IMG/VR virus record: IMGVR_UViG_3300041809_000972 | Span: 1-38,582 of that record | From: a virus | Lineage: Duplodnaviria; Caudoviricetes | Reading direction: 5' to 3' (one strand) | Length of the DNA stretch: 38,582 nucleotides | In this document: piece after piece, positions 1-38,582 of the stretch | How the letters are laid out: each line of letters begins with the position of its first letter | Position numbering within the stretch: position 1 is the stretch's first letter | Notes under the pieces: generated by a model | Databases searched by the model: none | Seen by the model: only the letters and a program-made list of their open reading frames with translations | Told to the model about the DNA's origin: nothing | Translations under genes and position numbers: made by a program

Positions 1-2
1 GT

Positions 3-275
3 GAGACCGTCTTCCGCGTCCGTGACGCGCTAGATCGGCTTCCGACTGATGCGGCGGAGTTCATCCGGATGCGGCACGGGATCGACCCGTACGAACCGCA
101 TACACGGATCGAGGCGGCACGCGAGCTCGGCATAACGGGTAAGGAAGCCACGGCCCTCGAAGCCACAGCCACAGCAGCTCTCCGAGACCTGCTCGGCGAC
201 CTCGAGTACGAGCCGCCGCTACAACCCTGCATCGAGCTAGGACCCGAGGAGGTCGACGTTGTCTGCTCCCGCTAA
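3..275 (+). CDS. RNA polymerase sigma factor, C-terminal region 4 (5' end outside window)
   Basis: Frame is open from the window edge: ETVFRVRDALDRLPTDAAEFIRMRHGIDPYEPHTRIEAARELGITGKEATALEATATAALRDLL. This matches the sigma-70 region 4 HTH pattern (aL~~L...i~lr~G.....T~~E~a~~lgi....E~~A~~~Lr). Confidence 0.7.
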   Translation, partial: ETVFRVRDALDRLPTDAAEFIRMRHGIDPYEPHTRIEAARELGITGKEATALEATATAALRDLLGDLEYEPPLQPCIELGPEEVDVVCSR

Positions 276-495
276 AACCAAGGAGATGACCCACGAGGAG
301 TTCGCGAGGCTCGTGATCCGCAAGACGGAACTCGATGCCGAACTCAAGGCGGTCCGAGAGGTGATCAAGCGCTGCCCGTTCGAGTTGCCATTTGCGCTGA
401 AAATCGATGACAACATCGTGTCGGTGAAGCCGCCCCAGTACGTGAACGGAATGCCGAAAGTGGAGGTCATACCTCTGCTGGGGATCGGCTCGTGA
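259..495 (+). CDS. hypothetical protein (78 aa)
   Basis: GAGGAGG upstream; GTGA overlap with the next gene. Confidence 0.6.
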   Translation: MSAPAKTKEMTHEEFARLVIRKTELDAELKAVREVIKRCPFELPFALKIDDNIVSVKPPQYVNGMPKVEVIPLLGIGS

Positions 496-1367
496 TCATC
501 CTCATCGAGGGGATCGACCGAACTGGTAAGTCCACCCTCGCCGATCGCCTCAGTGCCTTCACGGGCGGGACTATTTTCCACTTCAGCAAGCCTGAAACCC
601 ACCCGCTGTACGAGTACACAGCGTCGCTCGCAACATACGACCCGGTCAGGTCCACCGTGATCCTCGACCGGAGCCACGTCGGGGAGAGCGTCTGGCCGCT
701 GGTGTTCGACCGGCCGTCGAAGCTCGACGAGCCGATGCGACGGTGGCTCAACATGTTCTACATGTCGCGGGGCGCTGTGCTGCTACATGCGGTGCGCGCC
801 GTCGATCAGGCGACGGCCGACGAGTACGAGGCGGCCGGTGAGCCCATCTACCTACTCGGAGACATCGACTACGCAGCGAACCTGTACCGCTCGGTCGTGT
901 CGGAGACGGGACTTCCCGTGTGGGAGTACGAGCACGGTGGCTGGCCCGGCGCGGCCCTGCACGAGGCCGCTCGGCGCTCCGTGATCGCAAGCGAACTGAT
1001 GGGCGTCACACCGCGATGGGTCGGGTCGCCCGCACCGCGGCTCCTCATCGTGGGCCCACACGACAGCCACCGCGCGATGCCGTCCATGCCGTATGAGGAT
1101 ACGGATGCGCACTTCCTACTGGGCGAGCTCAGCGGGTGGAGGCAGTGCGCACTCGTGAACGCGGTCCGACCGGACGGCGAGGGTGTTGAACCCCTGAAAG
1201 CCCTGTGGCGTGGGCTCGGTTCGCCGGCGGTCGTGGCCATCGGAGGCGAGGCAGCGGATACCGTCAGATCATGCGGGATGGCTCCCGATGATGTGATCGG
1301 AGACCTGCACGGTTGGCGTAGGACGACATCGGGCAACCTCGGCGAGTACCTAGGGAGGATCGTATGA
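492..1367 (+). CDS. dNMP (thymidylate-kinase-like) P-loop kinase fused to a degenerate uracil-DNA-glycosylase-like domain
   Basis: IILIEGIDRTGKST P-loop and ILDRSHVGESVW (TMK DR motif). C-terminal half has PRWVGSPAPRLLIVG...ALVNA...VVAIGGEA, a UDG-superfamily layout. Confidence 0.75.
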   Translation: MIILIEGIDRTGKSTLADRLSAFTGGTIFHFSKPETHPLYEYTASLATYDPVRSTVILDRSHVGESVWPLVFDRPSKLDEPMRRWLNMFYMSRGAVLLHAVRAVDQATADEYEAAGEPIYLLGDIDYAANLYRSVVSETGLPVWEYEHGGWPGAALHEAARRSVIASELMGVTPRWVGSPAPRLLIVGPHDSHRAMPSMPYEDTDAHFLLGELSGWRQCALVNAVRPDGEGVEPLKALWRGLGSPAVVAIGGEAADTVRSCGMAPDDVIGDLHGWRRTTSGNLGEYLGRIV

Positions 1368-1609
1368 ACGTGAAGATCACACCCGGCGAGCACGAACCCG
1401 AGCGGATCGAGGTGACCCTCTCCCGGCGTAACCTCCTGTCCCTGCTCGCGAAGCTGGACGGCCACCCGCCGAACTCGGCCTGCACCATCGACCGCAACAT
1501 ACGGGAAACTGACCTCGTCGTGGTCGCACAGGAGGATGAGGACCACTACGCGGATCGGCAGGTCGCGCGCGGCATCATGCACCCGGATACCGAGGAGGCG
1601 ATCGCGTGA
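1364..1609 (+). CDS. hypothetical protein (81 aa)
   Basis: GGGAGG RBS; 4-nt overlaps with the genes on both sides. Confidence 0.65.
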   Translation: MNVKITPGEHEPERIEVTLSRRNLLSLLAKLDGHPPNSACTIDRNIRETDLVVVAQEDEDHYADRQVARGIMHPDTEEAIA

Positions 1610-2418
1610 GGAAGACGAACAAGCGCTGGCAGAGCAAGCTCGAGGAGCTCCTCGATGACGGCATGACGGTCTCACCGCGGGGTAAAGAGACGCGCGAGCA
1701 GCTCGCAGGTCAGTACCGTGTGCCGATGCCCGCTTACCTATCGCTGGCCGCGCGGAAGGTCAACATCCCGTTCCTCCTCGCGGAGCCTGCGTGGATCCTG
1801 TCCGGCAGCAACCGGCTCAAGGATCTGATGCCGTACATGCGCGCCTACCAAACGTTCAGTGACGACGGTGTGTTCCTGCGGGGGGCGTACGGTCCCAAGA
1901 TCGTCGATCAGCTCCACTTCATCGTGGACTCGCTCGCCGAGGACGAATCGTCGCGTCAGGCGTACCTGAACATCTGGCGTGAGCGCCCGCAGAAGGCTGC
2001 CGACATCGCGTGCACGACCGGGATGCAGTTCGTAATCCGAGGCGGCGCACTACACTGCATCACGACGATGCGGTCCCAGGACATCGTGCAGGGTTTCACC
2101 TTCGACGTGTTCATCTTCTCGTGCGTCGCCGAGGCGGTCCGCCTCCTCCTCGCTGAGCGGGGTGTGCACGTGGTGCTCGGCGACCTTACGGTCACCGCGG
2201 GATCGATGCACCTGTACCGCGATCCGTTCGGGAAGGGGGATGACCAGTTCGCGAAGGCGCGGTCATGGGTGTCAGCCACCACCGAGGATTCGACCGTCGA
2301 GCGCTACGTCACGGTTGCTTTCCAAGCCAAATCGTTCGACGGGTTCATCAGCCAGCTGTGGCAGTCGGCGAACGACGCAAAAACAGAGATCGCGCTCCGT
2401 GCCAGGTCCGCTGGATAA
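1606..2418 (+). CDS. thymidylate synthase-fold enzyme, probable dCMP hydroxymethylase (or dCMP C5-modifying enzyme)
   Basis: AEPAWILSG, GAYGPKI, SRQA, catalytic Cys in DIACT, MRSQDIVQGFTFD and GSMHLY. The specificity position is Asp (codon 2104-2106), as in T4 gp42 RSNDVVFGFRND, not Asn as in ThyA. Confidence 0.8.
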   Translation: MRKTNKRWQSKLEELLDDGMTVSPRGKETREQLAGQYRVPMPAYLSLAARKVNIPFLLAEPAWILSGSNRLKDLMPYMRAYQTFSDDGVFLRGAYGPKIVDQLHFIVDSLAEDESSRQAYLNIWRERPQKAADIACTTGMQFVIRGGALHCITTMRSQDIVQGFTFDVFIFSCVAEAVRLLLAERGVHVVLGDLTVTAGSMHLYRDPFGKGDDQFAKARSWVSATTEDSTVERYVTVAFQAKSFDGFISQLWQSANDAKTEIALRARSAG

Positions 2419-4174
2419 CACCGAAGTCCACCTCGTAGAGAACCTCGAGGACCTCGACCGCCTACGCACCTGGCTGGGCGAACGACGCGAGTGGCTCGCG
2501 TGCGACATCGAGACCGAGGGGCTGAACGTGGGTAGGGACGCGATCCGCCTCTGCCAGCTCGGTGATAAGAACCACGGGTGGGCGATCCCGTGGGCCGACT
2601 GGCGCGGAGCAGTGAAGGACATGCTACCGGTGTACGACGGGAAAGTGGTCTTCCACAACGCACTCTTCGACACGCGCTTCCTCAAGCGTGACGGCGTGGT
2701 GATCCCGCAGCACCGTGTGCACGACACGTACCCGATGGCCCACCTCGTGGACCCGCGTTCGGGCGTGTCGCTGAAGGGTGGCGGTGCACGCTACGTCGAC
2801 GCGCGCGCATACATGGGAAGCAGCGGCTTGTCCGATGCGTACAAGGCGGGTAAATGGGACTGGAGGACAATCCCCATCGACCATCCGGCCTTCTGGGTCT
2901 ACAGCGCGATGGACACGGTTCTCACGGCTCTCCTGGCTGAGGAGCTCTGGCCACAGATTCAGCCGTTCATGAAAGTCTACGAGGTCGAGATGGCCGCGAT
3001 ACACGTGCTGCGCGATGCTGGCCTACGTGGCATGGCGATCGACCTCGACTACACGCGGCGCGAGCGGGCGTTCCTCGAAAACAGGGTCGAGCAGCTGCGC
3101 GCCCACCTGCCGTTCGAACCGTCCAAGGAGGCGCAGGTCATTGAATGGCTCCAGTCGAAAGGTGCGGTCCTAGTGGAGAGGACTGACGCCGGGAACCTGT
3201 CCGTGGACGACGACGTCCTCGAGGAACAGGAAGCCTACTTCCCCGAGGTACGCACGCTGCGTGAGTGCCGCAAACGTGAACGGATGGTGAACAACTACTT
3301 CAAGAAGTTCGAGGATGAAAACGTCGGCGGTGTTCTCTACCCGTCCGTGAAGGTCCTCGCAGCCAAGACCGCACGCATGTCCGTCACCGACCCCCCGCTG
3401 CAGACGCTGCCACGCGGCCAGATGGTCCGCAACTGTTTCGTCCCACGTAGCGAGGGCAGCAGCCTGATCCTCGCCGACTATGACGCATGCGAGCTCAGGG
3501 TCCTCGCATCCTTCGCCGAAGAACGCCCGATGATCGAAGCCTTCGAACGAGGTGAGGACCTGCACACGTGGGTGGCATCGCAGGCGTACGAAGTCCCCAT
3601 CAGCGAGGTCACGAAGCCGCAGCGGCAGGTCTCGAAGAACACGCAGTACGCGCGGGTGTACGGTGCGGGGAACGCGAAGATCGCTCTGACCGCCGGGGTG
3701 CCCGTGGATGTCATCGATCGGTTCATGGTCAAGTACAACGAACTTTTTCCGGGCGTACAGGATTGGATGATGGCCACCATCGCGCAGGTCCGTAGCAGTA
3801 GCTTCAAAGGTGACTCGAAGACAGGATACGTGGAGACGATCCTCGGGCGGAGGCTGCCCGTCGAAAAGAGCAAGGCGTTCAAGGGCATAAACTACCTCAT
3901 CCAGTCGTCGGCCACAGCGGACCTCCTCAAGCTGAAGCTGGTGGAACTCGCAGCGGCCGGGTTGGGTGACAAGATCCTCCTGCCCGTCCACGACGAGGTC
4001 GTCTTCGAAGCGTCCGACGATGAGCTCGAGGATGTGGTCGCCACCATCCACGATGTGTTCCCGGAGCACCGCCTCTTCCAGTGCCCGATCGCCATCGACG
4101 TCAACACGACGAAGCGCTGGGGTAGCAAGTACGCGGGTATGGATAGCCCGCTATTCGAGGAGTACGCAGCGTGA
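2399..4174 (+). CDS. polA: DNA polymerase family A with 3'-5' exonuclease domain
   Basis: ExoI CDIETEG, ExoII HNALFD, ExoIII YSAMD; motif A DYDACELR, motif B RQVSKNTQYARVYG, motif C VHDE. Start placed at GTG 2399; the 2162 start in the ORF track overlaps the upstream gene heavily. Confidence 0.95.
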   Translation: MPGPLDNTEVHLVENLEDLDRLRTWLGERREWLACDIETEGLNVGRDAIRLCQLGDKNHGWAIPWADWRGAVKDMLPVYDGKVVFHNALFDTRFLKRDGVVIPQHRVHDTYPMAHLVDPRSGVSLKGGGARYVDARAYMGSSGLSDAYKAGKWDWRTIPIDHPAFWVYSAMDTVLTALLAEELWPQIQPFMKVYEVEMAAIHVLRDAGLRGMAIDLDYTRRERAFLENRVEQLRAHLPFEPSKEAQVIEWLQSKGAVLVERTDAGNLSVDDDVLEEQEAYFPEVRTLRECRKRERMVNNYFKKFEDENVGGVLYPSVKVLAAKTARMSVTDPPLQTLPRGQMVRNCFVPRSEGSSLILADYDACELRVLASFAEERPMIEAFERGEDLHTWVASQAYEVPISEVTKPQRQVSKNTQYARVYGAGNAKIALTAGVPVDVIDRFMVKYNELFPGVQDWMMATIAQVRSSSFKGDSKTGYVETILGRRLPVEKSKAFKGINYLIQSSATADLLKLKLVELAAAGLGDKILLPVHDEVVFEASDDELEDVVATIHDVFPEHRLFQCPIAIDVNTTKRWGSKYAGMDSPLFEEYAA

Positions 4175-4248
4175 TCCTCGACATCGCAGCCATGTACGTC
4201 CTCCTCACCGTCCTGATCGTGTGGTGCCTATGGAAGTTGCACTCGTGA
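4171..4248 (+). CDS. putative 25-aa membrane peptide
   Basis: GTGA overlap with the polA stop, GAGGAG upstream; MILDIAAMYVLLTVLIVWCLWKLHS is one hydrophobic helix. Confidence 0.4.
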   Translation: MILDIAAMYVLLTVLIVWCLWKLHS

Positions 4249-4269
4249 TATCTAACCTAAAGGAGACGA

Positions 4270-4482
4270 ATGAAACGTAGGCTCATAGCATTCATCGCGA
4301 TGATGCTCGTCATCGCACTCGCAGCCATTGGTGTCGCATACGCGACGGGCGGTAGCGAACCGAACCTCGTCGTCAAAACACCGACCGCACTCACCTCGGT
4401 CGGAGCGAACACGCTGACGGAACCATCATCGACTTCCGCATCTGGCAAAGGTGAAGGCGAATACACGCAGCGGACCTTCTGA
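4270..4482 (+). CDS. small secreted or membrane-anchored protein
   Basis: AAGGAG RBS; signal-peptide-like N-terminus MKRRLIAFIAMMLVIALAAIGVAYA, then a Thr/Ser-rich tail. Confidence 0.65.
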   Translation: MKRRLIAFIAMMLVIALAAIGVAYATGGSEPNLVVKTPTALTSVGANTLTEPSSTSASGKGEGEYTQRTF

Positions 4483-5009
4483 TGAGGGTCGCCCACTTCT
4501 ACCACGCCTGGTGCAACGGTGCCTGGCACAACCCAATATGCGAGCACCTGGACGCACTTGCTGAGAGCGGCTTTCCGTCGCCCGTGCATCTGGGCGTGGT
4601 GGGTGGGCCCAACGAACGAGGTAGGTGCATCGCCGCATTCGGCTCTACTGTGAAGGTGGTGGCCGAGGAGCGGTACGGGTTCGAGCAGGTCACGCTTATG
4701 CAGCTGCGCCACTACGCACATTATCACGACGGTGCCGTGATGTACGCGCACACAAAGACCGACCCGGAGTGGCGACGGCTGATGACCGATCACATCGTCC
4801 GGGACTGGCGGATCTACCTCGCGAAGCTCGAGGAGTACGATCTCGCCGGACACTGGTGGAGGATGGAGCCTGACATGCACTTCTCTGGCAACTTCTGGAT
4901 GGCGACGTGCGCCTACATACGCACGCTGCCGCCGATCCGCAACACCAACCGGCACGACGCTGAGAAGTGGCTCGGGCTTGGTGACCCGCGCGTGGAGGGA
5001 AAGCCATGA
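4482..5009 (+). CDS. conserved viral protein, probable glycosyltransferase-like (RgpF-like) fold
   Basis: FEQVTL, VMYAHTK, WRRLM, HFSGNFW, YIRTLP and RHDAEKWLG motifs, recalled from a phage/giant-virus family found in glycosylation clusters. Confidence 0.5.
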   Translation: MRVAHFYHAWCNGAWHNPICEHLDALAESGFPSPVHLGVVGGPNERGRCIAAFGSTVKVVAEERYGFEQVTLMQLRHYAHYHDGAVMYAHTKTDPEWRRLMTDHIVRDWRIYLAKLEEYDLAGHWWRMEPDMHFSGNFWMATCAYIRTLPPIRNTNRHDAEKWLGLGDPRVEGKP

Positions 5010-5254
5010 GGACGACCGCTGATCACCTCACCGCACTGGAAGTACCCGAGAGTGAGTGGGACCGCATCGTCGAGGAGAACGCCCGGGTGCATAGCGTACC
5101 GGTGCGAATGCCAAACGGTCAGCTGCTCGTGGTCACGGTGCAGGACGACCAGCCGGATGACAACGCCCTCGCGATCCTGTACTGCCTCGCTGAAATGGAA
5201 GAGTGCGGCGGAGGATCTGATGTGCCCGCTGCCTACGGATTGAGGTCCGCATGA
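5006..5254 (+). CDS. hypothetical protein
   Basis: GGAGGG RBS; ATGA overlaps. Confidence 0.55.
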   Translation: MRTTADHLTALEVPESEWDRIVEENARVHSVPVRMPNGQLLVVTVQDDQPDDNALAILYCLAEMEECGGGSDVPAAYGLRSA

Positions 5255-5703
5255 GAGTGTTCGCCGTAGACCCGGGAGGCAGCACGGGCTTCGCTGAATG
5301 GCGTGACGGGAGGTTCCGCGCGTGGTGGGAGCCGTGGGAAGAAGCGTGTGCTACCGTGCACCGCGAGCTCGCGACAGACGTCGACCACTGCGTGTTCGAG
5401 AGCTTCCACATCTCCGCGCAGACGGCGAAGAAGAGCACAGCAGGCTCGCTGCAGGCCATCGAGCTGATCGGCATCGGTCGATACCTCTCGCGAGCCTACG
5501 ATGTGACCTTCACGACGCAGTCCCCGAGTGAAGCGAAGATGTTCGCGACGGATGCGAAGCTGCGGGCGCTCGGTATGTGGACGAAGGGCGTAGACCATCC
5601 TCGAGACGCCACACGCCATCTCGTCCTGTTCCTATGCAACCGGCGCATCATCGACCTCGTGCAGCTGCGCAGGTCGCTCGATGCAGCCGTGAAGATACGG
5701 TAG
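5251..5703 (+). CDS. RuvC-like Holliday junction resolvase
   Basis: VFAVDPGGSTGFA, VFESF and DHPRDATRHL supply the RNase H-fold acidic residues. Confidence 0.8.
   Translation: MRVFAVDPGGSTGFAEWRDGRFRAWWEPWEEACATVHRELATDVDHCVFESFHISAQTAKKSTAGSLQAIELIGIGRYLSRAYDVTFTTQSPSEAKMFATDAKLRALGMWTKGVDHPRDATRHLVLFLCNRRIIDLVQLRRSLDAAVKIR
5680..5701 (+). promoter_or_regulatory. candidate class III promoter; TACGGT -10 followed 6 nt later by ATG (likely leaderless)
   Basis: GATGCAGCCGTGAAGATACGGT is similar to GATGAAGCTGTGAGGATACTAT at 32292-32313; no RBS before ATG 5708. Confidence 0.4.
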
Positions 5704-5707
5704 CCAT

Positions 5708-7477
5708 ATGTACGTCGAGCGAGGCGGCGACAGGATCTGGTGCTTTGTTGAGTTCCGTGAACAGGAACTCATTCAGAAGATCCCTGGCGCAAAATGGGAC
5801 AAAGATAACAGCCTGTGGTGGGTGCCACTCAGCTGGGCTTCCTGCCAGCAGCTGCGTGGCGTCTTCGGACCCAACCTGAGCATCGGACCGGACTTGACGG
5901 CGTGGGCCACCTACGAGTTGCAGACGCGCGTGCAGCCCTGCCTCGCACTGCGCGACGCCGAGGACGCGGTCCTCCCGGAGAACCTCCTACCGAAAGACCT
6001 TCCCAAGGCGGGTGAGACCTTCAACGGTGAGCTCGTCGAGCAGGATTGGGACCTGGAGCCCAGGCAGCGCGCAGGCGTGCGGTTCCTCGCCACCGCACGT
6101 CGAGCAGCGCTCTGCGATGGGATGGGGTCCGGTAAGACCGTGCAGACCATCTGCGCCCTACGCCTACTCGAGATCGAGGGGCAGGATCCGTTCCCGGCCG
6201 TGGTGGTCTGTCCGAACTCCATGAAGAAGACCTGGGAGAAGGAGTGGGCCCTGTGGGACCCCCGCCGGAAGGTTCAGGTCGTCTCGGGCGGAGCCGCACA
6301 GCGCCGTAAGCAGCTTGCATCCGGCGCCGACGTGTTCATCTTCAACTGGGAGTCGCTTCGCTACCACACGCGGGTAGCGGGGTACGGGTCCATCCGACTC
6401 ACCGATTCGGAGAAGGAGCCGAAAGAGCTGCAGCAGATCCCGCTTCGGACCTTCATCGCTGACGAGTCGCACCGTGCGAAGAACCCGTCCGCGAAGCAGA
6501 CCCGCGCAGCGTGGCAGGTCGCACGGCAGTGCGAGCATCGCTTCGCGTTGACCGGCACGCCCGTCGCGAACAGCCCAGAGGACACGTGGGCGATCATGCA
6601 CATGGTCGAACCCGACGAATGGCCGGCGAAGGGTCAGTTTCTCGACAGGTACGCCCTGCAGTCGTGGAGCCAGTTCGGGTTCATGAACGTCGTCGGGATC
6701 CGCGGCGACGTCCGTGACGAGTTCTTGCGCATCCTCGACCCGCGCTTCCTGCGGCGCCCGACCGCCATCGTCGTGCCCGGCCTGAAGGCGAAGCTCCCGC
6801 TGCAGGTGCGCGAGGTGGACCTCCTGCCGAAGCAGCGCAAAGCGTACGACCAGCTGAAGAAGGAGCTCCTCGCCGAGCTCGAGTCCGGGGTCCTGATGGC
6901 CACGAACCCGCTGACGCGCATGACCCGCCTCGTGCAGCTTGCCGCCTCGTACGGTGAGGTCGATGAACACGGGAACCTGACGCTGACCGAGCCGTCGTCC
7001 AAGCTCGACGCGCTGATGGAGATCCTCGAAGAGATCGGCGAGGATGAGCAGGCGGTCGTGTTCGCCGAGTCGCGCCAGCTGATCGAGCTCGCGGCGGCCA
7101 GGCTCGACAAGGCGAAGATCACGAAGGGGATGATCACGGGTGCCATCGATGTGCACCGTCGCCAGTCCGCCGTGGACGACTTCCAGGGTGGACGCTCCCG
7201 TGTGATCCTCGCGACCCTCGGCGCCGGTGGTGAGGGCATCACCCTCACGGCCGCACGGCACAGCATCTTCCTCCAGCGCAGCTTTTCGCTCGTGAAGAAC
7301 CTCCAGGCCGAGGATCGCATCTGGCGCAAGGGGCAGATGCGCGAGGTGCAGCGCATCGACATCATGGCGGCGAACACAATCGAGCAGCACGTGTTCGACG
7401 TCGGCCTTGAAAAGCAGGCGCGGCTCGAGGAGATCTGCCGCGATGAGGAGACCCTGCGGAGGTGGCTCGATGGCTGA
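5708..7477 (+). CDS. SNF2-family DNA helicase/ATPase
   Basis: CDGMGSGKTVQ (motif I), IADESH (II), LTGTPVAN (III), GGEGITLTAA (V), QAEDRIWRKGQ (VI). N-terminal IPGAKWDKDNSLWWVP domain. Confidence 0.92.
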   Translation: MYVERGGDRIWCFVEFREQELIQKIPGAKWDKDNSLWWVPLSWASCQQLRGVFGPNLSIGPDLTAWATYELQTRVQPCLALRDAEDAVLPENLLPKDLPKAGETFNGELVEQDWDLEPRQRAGVRFLATARRAALCDGMGSGKTVQTICALRLLEIEGQDPFPAVVVCPNSMKKTWEKEWALWDPRRKVQVVSGGAAQRRKQLASGADVFIFNWESLRYHTRVAGYGSIRLTDSEKEPKELQQIPLRTFIADESHRAKNPSAKQTRAAWQVARQCEHRFALTGTPVANSPEDTWAIMHMVEPDEWPAKGQFLDRYALQSWSQFGFMNVVGIRGDVRDEFLRILDPRFLRRPTAIVVPGLKAKLPLQVREVDLLPKQRKAYDQLKKELLAELESGVLMATNPLTRMTRLVQLAASYGEVDEHGNLTLTEPSSKLDALMEILEEIGEDEQAVVFAESRQLIELAAARLDKAKITKGMITGAIDVHRRQSAVDDFQGGRSRVILATLGAGGEGITLTAARHSIFLQRSFSLVKNLQAEDRIWRKGQMREVQRIDIMAANTIEQHVFDVGLEKQARLEEICRDEETLRRWLDG

Positions 7478-7754
7478 CATCGAGGAGCTCGTCCTGGCTG
7501 ATGTGAAGCGGGTCCACCTGAACCCGGGCGACGTCCTCGTGCTGCGGGTGGACGAGATTCCGCTGAGCGAGGATGCGATGAAGCCGTTCAGCGCCTACGA
7601 AGCCTTGGAGGCGTTCCTGCACGATACCTTTCCACACAACAAGTGCGTCATCATGGACGGCACGTCCGACATCGAGGTCGTCGGTGCGCCGGACTGGGAT
7701 GAAGTGGCACGCGAGGTAGCAAGGAGGTCCCGTGAGCACGCTGCGCGCGCCTGA
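7470..7754 (+). CDS. hypothetical protein
   Basis: GGAGGT RBS before ATG 7470 (MADIEELVLAD...). Confidence 0.6.
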   Translation: MADIEELVLADVKRVHLNPGDVLVLRVDEIPLSEDAMKPFSAYEALEAFLHDTFPHNKCVIMDGTSDIEVVGAPDWDEVAREVARRSREHAARA

Positions 7755-8319
7755 CGACCTGACGGGGCACATCGAGCTCCGCTCCGGGTCCTTCCTCAAC
7801 TTCCACGATCCGGACCCGACCCACATCACGCTGGACGACGTGGCGCACGGGCTCTCCCACATCTGCCGCTACACGGGGCAGTGCACGATCTTCTACTCCG
7901 TCGCGGAGCACGCGGTCATCGTGTCGCGTCGGCTCGAGTACCTCGGGTTCGATCGCGACGTTCAGTGGTCGGGCCTCCACCACGACGACGCCGAGGCGTT
8001 CGTCGGGGACGTGAACCGACCGCTGAAGGGCATGCTACCCGAATACAAAGCCATCGAACGTCGGGTGTGGCTCGCCGTGAACGAGGCGCTCGGCCTCGGG
8101 CTCACTGATCCGCAGCCGCGTGCCGTGAAGGATGCGGACAACTGGGCGCTATCCGCGGAGGCTTATCACTTGCTTCCCTCCGGCGGTGCGTCGTGGTTTT
8201 CAGCGGGTCTGTACGACCCGGATAACGACCCGTTTCCGCTGGGAGGATTGACCCCCGGACAGGCGAAGGTGTCGTGGCTCGAACGTCATCACGAACTGGA
8301 GGAAGCAGATGGACGGTAA
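7732..8319 (+). CDS. HD-domain 5'-deoxynucleotidase (YfbR/YfdR-like)
   Basis: LSHICRYTGQ..FYSVAEHAV, LHHDDAEAFVGDVNRPLK and VKDAD; AAGGAGGT RBS. Confidence 0.85.
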   Translation: MSTLRAPDDLTGHIELRSGSFLNFHDPDPTHITLDDVAHGLSHICRYTGQCTIFYSVAEHAVIVSRRLEYLGFDRDVQWSGLHHDDAEAFVGDVNRPLKGMLPEYKAIERRVWLAVNEALGLGLTDPQPRAVKDADNWALSAEAYHLLPSGGASWFSAGLYDPDNDPFPLGGLTPGQAKVSWLERHHELEEADGR

Positions 8320-8665
8320 CGACATTCTCAGCGAGGCCCACGGCATCATCCGTGGCGAGCGGTTGCAGCACTACGGGCCACCGACCAGGAACTTCCGACG
8401 CATCGCTGACGGATGGTCGGCGTACCTCGGGTTGGATACGGCCGTGGACGAGCTCGTGGACGATCTGAACGCGGGGAACCTCGACGACCTGCGCACGAAG
8501 CTCGAAGGGTTCAAGACGCACCTCACCGTCAACGACGTGTGCGCGCTGATGGTCATCCTCAAGCAGATGCGGATGGCCGACAACGGGTACCACCGCGACT
8601 CGGCCGTGGACACATGTGGGTACGCGGCACTACAGGAGATCCTCGAGGAGGGAGTGGGGCTATGA
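8309..8665 (+). CDS. DUF6378-like protein (all-alpha, predicted nucleotide pyrophosphohydrolase fold)
   Basis: ILSEAHGIIRGERLQHYGPPTRNFRRIADGWSAYLG...MVILKQMR...HRDSAVDTCGYAAL. Confidence 0.75.
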   Translation: MDGNDILSEAHGIIRGERLQHYGPPTRNFRRIADGWSAYLGLDTAVDELVDDLNAGNLDDLRTKLEGFKTHLTVNDVCALMVILKQMRMADNGYHRDSAVDTCGYAALQEILEEGVGL

Positions 8666-9216
8666 GCGTCGAGTTTGTCTCGTTTCCGAAGATCCCACGC
8701 CTCCGGCGCGGCTGCCTCATTACCGAGAAGATCGACGGTACGAATGCCGCGGTCGGGATCACCGAGGATGGTGAGGTGTACGCCCAGTCGCGGAAGCGAC
8801 TGATTCACCCCGGTAAGACGACCGACAACGCCGGCTTCGCCGGATGGGTGCAGGAGAACGAAGACGCGCTGCGTGTCGGCCTCGGACCCGGGCTGCACTT
8901 CGGTGAGTGGTGGGGCGCCGGGATACAGCGCAGGTACGGCTTGGACGAGAAACGCTTCTCACTCTTCAACACCGGCCGCTGGAGCGGTACGCCGATCGTG
9001 GAGTCCGGCCTCGTGAGCGTGGTGCCTGTGCTCTATGCGGGTGTGTTCGACACAGATGCGGTCGACCGCGCTCTCGAGGAGCTGCGCACCGGTGGCTCAG
9101 TCGCGGCACCCGGGTTCATGGACCCGGAGGGCGTCGTCGTGTTCCTCTCCGCATCGCGCACACTCTTCAAGGCGACGATCATCGGCGATGACACGGGTAA
9201 GGAACAGGACTCATGA
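8662..9216 (+). CDS. RNA ligase family protein (nucleotidyltransferase)
   Basis: FPKIPRL, motif I TEKIDGTNA, QSRKR, FGEWWG, FSLFN, PEGVVV and FK; start at ATG 8662. Confidence 0.85.
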   Translation: MSVEFVSFPKIPRLRRGCLITEKIDGTNAAVGITEDGEVYAQSRKRLIHPGKTTDNAGFAGWVQENEDALRVGLGPGLHFGEWWGAGIQRRYGLDEKRFSLFNTGRWSGTPIVESGLVSVVPVLYAGVFDTDAVDRALEELRTGGSVAAPGFMDPEGVVVFLSASRTLFKATIIGDDTGKEQDS

Positions 9217-9362
9217 GGATCCCAAAAAAGTTTGAGAAATGGCCGACGCTGTACCGGTACGGATACGAAGACGCCCAGGATGGATGCCCATATGTCGGTG
9301 ATCGTTTCACAGCCGGGGCACGCGACGCCTACAGAGCCGGCTACGAGGCGGGATCCTCATGA
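9213..9362 (+). CDS. small protein with Rmf/CrpP-like motif (49 aa; absent from ORF track)
   Basis: ATGA overlaps at both ends; MRIPKKFEKWPTLYRYGYEDAQDGCPYVGDRFTAGARDAYRAGYEAGSS. Confidence 0.5.
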   Translation: MRIPKKFEKWPTLYRYGYEDAQDGCPYVGDRFTAGARDAYRAGYEAGSS

Positions 9363-10303
9363 GGCATCCGCTTCGCCTCACCAACTCGGAGATGAAGACG
9401 TTCAAGCGATGCCGACGCAAGTGGTGGCTGTCGACGTATCGGGGGCTCGGTCCCCGGCAGCGTGACTTCAACCGTCCGACCGGCATCGGCACGCGGGTGC
9501 ACAATGCGCTCGCGGTCCTGTACGATCCTGTGGCCCCCCAGGATCCGGTCGCGTGGCTCAAGCAGTCCGTGCAGGAGGACCTCACCAAGTTCCCCGACGA
9601 AAGGTCGAACATCGAGAAGGAGGCGGACCTCGCCCTCGCTATGATCGAAGGTTACTGGGAGTGGCTCGAAGAGACGGGGGCTGACCGCGGGTTCGAGGTG
9701 GTCGCATCCGAGGGTGCCCGTGAGGCGGTCCTCTATGAGGATGTGACACTCCTGTCGAAGCTCGACGCACGCATCGTCCACCGCGAGCGCCAAGACATCA
9801 GGCTCGCGCTGGAGCACAAGACGGTCGGGGACCTCAGCACGCCACTCCCGTTCCTGCAGATCGACACGCAGCTCCTGACCGAGCACCTCGTCGAGTACAT
9901 GTCGCTTCGCAACGAAGGACGCGATGCAGATGCGGCACAGGGCGTGCTCTACAACATGCTCCGCAAGTGCAAGCGGACCTCGCGGGCCAAACCACCCTTC
10001 TTCGGCCGTGAGGAGGTCAAACACAACCGGCACGAGCTGGAGAAACACTGGATGCATGTCATCGCCGTCGCGAAGCGGATCCGGCAGGTGGAAACCGAAC
10101 TCGAGGCGGGGGCCTCCCACCACGAGGTGTGCGAGCCTAACCCCACGCGCGACTGCAAGTGGGAATGCCCGTTCTTCCACATCTGCTCCCACTTCGATGA
10201 CGGTAGCAATGTCGAGCTCGACCTCGCTGCTGACTTCGAGGTCGGGAACCCGCTTCAGCGCTACGCCGACACCGTCGGCGGGCTACCCGGACTCGAGATC
10301 TGA
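9359..10303 (+). CDS. RecB/Cas4-like PD-(D/E)xK exonuclease
   Basis: TNSEMKTFKRCRRKW, IGTRVHNAL, SKLDAR..LEHKT, QLLTE and a C-terminal CKWECPFFHIC cluster. Confidence 0.85.
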   Translation: MRHPLRLTNSEMKTFKRCRRKWWLSTYRGLGPRQRDFNRPTGIGTRVHNALAVLYDPVAPQDPVAWLKQSVQEDLTKFPDERSNIEKEADLALAMIEGYWEWLEETGADRGFEVVASEGAREAVLYEDVTLLSKLDARIVHRERQDIRLALEHKTVGDLSTPLPFLQIDTQLLTEHLVEYMSLRNEGRDADAAQGVLYNMLRKCKRTSRAKPPFFGREEVKHNRHELEKHWMHVIAVAKRIRQVETELEAGASHHEVCEPNPTRDCKWECPFFHICSHFDDGSNVELDLAADFEVGNPLQRYADTVGGLPGLEI

Positions 10304-10330
10304 AGCGCACGAGAGGATACGGTAAGAACA

Positions 10331-11029
10331 GTGAATCCGACGCTCACAATGCTGCTCCACGGGGACGCTGGGGCGGGAAAGAGCTGGCTGGCGGGGACGG
10401 CTCCGTTGCCACTGCTCATCCTCGACTCGGAGGGTCGCTCCAGGTACATACCTGGCGGCCCTAAGATCCTGTGGGACCCCCGCACCGAAGATCCTCCCGT
10501 GTACGACGGGACGTGGACGATCTGCATCGTCAACGTGACGGATTTCGACGTCATCGGTCGCACGTACCAGTGGCTGCAGTCTGGCCGCCACAGCTTCCGC
10601 TCCGTCGACATCGACTCGCTGATGGAAGCCCAGAAGAAATACATCGACCAGCTCGTAGGTCTGCGTGCGCTCGAGATGCAGGACTGGGGTTCGGTGCTTC
10701 GGCACCTGGAGTCGATGGTGCGCCACTACCGTGACCTCGTCCTCGAACCGACTAACACAATCGACTGCGTCGTGGTGGTCGTCGGTACGACGGTCGGTGA
10801 GAATGGTCGGCACGAACCTCTGCTGCAGGGGGCGCTTCGGAAAACCATCCCGTACTTCATGGACACGGTCGGGTACCTCTATGTGTCCCACACCCCGGAC
10901 GGCGGACTGCAGCGGAACCTCCTGGTGCAGCCCACGCCCACAATCGTCGCAAAGGATGGAACTGGGCAGCTTGGTGGCCCGGTCATCGCTGATCCAAACA
11001 TAACCCAGCTATACGAAAGGCTAGTGTGA
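10331..11029 (+). CDS. AAA_24 / Sak4-like ATPase (single-strand annealing)
   Basis: LLHGDAGAGKS Walker A, LLILDSEG, VDIDSL Walker B; lies between an exonuclease and an SSB-like gene. Confidence 0.8.
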   Translation: MNPTLTMLLHGDAGAGKSWLAGTAPLPLLILDSEGRSRYIPGGPKILWDPRTEDPPVYDGTWTICIVNVTDFDVIGRTYQWLQSGRHSFRSVDIDSLMEAQKKYIDQLVGLRALEMQDWGSVLRHLESMVRHYRDLVLEPTNTIDCVVVVVGTTVGENGRHEPLLQGALRKTIPYFMDTVGYLYVSHTPDGGLQRNLLVQPTPTIVAKDGTGQLGGPVIADPNITQLYERLV

Positions 11030-11730
11030 TGGCAGACCTCAACCTCCAGGAGGCACTCGCCCGCCACGAAGCGGAGCAGCCGACCCTCCTTCCTGATGGT
11101 GCATACACCTTCGAAGTCACCCGCGCGACCGCCGGCGAGAACTACATCGGCGCGTTCCTCAAGGTCATCGGTGGACCCGAGGCCGGCAAGATGGTGAAAA
11201 TCTCGCTGTCGTTCACCGACAAGGCGATGGGCATCGCGTTCCAGAACCTCGCTGGCTTCGGCATCGGGAAGAACGAGATCGCGCAGGCCAGCGGACTCAA
11301 GGACCTCGCCACGCTGCTGACGGGTCGCGTCGTCGAGTTTCCGGAGTTCGGGCGCCGCGAGCACAACGGTCGAGAATACCCGTCGTGGCCGATCGGCAAG
11401 ATCAACCTCATCTCGCTCGGGACCGCTAACGGTGCTCCTGCAGGGGTACCGGCACCGGCCGCCGCTGCACCGCCCGTCCCGGCTCCCGCACCTCCGGCAC
11501 CGCCGGTCGCAGCAGCGCCCGCAGCTGCGCCTCCGGTCGCGGCGCCCGCCGCACCTCCGACACAGCCTCCGGTACCTCCCGCCGCACCTCCCGCGGCGCC
11601 CGCTCCGCAAGAGGCGGCACCCGCTGCGCCTCCGCCGGCACCACCCGTCGCAACTGCGCCTCCGGTCGCGGCGCCCGCCCCAGTCGCCGCGCCTCCGGTC
11701 GCTCCCGACGGCACACCCTCCCCGTTCTGA
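11026..11730 (+). CDS. ssDNA-binding protein (DUF669-like) with long Pro/Ala linker and PF C-terminus
   Basis: LLPDGAYTFEV...GPEAGK OB-fold-like N-terminus; about 95-aa P/A tract; ends PSPF. Confidence 0.65.
   Translation: MMADLNLQEALARHEAEQPTLLPDGAYTFEVTRATAGENYIGAFLKVIGGPEAGKMVKISLSFTDKAMGIAFQNLAGFGIGKNEIAQASGLKDLATLLTGRVVEFPEFGRREHNGREYPSWPIGKINLISLGTANGAPAGVPAPAAAAPPVPAPAPPAPPVAAAPAAAPPVAAPAAPPTQPPVPPAAPPAAPAPQEAAPAAPPPAPPVATAPPVAAPAPVAAPPVAPDGTPSPF
11440..11720 (+). repeat. Pro/Ala low-complexity coding repeats
   Basis: CTGCGCCTCCGGTCGCGGCGCCCGCC occurs at 11525-11550 and 11654-11679, with further degenerate copies. Confidence 0.7.
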
Positions 11731-12233
11731 TGGCGGGGAGGACCGGCAGCGCTGATGAGCCGTTCTTCGACGCTGGCAACGTCGTGAACCGCGAGCCGCC
11801 CACCGTGGTAGACATGGTCACGGTGCTGGACTCGGACCTGTACGAGGCGGGGCTGCAGCAAGGGTACGCGAATGACGTGTGTGTCGACCTTGCGGTGAGG
11901 TACTCGTCCCCGCAGCTCGCGGCCCATACCACACACCGTGCGCCCCTCGGGATCAGCGTCGCGATCCCGGACGGATACGTCGGGATTGTGGTTCCCAGGA
12001 CATCGACTGCCAGCGAAGGTGTGCAGGTCAGCACCCCCGTGATCGACCCAGGGTACGAGGGCGAGGTGCATACCTGGCTCACGTCTCCGGTCCCCACGAG
12101 GTACGCACGCGGGCAGCTGCTCGTCGGCCTGCTCGTGGTACCGTGCGTACCGCCCGGCGCGACGGCACGTAGGGATGGTCCGCGTGGCATTGGGACAACC
12201 GCGAGCTCGGACACGAAAGGACCGACCCCATGA
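11730..12233 (+). CDS. trimeric dUTPase/dCTP-deaminase-fold protein, divergent
   Basis: VDL (motif 1), IPDGYVGIVVPRTS (2), VIDPGYEGE (3), GQLLVGL (4, conserved Gln lost), PRGIGTT (5). The true start may be ATG 11814. Confidence 0.75.
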   Translation: MAGRTGSADEPFFDAGNVVNREPPTVVDMVTVLDSDLYEAGLQQGYANDVCVDLAVRYSSPQLAAHTTHRAPLGISVAIPDGYVGIVVPRTSTASEGVQVSTPVIDPGYEGEVHTWLTSPVPTRYARGQLLVGLLVVPCVPPGATARRDGPRGIGTTASSDTKGPTP

Positions 12234-12415
12234 GCAACGTCATCATCACGATCCGTGAGGATCACGAGGGTAGCCTCGATGTGAAATGCGAGTTCGAGCC
12301 TGCCATCACGCGTGGCCAGGATTGGGATGCCATCCCATTCACACACAAACTTGCGATGGCCATGATGGAGCGCGCGAGCGCCGTCGGAGGCGACGCGGAG
12401 GTGACGCCATCATGA
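12230..12415 (+). CDS. hypothetical protein (61 aa)
   Basis: AAAGGA RBS; ATGA overlaps. Confidence 0.6.
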   Translation: MSNVIITIREDHEGSLDVKCEFEPAITRGQDWDAIPFTHKLAMAMMERASAVGGDAEVTPS

Positions 12416-13692
12416 GACGCAACTTCGTCGACTGCCAAGGGCTGGCTGGGGCGTGGAGCCTCGGCACAGCACAGGCCGGCTTCGACCTCCTCCACCGCGT
12501 GGCGCTTCCGGGAGGGTTCGGCAACGCGGTGATGGAGGAGAACCGTAGCAAGTTCCGTGGGCTGAACACCTGGTGGCATCAGGAGGACGGCACACCCGCG
12601 GACGGATGGACGCCACAGATGAACGTCTCGTTCCTGTGCGGCACACCACCGTGTTCAGGCTTCTCGCTGATGAACGCATCCAAGGGTGAAAACGCCCGCG
12701 GTCCAGGTAGCCTCATCAATAACTGCATGCGTGAGCTCATCACGTACGCGGGTATGTGCACGGGATCTGACGGCCGACCCGGTCCCGAGATCGTATCGTT
12801 CGAGTCTGTGCAGGGCGCGTACACGCAGGGACGCTCGCTGATGGTGGAGCTCCTCACGATCCTGAACGAGCTCACATATGCGCGGTACGCGACCGACTCC
12901 CGCTTCGACGTCCCACGTTACGAGATAACGCACGTGCTGATGTCCGGCGGTTCCGTGGGGGCTGCCCAGATGCGGCACAGGTACTTTCCGGTCTTTCACC
13001 GGATCCCGTTTGGCGTCGATCAACCGCCGGAGCGTCACGTCACGACCTACGAGATGGCGATCGGTGACCTGCAGGGAGCCAAGTTGCAGTGGGAGGATCA
13101 GCGGTACAAACGGAAGGACCGCTTCCAGTTTCAGACGGACCGCCGCCGCGACGACGGCCTCTTTGACTCGCACGTCACGAAGGACGAGGGGCGCGTGGCC
13201 GACGTCATCCACCAGTTCTGGGACGGGTGGAACATCGGCGAGAACCTGACCCAGTCTCTCGAGCGCCGCGGCATCCGCCCGCCCGAGCTGGAGAAATCGT
13301 GGAACGAGGCTGAGCAGAAATACAACGGGTGGAGCTGGCCCGTCAAGATCCGCCCAGACCGCTGTGGCTACGTGCTCACGGGCGGTGCCATCCACGGCGT
13401 CGTCCACTGGGCGGAGCCGCGCCTCCTTACTGTGCGCGAGTGCTCGCGCCTCATGGGTTACCCAGACGCCTGGACATGGCCCACAGGAAACTCCGGCCAG
13501 GCGTCGATGTGGATCGGGAAGTGCTGCCCCGTGAACAGCGGGCAGTGGCTCTCCGAATGGGCGCTTCGCGCCCTCGAAGGTGACCCAGGTGAGCCCGGGG
13601 CTAAAATTGGAGAGGATGAGAACCTCTTCAACTGCACCCTCGCCTATAAGAAGTGGCCGGGTGGATCCGTACCCAAGCGACTGGAGGATTGA
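12412..13692 (+). CDS. C5-cytosine DNA methyltransferase-fold enzyme with atypical cofactor-pocket residues
   Basis: Motif I VDCQGLAG, IV GTPPCSGFS, VI FESVQG, VIII QMRHRYF, IX RLLTVRECSRLMGYPD, X IGKCCPV. Confidence 0.88.
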   Translation: MRRNFVDCQGLAGAWSLGTAQAGFDLLHRVALPGGFGNAVMEENRSKFRGLNTWWHQEDGTPADGWTPQMNVSFLCGTPPCSGFSLMNASKGENARGPGSLINNCMRELITYAGMCTGSDGRPGPEIVSFESVQGAYTQGRSLMVELLTILNELTYARYATDSRFDVPRYEITHVLMSGGSVGAAQMRHRYFPVFHRIPFGVDQPPERHVTTYEMAIGDLQGAKLQWEDQRYKRKDRFQFQTDRRRDDGLFDSHVTKDEGRVADVIHQFWDGWNIGENLTQSLERRGIRPPELEKSWNEAEQKYNGWSWPVKIRPDRCGYVLTGGAIHGVVHWAEPRLLTVRECSRLMGYPDAWTWPTGNSGQASMWIGKCCPVNSGQWLSEWALRALEGDPGEPGAKIGEDENLFNCTLAYKKWPGGSVPKRLED

Positions 13693-13695
13693 CCT

Positions 13696-15012
13696 ATGGC
13701 CCAGCACACCTGGCCGGCTGATGACGATGTGCTCGAGGGGATCGCGGAGTGCGGTAGCCGTGCGACGTACGCGCGGACCCTTGGCGTAGCCGAGACAACG
13801 CTGAGTAGTTACCTTCGACGCAACCCTAACCTCCGTGACAGGGTCCGTGAGGCCCTCGCCTCCAAGCAGACTCTCGAGGCCAAGCCGCTCGACCAGGTCG
13901 TCAGCGAGGCTGAGCGTCGCGACATCGAGGTCGCGAACCGCGCTGAACTGAAGCGCATCCTCTCGAGCGAGCATCGGATGCGACGCTACGAGGCCGTGCT
14001 CGCGGATTGCCTGCAGTCCTACGAGCCCACCGAGCTCGCTGCGCCGCTACCCGATCCGGGCAACAGGCCGGTACACGAGGATATCCTCATCACGGGTGAT
14101 TGGCACATCGGTCAGAAGACCACCCTCGAGGAGACGGGTGGCATGTACGAACACGGCATCGAGACAGCACGTGGACAGGTCGCGAAGATCTGGAAGGCGG
14201 TCAACCGACTCCACAACCTCGACCTCCACGCACGCGACACGAGGAAGCTCCACCACCTGTTCATCGGCGACCTCGTCGAGGGCTCGAACATGCGCCCGTC
14301 ACAGATGAAGTCCGTGACCGACGTCGTGACGCGCCAAGTCATACAGGGCTTCGACCTCCTCGCCTGGCTCGTCAGGCAGGAGCTTACGATCTACGAGGAG
14401 GTCGAGATCGACCTCATCGGTGGGAACCACGACCGTACGACCCAGAAGCCGGGTAACGCTGGACTCGGAGAGTCCTCGTACATCGACACCTTCTCGTGGC
14501 TCGTCGGCGCGTTCCTCGAACGCGTGCTCGATGAGGATGTCAAAGGCGGCCGCCTCAAGATCCGGAACTGGGAAACCTACTTCGGGTACAAGGAGATCGC
14601 AGGCATCAAGACCGTGTTCGAGCACGGGTCAAGCTTCAAATGGAGCGCCGGCGGATACGGCGGCGTCCCGTGGTACTCCGTGAGCAACCTCGCGCCGAAG
14701 TACGCAGCCATGCTGGGGGAGGCCGACCTCGTGATCCTCGGACACGGTCACCGTCCCGCCATCATCCCGATCCCGAACGGACGAGGGTGGACCGTGGTGA
14801 ACGGGGCGTTGCCTGCCACCAGCACGTACGTGCAGGCGGGCCAGAAGGTCGTGAGCCGTCCGCAGCAGTGGAGGCTCAGCGCCCACGAGAAACTGGGCAT
14901 CACGTCCTTCGAACCGATCTACGCCGACGTACCCGGCACACTGCTTCCGGGTATGGTGTGGGAGGACCCGGTGCGCTACGCGGACCGCGCGTCCGGCAAG
15001 AGCCGCCCGTAG
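13696..15012 (+). CDS. calcineurin-like metallophosphoesterase with N-terminal HTH
   Basis: GDWHIG, GDLVEG, GGNHDR, EHG and GHGH; N-terminal ARTLGVAETTLSSYL HTH. Confidence 0.85.
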   Translation: MAQHTWPADDDVLEGIAECGSRATYARTLGVAETTLSSYLRRNPNLRDRVREALASKQTLEAKPLDQVVSEAERRDIEVANRAELKRILSSEHRMRRYEAVLADCLQSYEPTELAAPLPDPGNRPVHEDILITGDWHIGQKTTLEETGGMYEHGIETARGQVAKIWKAVNRLHNLDLHARDTRKLHHLFIGDLVEGSNMRPSQMKSVTDVVTRQVIQGFDLLAWLVRQELTIYEEVEIDLIGGNHDRTTQKPGNAGLGESSYIDTFSWLVGAFLERVLDEDVKGGRLKIRNWETYFGYKEIAGIKTVFEHGSSFKWSAGGYGGVPWYSVSNLAPKYAAMLGEADLVILGHGHRPAIIPIPNGRGWTVVNGALPATSTYVQAGQKVVSRPQQWRLSAHEKLGITSFEPIYADVPGTLLPGMVWEDPVRYADRASGKSRP

Positions 15013-15016
15013 GTCC

Positions 15017-15511
15017 ATGCCCGTCTCCGTCTTCGATGTGGACGGGTGCCTCGCTGACACCCTCCCGCTGCTGAGCTGGTGCTACACCGCAGCAGCGGGA
15101 GTGACCGTGACCCGCGAGCACGTCCGGCGTCCGTGGGAAGGATGGCTCCCATCCCTTGTCGGCGAGGGCGAGGCAGCACGTGTGCGTGCCCGCAAGACGG
15201 AGCTGTACCTGTCAGCACTTCATCAGCACCCACCACGTCGGCTTCCGGCCGGTGACCTGGCAGCCGAGCTGCTGCGGTCGGGCGAGGAGGTATATGCGGT
15301 CAGTGCCGCGAAAGCGCTGGTGACCCCCTACGTGCTTGCCGCGATCGACCTCGAGGACCTACCGATCCTGGCTCCGGAAGTCATGCCGTGGGAACGGCCG
15401 ACGGTCCTTCCCGGCCCGTGCGGCACGTACTACGACGATGATATCGCCACATGCCTGTTCGTACGGATGTTCACCGACTGGACCACCATCCCCACCCTGG
15501 GGGAGACATGA
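15017..15511 (+). CDS. HAD-superfamily phosphatase
   Basis: VFDVDGCLADT (DxD motif I), AVSAA (II), YYDDD (IV). Confidence 0.75.
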   Translation: MPVSVFDVDGCLADTLPLLSWCYTAAAGVTVTREHVRRPWEGWLPSLVGEGEAARVRARKTELYLSALHQHPPRRLPAGDLAAELLRSGEEVYAVSAAKALVTPYVLAAIDLEDLPILAPEVMPWERPTVLPGPCGTYYDDDIATCLFVRMFTDWTTIPTLGET

Positions 15512-16569
15512 GCGTCGCAATCATCACTGGGTCGAGCGGCCTCGTAGGATCCGCCGCCGTCAAATACTTCACCGAACAAGGCTTCGACGTCGTGGGGATC
15601 GACAATGACATGCGCGCCCGCTTCTTCGGCGACGAGGCCTCCACGTGGGGCGTCGGCGATGCACAGGCTCGCCGCTACGATACCTTCCGCCTGCGGTCGG
15701 TCGACATCAGGGACTACGCCGCCGTGGCTCGCGCCTTCGTCGAGGCTGACGACATCGAGCTCGTCGTGCACTGTGCCGCGCAGCCCGCACACGACTGGGC
15801 GGTAAAGGATCCGTTGACCGACTTCGGCGTCAACGCCCAGGGGACGATCAACGTCCTTGAGGCTACCCGGAAATACTGCCCGGATGCGCCGTTCGTCCAC
15901 TGCTCCACGTCGAAGGTCTACGGGGCGAACCCGAATCTGCTTCCGCTCGTGGAACTGCCGACCCGCCTCGAGGTGCCAGAAGGTCACGAGTACCGCGATG
16001 GGATCACGACCACGATGTCCATCGACCGGACGACGCACTCGCTGTTTGGTGCGCACAAGGCGGCCGGTGACCTAATCGTTCAGGAGTACGGGCGGTACTT
16101 CGACATGCCGACGGTCTGCTTCCGTCCCGGTTGCCTCACCGGACCGAAACACGCCGGCACCGAGCTCCACGGGTTCCTGTCCTACCTGATGAAGTGCGTC
16201 ATCTCCGGACGGCCGTACTGCGTGTACGGATACCACGGCAAGCAGGTGCGGTGTAACCTCCACGCCGACGACCTTGTCGTCGCGTTCGACCACTGGCGGA
16301 AGGCACCGCGCTCCGGTGATGTGTTCAACATCGGCGGTGGCCGGGAGAGTAACTGCTCGATGATCGAGGCGATACAGGCCGCAGAGCTGATCGCCGGGAA
16401 GCGGCTCGACTGGGACTACAGCGACCGCGCACGCATCGGCGACCACAAGTGGTGGATCAGCAGCAACGCGGCCTTCCGGTCCAGGTACACGGGATGGAGC
16501 GTGCTACACGACACCGAGACGATCCTCCAAGAGATCCATGACGAGAACGTCGAGCGGTGGTCGGCATGA
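15508..16569 (+). CDS. NAD-dependent nucleotide-sugar epimerase, CDP-paratose 2-epimerase (RfbE)-like
   Basis: ITGSSGLVG, HCAAQPAHDWA, STSKVYG, HSLFGAHK, FRPGCLTGP..GTELHGFLSYL and RIGDHKWWIS. Confidence 0.85.
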   Translation: MSVAIITGSSGLVGSAAVKYFTEQGFDVVGIDNDMRARFFGDEASTWGVGDAQARRYDTFRLRSVDIRDYAAVARAFVEADDIELVVHCAAQPAHDWAVKDPLTDFGVNAQGTINVLEATRKYCPDAPFVHCSTSKVYGANPNLLPLVELPTRLEVPEGHEYRDGITTTMSIDRTTHSLFGAHKAAGDLIVQEYGRYFDMPTVCFRPGCLTGPKHAGTELHGFLSYLMKCVISGRPYCVYGYHGKQVRCNLHADDLVVAFDHWRKAPRSGDVFNIGGGRESNCSMIEAIQAAELIAGKRLDWDYSDRARIGDHKWWISSNAAFRSRYTGWSVLHDTETILQEIHDENVERWSA

Positions 16570-17189
16570 GCTACGAGGACACGCTCGAGGCAGAGGTCGC
16601 ATCGTGGCTCATTCCGAACGAGGCGGAGCGGGAAGAGAAGTTCAAGCGCGAGCGGATCCGCCACCACAAACTGCTGCGTGACCTGCTGCTGGACAAGCTG
16701 GGCACTGAGGAGATGTCCATCCTTGAGGTCGGGGGCGGTCCGATGCCGGTGTCCGACCTACTGCGCTTCGGGTACCGACGTGTGGTGGACCCGCTCTCCG
16801 ACGAGTACCGTAAGGTGTTGCCGTGTCCCGACCACGTCGCGATGCAGGCCGAGGACATCGGCGAGCAGGGTGTGTACGACCTGGCCATCGCCACGAACTC
16901 GCTCGACCACGTGCAGGAACCCGACATGGTGCTGCAGAAGATGTTGCAGGCCGTGCGACCGACCGGGTACATCGCGATCGCCGGCGCGGAGAACAACGCG
17001 ATCACGCATCCTCATCCCGCGCACGTGCACAACCTGACCGCCGGCTGGGTCCACCGCCGCCTCGACCCGTACTGCGAGACGGTGTGGGAGCTGACGTACG
17101 CGCGCGACGGGTTCAGGTACGGGTGGCGCGAGTACGAGGGTCGACGCGGTCAGCCGGCCTTTGCGCTTCTGATGCGCCGCTGCGGTTGA
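16566..17189 (+). CDS. class I SAM-dependent methyltransferase
   Basis: ILEVGGGP, VVDPL, AEDI, YDLAIATNSLDHVQEP and RPTG. Confidence 0.85.
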   Translation: MSYEDTLEAEVASWLIPNEAEREEKFKRERIRHHKLLRDLLLDKLGTEEMSILEVGGGPMPVSDLLRFGYRRVVDPLSDEYRKVLPCPDHVAMQAEDIGEQGVYDLAIATNSLDHVQEPDMVLQKMLQAVRPTGYIAIAGAENNAITHPHPAHVHNLTAGWVHRRLDPYCETVWELTYARDGFRYGWREYEGRRGQPAFALLMRRCG

Positions 17190-17214
17190 CACGCTTCGCC
17201 TGACCTGTTAGAGT
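17186..17214 (+). promoter_or_regulatory. SigA/sigma70-type promoter, class I (ACCTGTTA box)
   Basis: TTGACA-17 nt-TAGAGT with extended -10 TG; AAGGAG RBS downstream. Confidence 0.7.
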
Positions 17215-17244
17215 CTCGGGAAACCGAGAACGAAGGAGCAGGCC

Positions 17245-17415
17245 ATGAAGCAGAAGCAGCTGGACACCCTGAAGCGCGAAGCCATCGAGGCCGCGCAGGA
17301 GCAGTACCCGGAAGGGACCCGCTTCGATCCTGTGTGGACCGGCGGGAAAATGATGGTCACGGTCTACGACACCGAGGGCCGTGGGCAGCTGCGTGACGTG
17401 GGGGTGGATGCGTGA
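17245..17415 (+). CDS. hypothetical protein (56 aa)
   Basis: GAAGGAG RBS; MKQKQLDTLKREAIEAAQEQYPEG...; directly after the promoter. Confidence 0.65.
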   Translation: MKQKQLDTLKREAIEAAQEQYPEGTRFDPVWTGGKMMVTVYDTEGRGQLRDVGVDA

Positions 17416-17585
17416 GGTACGAAGTCGAAGTGCATAACCTATCGACGGGTGAGCGACGCATCGTGTGCTACGATGCACCGAACAAGGAGGAGGCGCTCCG
17501 GAAGGCGCTTCGTCGCCAGTCGTTCACTGACGATCTTCACAAGGGGTACCTCTTCACGTTCCGCGTGGACTTCGCAGGTAGATAA
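17412..17585 (+). CDS. hypothetical protein (57 aa)
   Basis: GTGA overlap; MRYEVEVHNLSTGERRIVCYDAPNKEEALRKA... Confidence 0.55.
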   Translation: MRYEVEVHNLSTGERRIVCYDAPNKEEALRKALRRQSFTDDLHKGYLFTFRVDFAGR

Positions 17586-17644
17586 AGGTTAGATAAATCT
17601 TAGCATCGACCTGTTGACTTCGGCGCGCCTGTGGTCGATAATCT
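17579..17644 (+). promoter_or_regulatory. class II promoter with upstream TAGATAAA direct repeat
   Basis: TAGATAAAGGTTAGATAAAT...CGACCTGTTGACT-17 nt-GATAAT(CT); near copy at 21460-21524. Confidence 0.75.
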
Positions 17645-17678
17645 AACTATGAAGACCACCGAACAAGGAGCCGAGAAA

Positions 17679-18281
17679 ATGAACTCCCTTAGCATCACCG
17701 AGATCGACTTCCACGAGCGTCAGCTCCCGAAGTGGCGCCCAGCCGTCAGCCGGTACAGCCGCCCGTACATGTCACCCACGCCGGCCGAATACAACAAGAA
17801 GATGCGCTGCTACATCAGCCCCAAGGGCGAGACCGTCCTGGAGAACCTCTTCGTCGGCCGCCGTAACCGCCCCACTGACCTCTACCGTCGCGAGCTCATG
17901 CCGACCCTCAAGGCGAAGATCGCCGAGTTCCTCGGCTGCCAGTCCGAGCAGGTCAAACTGAACTGGTCACAGCACGCAGGCTGCTCGATGTGCCCCTGCT
18001 CACCTGGGTACATCGTCACCGCTCCGGTCCAGAAGGCTGTGGACATCTACGTCTCGGTGGAAGCAGCCGAGGACGCCGCAGCCGTCACGGCTGAGGCCAA
18101 GCCGGTACTCGACCAGGTACGCAACGAAGTCGCCGCAGCCCGGACACAGAGTGGCCGCGGTCCTTCCGGCAAGCTCCGCAACTTCAGCGCCATGTCGGCC
18201 GAGAAGCTCGCAGCCGTCCGTGATGCCGTTGTCCGCGAGAACAACGACGCCGAGGCACTGGCTGTCCTGGTGGCATCATGA
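17679..18281 (+). CDS. hypothetical protein with WSQHAGCSMCPCSPG motif
   Basis: AAGGAG RBS before ATG 17679; phage-like codon usage. Confidence 0.7.
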   Translation: MNSLSITEIDFHERQLPKWRPAVSRYSRPYMSPTPAEYNKKMRCYISPKGETVLENLFVGRRNRPTDLYRRELMPTLKAKIAEFLGCQSEQVKLNWSQHAGCSMCPCSPGYIVTAPVQKAVDIYVSVEAAEDAAAVTAEAKPVLDQVRNEVAAARTQSGRGPSGKLRNFSAMSAEKLAAVRDAVVRENNDAEALAVLVAS

Positions 18282-19489
18282 GGAACTACCGAGCCATGAA
18301 GGATGAGAAGTTGCTCCGCGTCGCGGACGAACTGGAGGCGAGCATCGGTCCCGCCGAGGACCTGCCCACCGTCCTGCAGCTCGTGGCCGACCGGGGTCTC
18401 GAGCGGAGCGGCACACCGGTTGAGGCAGCCGTACGGCCGAGCGGTCGGATGTACGCAACGGCCGCCCTCGCCCCTATGACCTGCAAGGCAGTGGGGTTCG
18501 TGCGGGAGGTCGGCGAACCGACCGACTGGCTGATGAACCCGAAGCTGGACGGGTATCGCCTCGTCTGCGTCGTGGAAGACGGACGGGTCAGCATGATGAG
18601 CCGCGGCGAAAAGTGGCAGGACGGGAAGTTGCCGTACCTGGAGGACGCTCTGCTCAAACGCTTCCCGTGCGGGACCGTGCTGGATGGCGAGATCTGCGCG
18701 CTGCGCGAGGGCACGGCCGCCGGCGAGCCCCGCGTCGTGAACGACTTCGAGCACGTGCAGTCGATCATGAACAGCGACGCGGAGAAGGCCGTGTGGAAGG
18801 CGTCACACACTAGACCGCTGACCTACCACTGCTTCGACATCCTGCAGCTCGGTGGGACCGACCTGCGCGGGAGGCCGCTCGTCGAGCGCCTGAACGTGCT
18901 AGACGAGCAGCTGAACGAACGTGGCATGGACATCGCGGACGACAACCTCTTTCAGCGGACGCCGTACGTCGAGGCTGCGCAGGAGACCCACGACGCGTGG
19001 GTCGAGGCCGGATTCGAGGGGACCGTCCTGAAGCGGAAGGACAGCACGTACAGGGTCGGGCAGCGTGGCCACGGGTGGGTCAAGATCAAGCACAAAGCCG
19101 AGATGGATGCCATCATCGTCGGCTTCATGCCGGGTCAGGGTCGGCTCAGGGGGCAGGTCGGGTCCACGGTATTCGCGCAGCGGACGACTGACCCGGAGAT
19201 GCTCAGGAAATCGGCCGAGTACATCAAGCGGCTGCGCGCGGAGGCCACCAAGCGTGGTGGTGAGCTCTACATCAACGAAGACCTGATGGATGGGCTCGGG
19301 TTGGCGATCCGGGGCGCCTGCAGCGGGTACGACGACGTTGAGCGGGCTGACCTCGAGGCGAGGATCGGGGACGTCATCAGCGTCCACCACAACGGCCTGA
19401 TGGCCGGTGGCCTGAAGGTCCGCCACCCGCAGTTCTTCCGCAACCGCGAGGACAAGACCCCGGCCGAGATCGGGTGGCACCATCGATGA
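18278..19489 (+). CDS. ATP-dependent DNA ligase
   Basis: PKLDGYR (motif I), LDGEI (III), CFDIL (IIIa), EGTVLK (IV), WVKIK (V) and an OB domain ending RHPQFFRNREDK. Confidence 0.92.
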   Translation: MRNYRAMKDEKLLRVADELEASIGPAEDLPTVLQLVADRGLERSGTPVEAAVRPSGRMYATAALAPMTCKAVGFVREVGEPTDWLMNPKLDGYRLVCVVEDGRVSMMSRGEKWQDGKLPYLEDALLKRFPCGTVLDGEICALREGTAAGEPRVVNDFEHVQSIMNSDAEKAVWKASHTRPLTYHCFDILQLGGTDLRGRPLVERLNVLDEQLNERGMDIADDNLFQRTPYVEAAQETHDAWVEAGFEGTVLKRKDSTYRVGQRGHGWVKIKHKAEMDAIIVGFMPGQGRLRGQVGSTVFAQRTTDPEMLRKSAEYIKRLRAEATKRGGELYINEDLMDGLGLAIRGACSGYDDVERADLEARIGDVISVHHNGLMAGGLKVRHPQFFRNREDKTPAEIGWHHR

Positions 19490-19986
19490 AGGATAACCGC
19501 GGGACTGAGATCACGCCAGGTGTCACTGTCGTCTACAACATCTGCGGTCAGGTCGCGAAGGGCGTCGTGCTCAAGGTGCACCCACGAGCGACCGGATACA
19601 CAGCGACGAAGGTGGAGGTCGTGCTGTGTCACAACGCAGCAGGCTACCGAAAGGGTCACGTATCGAAGCTGAAGAACCCACTGAACCTACTTGTCGTGAA
19701 TGAGGCAGGGCCGGGCCGGGACGTGCGACGCGAGATGGACGAGCGTCGCGGTCGGAAATGCTGTGCACGGATCTGGCACGGGGGCGGTCACCAAAGTGGG
19801 ACCTACTGCGAAGTCGAGGGGCCGCACGAGCTGCACGAAGCCACGTACGGTGAGTCCCGGGAGGTGGCCACGTGGCACACGGGTCAGTTCGTGGAGGTCT
19901 ACGCTCGTGTCGGTGCTGACTGGTGGGATCCGCGCGACGGTATCACGGGCTTCTTCGATGAGCCACCTCAGGACGCGGACCTGTGA
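19486..19986 (+). CDS. hypothetical protein (SH3-like N-terminus, Cys/His-containing C-terminus)
   Basis: ATGA overlap; MKDNRGTEITPGVTVVY. Confidence 0.55.
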   Translation: MKDNRGTEITPGVTVVYNICGQVAKGVVLKVHPRATGYTATKVEVVLCHNAAGYRKGHVSKLKNPLNLLVVNEAGPGRDVRREMDERRGRKCCARIWHGGGHQSGTYCEVEGPHELHEATYGESREVATWHTGQFVEVYARVGADWWDPRDGITGFFDEPPQDADL

Positions 19987-20014
19987 ATTTCATGAACGAA
20001 AGGATCACCGACTC

Positions 20015-20263
20015 GTGAGCCATCCACTTCCCACAGACGTGAGGATCAGGTACGTGCATCCGCGCTTGTCGTCGATGCGTGACCTGTACCAGGCATGGCT
20101 CGAGCCGGAACACAGGTACCTCGGGGTCATCCAGAAGCGCACGCCTACCGAATGGGCGGCGTACAGGCCGAACAGCTACGCACGTCCCGACTTCGTCGGT
20201 GAGACTCGTACGCTGGCCGGCGAGTTCCTACGAGAGGCTGGTGATGGTGCATCGGACTCATGA
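20015..20263 (+). CDS. hypothetical protein
   Basis: AAAGGA upstream of GTG 20015; ATGA overlap with the next gene. Confidence 0.5.
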   Translation: MSHPLPTDVRIRYVHPRLSSMRDLYQAWLEPEHRYLGVIQKRTPTEWAAYRPNSYARPDFVGETRTLAGEFLREAGDGASDS

Positions 20264-20571
20264 TCGCCGCATTCACCGCGCTGCTGCTAGCGACCGCAGC
20301 GCCGCGTCACTACGAGGTGTCATCGACGTGCTACGCTCAGGGCGGCGTGACCGCCTCGGGCGAGGACGCATACCTCGGGGAGGTCGCCGTCCTACCGGGA
20401 TTCCTTCCGCTGGGTACGCACATCAGGCTCGATCATCCCGAGTTCGGGAGGAGAAACTACGTCGTGCTTGACCACATCGGACACGGGTCGGAACTCGACA
20501 TCTTCAATCCTTCGGAAGAGGCTTGTATCCAGTACGGTCGGCGCGAGATTGGATTTACGGTGTCACGGTGA
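20260..20571 (+). CDS. secreted 3D (Asp-Asp-Asp) domain protein, lytic-transglycosylase-like
   Basis: Signal-like N-terminus; STCY..GVTASG..VAVLPGFLPLGTHI..VLDHIG..LDIF..EACIQYGRR. Confidence 0.75.
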   Translation: MIAAFTALLLATAAPRHYEVSSTCYAQGGVTASGEDAYLGEVAVLPGFLPLGTHIRLDHPEFGRRNYVVLDHIGHGSELDIFNPSEEACIQYGRREIGFTVSR

Positions 20572-21086
20572 TCCTCCAGCGCATCCTCATGGAGCAGGAC
20601 CCGACCGGCTGGCGGATGATGAACGGGTGCATCCTGCTGAACCTCACGAGGCGGCAGCAGGTGGACCTCGTGTACCCGGAGCTCTTCCGCTGCTACCCGG
20701 ACCCGGGCCACATGCGGAATGCGTGGCAGACAGACCTCGCCGACAAGCTTCGTCCGCTCGGTCTGCAGTACAGGCGCGCGGAGACCCTGCGTAAGTTCAG
20801 TGACTGGTGGTGCCGAGCGTGGGACCCGGGCGAGGACATGACGATCACGCTGGGTCAGGTGCCCTACCCATCGTCCTTCCTCGAGCGGATACGCGCGATG
20901 GAGCCTCCGGGCATCGGCGAGTACGCACGTGACAGCTGGGCGATCTTCGTGGAAGGCATCGTGCCGGACTGGGAGGTCAACGATCACGCCCTGCTGGAGC
21001 ACCTCAGCGAGCTCGACCCGATGATGTGGTGCACCGATCGCCGGCCTTGGGAGCCCGAGGCGTACTGGGCCGAGCGGATCAGATGA
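20568..21086 (+). CDS. MBD4-like HhH-GPD DNA glycosylase (G:T/G:U/G:5hmU mismatch)
   Basis: WRMMNGCILLNLT, LRPLGLQYRRAETLRKFS, PGIGEYARDSWAIF and NDHAL parallel MBD4 WKLLIATIFLNRT, LKPLGLYDLRAKTIVKFS, HGIGKYGNDSYRIF and EDHKL. Confidence 0.85.
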   Translation: MILQRILMEQDPTGWRMMNGCILLNLTRRQQVDLVYPELFRCYPDPGHMRNAWQTDLADKLRPLGLQYRRAETLRKFSDWWCRAWDPGEDMTITLGQVPYPSSFLERIRAMEPPGIGEYARDSWAIFVEGIVPDWEVNDHALLEHLSELDPMMWCTDRRPWEPEAYWAERIR

Positions 21087-21403
21087 GCCGGCGGAAGCTG
21101 CCCACGCCGGACACGCTTCGTCAAGGCGTGATGGACCTGCTGGACATCAGCATCGACGCCGGTGCGCTCGCGATGCCACCGATGCGATGCACGTGCCACG
21201 GTGGCCCGCTGTTCGACTGCCCGGATCGGCCCGCGATGTTCCCGATCATGGACGAGGTGACTGCGCGTGCTGCGAAAGCCCGGCTCGACGTGGCGGTCGA
21301 AGCCTGGGTCATCACGCCGGACGAGGCCGAGGCGATCAGGGACCGGATGCAGCGATTCCTGCCCGACTGGCGGCGCCGCCTACGCGAGGAAGGACCCGAA
21401 TGA
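21083..21403 (+). CDS. hypothetical protein
   Basis: ATGA overlap; CTCHGGPLFDC motif. Confidence 0.55.
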   Translation: MSRRKLPTPDTLRQGVMDLLDISIDAGALAMPPMRCTCHGGPLFDCPDRPAMFPIMDEVTARAAKARLDVAVEAWVITPDEAEAIRDRMQRFLPDWRRRLREEGPE

Positions 21404-21459
21404 GGGCGTGACGGCTAGCTCGGCTCCGCCAGATCGCCTGCGAGATGACGATTTCGCAC

Positions 21460-21524
21460 TAGATAAAGGCTAGATAAATTACCGCCCGACCTATTGACTC
21501 GCAGCGCGCCGCTGTCGATAATCT
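21460..21524 (+). promoter_or_regulatory. class II promoter with upstream TAGATAAA direct repeat (second copy)
   Basis: TAGATAAAGGCTAGATAAAT...CGACCTATTGACT-17 nt-GATAAT(CT); AAAGGAG RBS downstream. Confidence 0.75.
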
Positions 21525-21560
21525 GAACCATGAGCACAACCGGAGAACAAAGGAGCTGAC

Positions 21561-22001
21561 ATGGACATCAAGGTAGGGGACCGGGTCACCCCGGTGCCGG
21601 ATGAGAGGGCACACGCGAGCACACTCGGCGCCGTCTTCATCGTGGAGAAGATCAACCCGCGGAACGTGAGGTGCAGCGCTGACGGTGGCCGCGGGATCAA
21701 CTACCCGGCTGACATGCTCGTGCCGGCGACCGACGAGAACATCGAGGCCGGACGCCGCTTCTTCGGCGGCACCATCCCGTACCGCGAGCACTTCAGCAAC
21801 GGCGAGATCGTGACGCTAACCGAGCCGTACAAGGGGATCACGTCCACCATGCCACTTATCGTCTTCAAGGACGACGGTGGGAACTACGTGAACCTCGTGA
21901 TCCTGGGAGGTGACGGCAGCCGGTACCTGCGCATGCCGCCCCGCAAACTGGTCAGACGCGACCTGGCCTGGCTCACCGAGCACCTGGTGGAGGTGGCGTG
22001 A
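21561..22001 (+). CDS. hypothetical protein (tandem SH3/KOW-like domains)
   Basis: AAAGGAG RBS; IKVGDRV and FSNGEIV half-repeats. Confidence 0.7.
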   Translation: MDIKVGDRVTPVPDERAHASTLGAVFIVEKINPRNVRCSADGGRGINYPADMLVPATDENIEAGRRFFGGTIPYREHFSNGEIVTLTEPYKGITSTMPLIVFKDDGGNYVNLVILGGDGSRYLRMPPRKLVRRDLAWLTEHLVEVA

Positions 22002-22265
22002 ATGGAGACCCTCGAGCAGGTAGCCGACCGCATCGTCGCTCCCGAGGAAGACGTCACGTACCGCCGCGCCGATGAGCTGCACAGTGCGCTGGAGATCGAG
22101 ACCTTGCGCGGGTGGCGCGGACTCACGAAAGTGGATCGCATCCATCGCCACGTGCAGGTGATCCTGGACGACGGCCAGTGCCTGGTGTTCGTGCCGGGTC
22201 AGACCTTCAAGAGCCGGAGTGGCTCGGTGACCCGTACTTCCACCTGTCGCACCAGTCCAACCTGA
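22002..22265 (+). CDS. hypothetical protein
   Basis: GGAGGT RBS; the 3' end runs into a remnant of another gene. Confidence 0.5.
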   Translation: METLEQVADRIVAPEEDVTYRRADELHSALEIETLRGWRGLTKVDRIHRHVQVILDDGQCLVFVPGQTFKSRSGSVTRTSTCRTSPT

Positions 22266-22342
22266 TCCGCAAGGATCCGGCACACTACGGTCCGATCTTC
22301 CCTGGTGTACCCGACGACCTACCGTACGTCTGGCCGGTCTAG
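22211..22342 (+). pseudogene. C-terminal remnant of an MSMEG_6728-family / pyrimidine-dimer glycosylase (endonuclease V-like) gene
   Basis: EPEWLGDPYFHLSHQSNLIRKDPAHYGPIFPGVPDDLPYVWPV matches the family C-terminus. The N-terminal MQTFLP...LDxxRLGKQRVE region is not present in frame. Confidence 0.65.
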
Positions 22343-23320
22343 CAGCTGCCGCCACGGCTCGGCCGCGAGCGGGAACGAGCGTGACGGGACCACGGCGTCG
22401 CGTGCCACCCTGCCGGCCGCAGCTATCTGTCCCGGCCGCTGGAGGAAGGTCCGCAGGATGTCCGCAGCTTCCGCGGGGTTGGACGCCACCAGCTCGGCTT
22501 CCGGGTAGATGTACGGGGCGCAGATGCACGGCTGACCCAGTGCGCTCGCCTCGAGCCACCGCAGGTCACTCTTGCCACGGTACCACTTGTCCTGGCCTGC
22601 GGGGGCGAGGAAGACGTCGATGCCGGCCATCGCGGTCGAGTAGGTCCGGAACGGTCCCCACGGGATGCCGAGGGCACGCTCGTCCCCCAGCCGTTCGATC
22701 GCTAGCTGCGCGACCTCAGGCTGACCGATCGCGAGGAACTGCGCGGTCGGATGGTCGTCAAGCGCATCGAGGATGCCACCTTCGAGCCACGAGCGCACCG
22801 CGCTGTAGTGGCCGGTGCCGCCGGCCCAGCCCACGGTGACAAAGTCCCGCTGCGGTTTCTCGTACGCGTACCGCTCCGCGTCGATCCCGTTCCGGCACAC
22901 CGTGATGCGTGGGTTGATGCCGCGGTACCGTTCGGCGAGGAAGGGTGTGGAGACGATCACCTCGTCGCACATCGCCATGCAGCGATCGTACTCCTTCATC
23001 TGGGCCGGTGTGAACCACTTACTCGATCCGTGATCGATGAGGTGGCGGATTCCGTGCAGGTAGTCGTCAGTCTCGTATAGCACGCGGACGCCTTTATCCC
23101 GGAGCTTTGAGATGCGTCGTTCCCACTTAGCTCCGCACGCCTGTTGACACACGACCGTATCGTACTGGTCGATGTCTGGGATGCCGTCTACGTTGCCAGT
23201 CTCCACCTCGAAGTCGGGCGAGACGCCGATCCAGTCGTGACCCAGTGCTTCGGCGGGTAGCCGGCACCTGTAGTGGGTGACGGCGTTGCGGCCCAGCCCG
23301 ATGAACAGGACCCTACTCAT
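22319..23320 (-). CDS. GT-B fold glycosyltransferase (GT4-like)
   Basis: YRCRLPA, YETDDYL, VIVSTPFLA, VGWAGGTGH, DVFLAP and KSDLRWLEASALGQPCI; start ATG 23320. Confidence 0.85.
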   Translation of the reverse strand: MSRVLFIGLGRNAVTHYRCRLPAEALGHDWIGVSPDFEVETGNVDGIPDIDQYDTVVCQQACGAKWERRISKLRDKGVRVLYETDDYLHGIRHLIDHGSSKWFTPAQMKEYDRCMAMCDEVIVSTPFLAERYRGINPRITVCRNGIDAERYAYEKPQRDFVTVGWAGGTGHYSAVRSWLEGGILDALDDHPTAQFLAIGQPEVAQLAIERLGDERALGIPWGPFRTYSTAMAGIDVFLAPAGQDKWYRGKSDLRWLEASALGQPCICAPYIYPEAELVASNPAEAADILRTFLQRPGQIAAAGRVARDAVVPSRSFPLAAEPWRQLLDRPDVR

Positions 23321-24050
23321 GTGGGAATTCCTCGAATGTGCGGCCCCTGTATTTCTCCTGTAGCCTGACCCAGCTCGCGTTTGTCCACTCCACAATCCGC
23401 TTCGTCGGACGACCGCGGCTCAGCGACTCGTGATGGTACGCTTCTGCGCCAGGCTCGTACGCGCAGGTCATCCCCGCATCGAAGGCGCGGATACAGTAGT
23501 CCACGTCCTCCCATCCGAGGCGGAACCGGTCATCGTACAGCCCGATCCGCTCGAGCGCCTCGAGGCGCACGAGCTGCAGAGCTCCGGTCACCGGGCAGGT
23601 CCGCGGGTGGTGGACGGCGGGCAGGTCGACCGGCGCGTATTTGAACTGCTCCGCCCACGCGCGCTGAAGCTGGCAGTAGTAGATCCCAGCGTGCTGCACC
23701 ACACCGTGTGGGTAGATGAGCAGGGCGCCGACGACCTGAGCCGGGTTCGCTTCCATCGCCTCAAGCCACGGCTTCGTGAACACGATGTCGGTGTTCACCA
23801 GCACCGCATCCCGCTGGCTGTCGAGCGCCATCTGCAGGCCGACGTTGACGGCGCTCGAGAACCCGCCGTTCTCCTTGCGGATCCCCGCCGCGTCGAACTC
23901 GCGTGCGACGTCGAGTGCACCCTCGAGCGGACCACCGTCATCGACCACGACGGCGCCGCAGTCCGCGGTCCGGCGCATCGAACGGAGGCACTTGCGGAGC
24001 GTCTCGAGGTCCTCCTCGGTGCGTGCGTATGACGGGATGACCGCTAGCAT
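23313..24050 (-). CDS. GT2 glycosyltransferase (rhamnosyltransferase-like)
   Basis: VIPSY, VVDDG, ENGGFSSAVNVG, LVNTDI, VTGA, DDRFRLGWEDVDYC and HHESLSRG. Confidence 0.9.
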   Translation of the reverse strand: MLAVIPSYARTEEDLETLRKCLRSMRRTADCGAVVVDDGGPLEGALDVAREFDAAGIRKENGGFSSAVNVGLQMALDSQRDAVLVNTDIVFTKPWLEAMEANPAQVVGALLIYPHGVVQHAGIYYCQLQRAWAEQFKYAPVDLPAVHHPRTCPVTGALQLVRLEALERIGLYDDRFRLGWEDVDYCIRAFDAGMTCAYEPGAEAYHHESLSRGRPTKRIVEWTNASWVRLQEKYRGRTFEEFPHE

Positions 24051-24868
24051 CTGTGCCCGTAGTACTCGAGCGTGCTGACCTCAGCACCGCAGCGTCCGCA
24101 GGTCTGCGCGAAGCGCTTCCCATCCTTCTCCACCACGAACACGCCCTCTCCCTTGATCCACGGATGCCGCGCATCGATTAGCGGGATGTTGCGCTCGTTT
24201 TCTCGGGTGATGCGCCCGATGTCCACCGGGTGCCACATGTGGTAGCCCCGGGCACGCGGTGCGCATTGGATCGGTACCCCGTGGGCGACCGCCCGTAGGC
24301 CGAGCTCGCCATCCTCGCCGCGGTGCACCTCGTTCCAGAACCCGCCGAGCCTCAGGAATTCCCGCAGGTCCCACATCAGGTTCCCGCCAAAGCACGCGAG
24401 CCCGACGTTGAGCTGCTCCGTGCTGGCGTACTCCGGATCGAACCATCGCTCCTCGCGGAACATCTCCCACCGCGGGTCGCTGAAGTTCTCCGGATCCGGC
24501 TCGCGGCGGCCGGGGCCCATCCAGTCGTACGCGCCGATCACGATCCGTCCTGGACGCCACTTCTCGAGCATCGCCTCGAGAGCTTCCGGGACGAGGAGGA
24601 TGTCGCTATCGACGAACCACACAGCGTCGGTACCGAGCTCACGGGCGCCGATGTTCCTCAGCTGCTCCGTCTCACCCGGTATGAAGCGCTCCGCGCGGAT
24701 CGTGTGGACATTGTCCGCAGGGGGCACCCACCGCACCGCCTCCCTGCCGTCGAAGACCACGATGATCCGGTCCGGCTGGACCGTCTGCTGCTCGAGCGTG
24801 CCGAGGACCGCACGGAGGTTCTCCTCGCGGTTGGGTGCGCAGGGTATGACAACGCCGACGGAGGTCAT
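24044..24868 (-). CDS. GT2 glycosyltransferase with C-terminal CxxC
   Basis: VGVVIPC, VVFDG, LRNIGA, FVDSDI, GEDGELG and HMWHP. Confidence 0.85.
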   Translation of the reverse strand: MTSVGVVIPCAPNREENLRAVLGTLEQQTVQPDRIIVVFDGREAVRWVPPADNVHTIRAERFIPGETEQLRNIGARELGTDAVWFVDSDILLVPEALEAMLEKWRPGRIVIGAYDWMGPGRREPDPENFSDPRWEMFREERWFDPEYASTEQLNVGLACFGGNLMWDLREFLRLGGFWNEVHRGEDGELGLRAVAHGVPIQCAPRARGYHMWHPVDIGRITRENERNIPLIDARHPWIKGEGVFVVEKDGKRFAQTCGRCGAEVSTLEYYGHRC

Positions 24869-25356
24869 GGCAGCAGCCTCTTGATGTCGGACAGGAGCGG
24901 AAGACGTTCGCAGATCCGGCCGTCATCCCAGCTCCACCACTGCACCGCCAACAGCTGCTCGACCACCTCCTCGCTGAACCGCCACCGGATCACCCGAGCC
25001 GGGTTGCCGACCACGACCGCGTAGGGCTGCACGTCTTTCGCGACAACCGCATGCGCACCTACGATGGCGCCGTGTCCGATCGCGATGCCGTCGAGCAGGG
25101 TGACCCCCTCGCCGATCCACACGTCGTGTCCGATGGTGACCCTGTGCGGCCCGCCGGACTGCGGGTAGTCACCCCATCCGTGCTCATAAAACGGGAAGGT
25201 CGAGACGCACTCGGGGTTCGCGATCGGCGGATGCTGACCGGAGACGACGGTGAGACCCGAAGCGATGGACGTGAAGTTGCCTACCTCGAGTAGCAGGTCC
25301 TCGTAGCCCCTCGCATCCTCGGGGAGGGTGGAGTGTCGGCCGAGCTGCGTGATCAC
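24865..25356 (-). CDS. left-handed beta-helix O-acetyltransferase (CatB/Vat-like)
   Basis: VSTFPF, IGHDVWIG, IGHGAIVGAHAVVAKDVQPYAVVVGNPARVIRWRF and QWWSW. Confidence 0.9.
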   Translation of the reverse strand: MITQLGRHSTLPEDARGYEDLLLEVGNFTSIASGLTVVSGQHPPIANPECVSTFPFYEHGWGDYPQSGGPHRVTIGHDVWIGEGVTLLDGIAIGHGAIVGAHAVVAKDVQPYAVVVGNPARVIRWRFSEEVVEQLLAVQWWSWDDGRICERLPLLSDIKRLLP

Positions 25357-25877
25357 GACTTCACCACCATGCCGAGCTCCTCGCCGGCGTTCCTCGACAC
25401 GCCGAGCACCTCGTAGTGGAAGTCGAGTTCCGCCTTGACGTCCTGCCTCACGTCCTCGATGAAGTACAGGCCTCCCGGCCTCAGGCTCGGGAAGAGCCGG
25501 TGGAACGCTGGGTTGATGTCCTCAGCGCAGTGGGAACCGTCGTCGATGATGACGTCGAAGAGGCGGTCCGGATCGTATTCCTTGACGTCACAGCACACGG
25601 TCGTGATCCGGGGTGGCTCATTGTACACGTTCGTCGGGTCGTTCTCGATGCCGGTGATGATCGCCAGCGGTGCCCAGCTCGCCCACACCTTCAGACCACC
25701 GCCACCACACACTCCGATTTCCAGCAGCTTGATCGGCAGGTCGCGCAGGCCGCCGATGACTCGTTCATAGGCAGGGAAGTAGTCGTGGCACCAGTCTGCT
25801 TTGTCGGTGCCGGGCCACTCCGGGTGATCCGGGGTTTTCCCGGTCGGTCCGTTCGCGATGTCGTTCAGTAGGCTCAC
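25353..25877 (-). CDS. class I SAM-dependent (sugar) O-methyltransferase, MycE/TylE-like
   Basis: GTDK, HDYFPAYE, LLEIGVCGGGGLKVW, FDVIIDDGSH and LRPGGLYFIED. Confidence 0.85.
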   Translation of the reverse strand: MSLLNDIANGPTGKTPDHPEWPGTDKADWCHDYFPAYERVIGGLRDLPIKLLEIGVCGGGGLKVWASWAPLAIITGIENDPTNVYNEPPRITTVCCDVKEYDPDRLFDVIIDDGSHCAEDINPAFHRLFPSLRPGGLYFIEDVRQDVKAELDFHYEVLGVSRNAGEELGMVVKS

Positions 25878-26560
25878 AGTATCTTACCCCAGTCGTGGTC
25901 GATGTTCGCTCGGATCTCCTTCACGGTGGCAGTCTGTCGTTCGCGGATGATCGCCTCATTGAGCGGCGTCGAGCGGCCCCGCGACTCGTGCCACTGGTGC
26001 ACGATCGCGATGTTGTCGATTCCCCGCTGTGGGACGCCCATGTATGCCAACCGATCGTAGAGGTCGATGTCCTCCCATCCCCAAGGTTCGGGGAGGCTCT
26101 CATCCCACCCGTTGACGTGCATCAGCCACGCCCGCTCGAACGAGTTCACGTAGAGCCCAACGGCCAGGTCGAAGCTCCCATCCTCGCGCTGCATGATGCA
26201 CTGGACGTCGTGGTTGACTGTATTCGGGCAGATGATGCGCGCGGCGACGAGCTGTGCGACCACATCGCTAACGAAGTAGATCTCCGGGTCGGCGGTGATG
26301 ATGTGGTCGTGCGAGGCGGCACGCAACCCGATGTTCTTCGGTAGCGAGCACGTACCCTCGGCCCGTCGCTCGTTGCGGATGTAGCGGATCGGTAGCGGCG
26401 ACCGCTCGCAGACGATCCGTGTGTCGTCCGTGCCGCCGTCATCCACGACGATGACCTCGTCGGGGACGGTGAGAGTCGCCAGCCGATCCAGGCTACGTTC
26501 GAGCTGGCGGGCCCGGTTCCACGTCGGGATGATCAAGGACGTGGGTATGGTTTTCCCCAA
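25874..26560 (-). CDS. GT2 glycosyltransferase
   Basis: IIPTWNR, VVDDGGTD, KNIG, GWDESLPEPWGWEDIDL and HQWH. Confidence 0.88.
   Translation of the reverse strand: MGKTIPTSLIIPTWNRARQLERSLDRLATLTVPDEVIVVDDGGTDDTRIVCERSPLPIRYIRNERRAEGTCSLPKNIGLRAASHDHIITADPEIYFVSDVVAQLVAARIICPNTVNHDVQCIMQREDGSFDLAVGLYVNSFERAWLMHVNGWDESLPEPWGWEDIDLYDRLAYMGVPQRGIDNIAIVHQWHESRGRSTPLNEAIIRERQTATVKEIRANIDHDWGKIL
26425..26473. repeat. 49-bp perfect repeat, copy 1 (copy 2 at 27144-27192)
   Basis: CGTCCGTGCCGCCGTCATCCACGACGATGACCTCGTCGGGGACGGTGAG is present in both tandem GT2 genes. Confidence 0.9.
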
Positions 26561-27264
26561 TCCTGATCACGAGGAATAATGACATCCGGGTTATCTCGCT
26601 TCATCCATTCACCATTTAGGGCCGTAGGTCCAAAGCCCTTACGGAAAAAGTGATCGGCATTCAACGATTGATCGTTTGCTGTTTGCTCGTGCCATTGATG
26701 GGTTACAACAATGTCAGGATCAATTCGCTGGTTTACATTGAGGTGAACCCGGATTCGGGTATAAAGATCGATATCATCCCAACCCCATGGCTCGGGAAAC
26801 GATTCATCCCAGCCTCCTACAGCAAGAAGCCAGCTTCGATCGTAAATGGCTGCATACGATGCGGCCCAATTCTGCAGTGTATTTACAGAACCGTCCTTCT
26901 GTATATGATGAATAGTTCCGGCCGTATATATCAGCGACGGATTCTCTTCATGCCGTGTAAGAAACTGTGCGACAACATCAGTATCAAAGAGGATCTCTGG
27001 CTCGGTTTGAATGATGAGGTCAGCCTTAGTTGCATTGATGGCAACATTGCGTGCATGAGAACAAAGCTGGGGTCCGGGATGGTGCGTGTAAATGTAGCGG
27101 ATCGGTAGGATGTCCCTGAACCCATCGCACATCTCCTCACACCCGTCCGTGCCGCCGTCATCCACGACGATGACCTCGTCGGGGACGGTGAGGTTGGAGA
27201 GGCGCGCGAGGCTCCGCGCAAGCTGCGTCGTGCGGTTGTAAGTCGTGATGACGAGCGCGGTCAC
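26533..27264 (-). CDS. GT2 glycosyltransferase (paralog of 25874-26560; AT-rich C-terminal three quarters)
   Basis: VITTYNR, VVDDGGTD, ARNVA, GGWDESFPEPWGWDDIDL and HQWH; start GTG 27264. Confidence 0.88.
   Translation of the reverse strand: MTALVITTYNRTTQLARSLARLSNLTVPDEVIVVDDGGTDGCEEMCDGFRDILPIRYIYTHHPGPQLCSHARNVAINATKADLIIQTEPEILFDTDVVAQFLTRHEENPSLIYTAGTIHHIQKDGSVNTLQNWAASYAAIYDRSWLLAVGGWDESFPEPWGWDDIDLYTRIRVHLNVNQRIDPDIVVTHQWHEQTANDQSLNADHFFRKGFGPTALNGEWMKRDNPDVIIPRDQDWGKPYPRP
27144..27192. repeat. 49-bp perfect repeat, copy 2
   Basis: Identical to 26425-26473. Confidence 0.9.
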
Positions 27265-27470
27265 AGGTTGCCCCTGTCGCGTTCTTCTTGCAAGAGCTCC
27301 TCGTGCCGTGCCATCTCGATGGCGTCGCGTTCGTCCATCAGGCGACCACGCCGGACCTTCCACAGCCTCCAGTGATCCTCGACGTCGTAGTGGAAGATGA
27401 GGAACCACACGAAGAAGCTTCCGACGAAGCTACCGGATGCGGAGATCAGCCACTCTGCGATGATGCTCAT
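27261..27470 (-). CDS. small membrane protein
   Basis: GGAGGT RBS; MSIIAEWLISASGSFVGSFFVWFLIFHY helix; 4-nt overlaps on both sides. Confidence 0.6.
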   Translation of the reverse strand: MSIIAEWLISASGSFVGSFFVWFLIFHYDVEDHWRLWKVRRGRLMDERDAIEMARHEELLQEERDRGNL

Positions 27471-28183
27471 GACCACCTCCCGTCGAAGATCCGGGGGCCG
27501 AGGTTGATCCTCGCCACACCGCCGTTGTTCTCGCCGTTGTCCGGCTCGACGCACACGGTGCTCGGTCCGTAGCCGAAGCCGACGTTCACGGCCAGGTTCT
27601 CGTCCGGGAGCGCCAGGTCGAAGCCGTCTTTGGTGATGCGATCCTTCAGGCCCACGTCCTCGCTGAACGATGTGCTGTGCGTCTCGATCGGACCGACGGT
27701 CGGCAGCTCGTACACCGCACGCGGGATAGCGAAGCAGCTGCCGACGAAGTCCGTGACCGTGAAGTAGCCGTCGCGCTCCTCCAGCGTGGTCCTCGCGACA
27801 TCGCACGGCTCGTGGTGGTAGGCGAACATCCCCACGCATCCTACGCGCGGATCCTCGAGGATCCTGCGCGTCTCGGCGAGCCATCCCGGTGTGAACACGA
27901 GGTCCTGGTCGACCTTTATCAGCAGGTCACCCTGGGCGACGGAGAAGCACTTACGCACTGCCTCACCCACGCCCTCGTTGCGCCCCGGTGCGATGCGGAT
28001 CAGCTGGGAGCATCCACCTTTGGCGATCGTCTCCGTGAGGAAGAACTTGAGGTCTGGGTCCTCGGACCCATCGTCGTGGATGATGAGCTCGAACTCAGCG
28101 CCCGCATCTCGGACGGACTCGAGGCACGCGCGGAGCAGCTCGGGTCGTTCGTAGGACAGAACGCAGACGGATGCGAAGTTCAC
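27467..28183 (-). CDS. GT2 glycosyltransferase
   Basis: SVCVLSYERP, IHDDGS, KVDQDL and FSEDV. Confidence 0.85.
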   Translation of the reverse strand: MNFASVCVLSYERPELLRACLESVRDAGAEFELIIHDDGSEDPDLKFFLTETIAKGGCSQLIRIAPGRNEGVGEAVRKCFSVAQGDLLIKVDQDLVFTPGWLAETRRILEDPRVGCVGMFAYHHEPCDVARTTLEERDGYFTVTDFVGSCFAIPRAVYELPTVGPIETHSTSFSEDVGLKDRITKDGFDLALPDENLAVNVGFGYGPSTVCVEPDNGENNGGVARINLGPRIFDGRWS

Positions 28184-28282
28184 GGTAGTACCTTCCAGTC
28201 GATGATGCCAACAAAGAACCGACGATCCTCATCGGGAACAGTATCGGCGTAGGAATGCCACGCCTCATACTGCTCTAGGAGC

Positions 28283-28459
28283 TCACGGGGACATGGCGAT
28301 CACGCCGTCCCTGTCGATCATGCGGTCGTACCTACCCGGGTGGCGGCGGCGCAGGACTTCGGCGCGCTCGGGCTTCGGCATCTGCTGCCCGGGCTCGCGC
28401 ACCTTCGTCCTCTTACGTTCACGCTCGGCCTTCCGACGGAGCTCGTCAGTTACCTCCAT
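28283..28459 (-). CDS. small basic hypothetical protein
   Basis: GAAGGAAGG upstream; MEVTDELRRKAERERKR... Confidence 0.45.
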   Translation of the reverse strand: MEVTDELRRKAERERKRTKVREPGQQMPKPERAEVLRRRHPGRYDRMIDRDGVIAMSP

Positions 28460-28661
28460 CGCTACCTTCCTTCCATTCCGCAAAGCTCCCACTCTCACGA
28501 GTGAGCTCGTACCATCCTGCCACGTCCCTCATCACGAGCCGCTCGATCCCGCTGTGCCACTCCGCGATCTGCATGTCGAGCGGACCGCCGACGAGCACGA
28601 CGAGGTGGAAGAACGGGTAGTGCGGTGGGATGAGGATGATCACATCAGGTATCTCGCTCAC
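28446..28661 (-). CDS. hypothetical protein
   Basis: GTGA overlap with the upstream ATPase; LVGGPLD motif. Confidence 0.5.
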   Translation of the reverse strand: MSEIPDVIILIPPHYPFFHLVVLVGGPLDMQIAEWHSGIERLVMRDVAGWYELTRESGSFAEWKEGSDGGN

Positions 28662-29893
28662 GACGTCGCCTCTTTCGCGACGTACAGCCGGCCGCGGCCG
28701 TCCCTTCCCTTCTCGGCTAGGCCGCCGTCGGCCAGCTTATCGAGCCTGCGGCGTCCTGCCTGGTATGCGGACGCTTCCTCTGGGTCGAGGGCGAGGGCCT
28801 CGCAGAACTGCCGGATCGTGGCCTGACCTTCTGGCAACGAGCGAAGCAGCAACAGGTCCTGCCGCATCTCTTCGTGCGCATCGGTCTCCGGGTCGAGGTC
28901 GCGATACGTGACGCCATCCTCATCGAGCTCGAATGCGCGCTCCCAGTTGACCTCCTCCACGCGTCCGTACGACGTGGCGTACCTGCGGCGTGGATGCTTT
29001 TTACCGCGGCGCTCGATCTGGACGAACTGATCGACCGCGGCAGTAAGCGACGTGGAGCCACGCATGCGATCCTCGACCGCGGCGTCAGACCGCTTGTTAT
29101 TGTGGTGGATGATCGTGACGGCGAGTTTGCTGCGGTAGGCGAATGAGGACACGGCCTCCGCACGTAGCCCAAGCTCCCTCCCGGCCTCATCTTCCACAAT
29201 CCCGATGCGCGACAGTGGGTCGATTACGACGTGCTCACATCCGGTCGCGAATGCGAGTTGTTCGACCTGCACGAGCTTGTTCACCCATTTCTCCTGCATG
29301 GATCCGCCCTCGACCTTGTCGAGCGGCCACGACCAATCCTGCACGATCCACGCATCCATCAGGTTGAAGCGCTCGGCCTTGTCCTGGATGGCGTATTCCG
29401 GCTCCTCGGTGATGATTAGCGTCTTCACGGGTGCGCGGTACGCAGGACCGAACATGGTCTCTTCCTGACGCTCGAGCGCGCCCACGAGGTTGAAGAGCAG
29501 CGTGCTCTTACCGGACAGCTTCTCGCGCCCGCCTATCAGGGTGACACCACCGCGTGCGATCAGCCCGCGCACGAACCAGTCGCGCTCCTCGGGAGCTCGG
29601 GACCTGAGGAGCCGTGCCGGCTCGCCCATCCCGTGCCGCGCCTTCAGCTGCACCAGGTCCTGAAGTTCCTCCCACTCTTCACGGCCGGCGTCGAGCTCAT
29701 CGGCAAGCTGCGAGGACAGCACGGTGAGGTCGAACTCCTCCTCCGTCTCACCGACCATCGATAGCTCGTGCGCGAGCCACGCCTCGAGGCTGCCGTACGC
29801 CTCACTGTCTTCCCACACCTCGGGTGGGATGAATAGGCGGACGGCACGGCCGTCGATGCTGTGGAAGACGTAGTGCTGCTGCTCGATGCTCAC
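28658..29893 (-). CDS. AAA_25 / RepA-like RecA-fold ATPase (replicative helicase-like)
   Basis: GGREKLSGKST Walker A, ITEEP, VVIDPL Walker B, IIHHNNK and RMRGSTSL; start GTG 29893, 6 nt after a -10 box. Confidence 0.85.
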   Translation of the reverse strand: MSIEQQHYVFHSIDGRAVRLFIPPEVWEDSEAYGSLEAWLAHELSMVGETEEEFDLTVLSSQLADELDAGREEWEELQDLVQLKARHGMGEPARLLRSRAPEERDWFVRGLIARGGVTLIGGREKLSGKSTLLFNLVGALERQEETMFGPAYRAPVKTLIITEEPEYAIQDKAERFNLMDAWIVQDWSWPLDKVEGGSMQEKWVNKLVQVEQLAFATGCEHVVIDPLSRIGIVEDEAGRELGLRAEAVSSFAYRSKLAVTIIHHNNKRSDAAVEDRMRGSTSLTAAVDQFVQIERRGKKHPRRRYATSYGRVEEVNWERAFELDEDGVTYRDLDPETDAHEEMRQDLLLLRSLPEGQATIRQFCEALALDPEEASAYQAGRRRLDKLADGGLAEKGRDGRGRLYVAKEATS

Positions 29894-29899
29894 GTGACC

Positions 29900-29928
29900 A
29901 TAGTATCCCGCCGTTAGCTTGGTGTGAA
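29900..29928 (-). promoter_or_regulatory. leftward promoter (leaderless) of a divergent pair
   Basis: On the minus strand: TTCACA-17 nt-TACTAT-6 nt-GTG. Confidence 0.65.
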
Positions 29929-29944
29929 AGAATGAAAGAATTAG

Positions 29945-29974
29945 TTGACACCTGCTGCTCGAACCTGTTACGGT
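29945..29974 (+). promoter_or_regulatory. class I promoter, rightward member of the divergent pair
   Basis: TTGACA-18 nt-TACGGT containing GAACCTGTTACGGTA, identical to 37835-37849. Confidence 0.75.
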
Positions 29975-30012
29975 AGAGGTACAAACCCGATTCCGACGAA
30001 GGAAGGAACCAC

Positions 30013-30180
30013 ATGGAGTTGACGACCGCGCAGAAGAACACACTGGATGCCCTAGCGGGTCAGGACGACAAGCAGGTCGGGTACCGCGTGGTCGGATGCG
30101 ACGCCCGGACCGGGTCGCTAAAGCTGCGTGCCGAGCGACTGGTCACGCTGATGCCAGACGGGTCGCTGCGCGATGCCTGA
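30013..30180 (+). CDS. hypothetical protein (55 aa)
   Basis: GAAGGAAGGA RBS; MELTTAQKNTLDAL... Confidence 0.6.
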   Translation: MELTTAQKNTLDALAGQDDKQVGYRVVGCDARTGSLKLRAERLVTLMPDGSLRDA

Positions 30181-30439
30181 GTGGCACATCAAGATCACGG
30201 GCATAGCGCCGCTGTTCGAGGAGTGGAACGACGGGGAGGGTGACCTCGAGGCGATCAAGACGGGCGTGGTCTCGAAGGTGAAGGCGGCCGTGGACTACGA
30301 GGAAGGCGACGACCTCGAACTCGACGAAGCGCTCACCAACATGGAGGACGCGCCCGGGGAGACGGAGTTCAACGAAGCGCTCAGTGAACTGTACGACTGG
30401 GCGGACAAAGCGCGGGTCTGGATCGACCCGATCACATAG
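30173..30439 (+). CDS. acidic hypothetical protein
   Basis: EFNEALSELYDWADKARVWI motif; strongly acidic composition. Confidence 0.65.
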   Translation: MPEWHIKITGIAPLFEEWNDGEGDLEAIKTGVVSKVKAAVDYEEGDDLELDEALTNMEDAPGETEFNEALSELYDWADKARVWIDPIT

Positions 30440-30448
30440 GAGCCGAAA

Positions 30449-31252
30449 ATGATCAAGCAAGCATCCACCACGAAGGTGATCCCGATCACCGACATCTTCC
30501 TCGACTTCGCTGACGAGGGAGGCTACCAGCGCCGCAGGTCCGAGGACGAAGCCATCCGCATCGCCGAGCACTACGATCCGGACCTCTTCGAGATCCCGCA
30601 CGTGTCCGACCGGTCGGTGCACGACCTCCCGCTCGGACCGAACGGCGAGCGGTACTCGATGCCAGACGGCGGCGCGCGGCTCATGGCCGCGGAGCTGATG
30701 GGATGGAAGTCGCTGAAGTGCGAAGTCCACGTCTTCGAACGGGTCGAGGATGAGGCGAAGCTGTTCGCGGACCTCGCGACCGGCCGCAAGTCCATCACGC
30801 CGCTCGACACGTTCTTCGCCCGCCTGCGTGAGGGTAGCGGTGAGCACGTCGCCCTCTCGACCATCCTCGAGAGTGCGGGCTGGAAGATCAGCACCGGATC
30901 AGGCAAGCGCTCGATCAGTGCGGTCCAGCAGACGATGTCCGCCTACCGCAACTACGGGGAGATCCCGATGCGACGAGCGCTCATGCTGCTCGAAGCATGG
31001 GATGAGGACGAGCACGTCTCCGGACCCATCCTCGCGGGGATGGTGCAGTTCGTCGCCGAGTACGGATCCCAGATCGACATGGACAGCGCGCGCCGCAAGC
31101 TCGCGAAGGTGCCGATGTCGACCATCTACCGCCGTGCGAAGCACGCATCCCAGCTCAGCAGCAACGCCGGCAAGCTCAGCGCGCACGTGGTGGGCGAGCT
31201 CCTCGCCGAGTACAACCGTGGCCGTCGTACCACGGCGCTGGTGGCCGCATGA
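30449..31252 (+). CDS. ParB/Srx-like N-terminal domain protein (DUF6551-like)
   Basis: YQR, IAEHYDPDLF, VSDR, PDGGARLMAA (variant of DGxHR) and EAKLF. Confidence 0.7.
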   Translation: MIKQASTTKVIPITDIFLDFADEGGYQRRRSEDEAIRIAEHYDPDLFEIPHVSDRSVHDLPLGPNGERYSMPDGGARLMAAELMGWKSLKCEVHVFERVEDEAKLFADLATGRKSITPLDTFFARLREGSGEHVALSTILESAGWKISTGSGKRSISAVQQTMSAYRNYGEIPMRRALMLLEAWDEDEHVSGPILAGMVQFVAEYGSQIDMDSARRKLAKVPMSTIYRRAKHASQLSSNAGKLSAHVVGELLAEYNRGRRTTALVAA

Positions 31253-32268
31253 GGATCGGCCTGTGGCGCACCTCGATGTACAAGGACGACGGCGTGTACC
31301 GCGGCTTCGTCGCGCTGGAGCGGGCGCTGAAGCGGTTGGGCCACGAGGTGGTCACGGTCGGCGCGCCGCGACCGAACGTCACCAAGTTCGACGGGTGTGA
31401 CGTCGTGTTCGTCTACGAGGCGATGTGGAACTGGGGGAAGAAGACCGACCCGACCACCGTCCTCGAAGGCGTCCGCCGCATCGGACCGGAGCGCTGCATC
31501 CTCGGGGTGAACTGCCCGCTCGACTCGCTGCACGGTGATGTGCGCGAGCCGACGCTGCAGCTGCTGCAGATCGTGCCGCGCGTGTGGACGAACTCGCGCC
31601 ACCGTGTGGCCGGCTACCGCGACGACGCCTTCGTCTCGCCGTACATCCTCCACTGGCCGGAGTTCCCGGCCTACGCGGGAGGAGCCTCCGGCGTCATCGC
31701 GACGGGGCGCATCTGGGACAAACGCAAGCGGCTGCTGCTGCCCATCGAGCACGGGTACCGGGGCGGCTACACGCTGTGTGGGTCGCTCGGCCTGTTCGGC
31801 GGCTGGGTCCGGAAGGAGCTGATGGCGGCGGGGGCCGAGATGGTGTCGGCCGAGCCATCATCCGGCAGTAAGCCGTGGATGGTGACGTGGCCGGGATACG
31901 ACACCACCCTCGTATACGAGGGCAAGTACAAGGACTTCACGATGGTTCCGTGGCACCTCGCGAAGGTCCATTTCGCGGGGGTCGAGGCTGAGTGGGTAGG
32001 AGACCCCGGCCTGCTGGAGACCGTCACCATAGAGGCGATGGACGCTGGCCTGAACGTGGTCGTACCCGTGCACTCGGCGCGACCAGTGCTCGGGTACAAC
32101 TCGATCTTCACCTTCGAGGGCGACGACCCGACCGCGGCCATCGAGGCAGCGATGGAGTCGCCCCCGCTCGACCACTCACACGACCTCGCCCTCCACGACC
32201 CGCTGCTGTTCGCGCGCAGGCTGCTCGCGTGGAGCTGGACGCCCCACGAATACCCGCTTGCGCAGTAG
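31249..32268 (+). CDS. divergent GT-B glycosyltransferase, candidate DNA-base glycosyltransferase
   Basis: MRIGL...ALKRLGHEVVTV, DVVFV, ATGRI..KRK and LETVTIEAMDAGLNVVVP (EA-x2-G GT-B motif). Confidence 0.7.
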   Translation: MRIGLWRTSMYKDDGVYRGFVALERALKRLGHEVVTVGAPRPNVTKFDGCDVVFVYEAMWNWGKKTDPTTVLEGVRRIGPERCILGVNCPLDSLHGDVREPTLQLLQIVPRVWTNSRHRVAGYRDDAFVSPYILHWPEFPAYAGGASGVIATGRIWDKRKRLLLPIEHGYRGGYTLCGSLGLFGGWVRKELMAAGAEMVSAEPSSGSKPWMVTWPGYDTTLVYEGKYKDFTMVPWHLAKVHFAGVEAEWVGDPGLLETVTIEAMDAGLNVVVPVHSARPVLGYNSIFTFEGDDPTAAIEAAMESPPLDHSHDLALHDPLLFARRLLAWSWTPHEYPLAQ

Positions 32269-32291
32269 GACGTTCACCCGTAAACACAACC

Positions 32292-32313
32292 GATGAAGCT
32301 GTGAGGATACTAT
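32292..32313 (+). promoter_or_regulatory. candidate class III promoter
   Basis: Intergenic GATGAAGCTGTGAGGATACTAT; similar to 5680-5701. Confidence 0.45.
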
Positions 32314-32353
32314 GTCAGTAAGCACAAGTCAGTACCGCAACATGGGAGCAGAC

Positions 32354-33334
32354 ATGAAGGACCCGCTCAACATCATCGACTTCATCCTCGAGCGGCAGAC
32401 GATGTGGCACCAGATGGAAGTCCTCGAGGAGCTTCCGTACACAACGGACATCATCCTTGCCAGCCGCCGCTTCACCAACGTCCAGCGCGAGTTGGACCGC
32501 GGCACATGGTGCCTACGTCTCGCGCTCGAGGCGCACCGGGGCGCAACGCCGGCCGAAAAGGTCCTCAACGAGATGCTCCACCTCCTTCTGCGAGGAGGCA
32601 CACAGGCGCTCGATATGCTTGGCTGGCAGGATGGAAAGACCGTCCCCGGCATCCTGAGCGTCCAGCGCCAGCTGAAGACGTGGGGCCTACCGTTCGTCGG
32701 ACGCGCCGGACAGGCGCGGGCGCCGCGACCGGCCGACATCGGGCTCAGCAGTAAGGAGGAGCTGCATGAGCTTCCGCGGGGAGAGCCTCTCGCGATGTAC
32801 TTCGAAGCCATCATTCGCAAGTGGTTGGCCGAGGGCACCCATGAGAAACTGGCAGCGGTCTGTGCGAGTGCCGACTCGCTCGAGGCTGTGTTCGACGAGG
32901 CCTGCGCCATCACAAATAGGTTCGGCGCGATGCAGATCGCCTTGAACACCACCTACAGCCACGAGCATCTGACCGATGACGAGTGGGTGTTCTTCCATCA
33001 TGGCAAGACGAACAGTAAGACTGCGGACCGTGGCAGCCTCGTCGGCTTGATGGAGATCGCCACCTACCATCCCGGACGCTACCGGAACTCGACGGCACTC
33101 GAGCTCGCACGGGAAATCGTCAAGGATCAGGATCGCCTGTTCCCCGGATGGGCGGGCGTAGCCTGTCCCGCAAAGCCGCGGTTGACGCTCGCGGATCTCG
33201 AGCACGCATCCTGTGAGTACTCGAAGTACAGGCGCATCCGCGGGGCCACCTACAGCCCGTCGCGGTACACACCATCAGTTGGGCGGAAGTCGATATGGCT
33301 CGCACATAGGGATCAGCTGCCCGATAAGTGGTAA
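32354..33334 (+). CDS. aGPT-Pplase1 / 5-hydroxymethyl-dU DNA kinase helical-domain family protein
   Basis: FILERQTMW..PYTTDIILASRRFTNVQRELDRGT and LTLADLEHASCEYSKYRR are the N- and C-terminal signatures of the family; GGGAG RBS before ATG 32354. Confidence 0.8.
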   Translation: MKDPLNIIDFILERQTMWHQMEVLEELPYTTDIILASRRFTNVQRELDRGTWCLRLALEAHRGATPAEKVLNEMLHLLLRGGTQALDMLGWQDGKTVPGILSVQRQLKTWGLPFVGRAGQARAPRPADIGLSSKEELHELPRGEPLAMYFEAIIRKWLAEGTHEKLAAVCASADSLEAVFDEACAITNRFGAMQIALNTTYSHEHLTDDEWVFFHHGKTNSKTADRGSLVGLMEIATYHPGRYRNSTALELAREIVKDQDRLFPGWAGVACPAKPRLTLADLEHASCEYSKYRRIRGATYSPSRYTPSVGRKSIWLAHRDQLPDKW

Positions 33335-33352
33335 TCGGGATATGATCTGGAC

Positions 33353-33679
33353 ATGCACGATGACGATGAGGACGCATACCCGCGCCGGCTCGAGGAGGAT
33401 CACTTCCCGTCGTACTACGACCAGGGCGGCGTGTGGATGCAGCGACGCAAATCCCGGGTCGACGACGCCTACTGGGTGTATGACCAGTGCATGGTCCCTC
33501 TCACGGCGAACGCGTCGACCGAGGTCATGATCGTGGAGGCCGTCGAGCTTATGCACGAATCCGCCGAGGAGCTACGCGAGGATGGCGACGAGATGTGGAT
33601 GGACCTCATCCAGTGGGACGCTGCCCCGTGGCTGGACACGCTCTTCGACATCCGCAACCTCAAGGAACACCGTGCTTAG
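33353..33679 (+). CDS. acidic hypothetical protein
   Basis: ORF filling the gap; Asp/Glu-rich. Confidence 0.5.
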   Translation: MHDDDEDAYPRRLEEDHFPSYYDQGGVWMQRRKSRVDDAYWVYDQCMVPLTANASTEVMIVEAVELMHESAEELREDGDEMWMDLIQWDAAPWLDTLFDIRNLKEHRA

Positions 33680-34097
33680 CCGTGGCGAGTGGAAGCGGGA
33701 GATCCTCGCTCGTGGCCGGTGCGAGCGTTGTCCTAATACCGAGCGCCTTCACGCTCACCACAAGGACCACGACTCGACGAACCACACCATCGAGAACGGC
33801 GAATGCCTATGCGTATGGTGCCATGACGAGGAGCACGAGGCGGGAGGCGCCATCGTCGCACTCGACGCACAGGCTCGAAGCGATGAGGGCCGTGCGGCCG
33901 TAAGCGCCGCGCAGCGTAAGCGCCACGCGGCCAATCCAGATGCGGCAGCTGTGCGCCGCGGGACGTCGAACACACCAGCGCACAACGCAGCCATTAGCGC
34001 CGCTGTACGTCGTCAGGCATTGTCGCCCGCAGGTCGTGAGCAACGACGCCTCGCTGGGGAAGCTAGCGGCGCAGCAAGACGAAAGGTTGTCGCGTAG
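33672..34097 (+). CDS. HNH endonuclease with basic C-terminal tail
   Basis: CERC..LHAHHKD..NHTIENGECLCVWCHDEEH; AAGGA RBS before GTG 33672. Confidence 0.85.
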   Translation: MLSRGEWKREILARGRCERCPNTERLHAHHKDHDSTNHTIENGECLCVWCHDEEHEAGGAIVALDAQARSDEGRAAVSAAQRKRHAANPDAAAVRRGTSNTPAHNAAISAAVRRQALSPAGREQRRLAGEASGAARRKVVA

Positions 34098-34276
34098 TGC
34101 CGCAGCTGCGCTACCCGTTCCAGTCCGACGCGCTCGACGCCGCGAAGCAGGCGTTCGCGGATGAGGGCGACATGGAAGCCGCGATCCGCGCGTGGCTGAA
34201 GGAGGAAGGCTTCGGACTCGAGAGCGATGCCGACAACGGTACGATGAGGTTGGTGGGACCGTGGCTGGACACGTAG
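34097..34276 (+). CDS. hypothetical protein (59 aa)
   Basis: GAAAGG upstream; 1-nt overlap with the HNH stop; MPQLRYPFQSDALDAAKQAF... Confidence 0.5.
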   Translation: MPQLRYPFQSDALDAAKQAFADEGDMEAAIRAWLKEEGFGLESDADNGTMRLVGPWLDT

Positions 34277-34716
34277 CATACGATCGTCTGATCCTCGCAG
34301 ACGTCGAAGCGATCGCGGCCGTCTGGATACCTCGACTCGGGTTGCAGGCGTGGCACATCGAGTTCAGCGAGGCAATGATGAAGCCGAAGACGACATCGAT
34401 GCGATGCTACAGGTACGCGTCCTACGATCGTGCACACATCAAGGTCGCCTCGTGGCTGCTGAAGAACGAGCCGCCGAAGGGTTGGCAGGGTGGACGGAAG
34501 GCCACCATGTGGGATGTGGAGGAGACCGTCGTGCACGAACTGTTGCACTGCCACCTCATGCAGCTTGACCGCTGGCAGAAGCACCTCCACGGCTCATCGA
34601 ACGAGCATGCGTGGGCTGCGACCGTGCTGTACCACGACGAAGCTGAAGAGGCAATCGTCGACCGCCTAGCCCGTGCTTTGACAACGGCCTTCCGACCTGA
34701 TACAGTTGCCCCGTGA
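34261..34716 (+). CDS. HEXXH zinc metallopeptidase-like protein
   Basis: LGLQAWHI, ETVVHELLHCHL and EEAIVDRLARAL. Confidence 0.65.
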   Translation: MAGHVAYDRLILADVEAIAAVWIPRLGLQAWHIEFSEAMMKPKTTSMRCYRYASYDRAHIKVASWLLKNEPPKGWQGGRKATMWDVEETVVHELLHCHLMQLDRWQKHLHGSSNEHAWAATVLYHDEAEEAIVDRLARALTTAFRPDTVAP

Positions 34717-35033
34717 TGCGCTTCAGCGACCGACTCCGAAGCGGCCGATGGGTCGCACGCATCCTCGACCGCTTCGGAGTCGATCACACGGCCGTGGCCA
34801 CGGTCATAGCGCCCGAGCTCGCTGAACCCGCCCGGACGATAGCTGACCTGACGCGTGCACACCTCGAAGCGCTGGCGCGCTGCGCGGAGCTAGCGACCAG
34901 ACCTGCAGTCGTACAGCACAGCGTCTTCATCGATCCGGCTGACCTTGCGAGCGCGATCATCGAGCGCGTCCAGATCGACGGCGCCTGGGATGGCACGATC
35001 CCTCCAGGCGAGTACGGTGTGCGGCCAGCATGA
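34713..35033 (+). CDS. hypothetical protein
   Basis: 4-nt overlaps within the operon. Confidence 0.5.
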   Translation: MMRFSDRLRSGRWVARILDRFGVDHTAVATVIAPELAEPARTIADLTRAHLEALARCAELATRPAVVQHSVFIDPADLASAIIERVQIDGAWDGTIPPGEYGVRPA

Positions 35034-35587
35034 CCCTTGGGCTCGGCCAGCAGTGCGACTCGTTCGGGACCTGGAAGGGCGTCCGCTGCGGCGAGTACCG
35101 AGGCCTCAAACCGGTCGTCAAGAACGGCGTCGTCCGCTGGTACTGTTGGCGCCACTGCCAGCCCGACGACGTCGCCACGAACGAGCAGGTCGTGGAAGCG
35201 ATGGAGCGGACGTTCAGGCTACCGGGCAACCAGGGCGTGCTCGTCAACGTGCACACGCCCGAGGCGTGTGAGGGCGAGGGCTGCCCCATCCACCACCCGA
35301 GCGACCACCATATGAAGGACTGGCCGCTGGTGTGGCGTGGGTCCGGACCTTTCGACGTCTGGGTCGGGTTCGAGCGTCAGTGCTCACACGGTGTAGGTCA
35401 CCTCGACCCGGACACGGAAGCGTTCATGCGAAAGGTTGGAGAGTACGTTCCCCCGCACGGATGCGACGGATGCTGCTCCGTTGAGTCGCCGGGACTGGCC
35501 CAGCTTCACTATCGCAAACCGCTGATCCGTCGGACGTTCCTCGAACGGATCATCGACGGCCTCGACAAGCTGCTGTACACGCGCTGA
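35030..35587 (+). CDS. Cys/His-rich metal-binding phage protein
   Basis: HTPEACEGEGCPIHHPSDHHM..WP..ERQCSHGVGHLDPD..HGCDGCC. Confidence 0.65.
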   Translation: MTLGLGQQCDSFGTWKGVRCGEYRGLKPVVKNGVVRWYCWRHCQPDDVATNEQVVEAMERTFRLPGNQGVLVNVHTPEACEGEGCPIHHPSDHHMKDWPLVWRGSGPFDVWVGFERQCSHGVGHLDPDTEAFMRKVGEYVPPHGCDGCCSVESPGLAQLHYRKPLIRRTFLERIIDGLDKLLYTR

Positions 35588-35699
35588 TGGAACGCGTGCT
35601 GAAGATCCTCGACTGGATCGACTACGCGTGGTTCACGCGGGGCCTCGATGACCACGTCCCCGCCGCACGGTCGACCTTCGTGATCCTGGAGATCAAGCC

Positions 35700-35900
35700 G
35701 TGAGCGCGCAGCGCAAACCCACCACGATCCTCCACGTCCGCGGTGCGCGACTCGCCGTGACATTGACCGATGAGGGACTGGCGGAGCTCATGCTCGCGTT
35801 CGAGGCGCGCTCCGCGGAGATCCTCGAGCTGCCCGTTTCCGGTGGAGGTGGCTCGATCTACCGCGTCCGCGCGTCGAGCATCGACGTGGTGGAACCGTGA
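35700..35900 (+). CDS. hypothetical protein
   Basis: GGAG RBS; GTGA overlaps. Confidence 0.5.
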   Translation: MSAQRKPTTILHVRGARLAVTLTDEGLAELMLAFEARSAEILELPVSGGGGSIYRVRASSIDVVEP

Positions 35901-36280
35901 ACATCACGCTGCCGGACGATGCGGGCGAGCACGCCGACGCTCTGCGCTGCATCCTCGAACACTTCGGCGAGGGATGGCCGCACCGGCTCAGCTGCGGTCC
36001 GGGATGGTACCCGATCCTGAACGAGCTGCAGGCGCGCCTATCTGCCATCGACCCTGGATACGAGGTGCAGCAGGTGAAGGAGAAGTTCGGCACCCTGCGC
36101 TTCTATTGGTCGTGGTCTGAGGACGCCTCGGATGAGGCGATCAAGGCCGGCGAGGAGGTCGTCAGCGAGGCCGAGCGCCTGTCCGCGACCACGTGTGAGG
36201 TGTGCGGATCGGGCGAGGGTGAACGCGTCACGAGGAACGGCTTCTGGATGAAGACGCTCTGCCCGAGGTGCGCCGCATGA
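35897..36280 (+). CDS. conserved phage hypothetical protein with zinc ribbon
   Basis: CGPGWYPIL, QVKEKFGTLRFY, SATTCEVCG and TLCPRC. Confidence 0.75.
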   Translation: MNITLPDDAGEHADALRCILEHFGEGWPHRLSCGPGWYPILNELQARLSAIDPGYEVQQVKEKFGTLRFYWSWSEDASDEAIKAGEEVVSEAERLSATTCEVCGSGEGERVTRNGFWMKTLCPRCAA

Positions 36281-36723
36281 AGCCGCTTCTGTTCCTCGAC
36301 GTGGACGGCGTGATCAACGCGTGCGACCCGTCGCTCGACGTCGAGACGATCGAGCGTGAAGGCTTCAAGATCCGCTTCCAGCCGTGGCTGCGCGAGTGCC
36401 TGCTAGAGCTGCACGAGCACTTCGAGGTCGTGTGGATGACCACGTGGCGTGAGAAAGCGGAGCCGTCCTTCGCCGATGTGCTCGGGCTACCCGGCCAGCG
36501 CGCCTACGTGCCGTGGGCAGACTTCAAGATCCCGGCGCTGCTCATGTACGCATGTGACCGCCCGTGGGCGTTCGTGGACGATGATGCAACCTGGGAACTT
36601 GAGCAGCTGAAGCGCCGTGGCATCAGCGTGTCCACGGGCCTCATCGTCGTGCCAGACGCCGAGGTCGGCCTGGCACGCGAGCATACACACATGCTGGTCG
36701 CGTGGGCGGAGGCGCAGTGCTGA
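36277..36723 (+). CDS. HAD domain protein ('Swiss Army knife' RNA-repair type)
   Basis: PLLFLDVDGVIN, VVWMTTW and WAFVDDD. Confidence 0.8.
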   Translation: MKPLLFLDVDGVINACDPSLDVETIEREGFKIRFQPWLRECLLELHEHFEVVWMTTWREKAEPSFADVLGLPGQRAYVPWADFKIPALLMYACDRPWAFVDDDATWELEQLKRRGISVSTGLIVVPDAEVGLAREHTHMLVAWAEAQC

Positions 36724-36953
36724 GGTACATCAGGCGCGCCCGGAACATGGCGATCGTGCTCGGTGCGCACAACGAAAGCGAGTGCTGGCCCTGGGGTTCG
36801 TTCCGCTCGCTGGAGCTGACCGTGTACCCGTGGAAGGACGGCACGATCGGTAAGCGCCGCGAACTCCGTCGCGGTAGGTTTTGGGTCACATGGCTCGTAT
36901 CTTCTGCGATGTGCGAACTGCACGCTGGGTTTGACACCAAGCGCCGCTTTTGA
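36717..36953 (+). CDS. hypothetical protein
   Basis: GGAGG RBS before GTG 36717. Confidence 0.4.
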   Translation: MLRYIRRARNMAIVLGAHNESECWPWGSFRSLELTVYPWKDGTIGKRRELRRGRFWVTWLVSSAMCELHAGFDTKRRF

Positions 36954-36965
36954 TACCTTTGAGCC

Positions 36966-37169
36966 ATGCCGGATACCTACAACTACGCGGTGACGATCAC
37001 AGACACCGGGACCTTCTCTTCACACCTCCCGTACAAGCGGACGGTGAGGGCCAGCACGATCAAACCCGGTGATGCGGTCAAGAAGGTACTCGACCTGATC
37101 GAGCGAGACGACGACAACTGGCTTTGGAAAGCCGAGGGTCTTCGCATAGAGGTCGAGCGCGTATCGTGA
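36966..37169 (+). CDS. hypothetical protein
   Basis: ORF in the operon; GTGA overlap. Confidence 0.55.
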   Translation: MPDTYNYAVTITDTGTFSSHLPYKRTVRASTIKPGDAVKKVLDLIERDDDNWLWKAEGLRIEVERVS

Positions 37170-37438
37170 GGAAGGACGCGGAGGCGGCCCTGGATCGCTG
37201 GCCCGGGTGGACGCCGAGCATCGCGATCAACAGGCCAGGTAGGTTCCTCTACCGCGGCACGTGGACGGGTCCGATGGGTGGCAGGTACGTCTACCGGTCC
37301 CTGACGAAGCGCGGGATCGAGCGGCACGTGGAACGCGAGCTCGCGCGGTGGACGCGGGTCTGGCGACGCGCGGGGCAAACATCGTTCCTCGATGTGCTGG
37401 GACACGCCTACCACAGCTTCAACTGGTGGACCCTGTGA
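37166..37438 (+). CDS. hypothetical Trp/Arg-rich protein
   Basis: GAGGT RBS; GTGA overlaps. Confidence 0.5.
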   Translation: MRKDAEAALDRWPGWTPSIAINRPGRFLYRGTWTGPMGGRYVYRSLTKRGIERHVERELARWTRVWRRAGQTSFLDVLGHAYHSFNWWTL

Positions 37439-37818
37439 GCACGACGGTCGTCAACGTCAGGCGCGAGAGGTGCGACGTGTACTGCGGTCGTGGGAGCGTC
37501 CTGGGTAACCCGTTCTCGCACATACCCGGGTACGGTGAGCATCAGGTCGCCTCACGTGGGGAGGCGATCAGGCAGCACCGCAAGTGGTTCCTCGCGCAAC
37601 CGCGACTCATCGTCATCGTGCTGACGCTGAAAGGCAAGGTCCTCGGCTGCCACTGCAAGCCGGAAGCCTGCCACTGCGACGTGTACGCCGAGGTCGCCGA
37701 CTCGTACCGTAAGTTCTGCCAGCAGTGCGGCGGCTCCAACCTGCAGTGGGAGGCGTGGGGTTCGTACCTCGACAAGGACCTCGTGTGCCAGGACTGCCGT
37801 CACATCGTGTCCTGCTGA
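37435..37818 (+). CDS. DUF4326 family protein with C-terminal zinc ribbon
   Basis: VVNVRRERCDVYCGRGSVLGNPF, LKGKVLGCHCKPEACHCDV and CQQC..CQDC. Confidence 0.8.
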   Translation: MSTTVVNVRRERCDVYCGRGSVLGNPFSHIPGYGEHQVASRGEAIRQHRKWFLAQPRLIVIVLTLKGKVLGCHCKPEACHCDVYAEVADSYRKFCQQCGGSNLQWEAWGSYLDKDLVCQDCRHIVSC

Positions 37819-37819
37819 T

Positions 37820-37848
37820 TTGACACGCTGTCCTGAACCTGTTACGGT
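37820..37848 (+). promoter_or_regulatory. class I promoter
   Basis: TTGACA-17 nt-TACGGT with GAACCTGTTACGGTA; GAAAGGA RBS downstream. Confidence 0.75.
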
Positions 37849-37883
37849 ATGTCTTCACAACCCGAGAAAGGAACCTCACCGTC

Positions 37884-38582
37884 ATGCCAAGCAAGAAGCC
37901 GTTCACCTTCACGCAGGAGACCATCGACCGAGCTCTAAGCGAGTTCGATCTGATTGATGACGCAGGCACCGAGGCCAATCGCACAGCGTGTGCGATGACG
38001 CTCCTCACCTGGATGTTCGGGAGGCGGTGGGATCGTAGGAAGAAGGAATGGGTCGAGGACGGTCAGACGAAGGAGTGGTCCGACCACCCAGAGTGCGCGA
38101 GCCCGCTCGTGGCATCACTCACGATCCGCGCGAACGATCACCGGGACACGACGAAGGAGATGCGCCGTGAGCTGGTGAAGCTTGGTGTGAAGGGCGCGCT
38201 CGACACGTGGTGGCTACCCGGGTCGATCATCGCGAAGGGACAGGCCATCACTCCTGAAGGTGAGGAGTCAGACGATCCACAGGACATCTACGCCCGTGCA
38301 GTTCGCCTTCTGCAGTACATCACATGGTGGAAGCAGAACGGTCGTCCTCGCCCGGACCTGACGGATGCGGTCCTGATGCGTGCGGACCTGACGCGTGCGG
38401 ACCTGACGGATGCGGACCTGACGCGTGCGGACCTGACGCGTGCGGACCTGACGCGTGCGGTCCTGACGGATGCGGACCTGACGCATGCGGTCCTGACGGA
38501 TGCGGTCCTGACGCGTGCGGTCCTGACGGATGCGGACCTGACGGATGCGGTCCTGACGGATGCGGTCCTGACGGATGCGGAC
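37884..38582 (+). CDS. pentapeptide-repeat protein (3' end outside window)
   Basis: ATG 37884 open to the window end. N-terminal ACAM..WSDHPECASPLV domain, then A(D/V)LT(R/D/H) repeats. Confidence 0.85.
   Translation, partial: MPSKKPFTFTQETIDRALSEFDLIDDAGTEANRTACAMTLLTWMFGRRWDRRKKEWVEDGQTKEWSDHPECASPLVASLTIRANDHRDTTKEMRRELVKLGVKGALDTWWLPGSIIAKGQAITPEGEESDDPQDIYARAVRLLQYITWWKQNGRPRPDLTDAVLMRADLTRADLTDADLTRADLTRADLTRAVLTDADLTHAVLTDAVLTRAVLTDADLTDAVLTDAVLTDAD
38353..38582 (+). repeat. 15-bp tandem coding repeat (about 15 copies within the window)
   Basis: GCGG(A/T)CCTGACG(CG/GA/CA)T units encoding pentapeptides. Confidence 0.9.

Follow-up and report, generated by a model that had tools for sequence, protein, structure and literature searches.

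A predicted route to glycosylated 5-hydroxymethylcytosine, with genes of a thymine-modifying-phage family, in an actinophage-like virus

In the T-even phages glucosylated 5-hydroxymethylcytosine (5hmC) is made by a pathway comprising T4 gp42, gp1, gp56 and AGT, while the CMP 5-hydroxymethylase MilA (PDB 5B6D) belongs to an antibiotic cluster. The published residue pattern of 5hmdCMP synthases is L143D plus N177D with D169 kept, where the link of residue 143 to the product is worded only as 'appears to correlate' (PMC13326640). Thymidine hypermodification in phages M6, ViI, PaMx11 and SH-Ab 15599 uses a dUMP hydroxymethylase, 5-HMUDK and an aGPT-Pplase of clade 2, and in the literature found this kinase/transferase route is described for 5hmU only; RB69, DLP3 and RL38J1 glycosylate 5-hydroxycytosine. 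The cultured actinophages GodonK, GMA2, Kurnik and DSL-LC01 combine a thymidylate synthase (TS) homologue with a glycosyltransferase (GT), MazG and an odd methyltransferase (MTase), and no description of the DNA bases of these phages, or of Kauala, was present in the literature found.

We compared with these systems a viral DNA stretch of 38,582 nucleotides (the window), which covers about 41% of the genome of a phage from an actinophage-like lineage with probable actinobacterial hosts. A sequence-only reading had proposed a dispersed cytosine-directed hypermodification toolkit at 492-33334, and all of the genes it named are present (Table 1).

Table 1. Features of the window, with coordinates, strand and principal evidence
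Feature	Position	Strand	Evidence
dNMP kinase fused to UDG-like C-terminal domain	492..1367	+	P-loop GIDRTGKST; PHROG 761 E 6e-5
TS-fold enzyme, dCMP hydroxymethylase signature D133, C136, T137, S157, D159, D167	1606..2418	+	Pfam E 2e-16
Family A DNA polymerase (PolA)	2162..4174 as listed	+	Pfam E 9e-62
HD-domain dNMP 5'-nucleotidase-like protein	7732..8319	+	PHROG 318 E 3e-50
DUF6378 protein	8309..8665	+	Pfam 79 bits
Divergent trimeric dUTPase-fold protein, candidate dCTPase	11730..12233	+	Pfam 33 bits
C5-MTase-fold protein, altered SAM motifs DCQGLAG, ESVQ, GKCCP, intact PPC	12412..13692	+	66 bits
HAD-like, NDP-sugar epimerase, methyltransferase block	15017..17189	+	candidate DNA link only
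MBD4-like HhH glycosylase, candidate remover of deaminated 5hmC (5hmU:G)	20523..21086	+	phmmer E 7e-8
Cluster of five GT-A, one GT-B, acetyltransferase, methyltransferase	22319-28183	-	separate from the GT at 31249
GT-B glycosyltransferase resembling T4 DNA alpha-glucosyltransferase	31249..32268	+	fold and profile
Stand-alone clade-1 aGPT-Pplase (PF18723), all-helical, E287-x-x-x-C291, no kinase domain	32312..33334	+	62 bits

The best PDB match of the TS-fold enzyme is MilA (E 3e-24), followed by ThyA (1e-10), and D167, already recognised as the dCMP-type Asp, aligns with the MilA Asp at the position of ThyA Asn177. In E. coli numbering the enzyme is Asp143/Asp169/Asp177: the catalytic Cys146 and the Asp177 of dCMP hydroxymethylases of the T4 gp42/MilA type are present as C136 and D167, and the acidic residue 143 and retained Asp169 as D133 and D159, so that the 5hmdCMP-synthase pattern is common to the window enzyme, T4 gp42 and MilA. 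The signature in Table 1 recurs in 119/119 homologues among the matches listed. MilA is also the best structural-sequence relative, sharing D-x-x-C-T and Asp177, although the window has RSQD in place of RAND and its gene is linked to a DNA polymerase, not to an antibiotic cluster. The enzyme is placed in a MilA-like, not a gp42-like, TS clade, and in the tree it groups with strong support (100/99) with a TS that is followed directly by a gene matching Pfam AGT (E 2e-18). From its residues and phylogeny the enzyme is likely a 5hmdCMP synthase, converting dCMP into 5-hydroxymethyl-dCMP. A 5-hydroxy-dCMP synthase of the RB69 gp48 type was rejected: RB69, DLP3 and RL38J1 share with the window an Asp177 TS homologue, a kinase and a GT-B, but they have D169N, whereas RSQD keeps this Asp as D159. 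Speaking against this assignment, D143 is accompanied by a dCMP deaminase in 28/79 loci, a neighbourhood where other TS homologues yielded 5mdCMP (bioRxiv 2024.12.05.627091); no deaminase was found in the sequenced part of the window phage.

Like the T-even pathway, the window has the D143/D169/D177 TS, a dNMP kinase, a candidate dNTPase and a GT-B resembling AGT; it differs in its actinophage-type PolA replicon and in the fusion of the kinase to a UDG-like domain. This kinase has a visible P-loop and profile matches that are weak only (Pfam E 0.048, below the cut-off, besides PHROG 761), and aligns at 27% over its full length with the thymidylate kinase of DSL-LC01. Its C-terminal part, missed by the sequence-only reading, lies nearest to UDG clusters (TM 0.76; feature score 0.86, a lead only). 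The PolA frame overlaps the TS stop, and the true start of PolA is probably the GTG at 2399; presence of PolA in relatives was taken from annotation and Pfam.

The nucleotide-pool genes were likewise recovered by profile searches. Homologues of the HD protein are present in two relatives (G055 and G056), and DUF6378 also adjoins a dUTPase, PF18723 and TS in locus L138. The dUTPase-fold protein, sitting between SSB and the MTase-like gene, is a candidate dCTPase solely because of this position, a slot filled by MazG/dUTPase_2 genes in G055, G056, G059, G077, GodonK, GMA2, Kurnik and DSL-LC01; the usual MazG-type dCTPase was not found in the sequenced part of the window phage. The GMA2 'dUTPase', considered as a trimeric dUTPase, proved MazG-like. 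The glycosylase was rightly called MBD4-like: 15/16 of its PDB matches are MBD4, and it has HhH-GPD homology and an Asp after the HhH motif, D137, which aligns with the Asp of GIGKYGND that we take to be catalytic in MBD4, its substrate role being a candidate one only. Its homologue directly follows the TS in G055 and is absent from G059 and G077.

The GT-B call for the gene at 31249, 29 kb away from the TS, was confirmed by fold despite the absence of any Pfam, PHROG or NCBIfam match (the cut-off of Pfam AGT, PF11440, is not reached, a difference from the T-even enzyme). The top four PDB matches of its structure model (moderate, pLDDT 66, five sequences) are T4 AGT, at E 4e-5 to 2e-4 and TM about 0.4, with other GT-Bs scoring close behind; the atlas assigns it to the AGT cluster at 0.97, and a profile built without T4 input retrieves T4 AGT (E 9e-4), not BGT. 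Together with the TS residues this upholds, as a prediction, the proposed cytosine route with a DNA-type GT. Neither tblastn of the protein against cultured phages nor a viral-contig scan with the GT alignment gave relatives, direct profile comparisons with the AGT of locus L007 (probability 3%) and with the candidate of locus L005 failed, and no homologue was detectable in G055. Among cultured phages its closest homologues occur in GodonK, GMA2 and Kurnik, where the GT adjoins MazG and the odd MTase and the TS is D143/D177 throughout. Pfam AGT occurs in 1/50 TS-clade contigs. A TS with 80% identity and a GT belonging to the nearest cluster each occur on about 20 contigs, the longest being 95,614 bases for both, which indirectly suggests one genome; this 95.6-kb contig, which carries the TS, was absent from the metagenome scan results. 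In the sugar block the epimerase at 15508 (137 bits) and the methyltransferase at 16557 (33 bits) were borne out, while the HAD at 15017 shows only a visible DVDGCLADT motif and no profile match. The minus-strand GT cluster had been left out of the sequence-only reading.

The gene at 32312 had been placed in an aGPT-Pplase1/5-hmdU-DNA-kinase family. The family stands (62 bits against a cut-off of 25, and full-length homology to M6 gp55 by hhalign, 99.3%), whereas the kinase does not: '5-hmdU DNA kinase family' is the Pfam name of a helical domain, the model (pLDDT 89) is helical, the start of the gene overlaps no P-loop gene, and a 5-hmU DNA kinase (PF18748) was rejected for this M6 gp55-like protein. 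Profiles of the P-loop kinase M6 gp54 find nothing in the window, so that the proposed phosphorylation is not supported for the window itself, no family profile match to the clade-2 amino acid:DNA transferase (PF18724) was obtained in it, and neither PF18748 nor PF18724 is present in the sequenced 42 kb (window plus upstream extension), in contrast to M6, ViI, PaMx11 and SH-Ab 15599, whose TS moreover carries Asn177, not Asp177. What the window shares with these phages is the clade-1 aGPT-Pplase (M6 gp55), and this twice, as a second PF18723 paralogue lies just upstream, at 604-1662 of the overlapping contig L004. C291 is conserved in 80/80 cases and E287 in 74/80. No relatives came from tblastn against cultured phages or from a viral-contig scan with the single protein, and no close PF18723 relatives from a scan of GTDB genomes; a PDB search with the PF18723 alignment gave chance matches only (E 0.13 or worse), and Foldseek of the model gave no match under E 0.001. 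These families were reportedly defined by Iyer et al. in 2013, who may already list cytosine-type neighbourhoods.

Canonical C5-MTases carry SAM motif I (FxGxG), ENV and motif X. The protein at 12412, correctly described as atypical, retains the catalytic Pro-Cys (PPCS in 80/81 ORFs), but these three motifs are absent and the family has DC[NQ]GLA, E[SC]VQ and GK instead, the count for E[SC]VQ being circular as it served as the search pattern. It scores 31 bits against NCBIfam dcm (cut-off 101). The family is present in 15/50,697 phage records, all actinophages, and the TS found with it is D143/D177 in 21/21 cases.

We moderately favour the explanation that the window phage makes glycosylated 5hmC by means of the TS, kinase, PolA and AGT-like GT-B. 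What is observed are the genes themselves, the residues of their active sites, the folds and the co-occurrence; each reaction and the sugar are predicted from these. 5-hydroxymethyl-dCMP from the TS-fold enzyme would be phosphorylated and incorporated by the adjacent kinase and polymerase, the dUTPase-fold protein may remove dCTP, and the GT-B would glycosylate the hydroxymethyl group in finished DNA, yielding a sugar-coated cytosine that would resist host restriction; the MBD4-like and UDG-like domains may repair deaminated 5hmC. For the two clade-1 aGPT-Pplases and the C5-MTase-fold protein, extra genes relative to the T-even phages, the best reading is that of accessory enzymes with a cysteine nucleophile whose targets are hydroxymethylated pyrimidines in DNA, and these cysteine-bearing genes, one from a thymine-modifying-phage family, may add a further undescribed change.

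That they do so by thymidine-type chemistry on part of the 5hmC, the aGPT-Pplases and/or the MTase-fold protein making an undescribed substituted cytosine, we consider unlikely. In such a scheme the cysteine would attack C6, the leaving group on the hydroxymethyl carbon would depart and an amine, polyol or thiol would be added, with a DNA kinase possibly encoded in the share of the genome, about 55%, that lies outside the available sequence. E-x-x-x-C, present in both paralogues and in M6 gp51, holds Glu243 and Cys247 in PaMx11 gp46 (PMC11472151), and an Asp177 TS accompanies PF18723 in 6/92 viral loci, representing four distinct sequences, and also in Kauala, where a P-loop kinase is present as well. 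The equivalence is however one of motif: the fold resembles that of gp46 only weakly (E 1.6, TM 0.36-0.40) and the profile comparison with gp51 fails, M6 gp55 is dispensable for glycine transfer (PMC8989533), no clade-1 activity is reported in the literature found, and the kinase and clade-2 transferase are missing from the window and its upstream extension. PF18723 is moreover missing from the 50 contigs of the TS clade and the 30 of the MTase clade, among them G055.

It is clearly improbable that the DNA contains plain 5hmC, with the GTs, epimerase and methyltransferases decorating the virion or host surface and the PF18723 proteins being DNA-binding or repair accessories or passengers. The 49/50 TS-clade loci without Pfam AGT, the separate cluster of six GTs and the HhH glycosylases (e.g. 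MUTYH) among the weak fold matches of the 32312 protein agree with this, but the GT at 31249 is unlike those of the cluster and prefers T4 AGT, and its homologues sit in replication modules. Very improbable, finally, is a TS homologue making 5-methyl-dCMP as in Xp12 (or dTMP), which would leave no hydroxyl to modify further. Methylase and hydroxymethylase cannot be told apart by Asp177 alone, and 5/7 deaminase-linked TS homologues, counted regardless of their residue 143, made 5mdCMP (bioRxiv 2024.12.05.627091). Against this, Xp12, the one characterised sequence compared, has N143/P147 and lies on a separate long-branch clade whereas the window has D143/T147, the sequenced part contains no deaminase, and the missing Asn177 disfavours dTMP synthesis.

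Glycosyl-5hmC itself is known; what would be new is its assembly by another enzyme lineage, in phages whose hosts are probably actinobacteria. A single conserved toolkit across the 33-kb span is not supported: TS, kinase, PolA, the odd C5-MTase and a related GT co-occur in cultured relatives, whereas PF18723 is in 0/50 TS-clade and 0/30 MTase-clade contigs and the sugar block was found in none of the relatives examined, of which 7 are annotated and 4 metagenomic. GodonK, GMA2, Kurnik and DSL-LC01 share the replication gene order and odd MTase, a GT related to 31249 is found in the first three, and Kauala has PF18723 with an Asp177 TS, but among those examined only the window combines all three of AGT-like GT, odd MTase and PF18723. 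With cultured carriers available (Kauala; GodonK, GMA2 and Kurnik), the clade-1 aGPT-Pplases and the 5hmC-linked MTase fold become testable families.

The proposed mixing of cytosine and thymidine machinery is supported in the window insofar as a thymidine-route family gene occurs in an Asp177 phage, and is better supported in G055, G059 and G077. G055, a complete genome of 95.3 kb and, judged by helicase and MTase, the nearest complete relative, encodes a single D143/D177 TS, a PF18748 kinase scoring above cut-off and a transferase-like gene with E-x-x-x-C, and contains neither a dCMP deaminase nor ThyX; its kinase block adjoins capsid genes, a region missing from the window. This gene content points to thymine-type chemistry on cytosine, predicting 5-phosphomethylcytosine and a new base family, with possible use in 5hmC labelling. 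In G059 and G077 the kinase could instead act on 5hmU made from 5hmdCMP, because both carry a deaminase. More generally, we put forward tentatively, as a rather doubtful proposal, that an actinophage-like clade moved thymidine-hypermodification chemistry onto cytosine via a C6-cysteine adduct using interchangeable modules, the window phage making one undescribed amine- or polyol-substituted cytosine alongside or instead of glycosyl-5hmC. Its modules would be sugar transferases, clade-1 aGPT-Pplases, a repurposed C5-MTase fold, and DNA kinase plus transferase, beside which some relatives carry an inositol synthase.

The window appears, on balance, to carry a real cytosine-modification system, most likely one for glycosyl-5hmC. 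The thymidylate-synthase-fold enzyme (TS, 1606-2418) has the CMP hydroxymethylase MilA as its top PDB match (E 3e-24), followed by ThyA (E 1e-10), and has D143, D169 and D177 (E. coli TS numbering) in common with T4 gp42, whereas at 143 and 147 the Xp12 methylase carries Asn and Pro; this upholds the cytosine route proposed in the sequence-only reading. In the available text of Lee et al. 2026 (PMC13326640), Asp177 marks dCMP, an acidic residue 143 hydroxymethylation (as a correlation only) and Asn169 5-hydroxylation. All three aspartates were present in 119/119 listed TS homologues and 79/79 viral loci, one search pattern behind these counts already demanding D169, and in a tree of 22 sequences the window TS clustered (100/99) with a TS whose gene is directly followed by that of a Pfam DNA alpha-glucosyltransferase. 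What speaks against a firm assignment is that deaminase-linked TS homologues gave 5mdCMP in 5/7 tests, according to the available text of bioRxiv 2024.12.05.627091. A deaminase lies within 10 kb in 28/79 loci of the window TS clade, and none was found in the window or in L004, an IMG/VR contig which is 99.99% identical to window 1-12415 and reaches 3,740 bases further upstream.

The glycosyl part of this reading involves the GT-B glycosyltransferase (GT) at 31249, for which no family profile match and only four homologues were found. Its model, built on five sequences (pLDDT 66), has the T4 DNA alpha-glucosyltransferase (AGT) as its top four PDB matches (E 4e-5 to 2e-4, TM about 0.4) and the GT of Gordonia phage GMA2 as top viral match. 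Over about 200 loci, the five-sequence profile picked out three GTs, that of phage GodonK at E 0.0014 and those of phages Kurnik and GMA2 at about 0.09; once widened by these three it matched T4 AGT at E 9e-4, and neither the T4 beta-glucosyltransferase nor the other GTs of the window. GodonK, Kurnik, GMA2 and DSL-LC01 share a D143/D177 TS and the gene order of the window. Evidence to the contrary is that Pfam AGT was found in one of the 50 longer contigs among the 79 of the TS clade, that the complete genome of the relative G055 has no detectable homologue of the 31249 GT, and that direct comparison of this GT with the AGT of viral locus L007 gave no match. A DUF6551/ParB-like gene (30449-31252) overlaps the start of the AGT-like GT, and its product could be a DNA-binding partner.

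The C5-methyltransferase-fold protein (MTase, 12412-13692) retains PPC, with DCQGLAG, ESVQ and GKCCP at the SAM and catalytic motif positions in place of the canonical forms. Among 50,697 phage records it had 15 matches, every one an actinophage. Among 79 other viral MTase loci, the 30 longer contigs were searched whole and contained a TS in 21 cases (4/4 for near-complete contigs), with D143/D169/D177 in 21/21, which supports the proposed association of this MTase with a cytosine-type TS. Since a true methylase would be without substrate in fully hydroxymethylated DNA, we infer an altered role. Within 10 kb of the MTase, 55 of the 79 loci have actinophage GT homologues (assigned via GenBank annotation or the 31249-type profile, most without a Pfam match), five have kinase plus transferase and 19 have neither. 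A metallophosphoesterase gene (13696-15012) lies directly 3' of the MTase gene, with a distant homologue (21%) one gene further in G055. Pyrimidine-dimer glycosylase-like genes follow the MTase in DSL-LC01 and viral locus L258; at 22002-22342 the window has two short frames, the second resembling by eye the end of such a gene, with no Pfam match.

The gene at 32312 had been labelled as of the 5-hmdU-DNA-kinase family, and Pfam names its family (PF18723, clade-1 aGPT-Pplase) '5-hmdU DNA kinase, helical domain'. The PF18723 member of phage M6 is gp55, a protein distinct from the M6 kinase, gp54 (PF18748), and from its transferase, gp51 (PF18724, clade-2 amino-acid:DNA transferase, ADDT). The window protein is gp55-like (full-length alignment, 99.3%) with an all-helical model (pLDDT 89), and the gp54 and gp51 profiles matched nothing in the window; a kinase role is therefore rejected, and the window provides no evidence of phosphorylation. 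M6 gp55 is dispensable for glycine transfer in the available text of Lee et al. 2021 (PMC8989533). A new base, made by the cysteine-bearing enzymes of the window, is rather unlikely. C291 is present in 80/80 family members and E287 in 74/80, and E287-x-x-x-C291 corresponds to the E-x-x-x-C of M6 gp51; the available text of PMC11472151 gives the same pattern for the Glu243/Cys247 site of PaMx11 gp46, to which the fold match is weak (E 1.6). A second clade-1 paralogue, on L004, stands upstream of an endonuclease-like gene, a primase and a sigma-70 factor. In our literature search no publication came up that dealt with a kinase or an aGPT-Pplase acting on 5hmC, with what clade-1 aGPT-Pplases do, or with the DNA bases of the actinophages named here; an earlier prediction is possible.

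Around 92 PF18723 loci from viruses, counted without de-replication, the TS was of the Asn177 type in 52 (two called by eye), Asp177 in six (four distinct sequences, one Xp12-like), truncated in two and absent in 32. Both genes are adjacent in viral locus L138, and the cultured Microbacterium phage Kauala (L199 1368-5176) combines P-loop nucleotide kinase 3 with PF18723 and with a T4-gp42-like Asp177 TS. PF18723 was found in 0/50 TS-clade and 0/30 MTase-clade contigs (positive control 5/5), so the pairing with Asp177 TS is recurrent but uncommon, and it is not conserved in the clade of the window phage. Brevibacterium phage LuckyBarnes (L198 5822-9837) has a single TS-GT-GT-PF18723 run with an Asn177 TS and two GT-A enzymes, a candidate for glycosylated 5hmU. 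In L186 (9956-15664), whose phage also has a deaminase and a D143/D177 TS, PF18723 is followed by exonuclease, methyltransferase, B12 radical-SAM and radical-SAM/SPASM genes.

Gene clusters and paralogue in the window and related loci
Feature	Location	Strand	Remark
Second clade-1 aGPT-Pplase	L004 604-1662, upstream of window position 1		31% identical to 32312, E-x-x-x-C kept
Inositol-1-phosphate synthase (two loci), HAD, ADDT-like transferase, phosphatase, FkbM methyltransferase, DNA kinase	L208 4940-9987; L204 11126-15409; L268 6007-9165; L210 114-3833		near the MTase
Transferase-like gene, dual-specificity phosphatase, 5-hmU DNA kinase orthologue	G055:C1 about 25466-28009 (= L304 6466-9009)		
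Five GT-A genes, one GT-B, hexapeptide acetyltransferase, methyltransferase	window 22319-28183	minus	

For a kinase and transferase with a cytosine-type TS, the relatives, especially G055, are a stronger lead than the window. G055 (95.3 kb, 66% G+C) is closest to the window by helicase (51%) and MTase (50%), and has a single TS (D143/D177), a PF18748 kinase above cut-off and a transferase-like gene that matches the profile built from the relatives at E 2e-58 and keeps E-x-x-x-C; the kinase block adjoins capsid genes, a region absent from the window. Neither deaminase nor ThyX was found in this complete genome, and a deaminase is possibly supplied by the host. Orthologues of M6 gp54 occur in G059, G077, G056, L210 and L214 (phmmer E 1e-16 to 2e-7), together with ADDT-like genes (Pfam above cut-off in 2/4 scanned) and with HAD and dual-specificity phosphatases; two of these sets also include a myo-inositol-1-phosphate synthase. 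As G059 and G077 both have a dCMP deaminase, their kinase substrate may be 5hmU. The L208, L204, L268 and L210 gene sets are candidates for an inositol-substituted pyrimidine.

The dUTPase-fold gene of the window occupies the slot of MazG-type genes in eight relatives and is, by this position only, a dCTPase candidate. The MBD4-like gene directly follows the TS in G055 and is absent from G059 and G077; the dNMP kinase of the window bears a UDG-like tail. The HAD/epimerase/methyltransferase block was found in no relative examined; it may serve the separate GT cluster, which is probably for virion or surface glycosylation and whose acetyltransferase is Vat/CatB-like, far below cut-offs. The window is the entire record (38,582 bases, about 64% G+C, estimated completeness 41%) and holds a phage replication arm, with no structural genes found in it. 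Since actinophages are the top cultured matches for its polymerase and methyltransferase, the host would be an actinobacterium. A pentapeptide-repeat protein gene (37884-38582) runs off the record end.

What the first reader, a model, noticed from the sequence alone, without database searches (positions are those of the whole stretch)
12412..13692. C5-MTase naturally carrying motif X Asn->Lys and motif IV Gln->Ser: a possible non-methyl (e.g. carboxymethyl) transferase
Seen: motif X reads IGKCCPV (Lys codon 13519-13521) instead of GN[SA]V. Motif IV reads PPCSGFS instead of PCQ. Motif I reads DCQGLAG instead of DLFxGxG. Motif VI reads ESV instead of ENV. The catalytic Cys, Glu and the motif VIII RxR are retained. 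Known: these Gln and Asn positions (M.HhaI Q82/N304) are mutated to admit bulky AdoMet analogues, and M.MpeI N374K uses carboxy-SAM to make 5-carboxymethylcytosine. C5-MTases can also exchange or remove the hydroxymethyl group of 5hmC in vitro without SAM. Inference: the enzyme still activates cytosine C5/C6 but may use a different cofactor or act on 5hmC. That would explain why a 5hmC-making phage keeps a cytosine 'methylase'.
Basis: partly seen in the sequence, partly recalled or inferred. Interest (0 to 1): 0.8.

Follow-up and report, generated by a model that had tools for sequence, protein, structure and literature searches.

The report
Rebuilt cytosine methylase of hydroxymethylcytosine phages
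This phage gene encodes a look-alike of a DNA cytosine methylase that keeps the residues that attack cytosine, has a rebuilt cofactor pocket with a fixed lysine, and travels with a predicted hydroxymethylcytosine-making enzyme, so it likely does an untested non-methyl reaction on that modified DNA rather than the carboxymethylation first proposed.

Summary
All named residues are real. Lys370 aligns with M.HaeIII motif X Asn and CmoX Arg350, and is invariant in 116 of 116 aligned close homologs. Natural carboxymethylation is already published (CmoX, PMC12783734), and this protein is not CmoX. It lacks SPPC, Arg350 and most of CmoX's cofactor contacts, and branches separately. None of 40 family-bearing records encodes CmoA or a CmoY-type ligase; the S-B43 control rings for both. 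Instead, 39 of 40 encode a thymidylate-synthase homolog, and 30 of 30 inspected have the dCMP-hydroxymethylase signature. In helicase-selected relatives the gene never occurred without that enzyme (0 of 17 records). A sister family with Gln at motif X has the same neighbour, so the lysine is not the whole story. Pocket residues do not track the variable sugar modules. Best reading (0.4): SAM-independent removal or exchange of the hydroxymethyl group on bare 5hmC. Main rivals: one-carbon transfer to residual C, or attack on unmodified host C. No activity is shown. The scan found this family before on other genomes. Cultured Gordonia and Micrococcus phages make it testable.

The parts
12412..13692 (+). 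C5-methyltransferase-fold protein, 426 aa (the finding)
   Evidence: PF00145 E 5e-18; below the TIGR00675 dcm cut-off, 30.7 vs 100.65 bits; model and fold match
12430..12450 (+). Motif I DCQGLAG: Phe->Gln9, first Gly->Leu11
   Evidence: Register from the profile alignment to M.HaeIII; no Gly at position 11 in 113 of 113 close and 119 of 119 distant sequences with a residue there
12496..12522 (+). Rebuilt motif II: Arg29, ribose-binding Glu replaced by Ala31, new GGFG loop
   Evidence: Ser/Ala/Thr in 116 of 116 close homologs; Glu kept in 85 of 123 distant ones
12643..12657 (+). Motif IV TPPCS with catalytic Cys81
   Evidence: Cys in 116 of 116 and 123 of 123 sequences with a residue there
12802..12810 (+). 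Motif VI ESV (Glu131)
   Evidence: Glu in 116 of 116 and 138 of 138
12973..12981 (+). Motif VIII RHR (Arg188, Arg190)
   Evidence: Invariant in alignments A1 and A2
13519..13521 (+). Lys370 at motif X
1606..2418 (+). Thymidylate-synthase homolog with dCMP-hydroxymethylase signature (Asp at 2002, Cys at 2011, Asp at 2080, Asp at 2104; E. coli 143/146/169/177)
   Evidence: PF00303; positions; signature from PMC13326640; the Xp12 homolog has Asn at 143
492..1367 (+). dNMP kinase fused to a degenerate uracil-DNA-glycosylase-like domain
   Evidence: PHROG thymidylate kinase E 6e-5; homolog L007 hits Pfam UDG weakly, E 0.009; alignment
11730..12233 (+). dUTPase/dCTP-deaminase-like protein in the slot where relatives have a MazG-like pyrophosphatase
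   Evidence: PF00692 E 5e-8; MazG-like gene within 3.2 kb upstream of the gene end in 69 of 83 loci
31249..32268 (+). Candidate DNA glycosyltransferase
   Evidence: No Pfam or PHROG hit; Atlas feature score 0.97 to viral glycosyltransferase clusters including PF11440; lead only
32312..33334 (+). HMUDK helical-domain protein
   Evidence: PF18723 E 7e-17; fused to a family member in P0138 but found in only 2 of 40 related records

Best explanation
It is an intact member of a so far virus-only family with the DNA cytosine-C5 methyltransferase fold, in a phage predicted to replace cytosine with 5-hydroxymethylcytosine (5hmC), and it likely flips out bare 5hmC, adds Cys81 to C6 and removes or exchanges the hydroxymethyl group without SAM. 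Shown: the fold, the retained Cys/Glu/Arg-x-Arg, the changed cofactor-pocket residues, the invariant Lys, and the one-way co-occurrence with an Asp-type thymidylate-synthase homolog. Inferred: (1) that homolog makes 5hm-dCMP and most cytosines are substituted; (2) the pocket no longer binds SAM productively; (3) Lys370, at the position that lies beside the C5 substituent in CmoX, acts as acid/base or formaldehyde acceptor; (4) the purpose is to clear or cap 5hmC left bare by the sugar-adding enzymes, since bare 5hmC is a target for modification-dependent restriction (recalled). Step 4 is the weakest.
For: Catalytic residues invariant. Motif I Phe and first Gly changed family-wide, motif V Leu->Cys and motif II Glu lost in this clade, whereas CmoX keeps F25, G27, E47, F48, D69. 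TS homolog in 39 of 40 records, 27 of 27 IMG/VR records at least 90% complete; 30 of 30 fetched have Asp143/Asp169/Asp177. Helicase-selected control, 32 records: both genes 10, family gene alone 0, TS alone 5, neither 17; joint absence falls on at least five separate branches of a quick tree. Sister family (Gln at motif X, 36 of 36) has an Asp-TS within about 3 kb in 3 of 3 loci. The window's TS groups with AXL3/HTVC119P, not with that of its closest relative, yet keeps the signature. AXL3 DNA resists 35 enzymes with G/C sites (PMC7504290 passages). TS-positive loci do not avoid GATC/CCGG/CGCG and do avoid TTAA. Pocket residues follow the family tree, not the sugar module. C5-MTases are reported to dehydroxymethylate 5hmC without SAM (PMC11347137 passage).
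Against: No activity was measured, and I could not inspect model coordinates or dock ligands. The motif II Glu is kept in 85 of 123 distant members and 36 of 36 sister members, so a ribose-like ligand, possibly SAM in a new pose, may still bind. Asp-TS phages exist without the gene (G045, G060, AXL3, HTVC119P), so it is dispensable. No k-mer signature specific to the gene was found. One-way dependence is explained equally well if the enzyme is harmful to unmodified DNA. The sister family manages with Gln, so Lys cannot be essential to the shared chemistry. M.MpeI structures take an 'out' loop form with bulky 5-substituents, which suggests 5hmC is a poor substrate for an ordinary fold.
Confidence: 0.4

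Rival explanations
1. It patches residual unmodified cytosine in phage DNA by adding a one-carbon group: a methyl from SAM bound in a rebuilt pocket, or a hydroxymethyl from a formaldehyde-type donor.
For: A MazG-like pyrophosphatase lies just upstream in 69 of 83 loci, suggesting a shared job of excluding plain C. Motif II Glu is often kept. The fold is closest to true methylases.
Against: A protective mark on plain C should be useful without the TS homolog, yet the gene was found in 0 of 17 TS-less related records. CG is not depleted (log2 +0.29 in 45 loci vs -0.29 in 11 gene-less loci; GC content differs between the groups). A bulky residue replaces the motif I Gly throughout.
Confidence: 0.2
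2. It attacks unmodified cytosine in host or rival DNA without a cofactor, by deamination to uracil or by covalent trapping, while the phage's own C5-substituted DNA is immune.
For: This explains why the gene never occurs without the TS homolog and why no full-length member was found in the scan of 185,579 prokaryote genomes (close-clade patterns only). Recalled, not checked: SAM-binding mutants of M.HpaII and amino-bearing SAM analogues raise C->U deamination, which a built-in Lys could mimic. A UDG-like domain is fused to the kinase in the window and several relatives.
Against: The kinase is short (161-196 aa, apparently without the UDG-like part) in several gene-bearing loci such as Kurnik, L051 and L057, and long in gene-less AXL3. 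Conserved polar pocket residues (Asn/Thr78, Asn103, Lys/Arg29) suggest a bound ligand. Absence from cells also follows from a lytic lifestyle.
Confidence: 0.18
3. It is a natural carboxy-SAM-dependent cytosine carboxymethyltransferase like CmoX or M.MpeI N374K.
For: Basic residue at exactly the CmoX R350 position; PPCS shared with CmoX.
Against: CmoA model rings in 0 of 40 records, 0 of 2 sister records and not in the window's own record (41% complete), but does in S-B43. Asn-synthase/CmoY rings in 0 of 40. The fused or nearby class I methyltransferases do not hit CmoA. Four CmoX adenosine contacts are changed or not conserved here. CmoX groups with Dcm-type enzymes in a quick tree, on a long branch. 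C5 is predicted to be already occupied. Among likely hosts, only the Corynebacterium glutamicum control was tested for CmoA (no ring).
Confidence: 0.07
4. It acts on the finished, sugar-bearing base, removing or exchanging the sugar through an exocyclic methylene intermediate, or serves as a base-flipping partner of the hypermodifying enzymes.
For: Fusions to HMUDK_hel (1), FkbM-type (7) and UbiG-like (3) domains among 30 long homologs. 67 of 83 loci have a candidate hypermodifier in the fetched DNA.
Against: Near-identical pocket residues occur with three unrelated modules (GT-B type, ADDT/inositol type, the window's own), and one module occurs with different pockets.
Confidence: 0.08

Closest known systems
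SpCmoX, DNA cytosine C5-carboxymethyltransferase of Synechococcus phage S-B43 (PDB 8YF3; PMC12783734)
   Same: Fold (Z 25.7, rmsd 2.9, 283 aligned), catalytic Cys, basic residue at motif X, PPCS, phage-encoded
   Different: 23% identity over 321 columns; Lys not Arg; TPPC not SPPC; F25/G27/E47/F48/D69 not conserved; ESV not ENV; no CmoA or CmoY; tied to an Asp-type TS homolog; separate branch
Canonical C5-cytosine DNA methyltransferases (PF00145; M.HaeIII, M.HhaI, DNMT1 catalytic domain)
   Same: Whole fold including a recognition domain (Z 26-31); Cys, Glu, Arg-x-Arg
   Different: Motifs I, II, V, VI and X changed; below the TIGR00675 cut-off
Engineered M.MpeI N374K carboxymethyltransferase (as cited in PMC12783734)
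   Same: Asn->Lys at motif X
   Different: The single change was made on a normal SAM pocket; here the pocket around the Lys is rebuilt and no Cx-SAM source is encoded
Phage T4 5hmC pathway (dCMP hydroxymethylase, dNMP kinase, dCTPase, glucosyltransferases)
   Same: The surrounding module: Asp143/Asp177 TS homolog, kinase, pyrophosphatase; the commonest neighbouring unknown folds as GT-B with T4 beta-glucosyltransferase among the top matches (E 8e-8, TM 0.46)
   Different: T4 is not known to have such a C5-MTase-fold enzyme (recalled); sugar modules differ among these phages

Membership tests
CmoX carboxymethyltransferases | SPPC motif | tested here: not met
   TPPC; Thr in 114 of 116 close homologs, Asn/Thr/Cys/Val in most distant ones
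CmoX carboxymethyltransferases | Arg at position 350 | tested here: not met
   Lys370; Arg in 1 of 138 distant representatives
CmoX carboxymethyltransferases | Cx-SAM adenosine contacts F25, E47, F48, D69 | tested here: not met
   Gln9, Ala31, Leu32 at the first three; no conserved Asp near motif III
CmoX carboxymethyltransferases | CmoA and amide ligase typically encoded alongside | tested here: not met
   0 of 40 related records for each, positive control rings; own record only 41% complete
CmoX carboxymethyltransferases | Forms 5cxmC from Cx-SAM | not testable with these tools
   needs LC-MS
Canonical C5 DNA methyltransferases | C5-MTase fold | tested here: met
Canonical C5 DNA methyltransferases | Catalytic Cys (IV), Glu (VI), Arg-x-Arg (VIII) | tested here: met
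   invariant
Canonical C5 DNA methyltransferases | Motif I FxGxG | tested here: not met
   QGLAG; register
Canonical C5 DNA methyltransferases | Motif II acidic ribose ligand | tested here: not met
   Ala31 here; Glu in 85 of 123 distant members
Canonical C5 DNA methyltransferases | Motif III Asp | tested here: inconclusive
   no conserved Asp at 59-63, but the alignment is unsure there
Canonical C5 DNA methyltransferases | Motif X Gly-Asn | tested here: not met
   Gly-Lys
Canonical C5 DNA methyltransferases | SAM-dependent formation of 5mC | not testable with these tools
   needs an assay
T4-type pre-replicative 5hmC pathway (the phage) | TS homolog with acidic 143, Cys146, Asp169, Asp177 | tested here: met
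   signature from PMC13326640
T4-type pre-replicative 5hmC pathway (the phage) | dCTP-destroying pyrophosphatase | tested here: inconclusive
   dUTPase-like gene in the window, MazG-like gene in 75 of 83 loci; substrate unknown
T4-type pre-replicative 5hmC pathway (the phage) | DNA glycosyltransferase | tested here: inconclusive
   Atlas lead for 31249-32268; GT-B fold for the common neighbour in relatives
T4-type pre-replicative 5hmC pathway (the phage) | 5hmC derivatives in virion DNA | not testable with these tools
   only indirect k-mer support

The most novel reading that the evidence does not exclude
A dedicated natural enzyme, evolved from a DNA cytosine methylase, that edits 5-hydroxymethylcytosine in DNA without SAM: it strips the hydroxymethyl group back to cytosine or swaps it for a new substituent. 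It would be a direct 5hmC eraser or writer of a kind that I found described only as a side reaction in vitro.
Probability: 0.35. Interest if true: 0.88.

Novelty: new variant of a known kind. Interest (0 to 1): 0.62.

Why it matters
Direct enzymatic removal of the hydroxymethyl group from 5hmC has been reported as a side reaction of ordinary methylases; I found no dedicated enzyme for it in my searches. If this family does it, or installs a new group on 5hmC, it adds a new activity to the C5-methyltransferase fold, a new layer to phage anti-restriction chemistry, and a possible reagent for 5hmC mapping or editing. Even the rival readings (cofactor-free attack on unmodified host cytosine, or an unusual one-carbon donor) would be new. 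The family is annotated simply as 'methyltransferase' in cultured phages of Gordonia and Micrococcus, so the question can be settled with existing stocks.

Tried and rejected
Kinase-coupled model (5hmC phosphorylated by an HMUDK-type enzyme, then substituted by this protein): HMUDK_hel occurs in only 2 of 40 records, so rejected as a general mechanism. Sugar-specific role: pocket residues do not track modules. CpG or other motif methylase, or self-mutator: no gene-specific k-mer depletion; CC depletion is shared with gene-less TS phages L130 and AXL3. Divergent CmoA hidden in fusions or nearby methyltransferases: no CmoA hit among 12 such proteins. Xp12-type dCMP methylase: the Xp12 homolog has Asn at 143, ours Asp; the Kurnik row of that tree was a mis-extracted ORF and is ignored. 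Dependence on a glycosyltransferase: inconclusive; G045 lacks the gene but has an HMUDK_hel protein, and G060 is 37% complete. The careful helicase tree did not finish, so only the quick tree was read. The metagenome-contig collection was not scanned. Literature: ten searches found no description of this family or of base modifications in its cultured phages; Iyer et al. 2013 (NAR gkt573) was not held and could mention it; supplements of the CmoX paper were not read. No complex prediction was run because no binding claim is made.

Full report
Observation. HMMER places IGKCCPV against M.HaeIII IGNAVPV and CmoX VGRMVP. An AlphaFold2 model from 116 homologs (pLDDT 94.7) matches C5-methyltransferases over residues 1-392: DNMT1 6W8V Z 31.3, rmsd 2.7, 346 aligned; M.HaeIII Z 29.6; CmoX 8YF3 Z 25.7. 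I could not inspect coordinates, so pocket statements rest on alignments and on published or recalled residue roles.

Family. A protein search returned 304 homologs and listed 120; I aligned 116. Cys81, Glu131, Arg188, Arg190, Gly369 and Lys370 are invariant. A profile search added 141 representatives: Lys in 135 of 138 with a residue there, Cys in 123 of 123, Glu in 138 of 138. The cofactor side is rebuilt. Motif I Phe is mostly Gln/His/Tyr/Asn (a few distant members keep Phe). The first Gly is Leu/Phe/Tyr/Ser in all 113 close and 119 distant sequences with a residue there. Motif V reads I-N-x-C-M where M.HaeIII has R-G-K-L-F, and a GFG loop follows motif II. The motif II Glu is lost in this clade but kept in 85 of 123 distant members, which argues against total loss of ligand binding. 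A scan of 185,579 prokaryote genomes with close-clade patterns gave only short matches to ordinary methylases, and the three nearest Atlas clusters shown are 100% viral. Cultured carriers are Gordonia phages Forza, Boopy, Mareelih, BlueNGold, Sixama, GodonK, Phendrix and GMA2 and Micrococcus phage Kurnik; DSL-LC01, assembled from lake water, also carries it (15 records, 30-33% identity).

Not CmoX. PMC12783734 (read: parts 1-4 of 8 and passages; no supplements) shows that natural DNA carboxymethylation exists. It defines CmoX by SPPC plus Arg350, with F25, E47, F48 and D69 holding Cx-SAM, typically beside CmoA and an amide ligase. CmoX keeps FAGGG, NEF, DDI and ENV and falls with Dcm-type enzymes, on a long branch, in a quick tree; identity to our protein is 23%. 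I searched 40 family-bearing records (37 of the longer IMG/VR contigs among about 80 loci, plus 3 GenBank phage records): CmoA 0 of 40 and Asn-synthase 0 of 40, while S-B43 rings for both (E 2.5e-34 and 4.4e-15). The window's own record has none but is only 41% complete. Host CmoA was not tested beyond the Corynebacterium glutamicum control.

Context. The same 40 records carry a thymidylate-synthase homolog in 39 cases, including 27 of 27 IMG/VR records at least 90% complete. All 30 that were fetched have Asp at E. coli positions 143, 169 and 177, as does the window's gene. PMC13326640 (read: part 1 of 10, passages, section 28) links Asp177 to dCMP, acidic 143 to hydroxymethylation and Asn169 to hydroxylation; the homolog of the 5mC phage Xp12 has Asn143. 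A MazG-like gene occurs in 75 of 83 loci, 69 just upstream; the window has a dUTPase-like gene in that slot. The window's TS is closest to those of AXL3 and HTVC119P rather than to that of its nearest relative, so it was probably swapped for one with the same signature. AXL3 DNA resisted 35 of 37 restriction enzymes, all with G/C sites (PMC7504290, passages). In a matched clade (5 TS-positive vs 7 TS-negative loci), GATC, CCGG and CGCG are 1.0-1.5 log2 less avoided and TTAA and ATAT 1.6 more avoided; the window has 0 TTAA against 5 expected. This fits genome-wide cytosine modification but is indirect.

Lineage control. Among 13 complete records the split is 6 both and 7 neither (Fisher p 0.0006, not corrected for kinship); joint absence lies on at least five branches of a quick tree. 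Three of the five TS-only contigs end before the expected slot; G045 and G060 lack the gene after MazG in the DNA held. So dependence runs one way: the gene needs the TS homolog, not the reverse. A sister family with invariant Cys, Glu, Arg-x-Arg, a changed motif I and Gln at motif X (36 of 36) sits next to an Asp-TS in 3 of 3 loci from different gene layouts. The link to modified cytosine therefore appears older than the lysine.

Which substrate. Relatives use different hypermodification modules: a GT-B protein resembling T4 beta-glucosyltransferase (42 of 83 loci), two other glycosyltransferase types (10 and 5), the window's own candidate (1), an ADDT/kinase/inositol set (9), or none in the fetched DNA (16). 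Pocket residues follow the enzyme's own tree and stay the same across modules, so the substrate is likely common to all: bare 5hmC or plain C. A protective mark on plain C should be useful without the TS homolog, which was not seen. That leaves chemistry on 5hmC, or an activity harmful to unmodified DNA. Dehydroxymethylation by C5-methylases without SAM is cited in PMC11347137 (passages). Thiol condensation on 5hmC, the deaminating M.HpaII motif I mutant, and actinobacterial type IV nucleases are recalled and come from no call. I put 0.4 on removal or exchange at 5hmC, 0.2 on one-carbon patching of residual C, 0.18 on attack on host C, 0.08 on action on the glycosylated base, 0.07 on carboxymethylation, and the rest on something unlisted.

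Novelty. Ten literature searches found no description of this family; the library is incomplete and Iyer et al. 2013 was not held. PMC8670742 was read in passages only. Earlier notes of this scan reached a similar reading on other genomes; these are not independent evidence. My reading was recorded before I opened them, and the co-occurrence claims were retested here. Verdict: a real, uncharacterised variant of the C5-methyltransferase fold tied to 5hmC phages, not a CmoX member, mechanism unproven but directly testable.

Noticed in passing
L010, L011, L014, L028, L029, L033, L035, L061 (next to the family gene): Module of an ADDT-like amino acid:DNA transferase, an HMUDK-like P-loop kinase and, in several, myo-inositol-1-phosphate synthase, a HAD phosphatase, a dual-specificity phosphatase and FkbM, in phages with an Asp-type TS where checked: a candidate inositol-on-5hmC hypermodification using enzymes known from 5hmU pathways.
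   Followed up: partly
L021:9029-10159, L022:8021-9124, L269: Sister C5-MTase-fold family with YLIGAGS motif I, WET motif II, ENA and AQG motif X, beside dNMP kinase, dCMP deaminase and an Asp-TS.
   Followed up: partly
window 1606-2418: The TS homolog groups with AXL3 and Pelagibacter phage HTVC119P TS (SH-aLRT 99), not with that of the closest relative G001: probable replacement by transfer.
   Followed up: partly
window 22319-28183 (- strand): Cluster of six predicted glycosyltransferases (five GT2-type, one weak GT4-type), a hexapeptide acyltransferase and a methyltransferase, opposite to the replication genes; possibly virion glycosylation.
   Followed up: no
window 20523-21086: HhH-GPD/MBD4-like glycosylase (weak Pfam hit, E 0.017); homologs in G002 and L012; may repair deaminated modified cytosine.
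   Followed up: no
window 30449-33334: ParB-like (DUF6551), candidate glycosyltransferase and HMUDK_hel genes in one run, far from the TS gene: likely this phage's hypermodification module.
   Followed up: partly
P0095, P0121: Two family members carry an intein with a LAGLIDADG domain inserted near residue 75-79, just before the catalytic PPC motif.
   Followed up: no
P0167, P0216 C-terminal domains; AXL3_31 (L116:6650-7474): The fused class I methyltransferase domain resembles, by eye, the stand-alone AXL3_31 that sits beside the Asp-TS of AXL3.
   Followed up: no
45 family-bearing loci: CC/GG dinucleotides are depleted (median log2 -0.42 vs -0.07), also in gene-less TS phages L130 and AXL3: possible selection against adjacent modified cytosines.
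   Followed up: partly
window 8413-9216 and 18278-19489: RNA-ligase-family protein and ATP-dependent DNA ligase.
   Followed up: no
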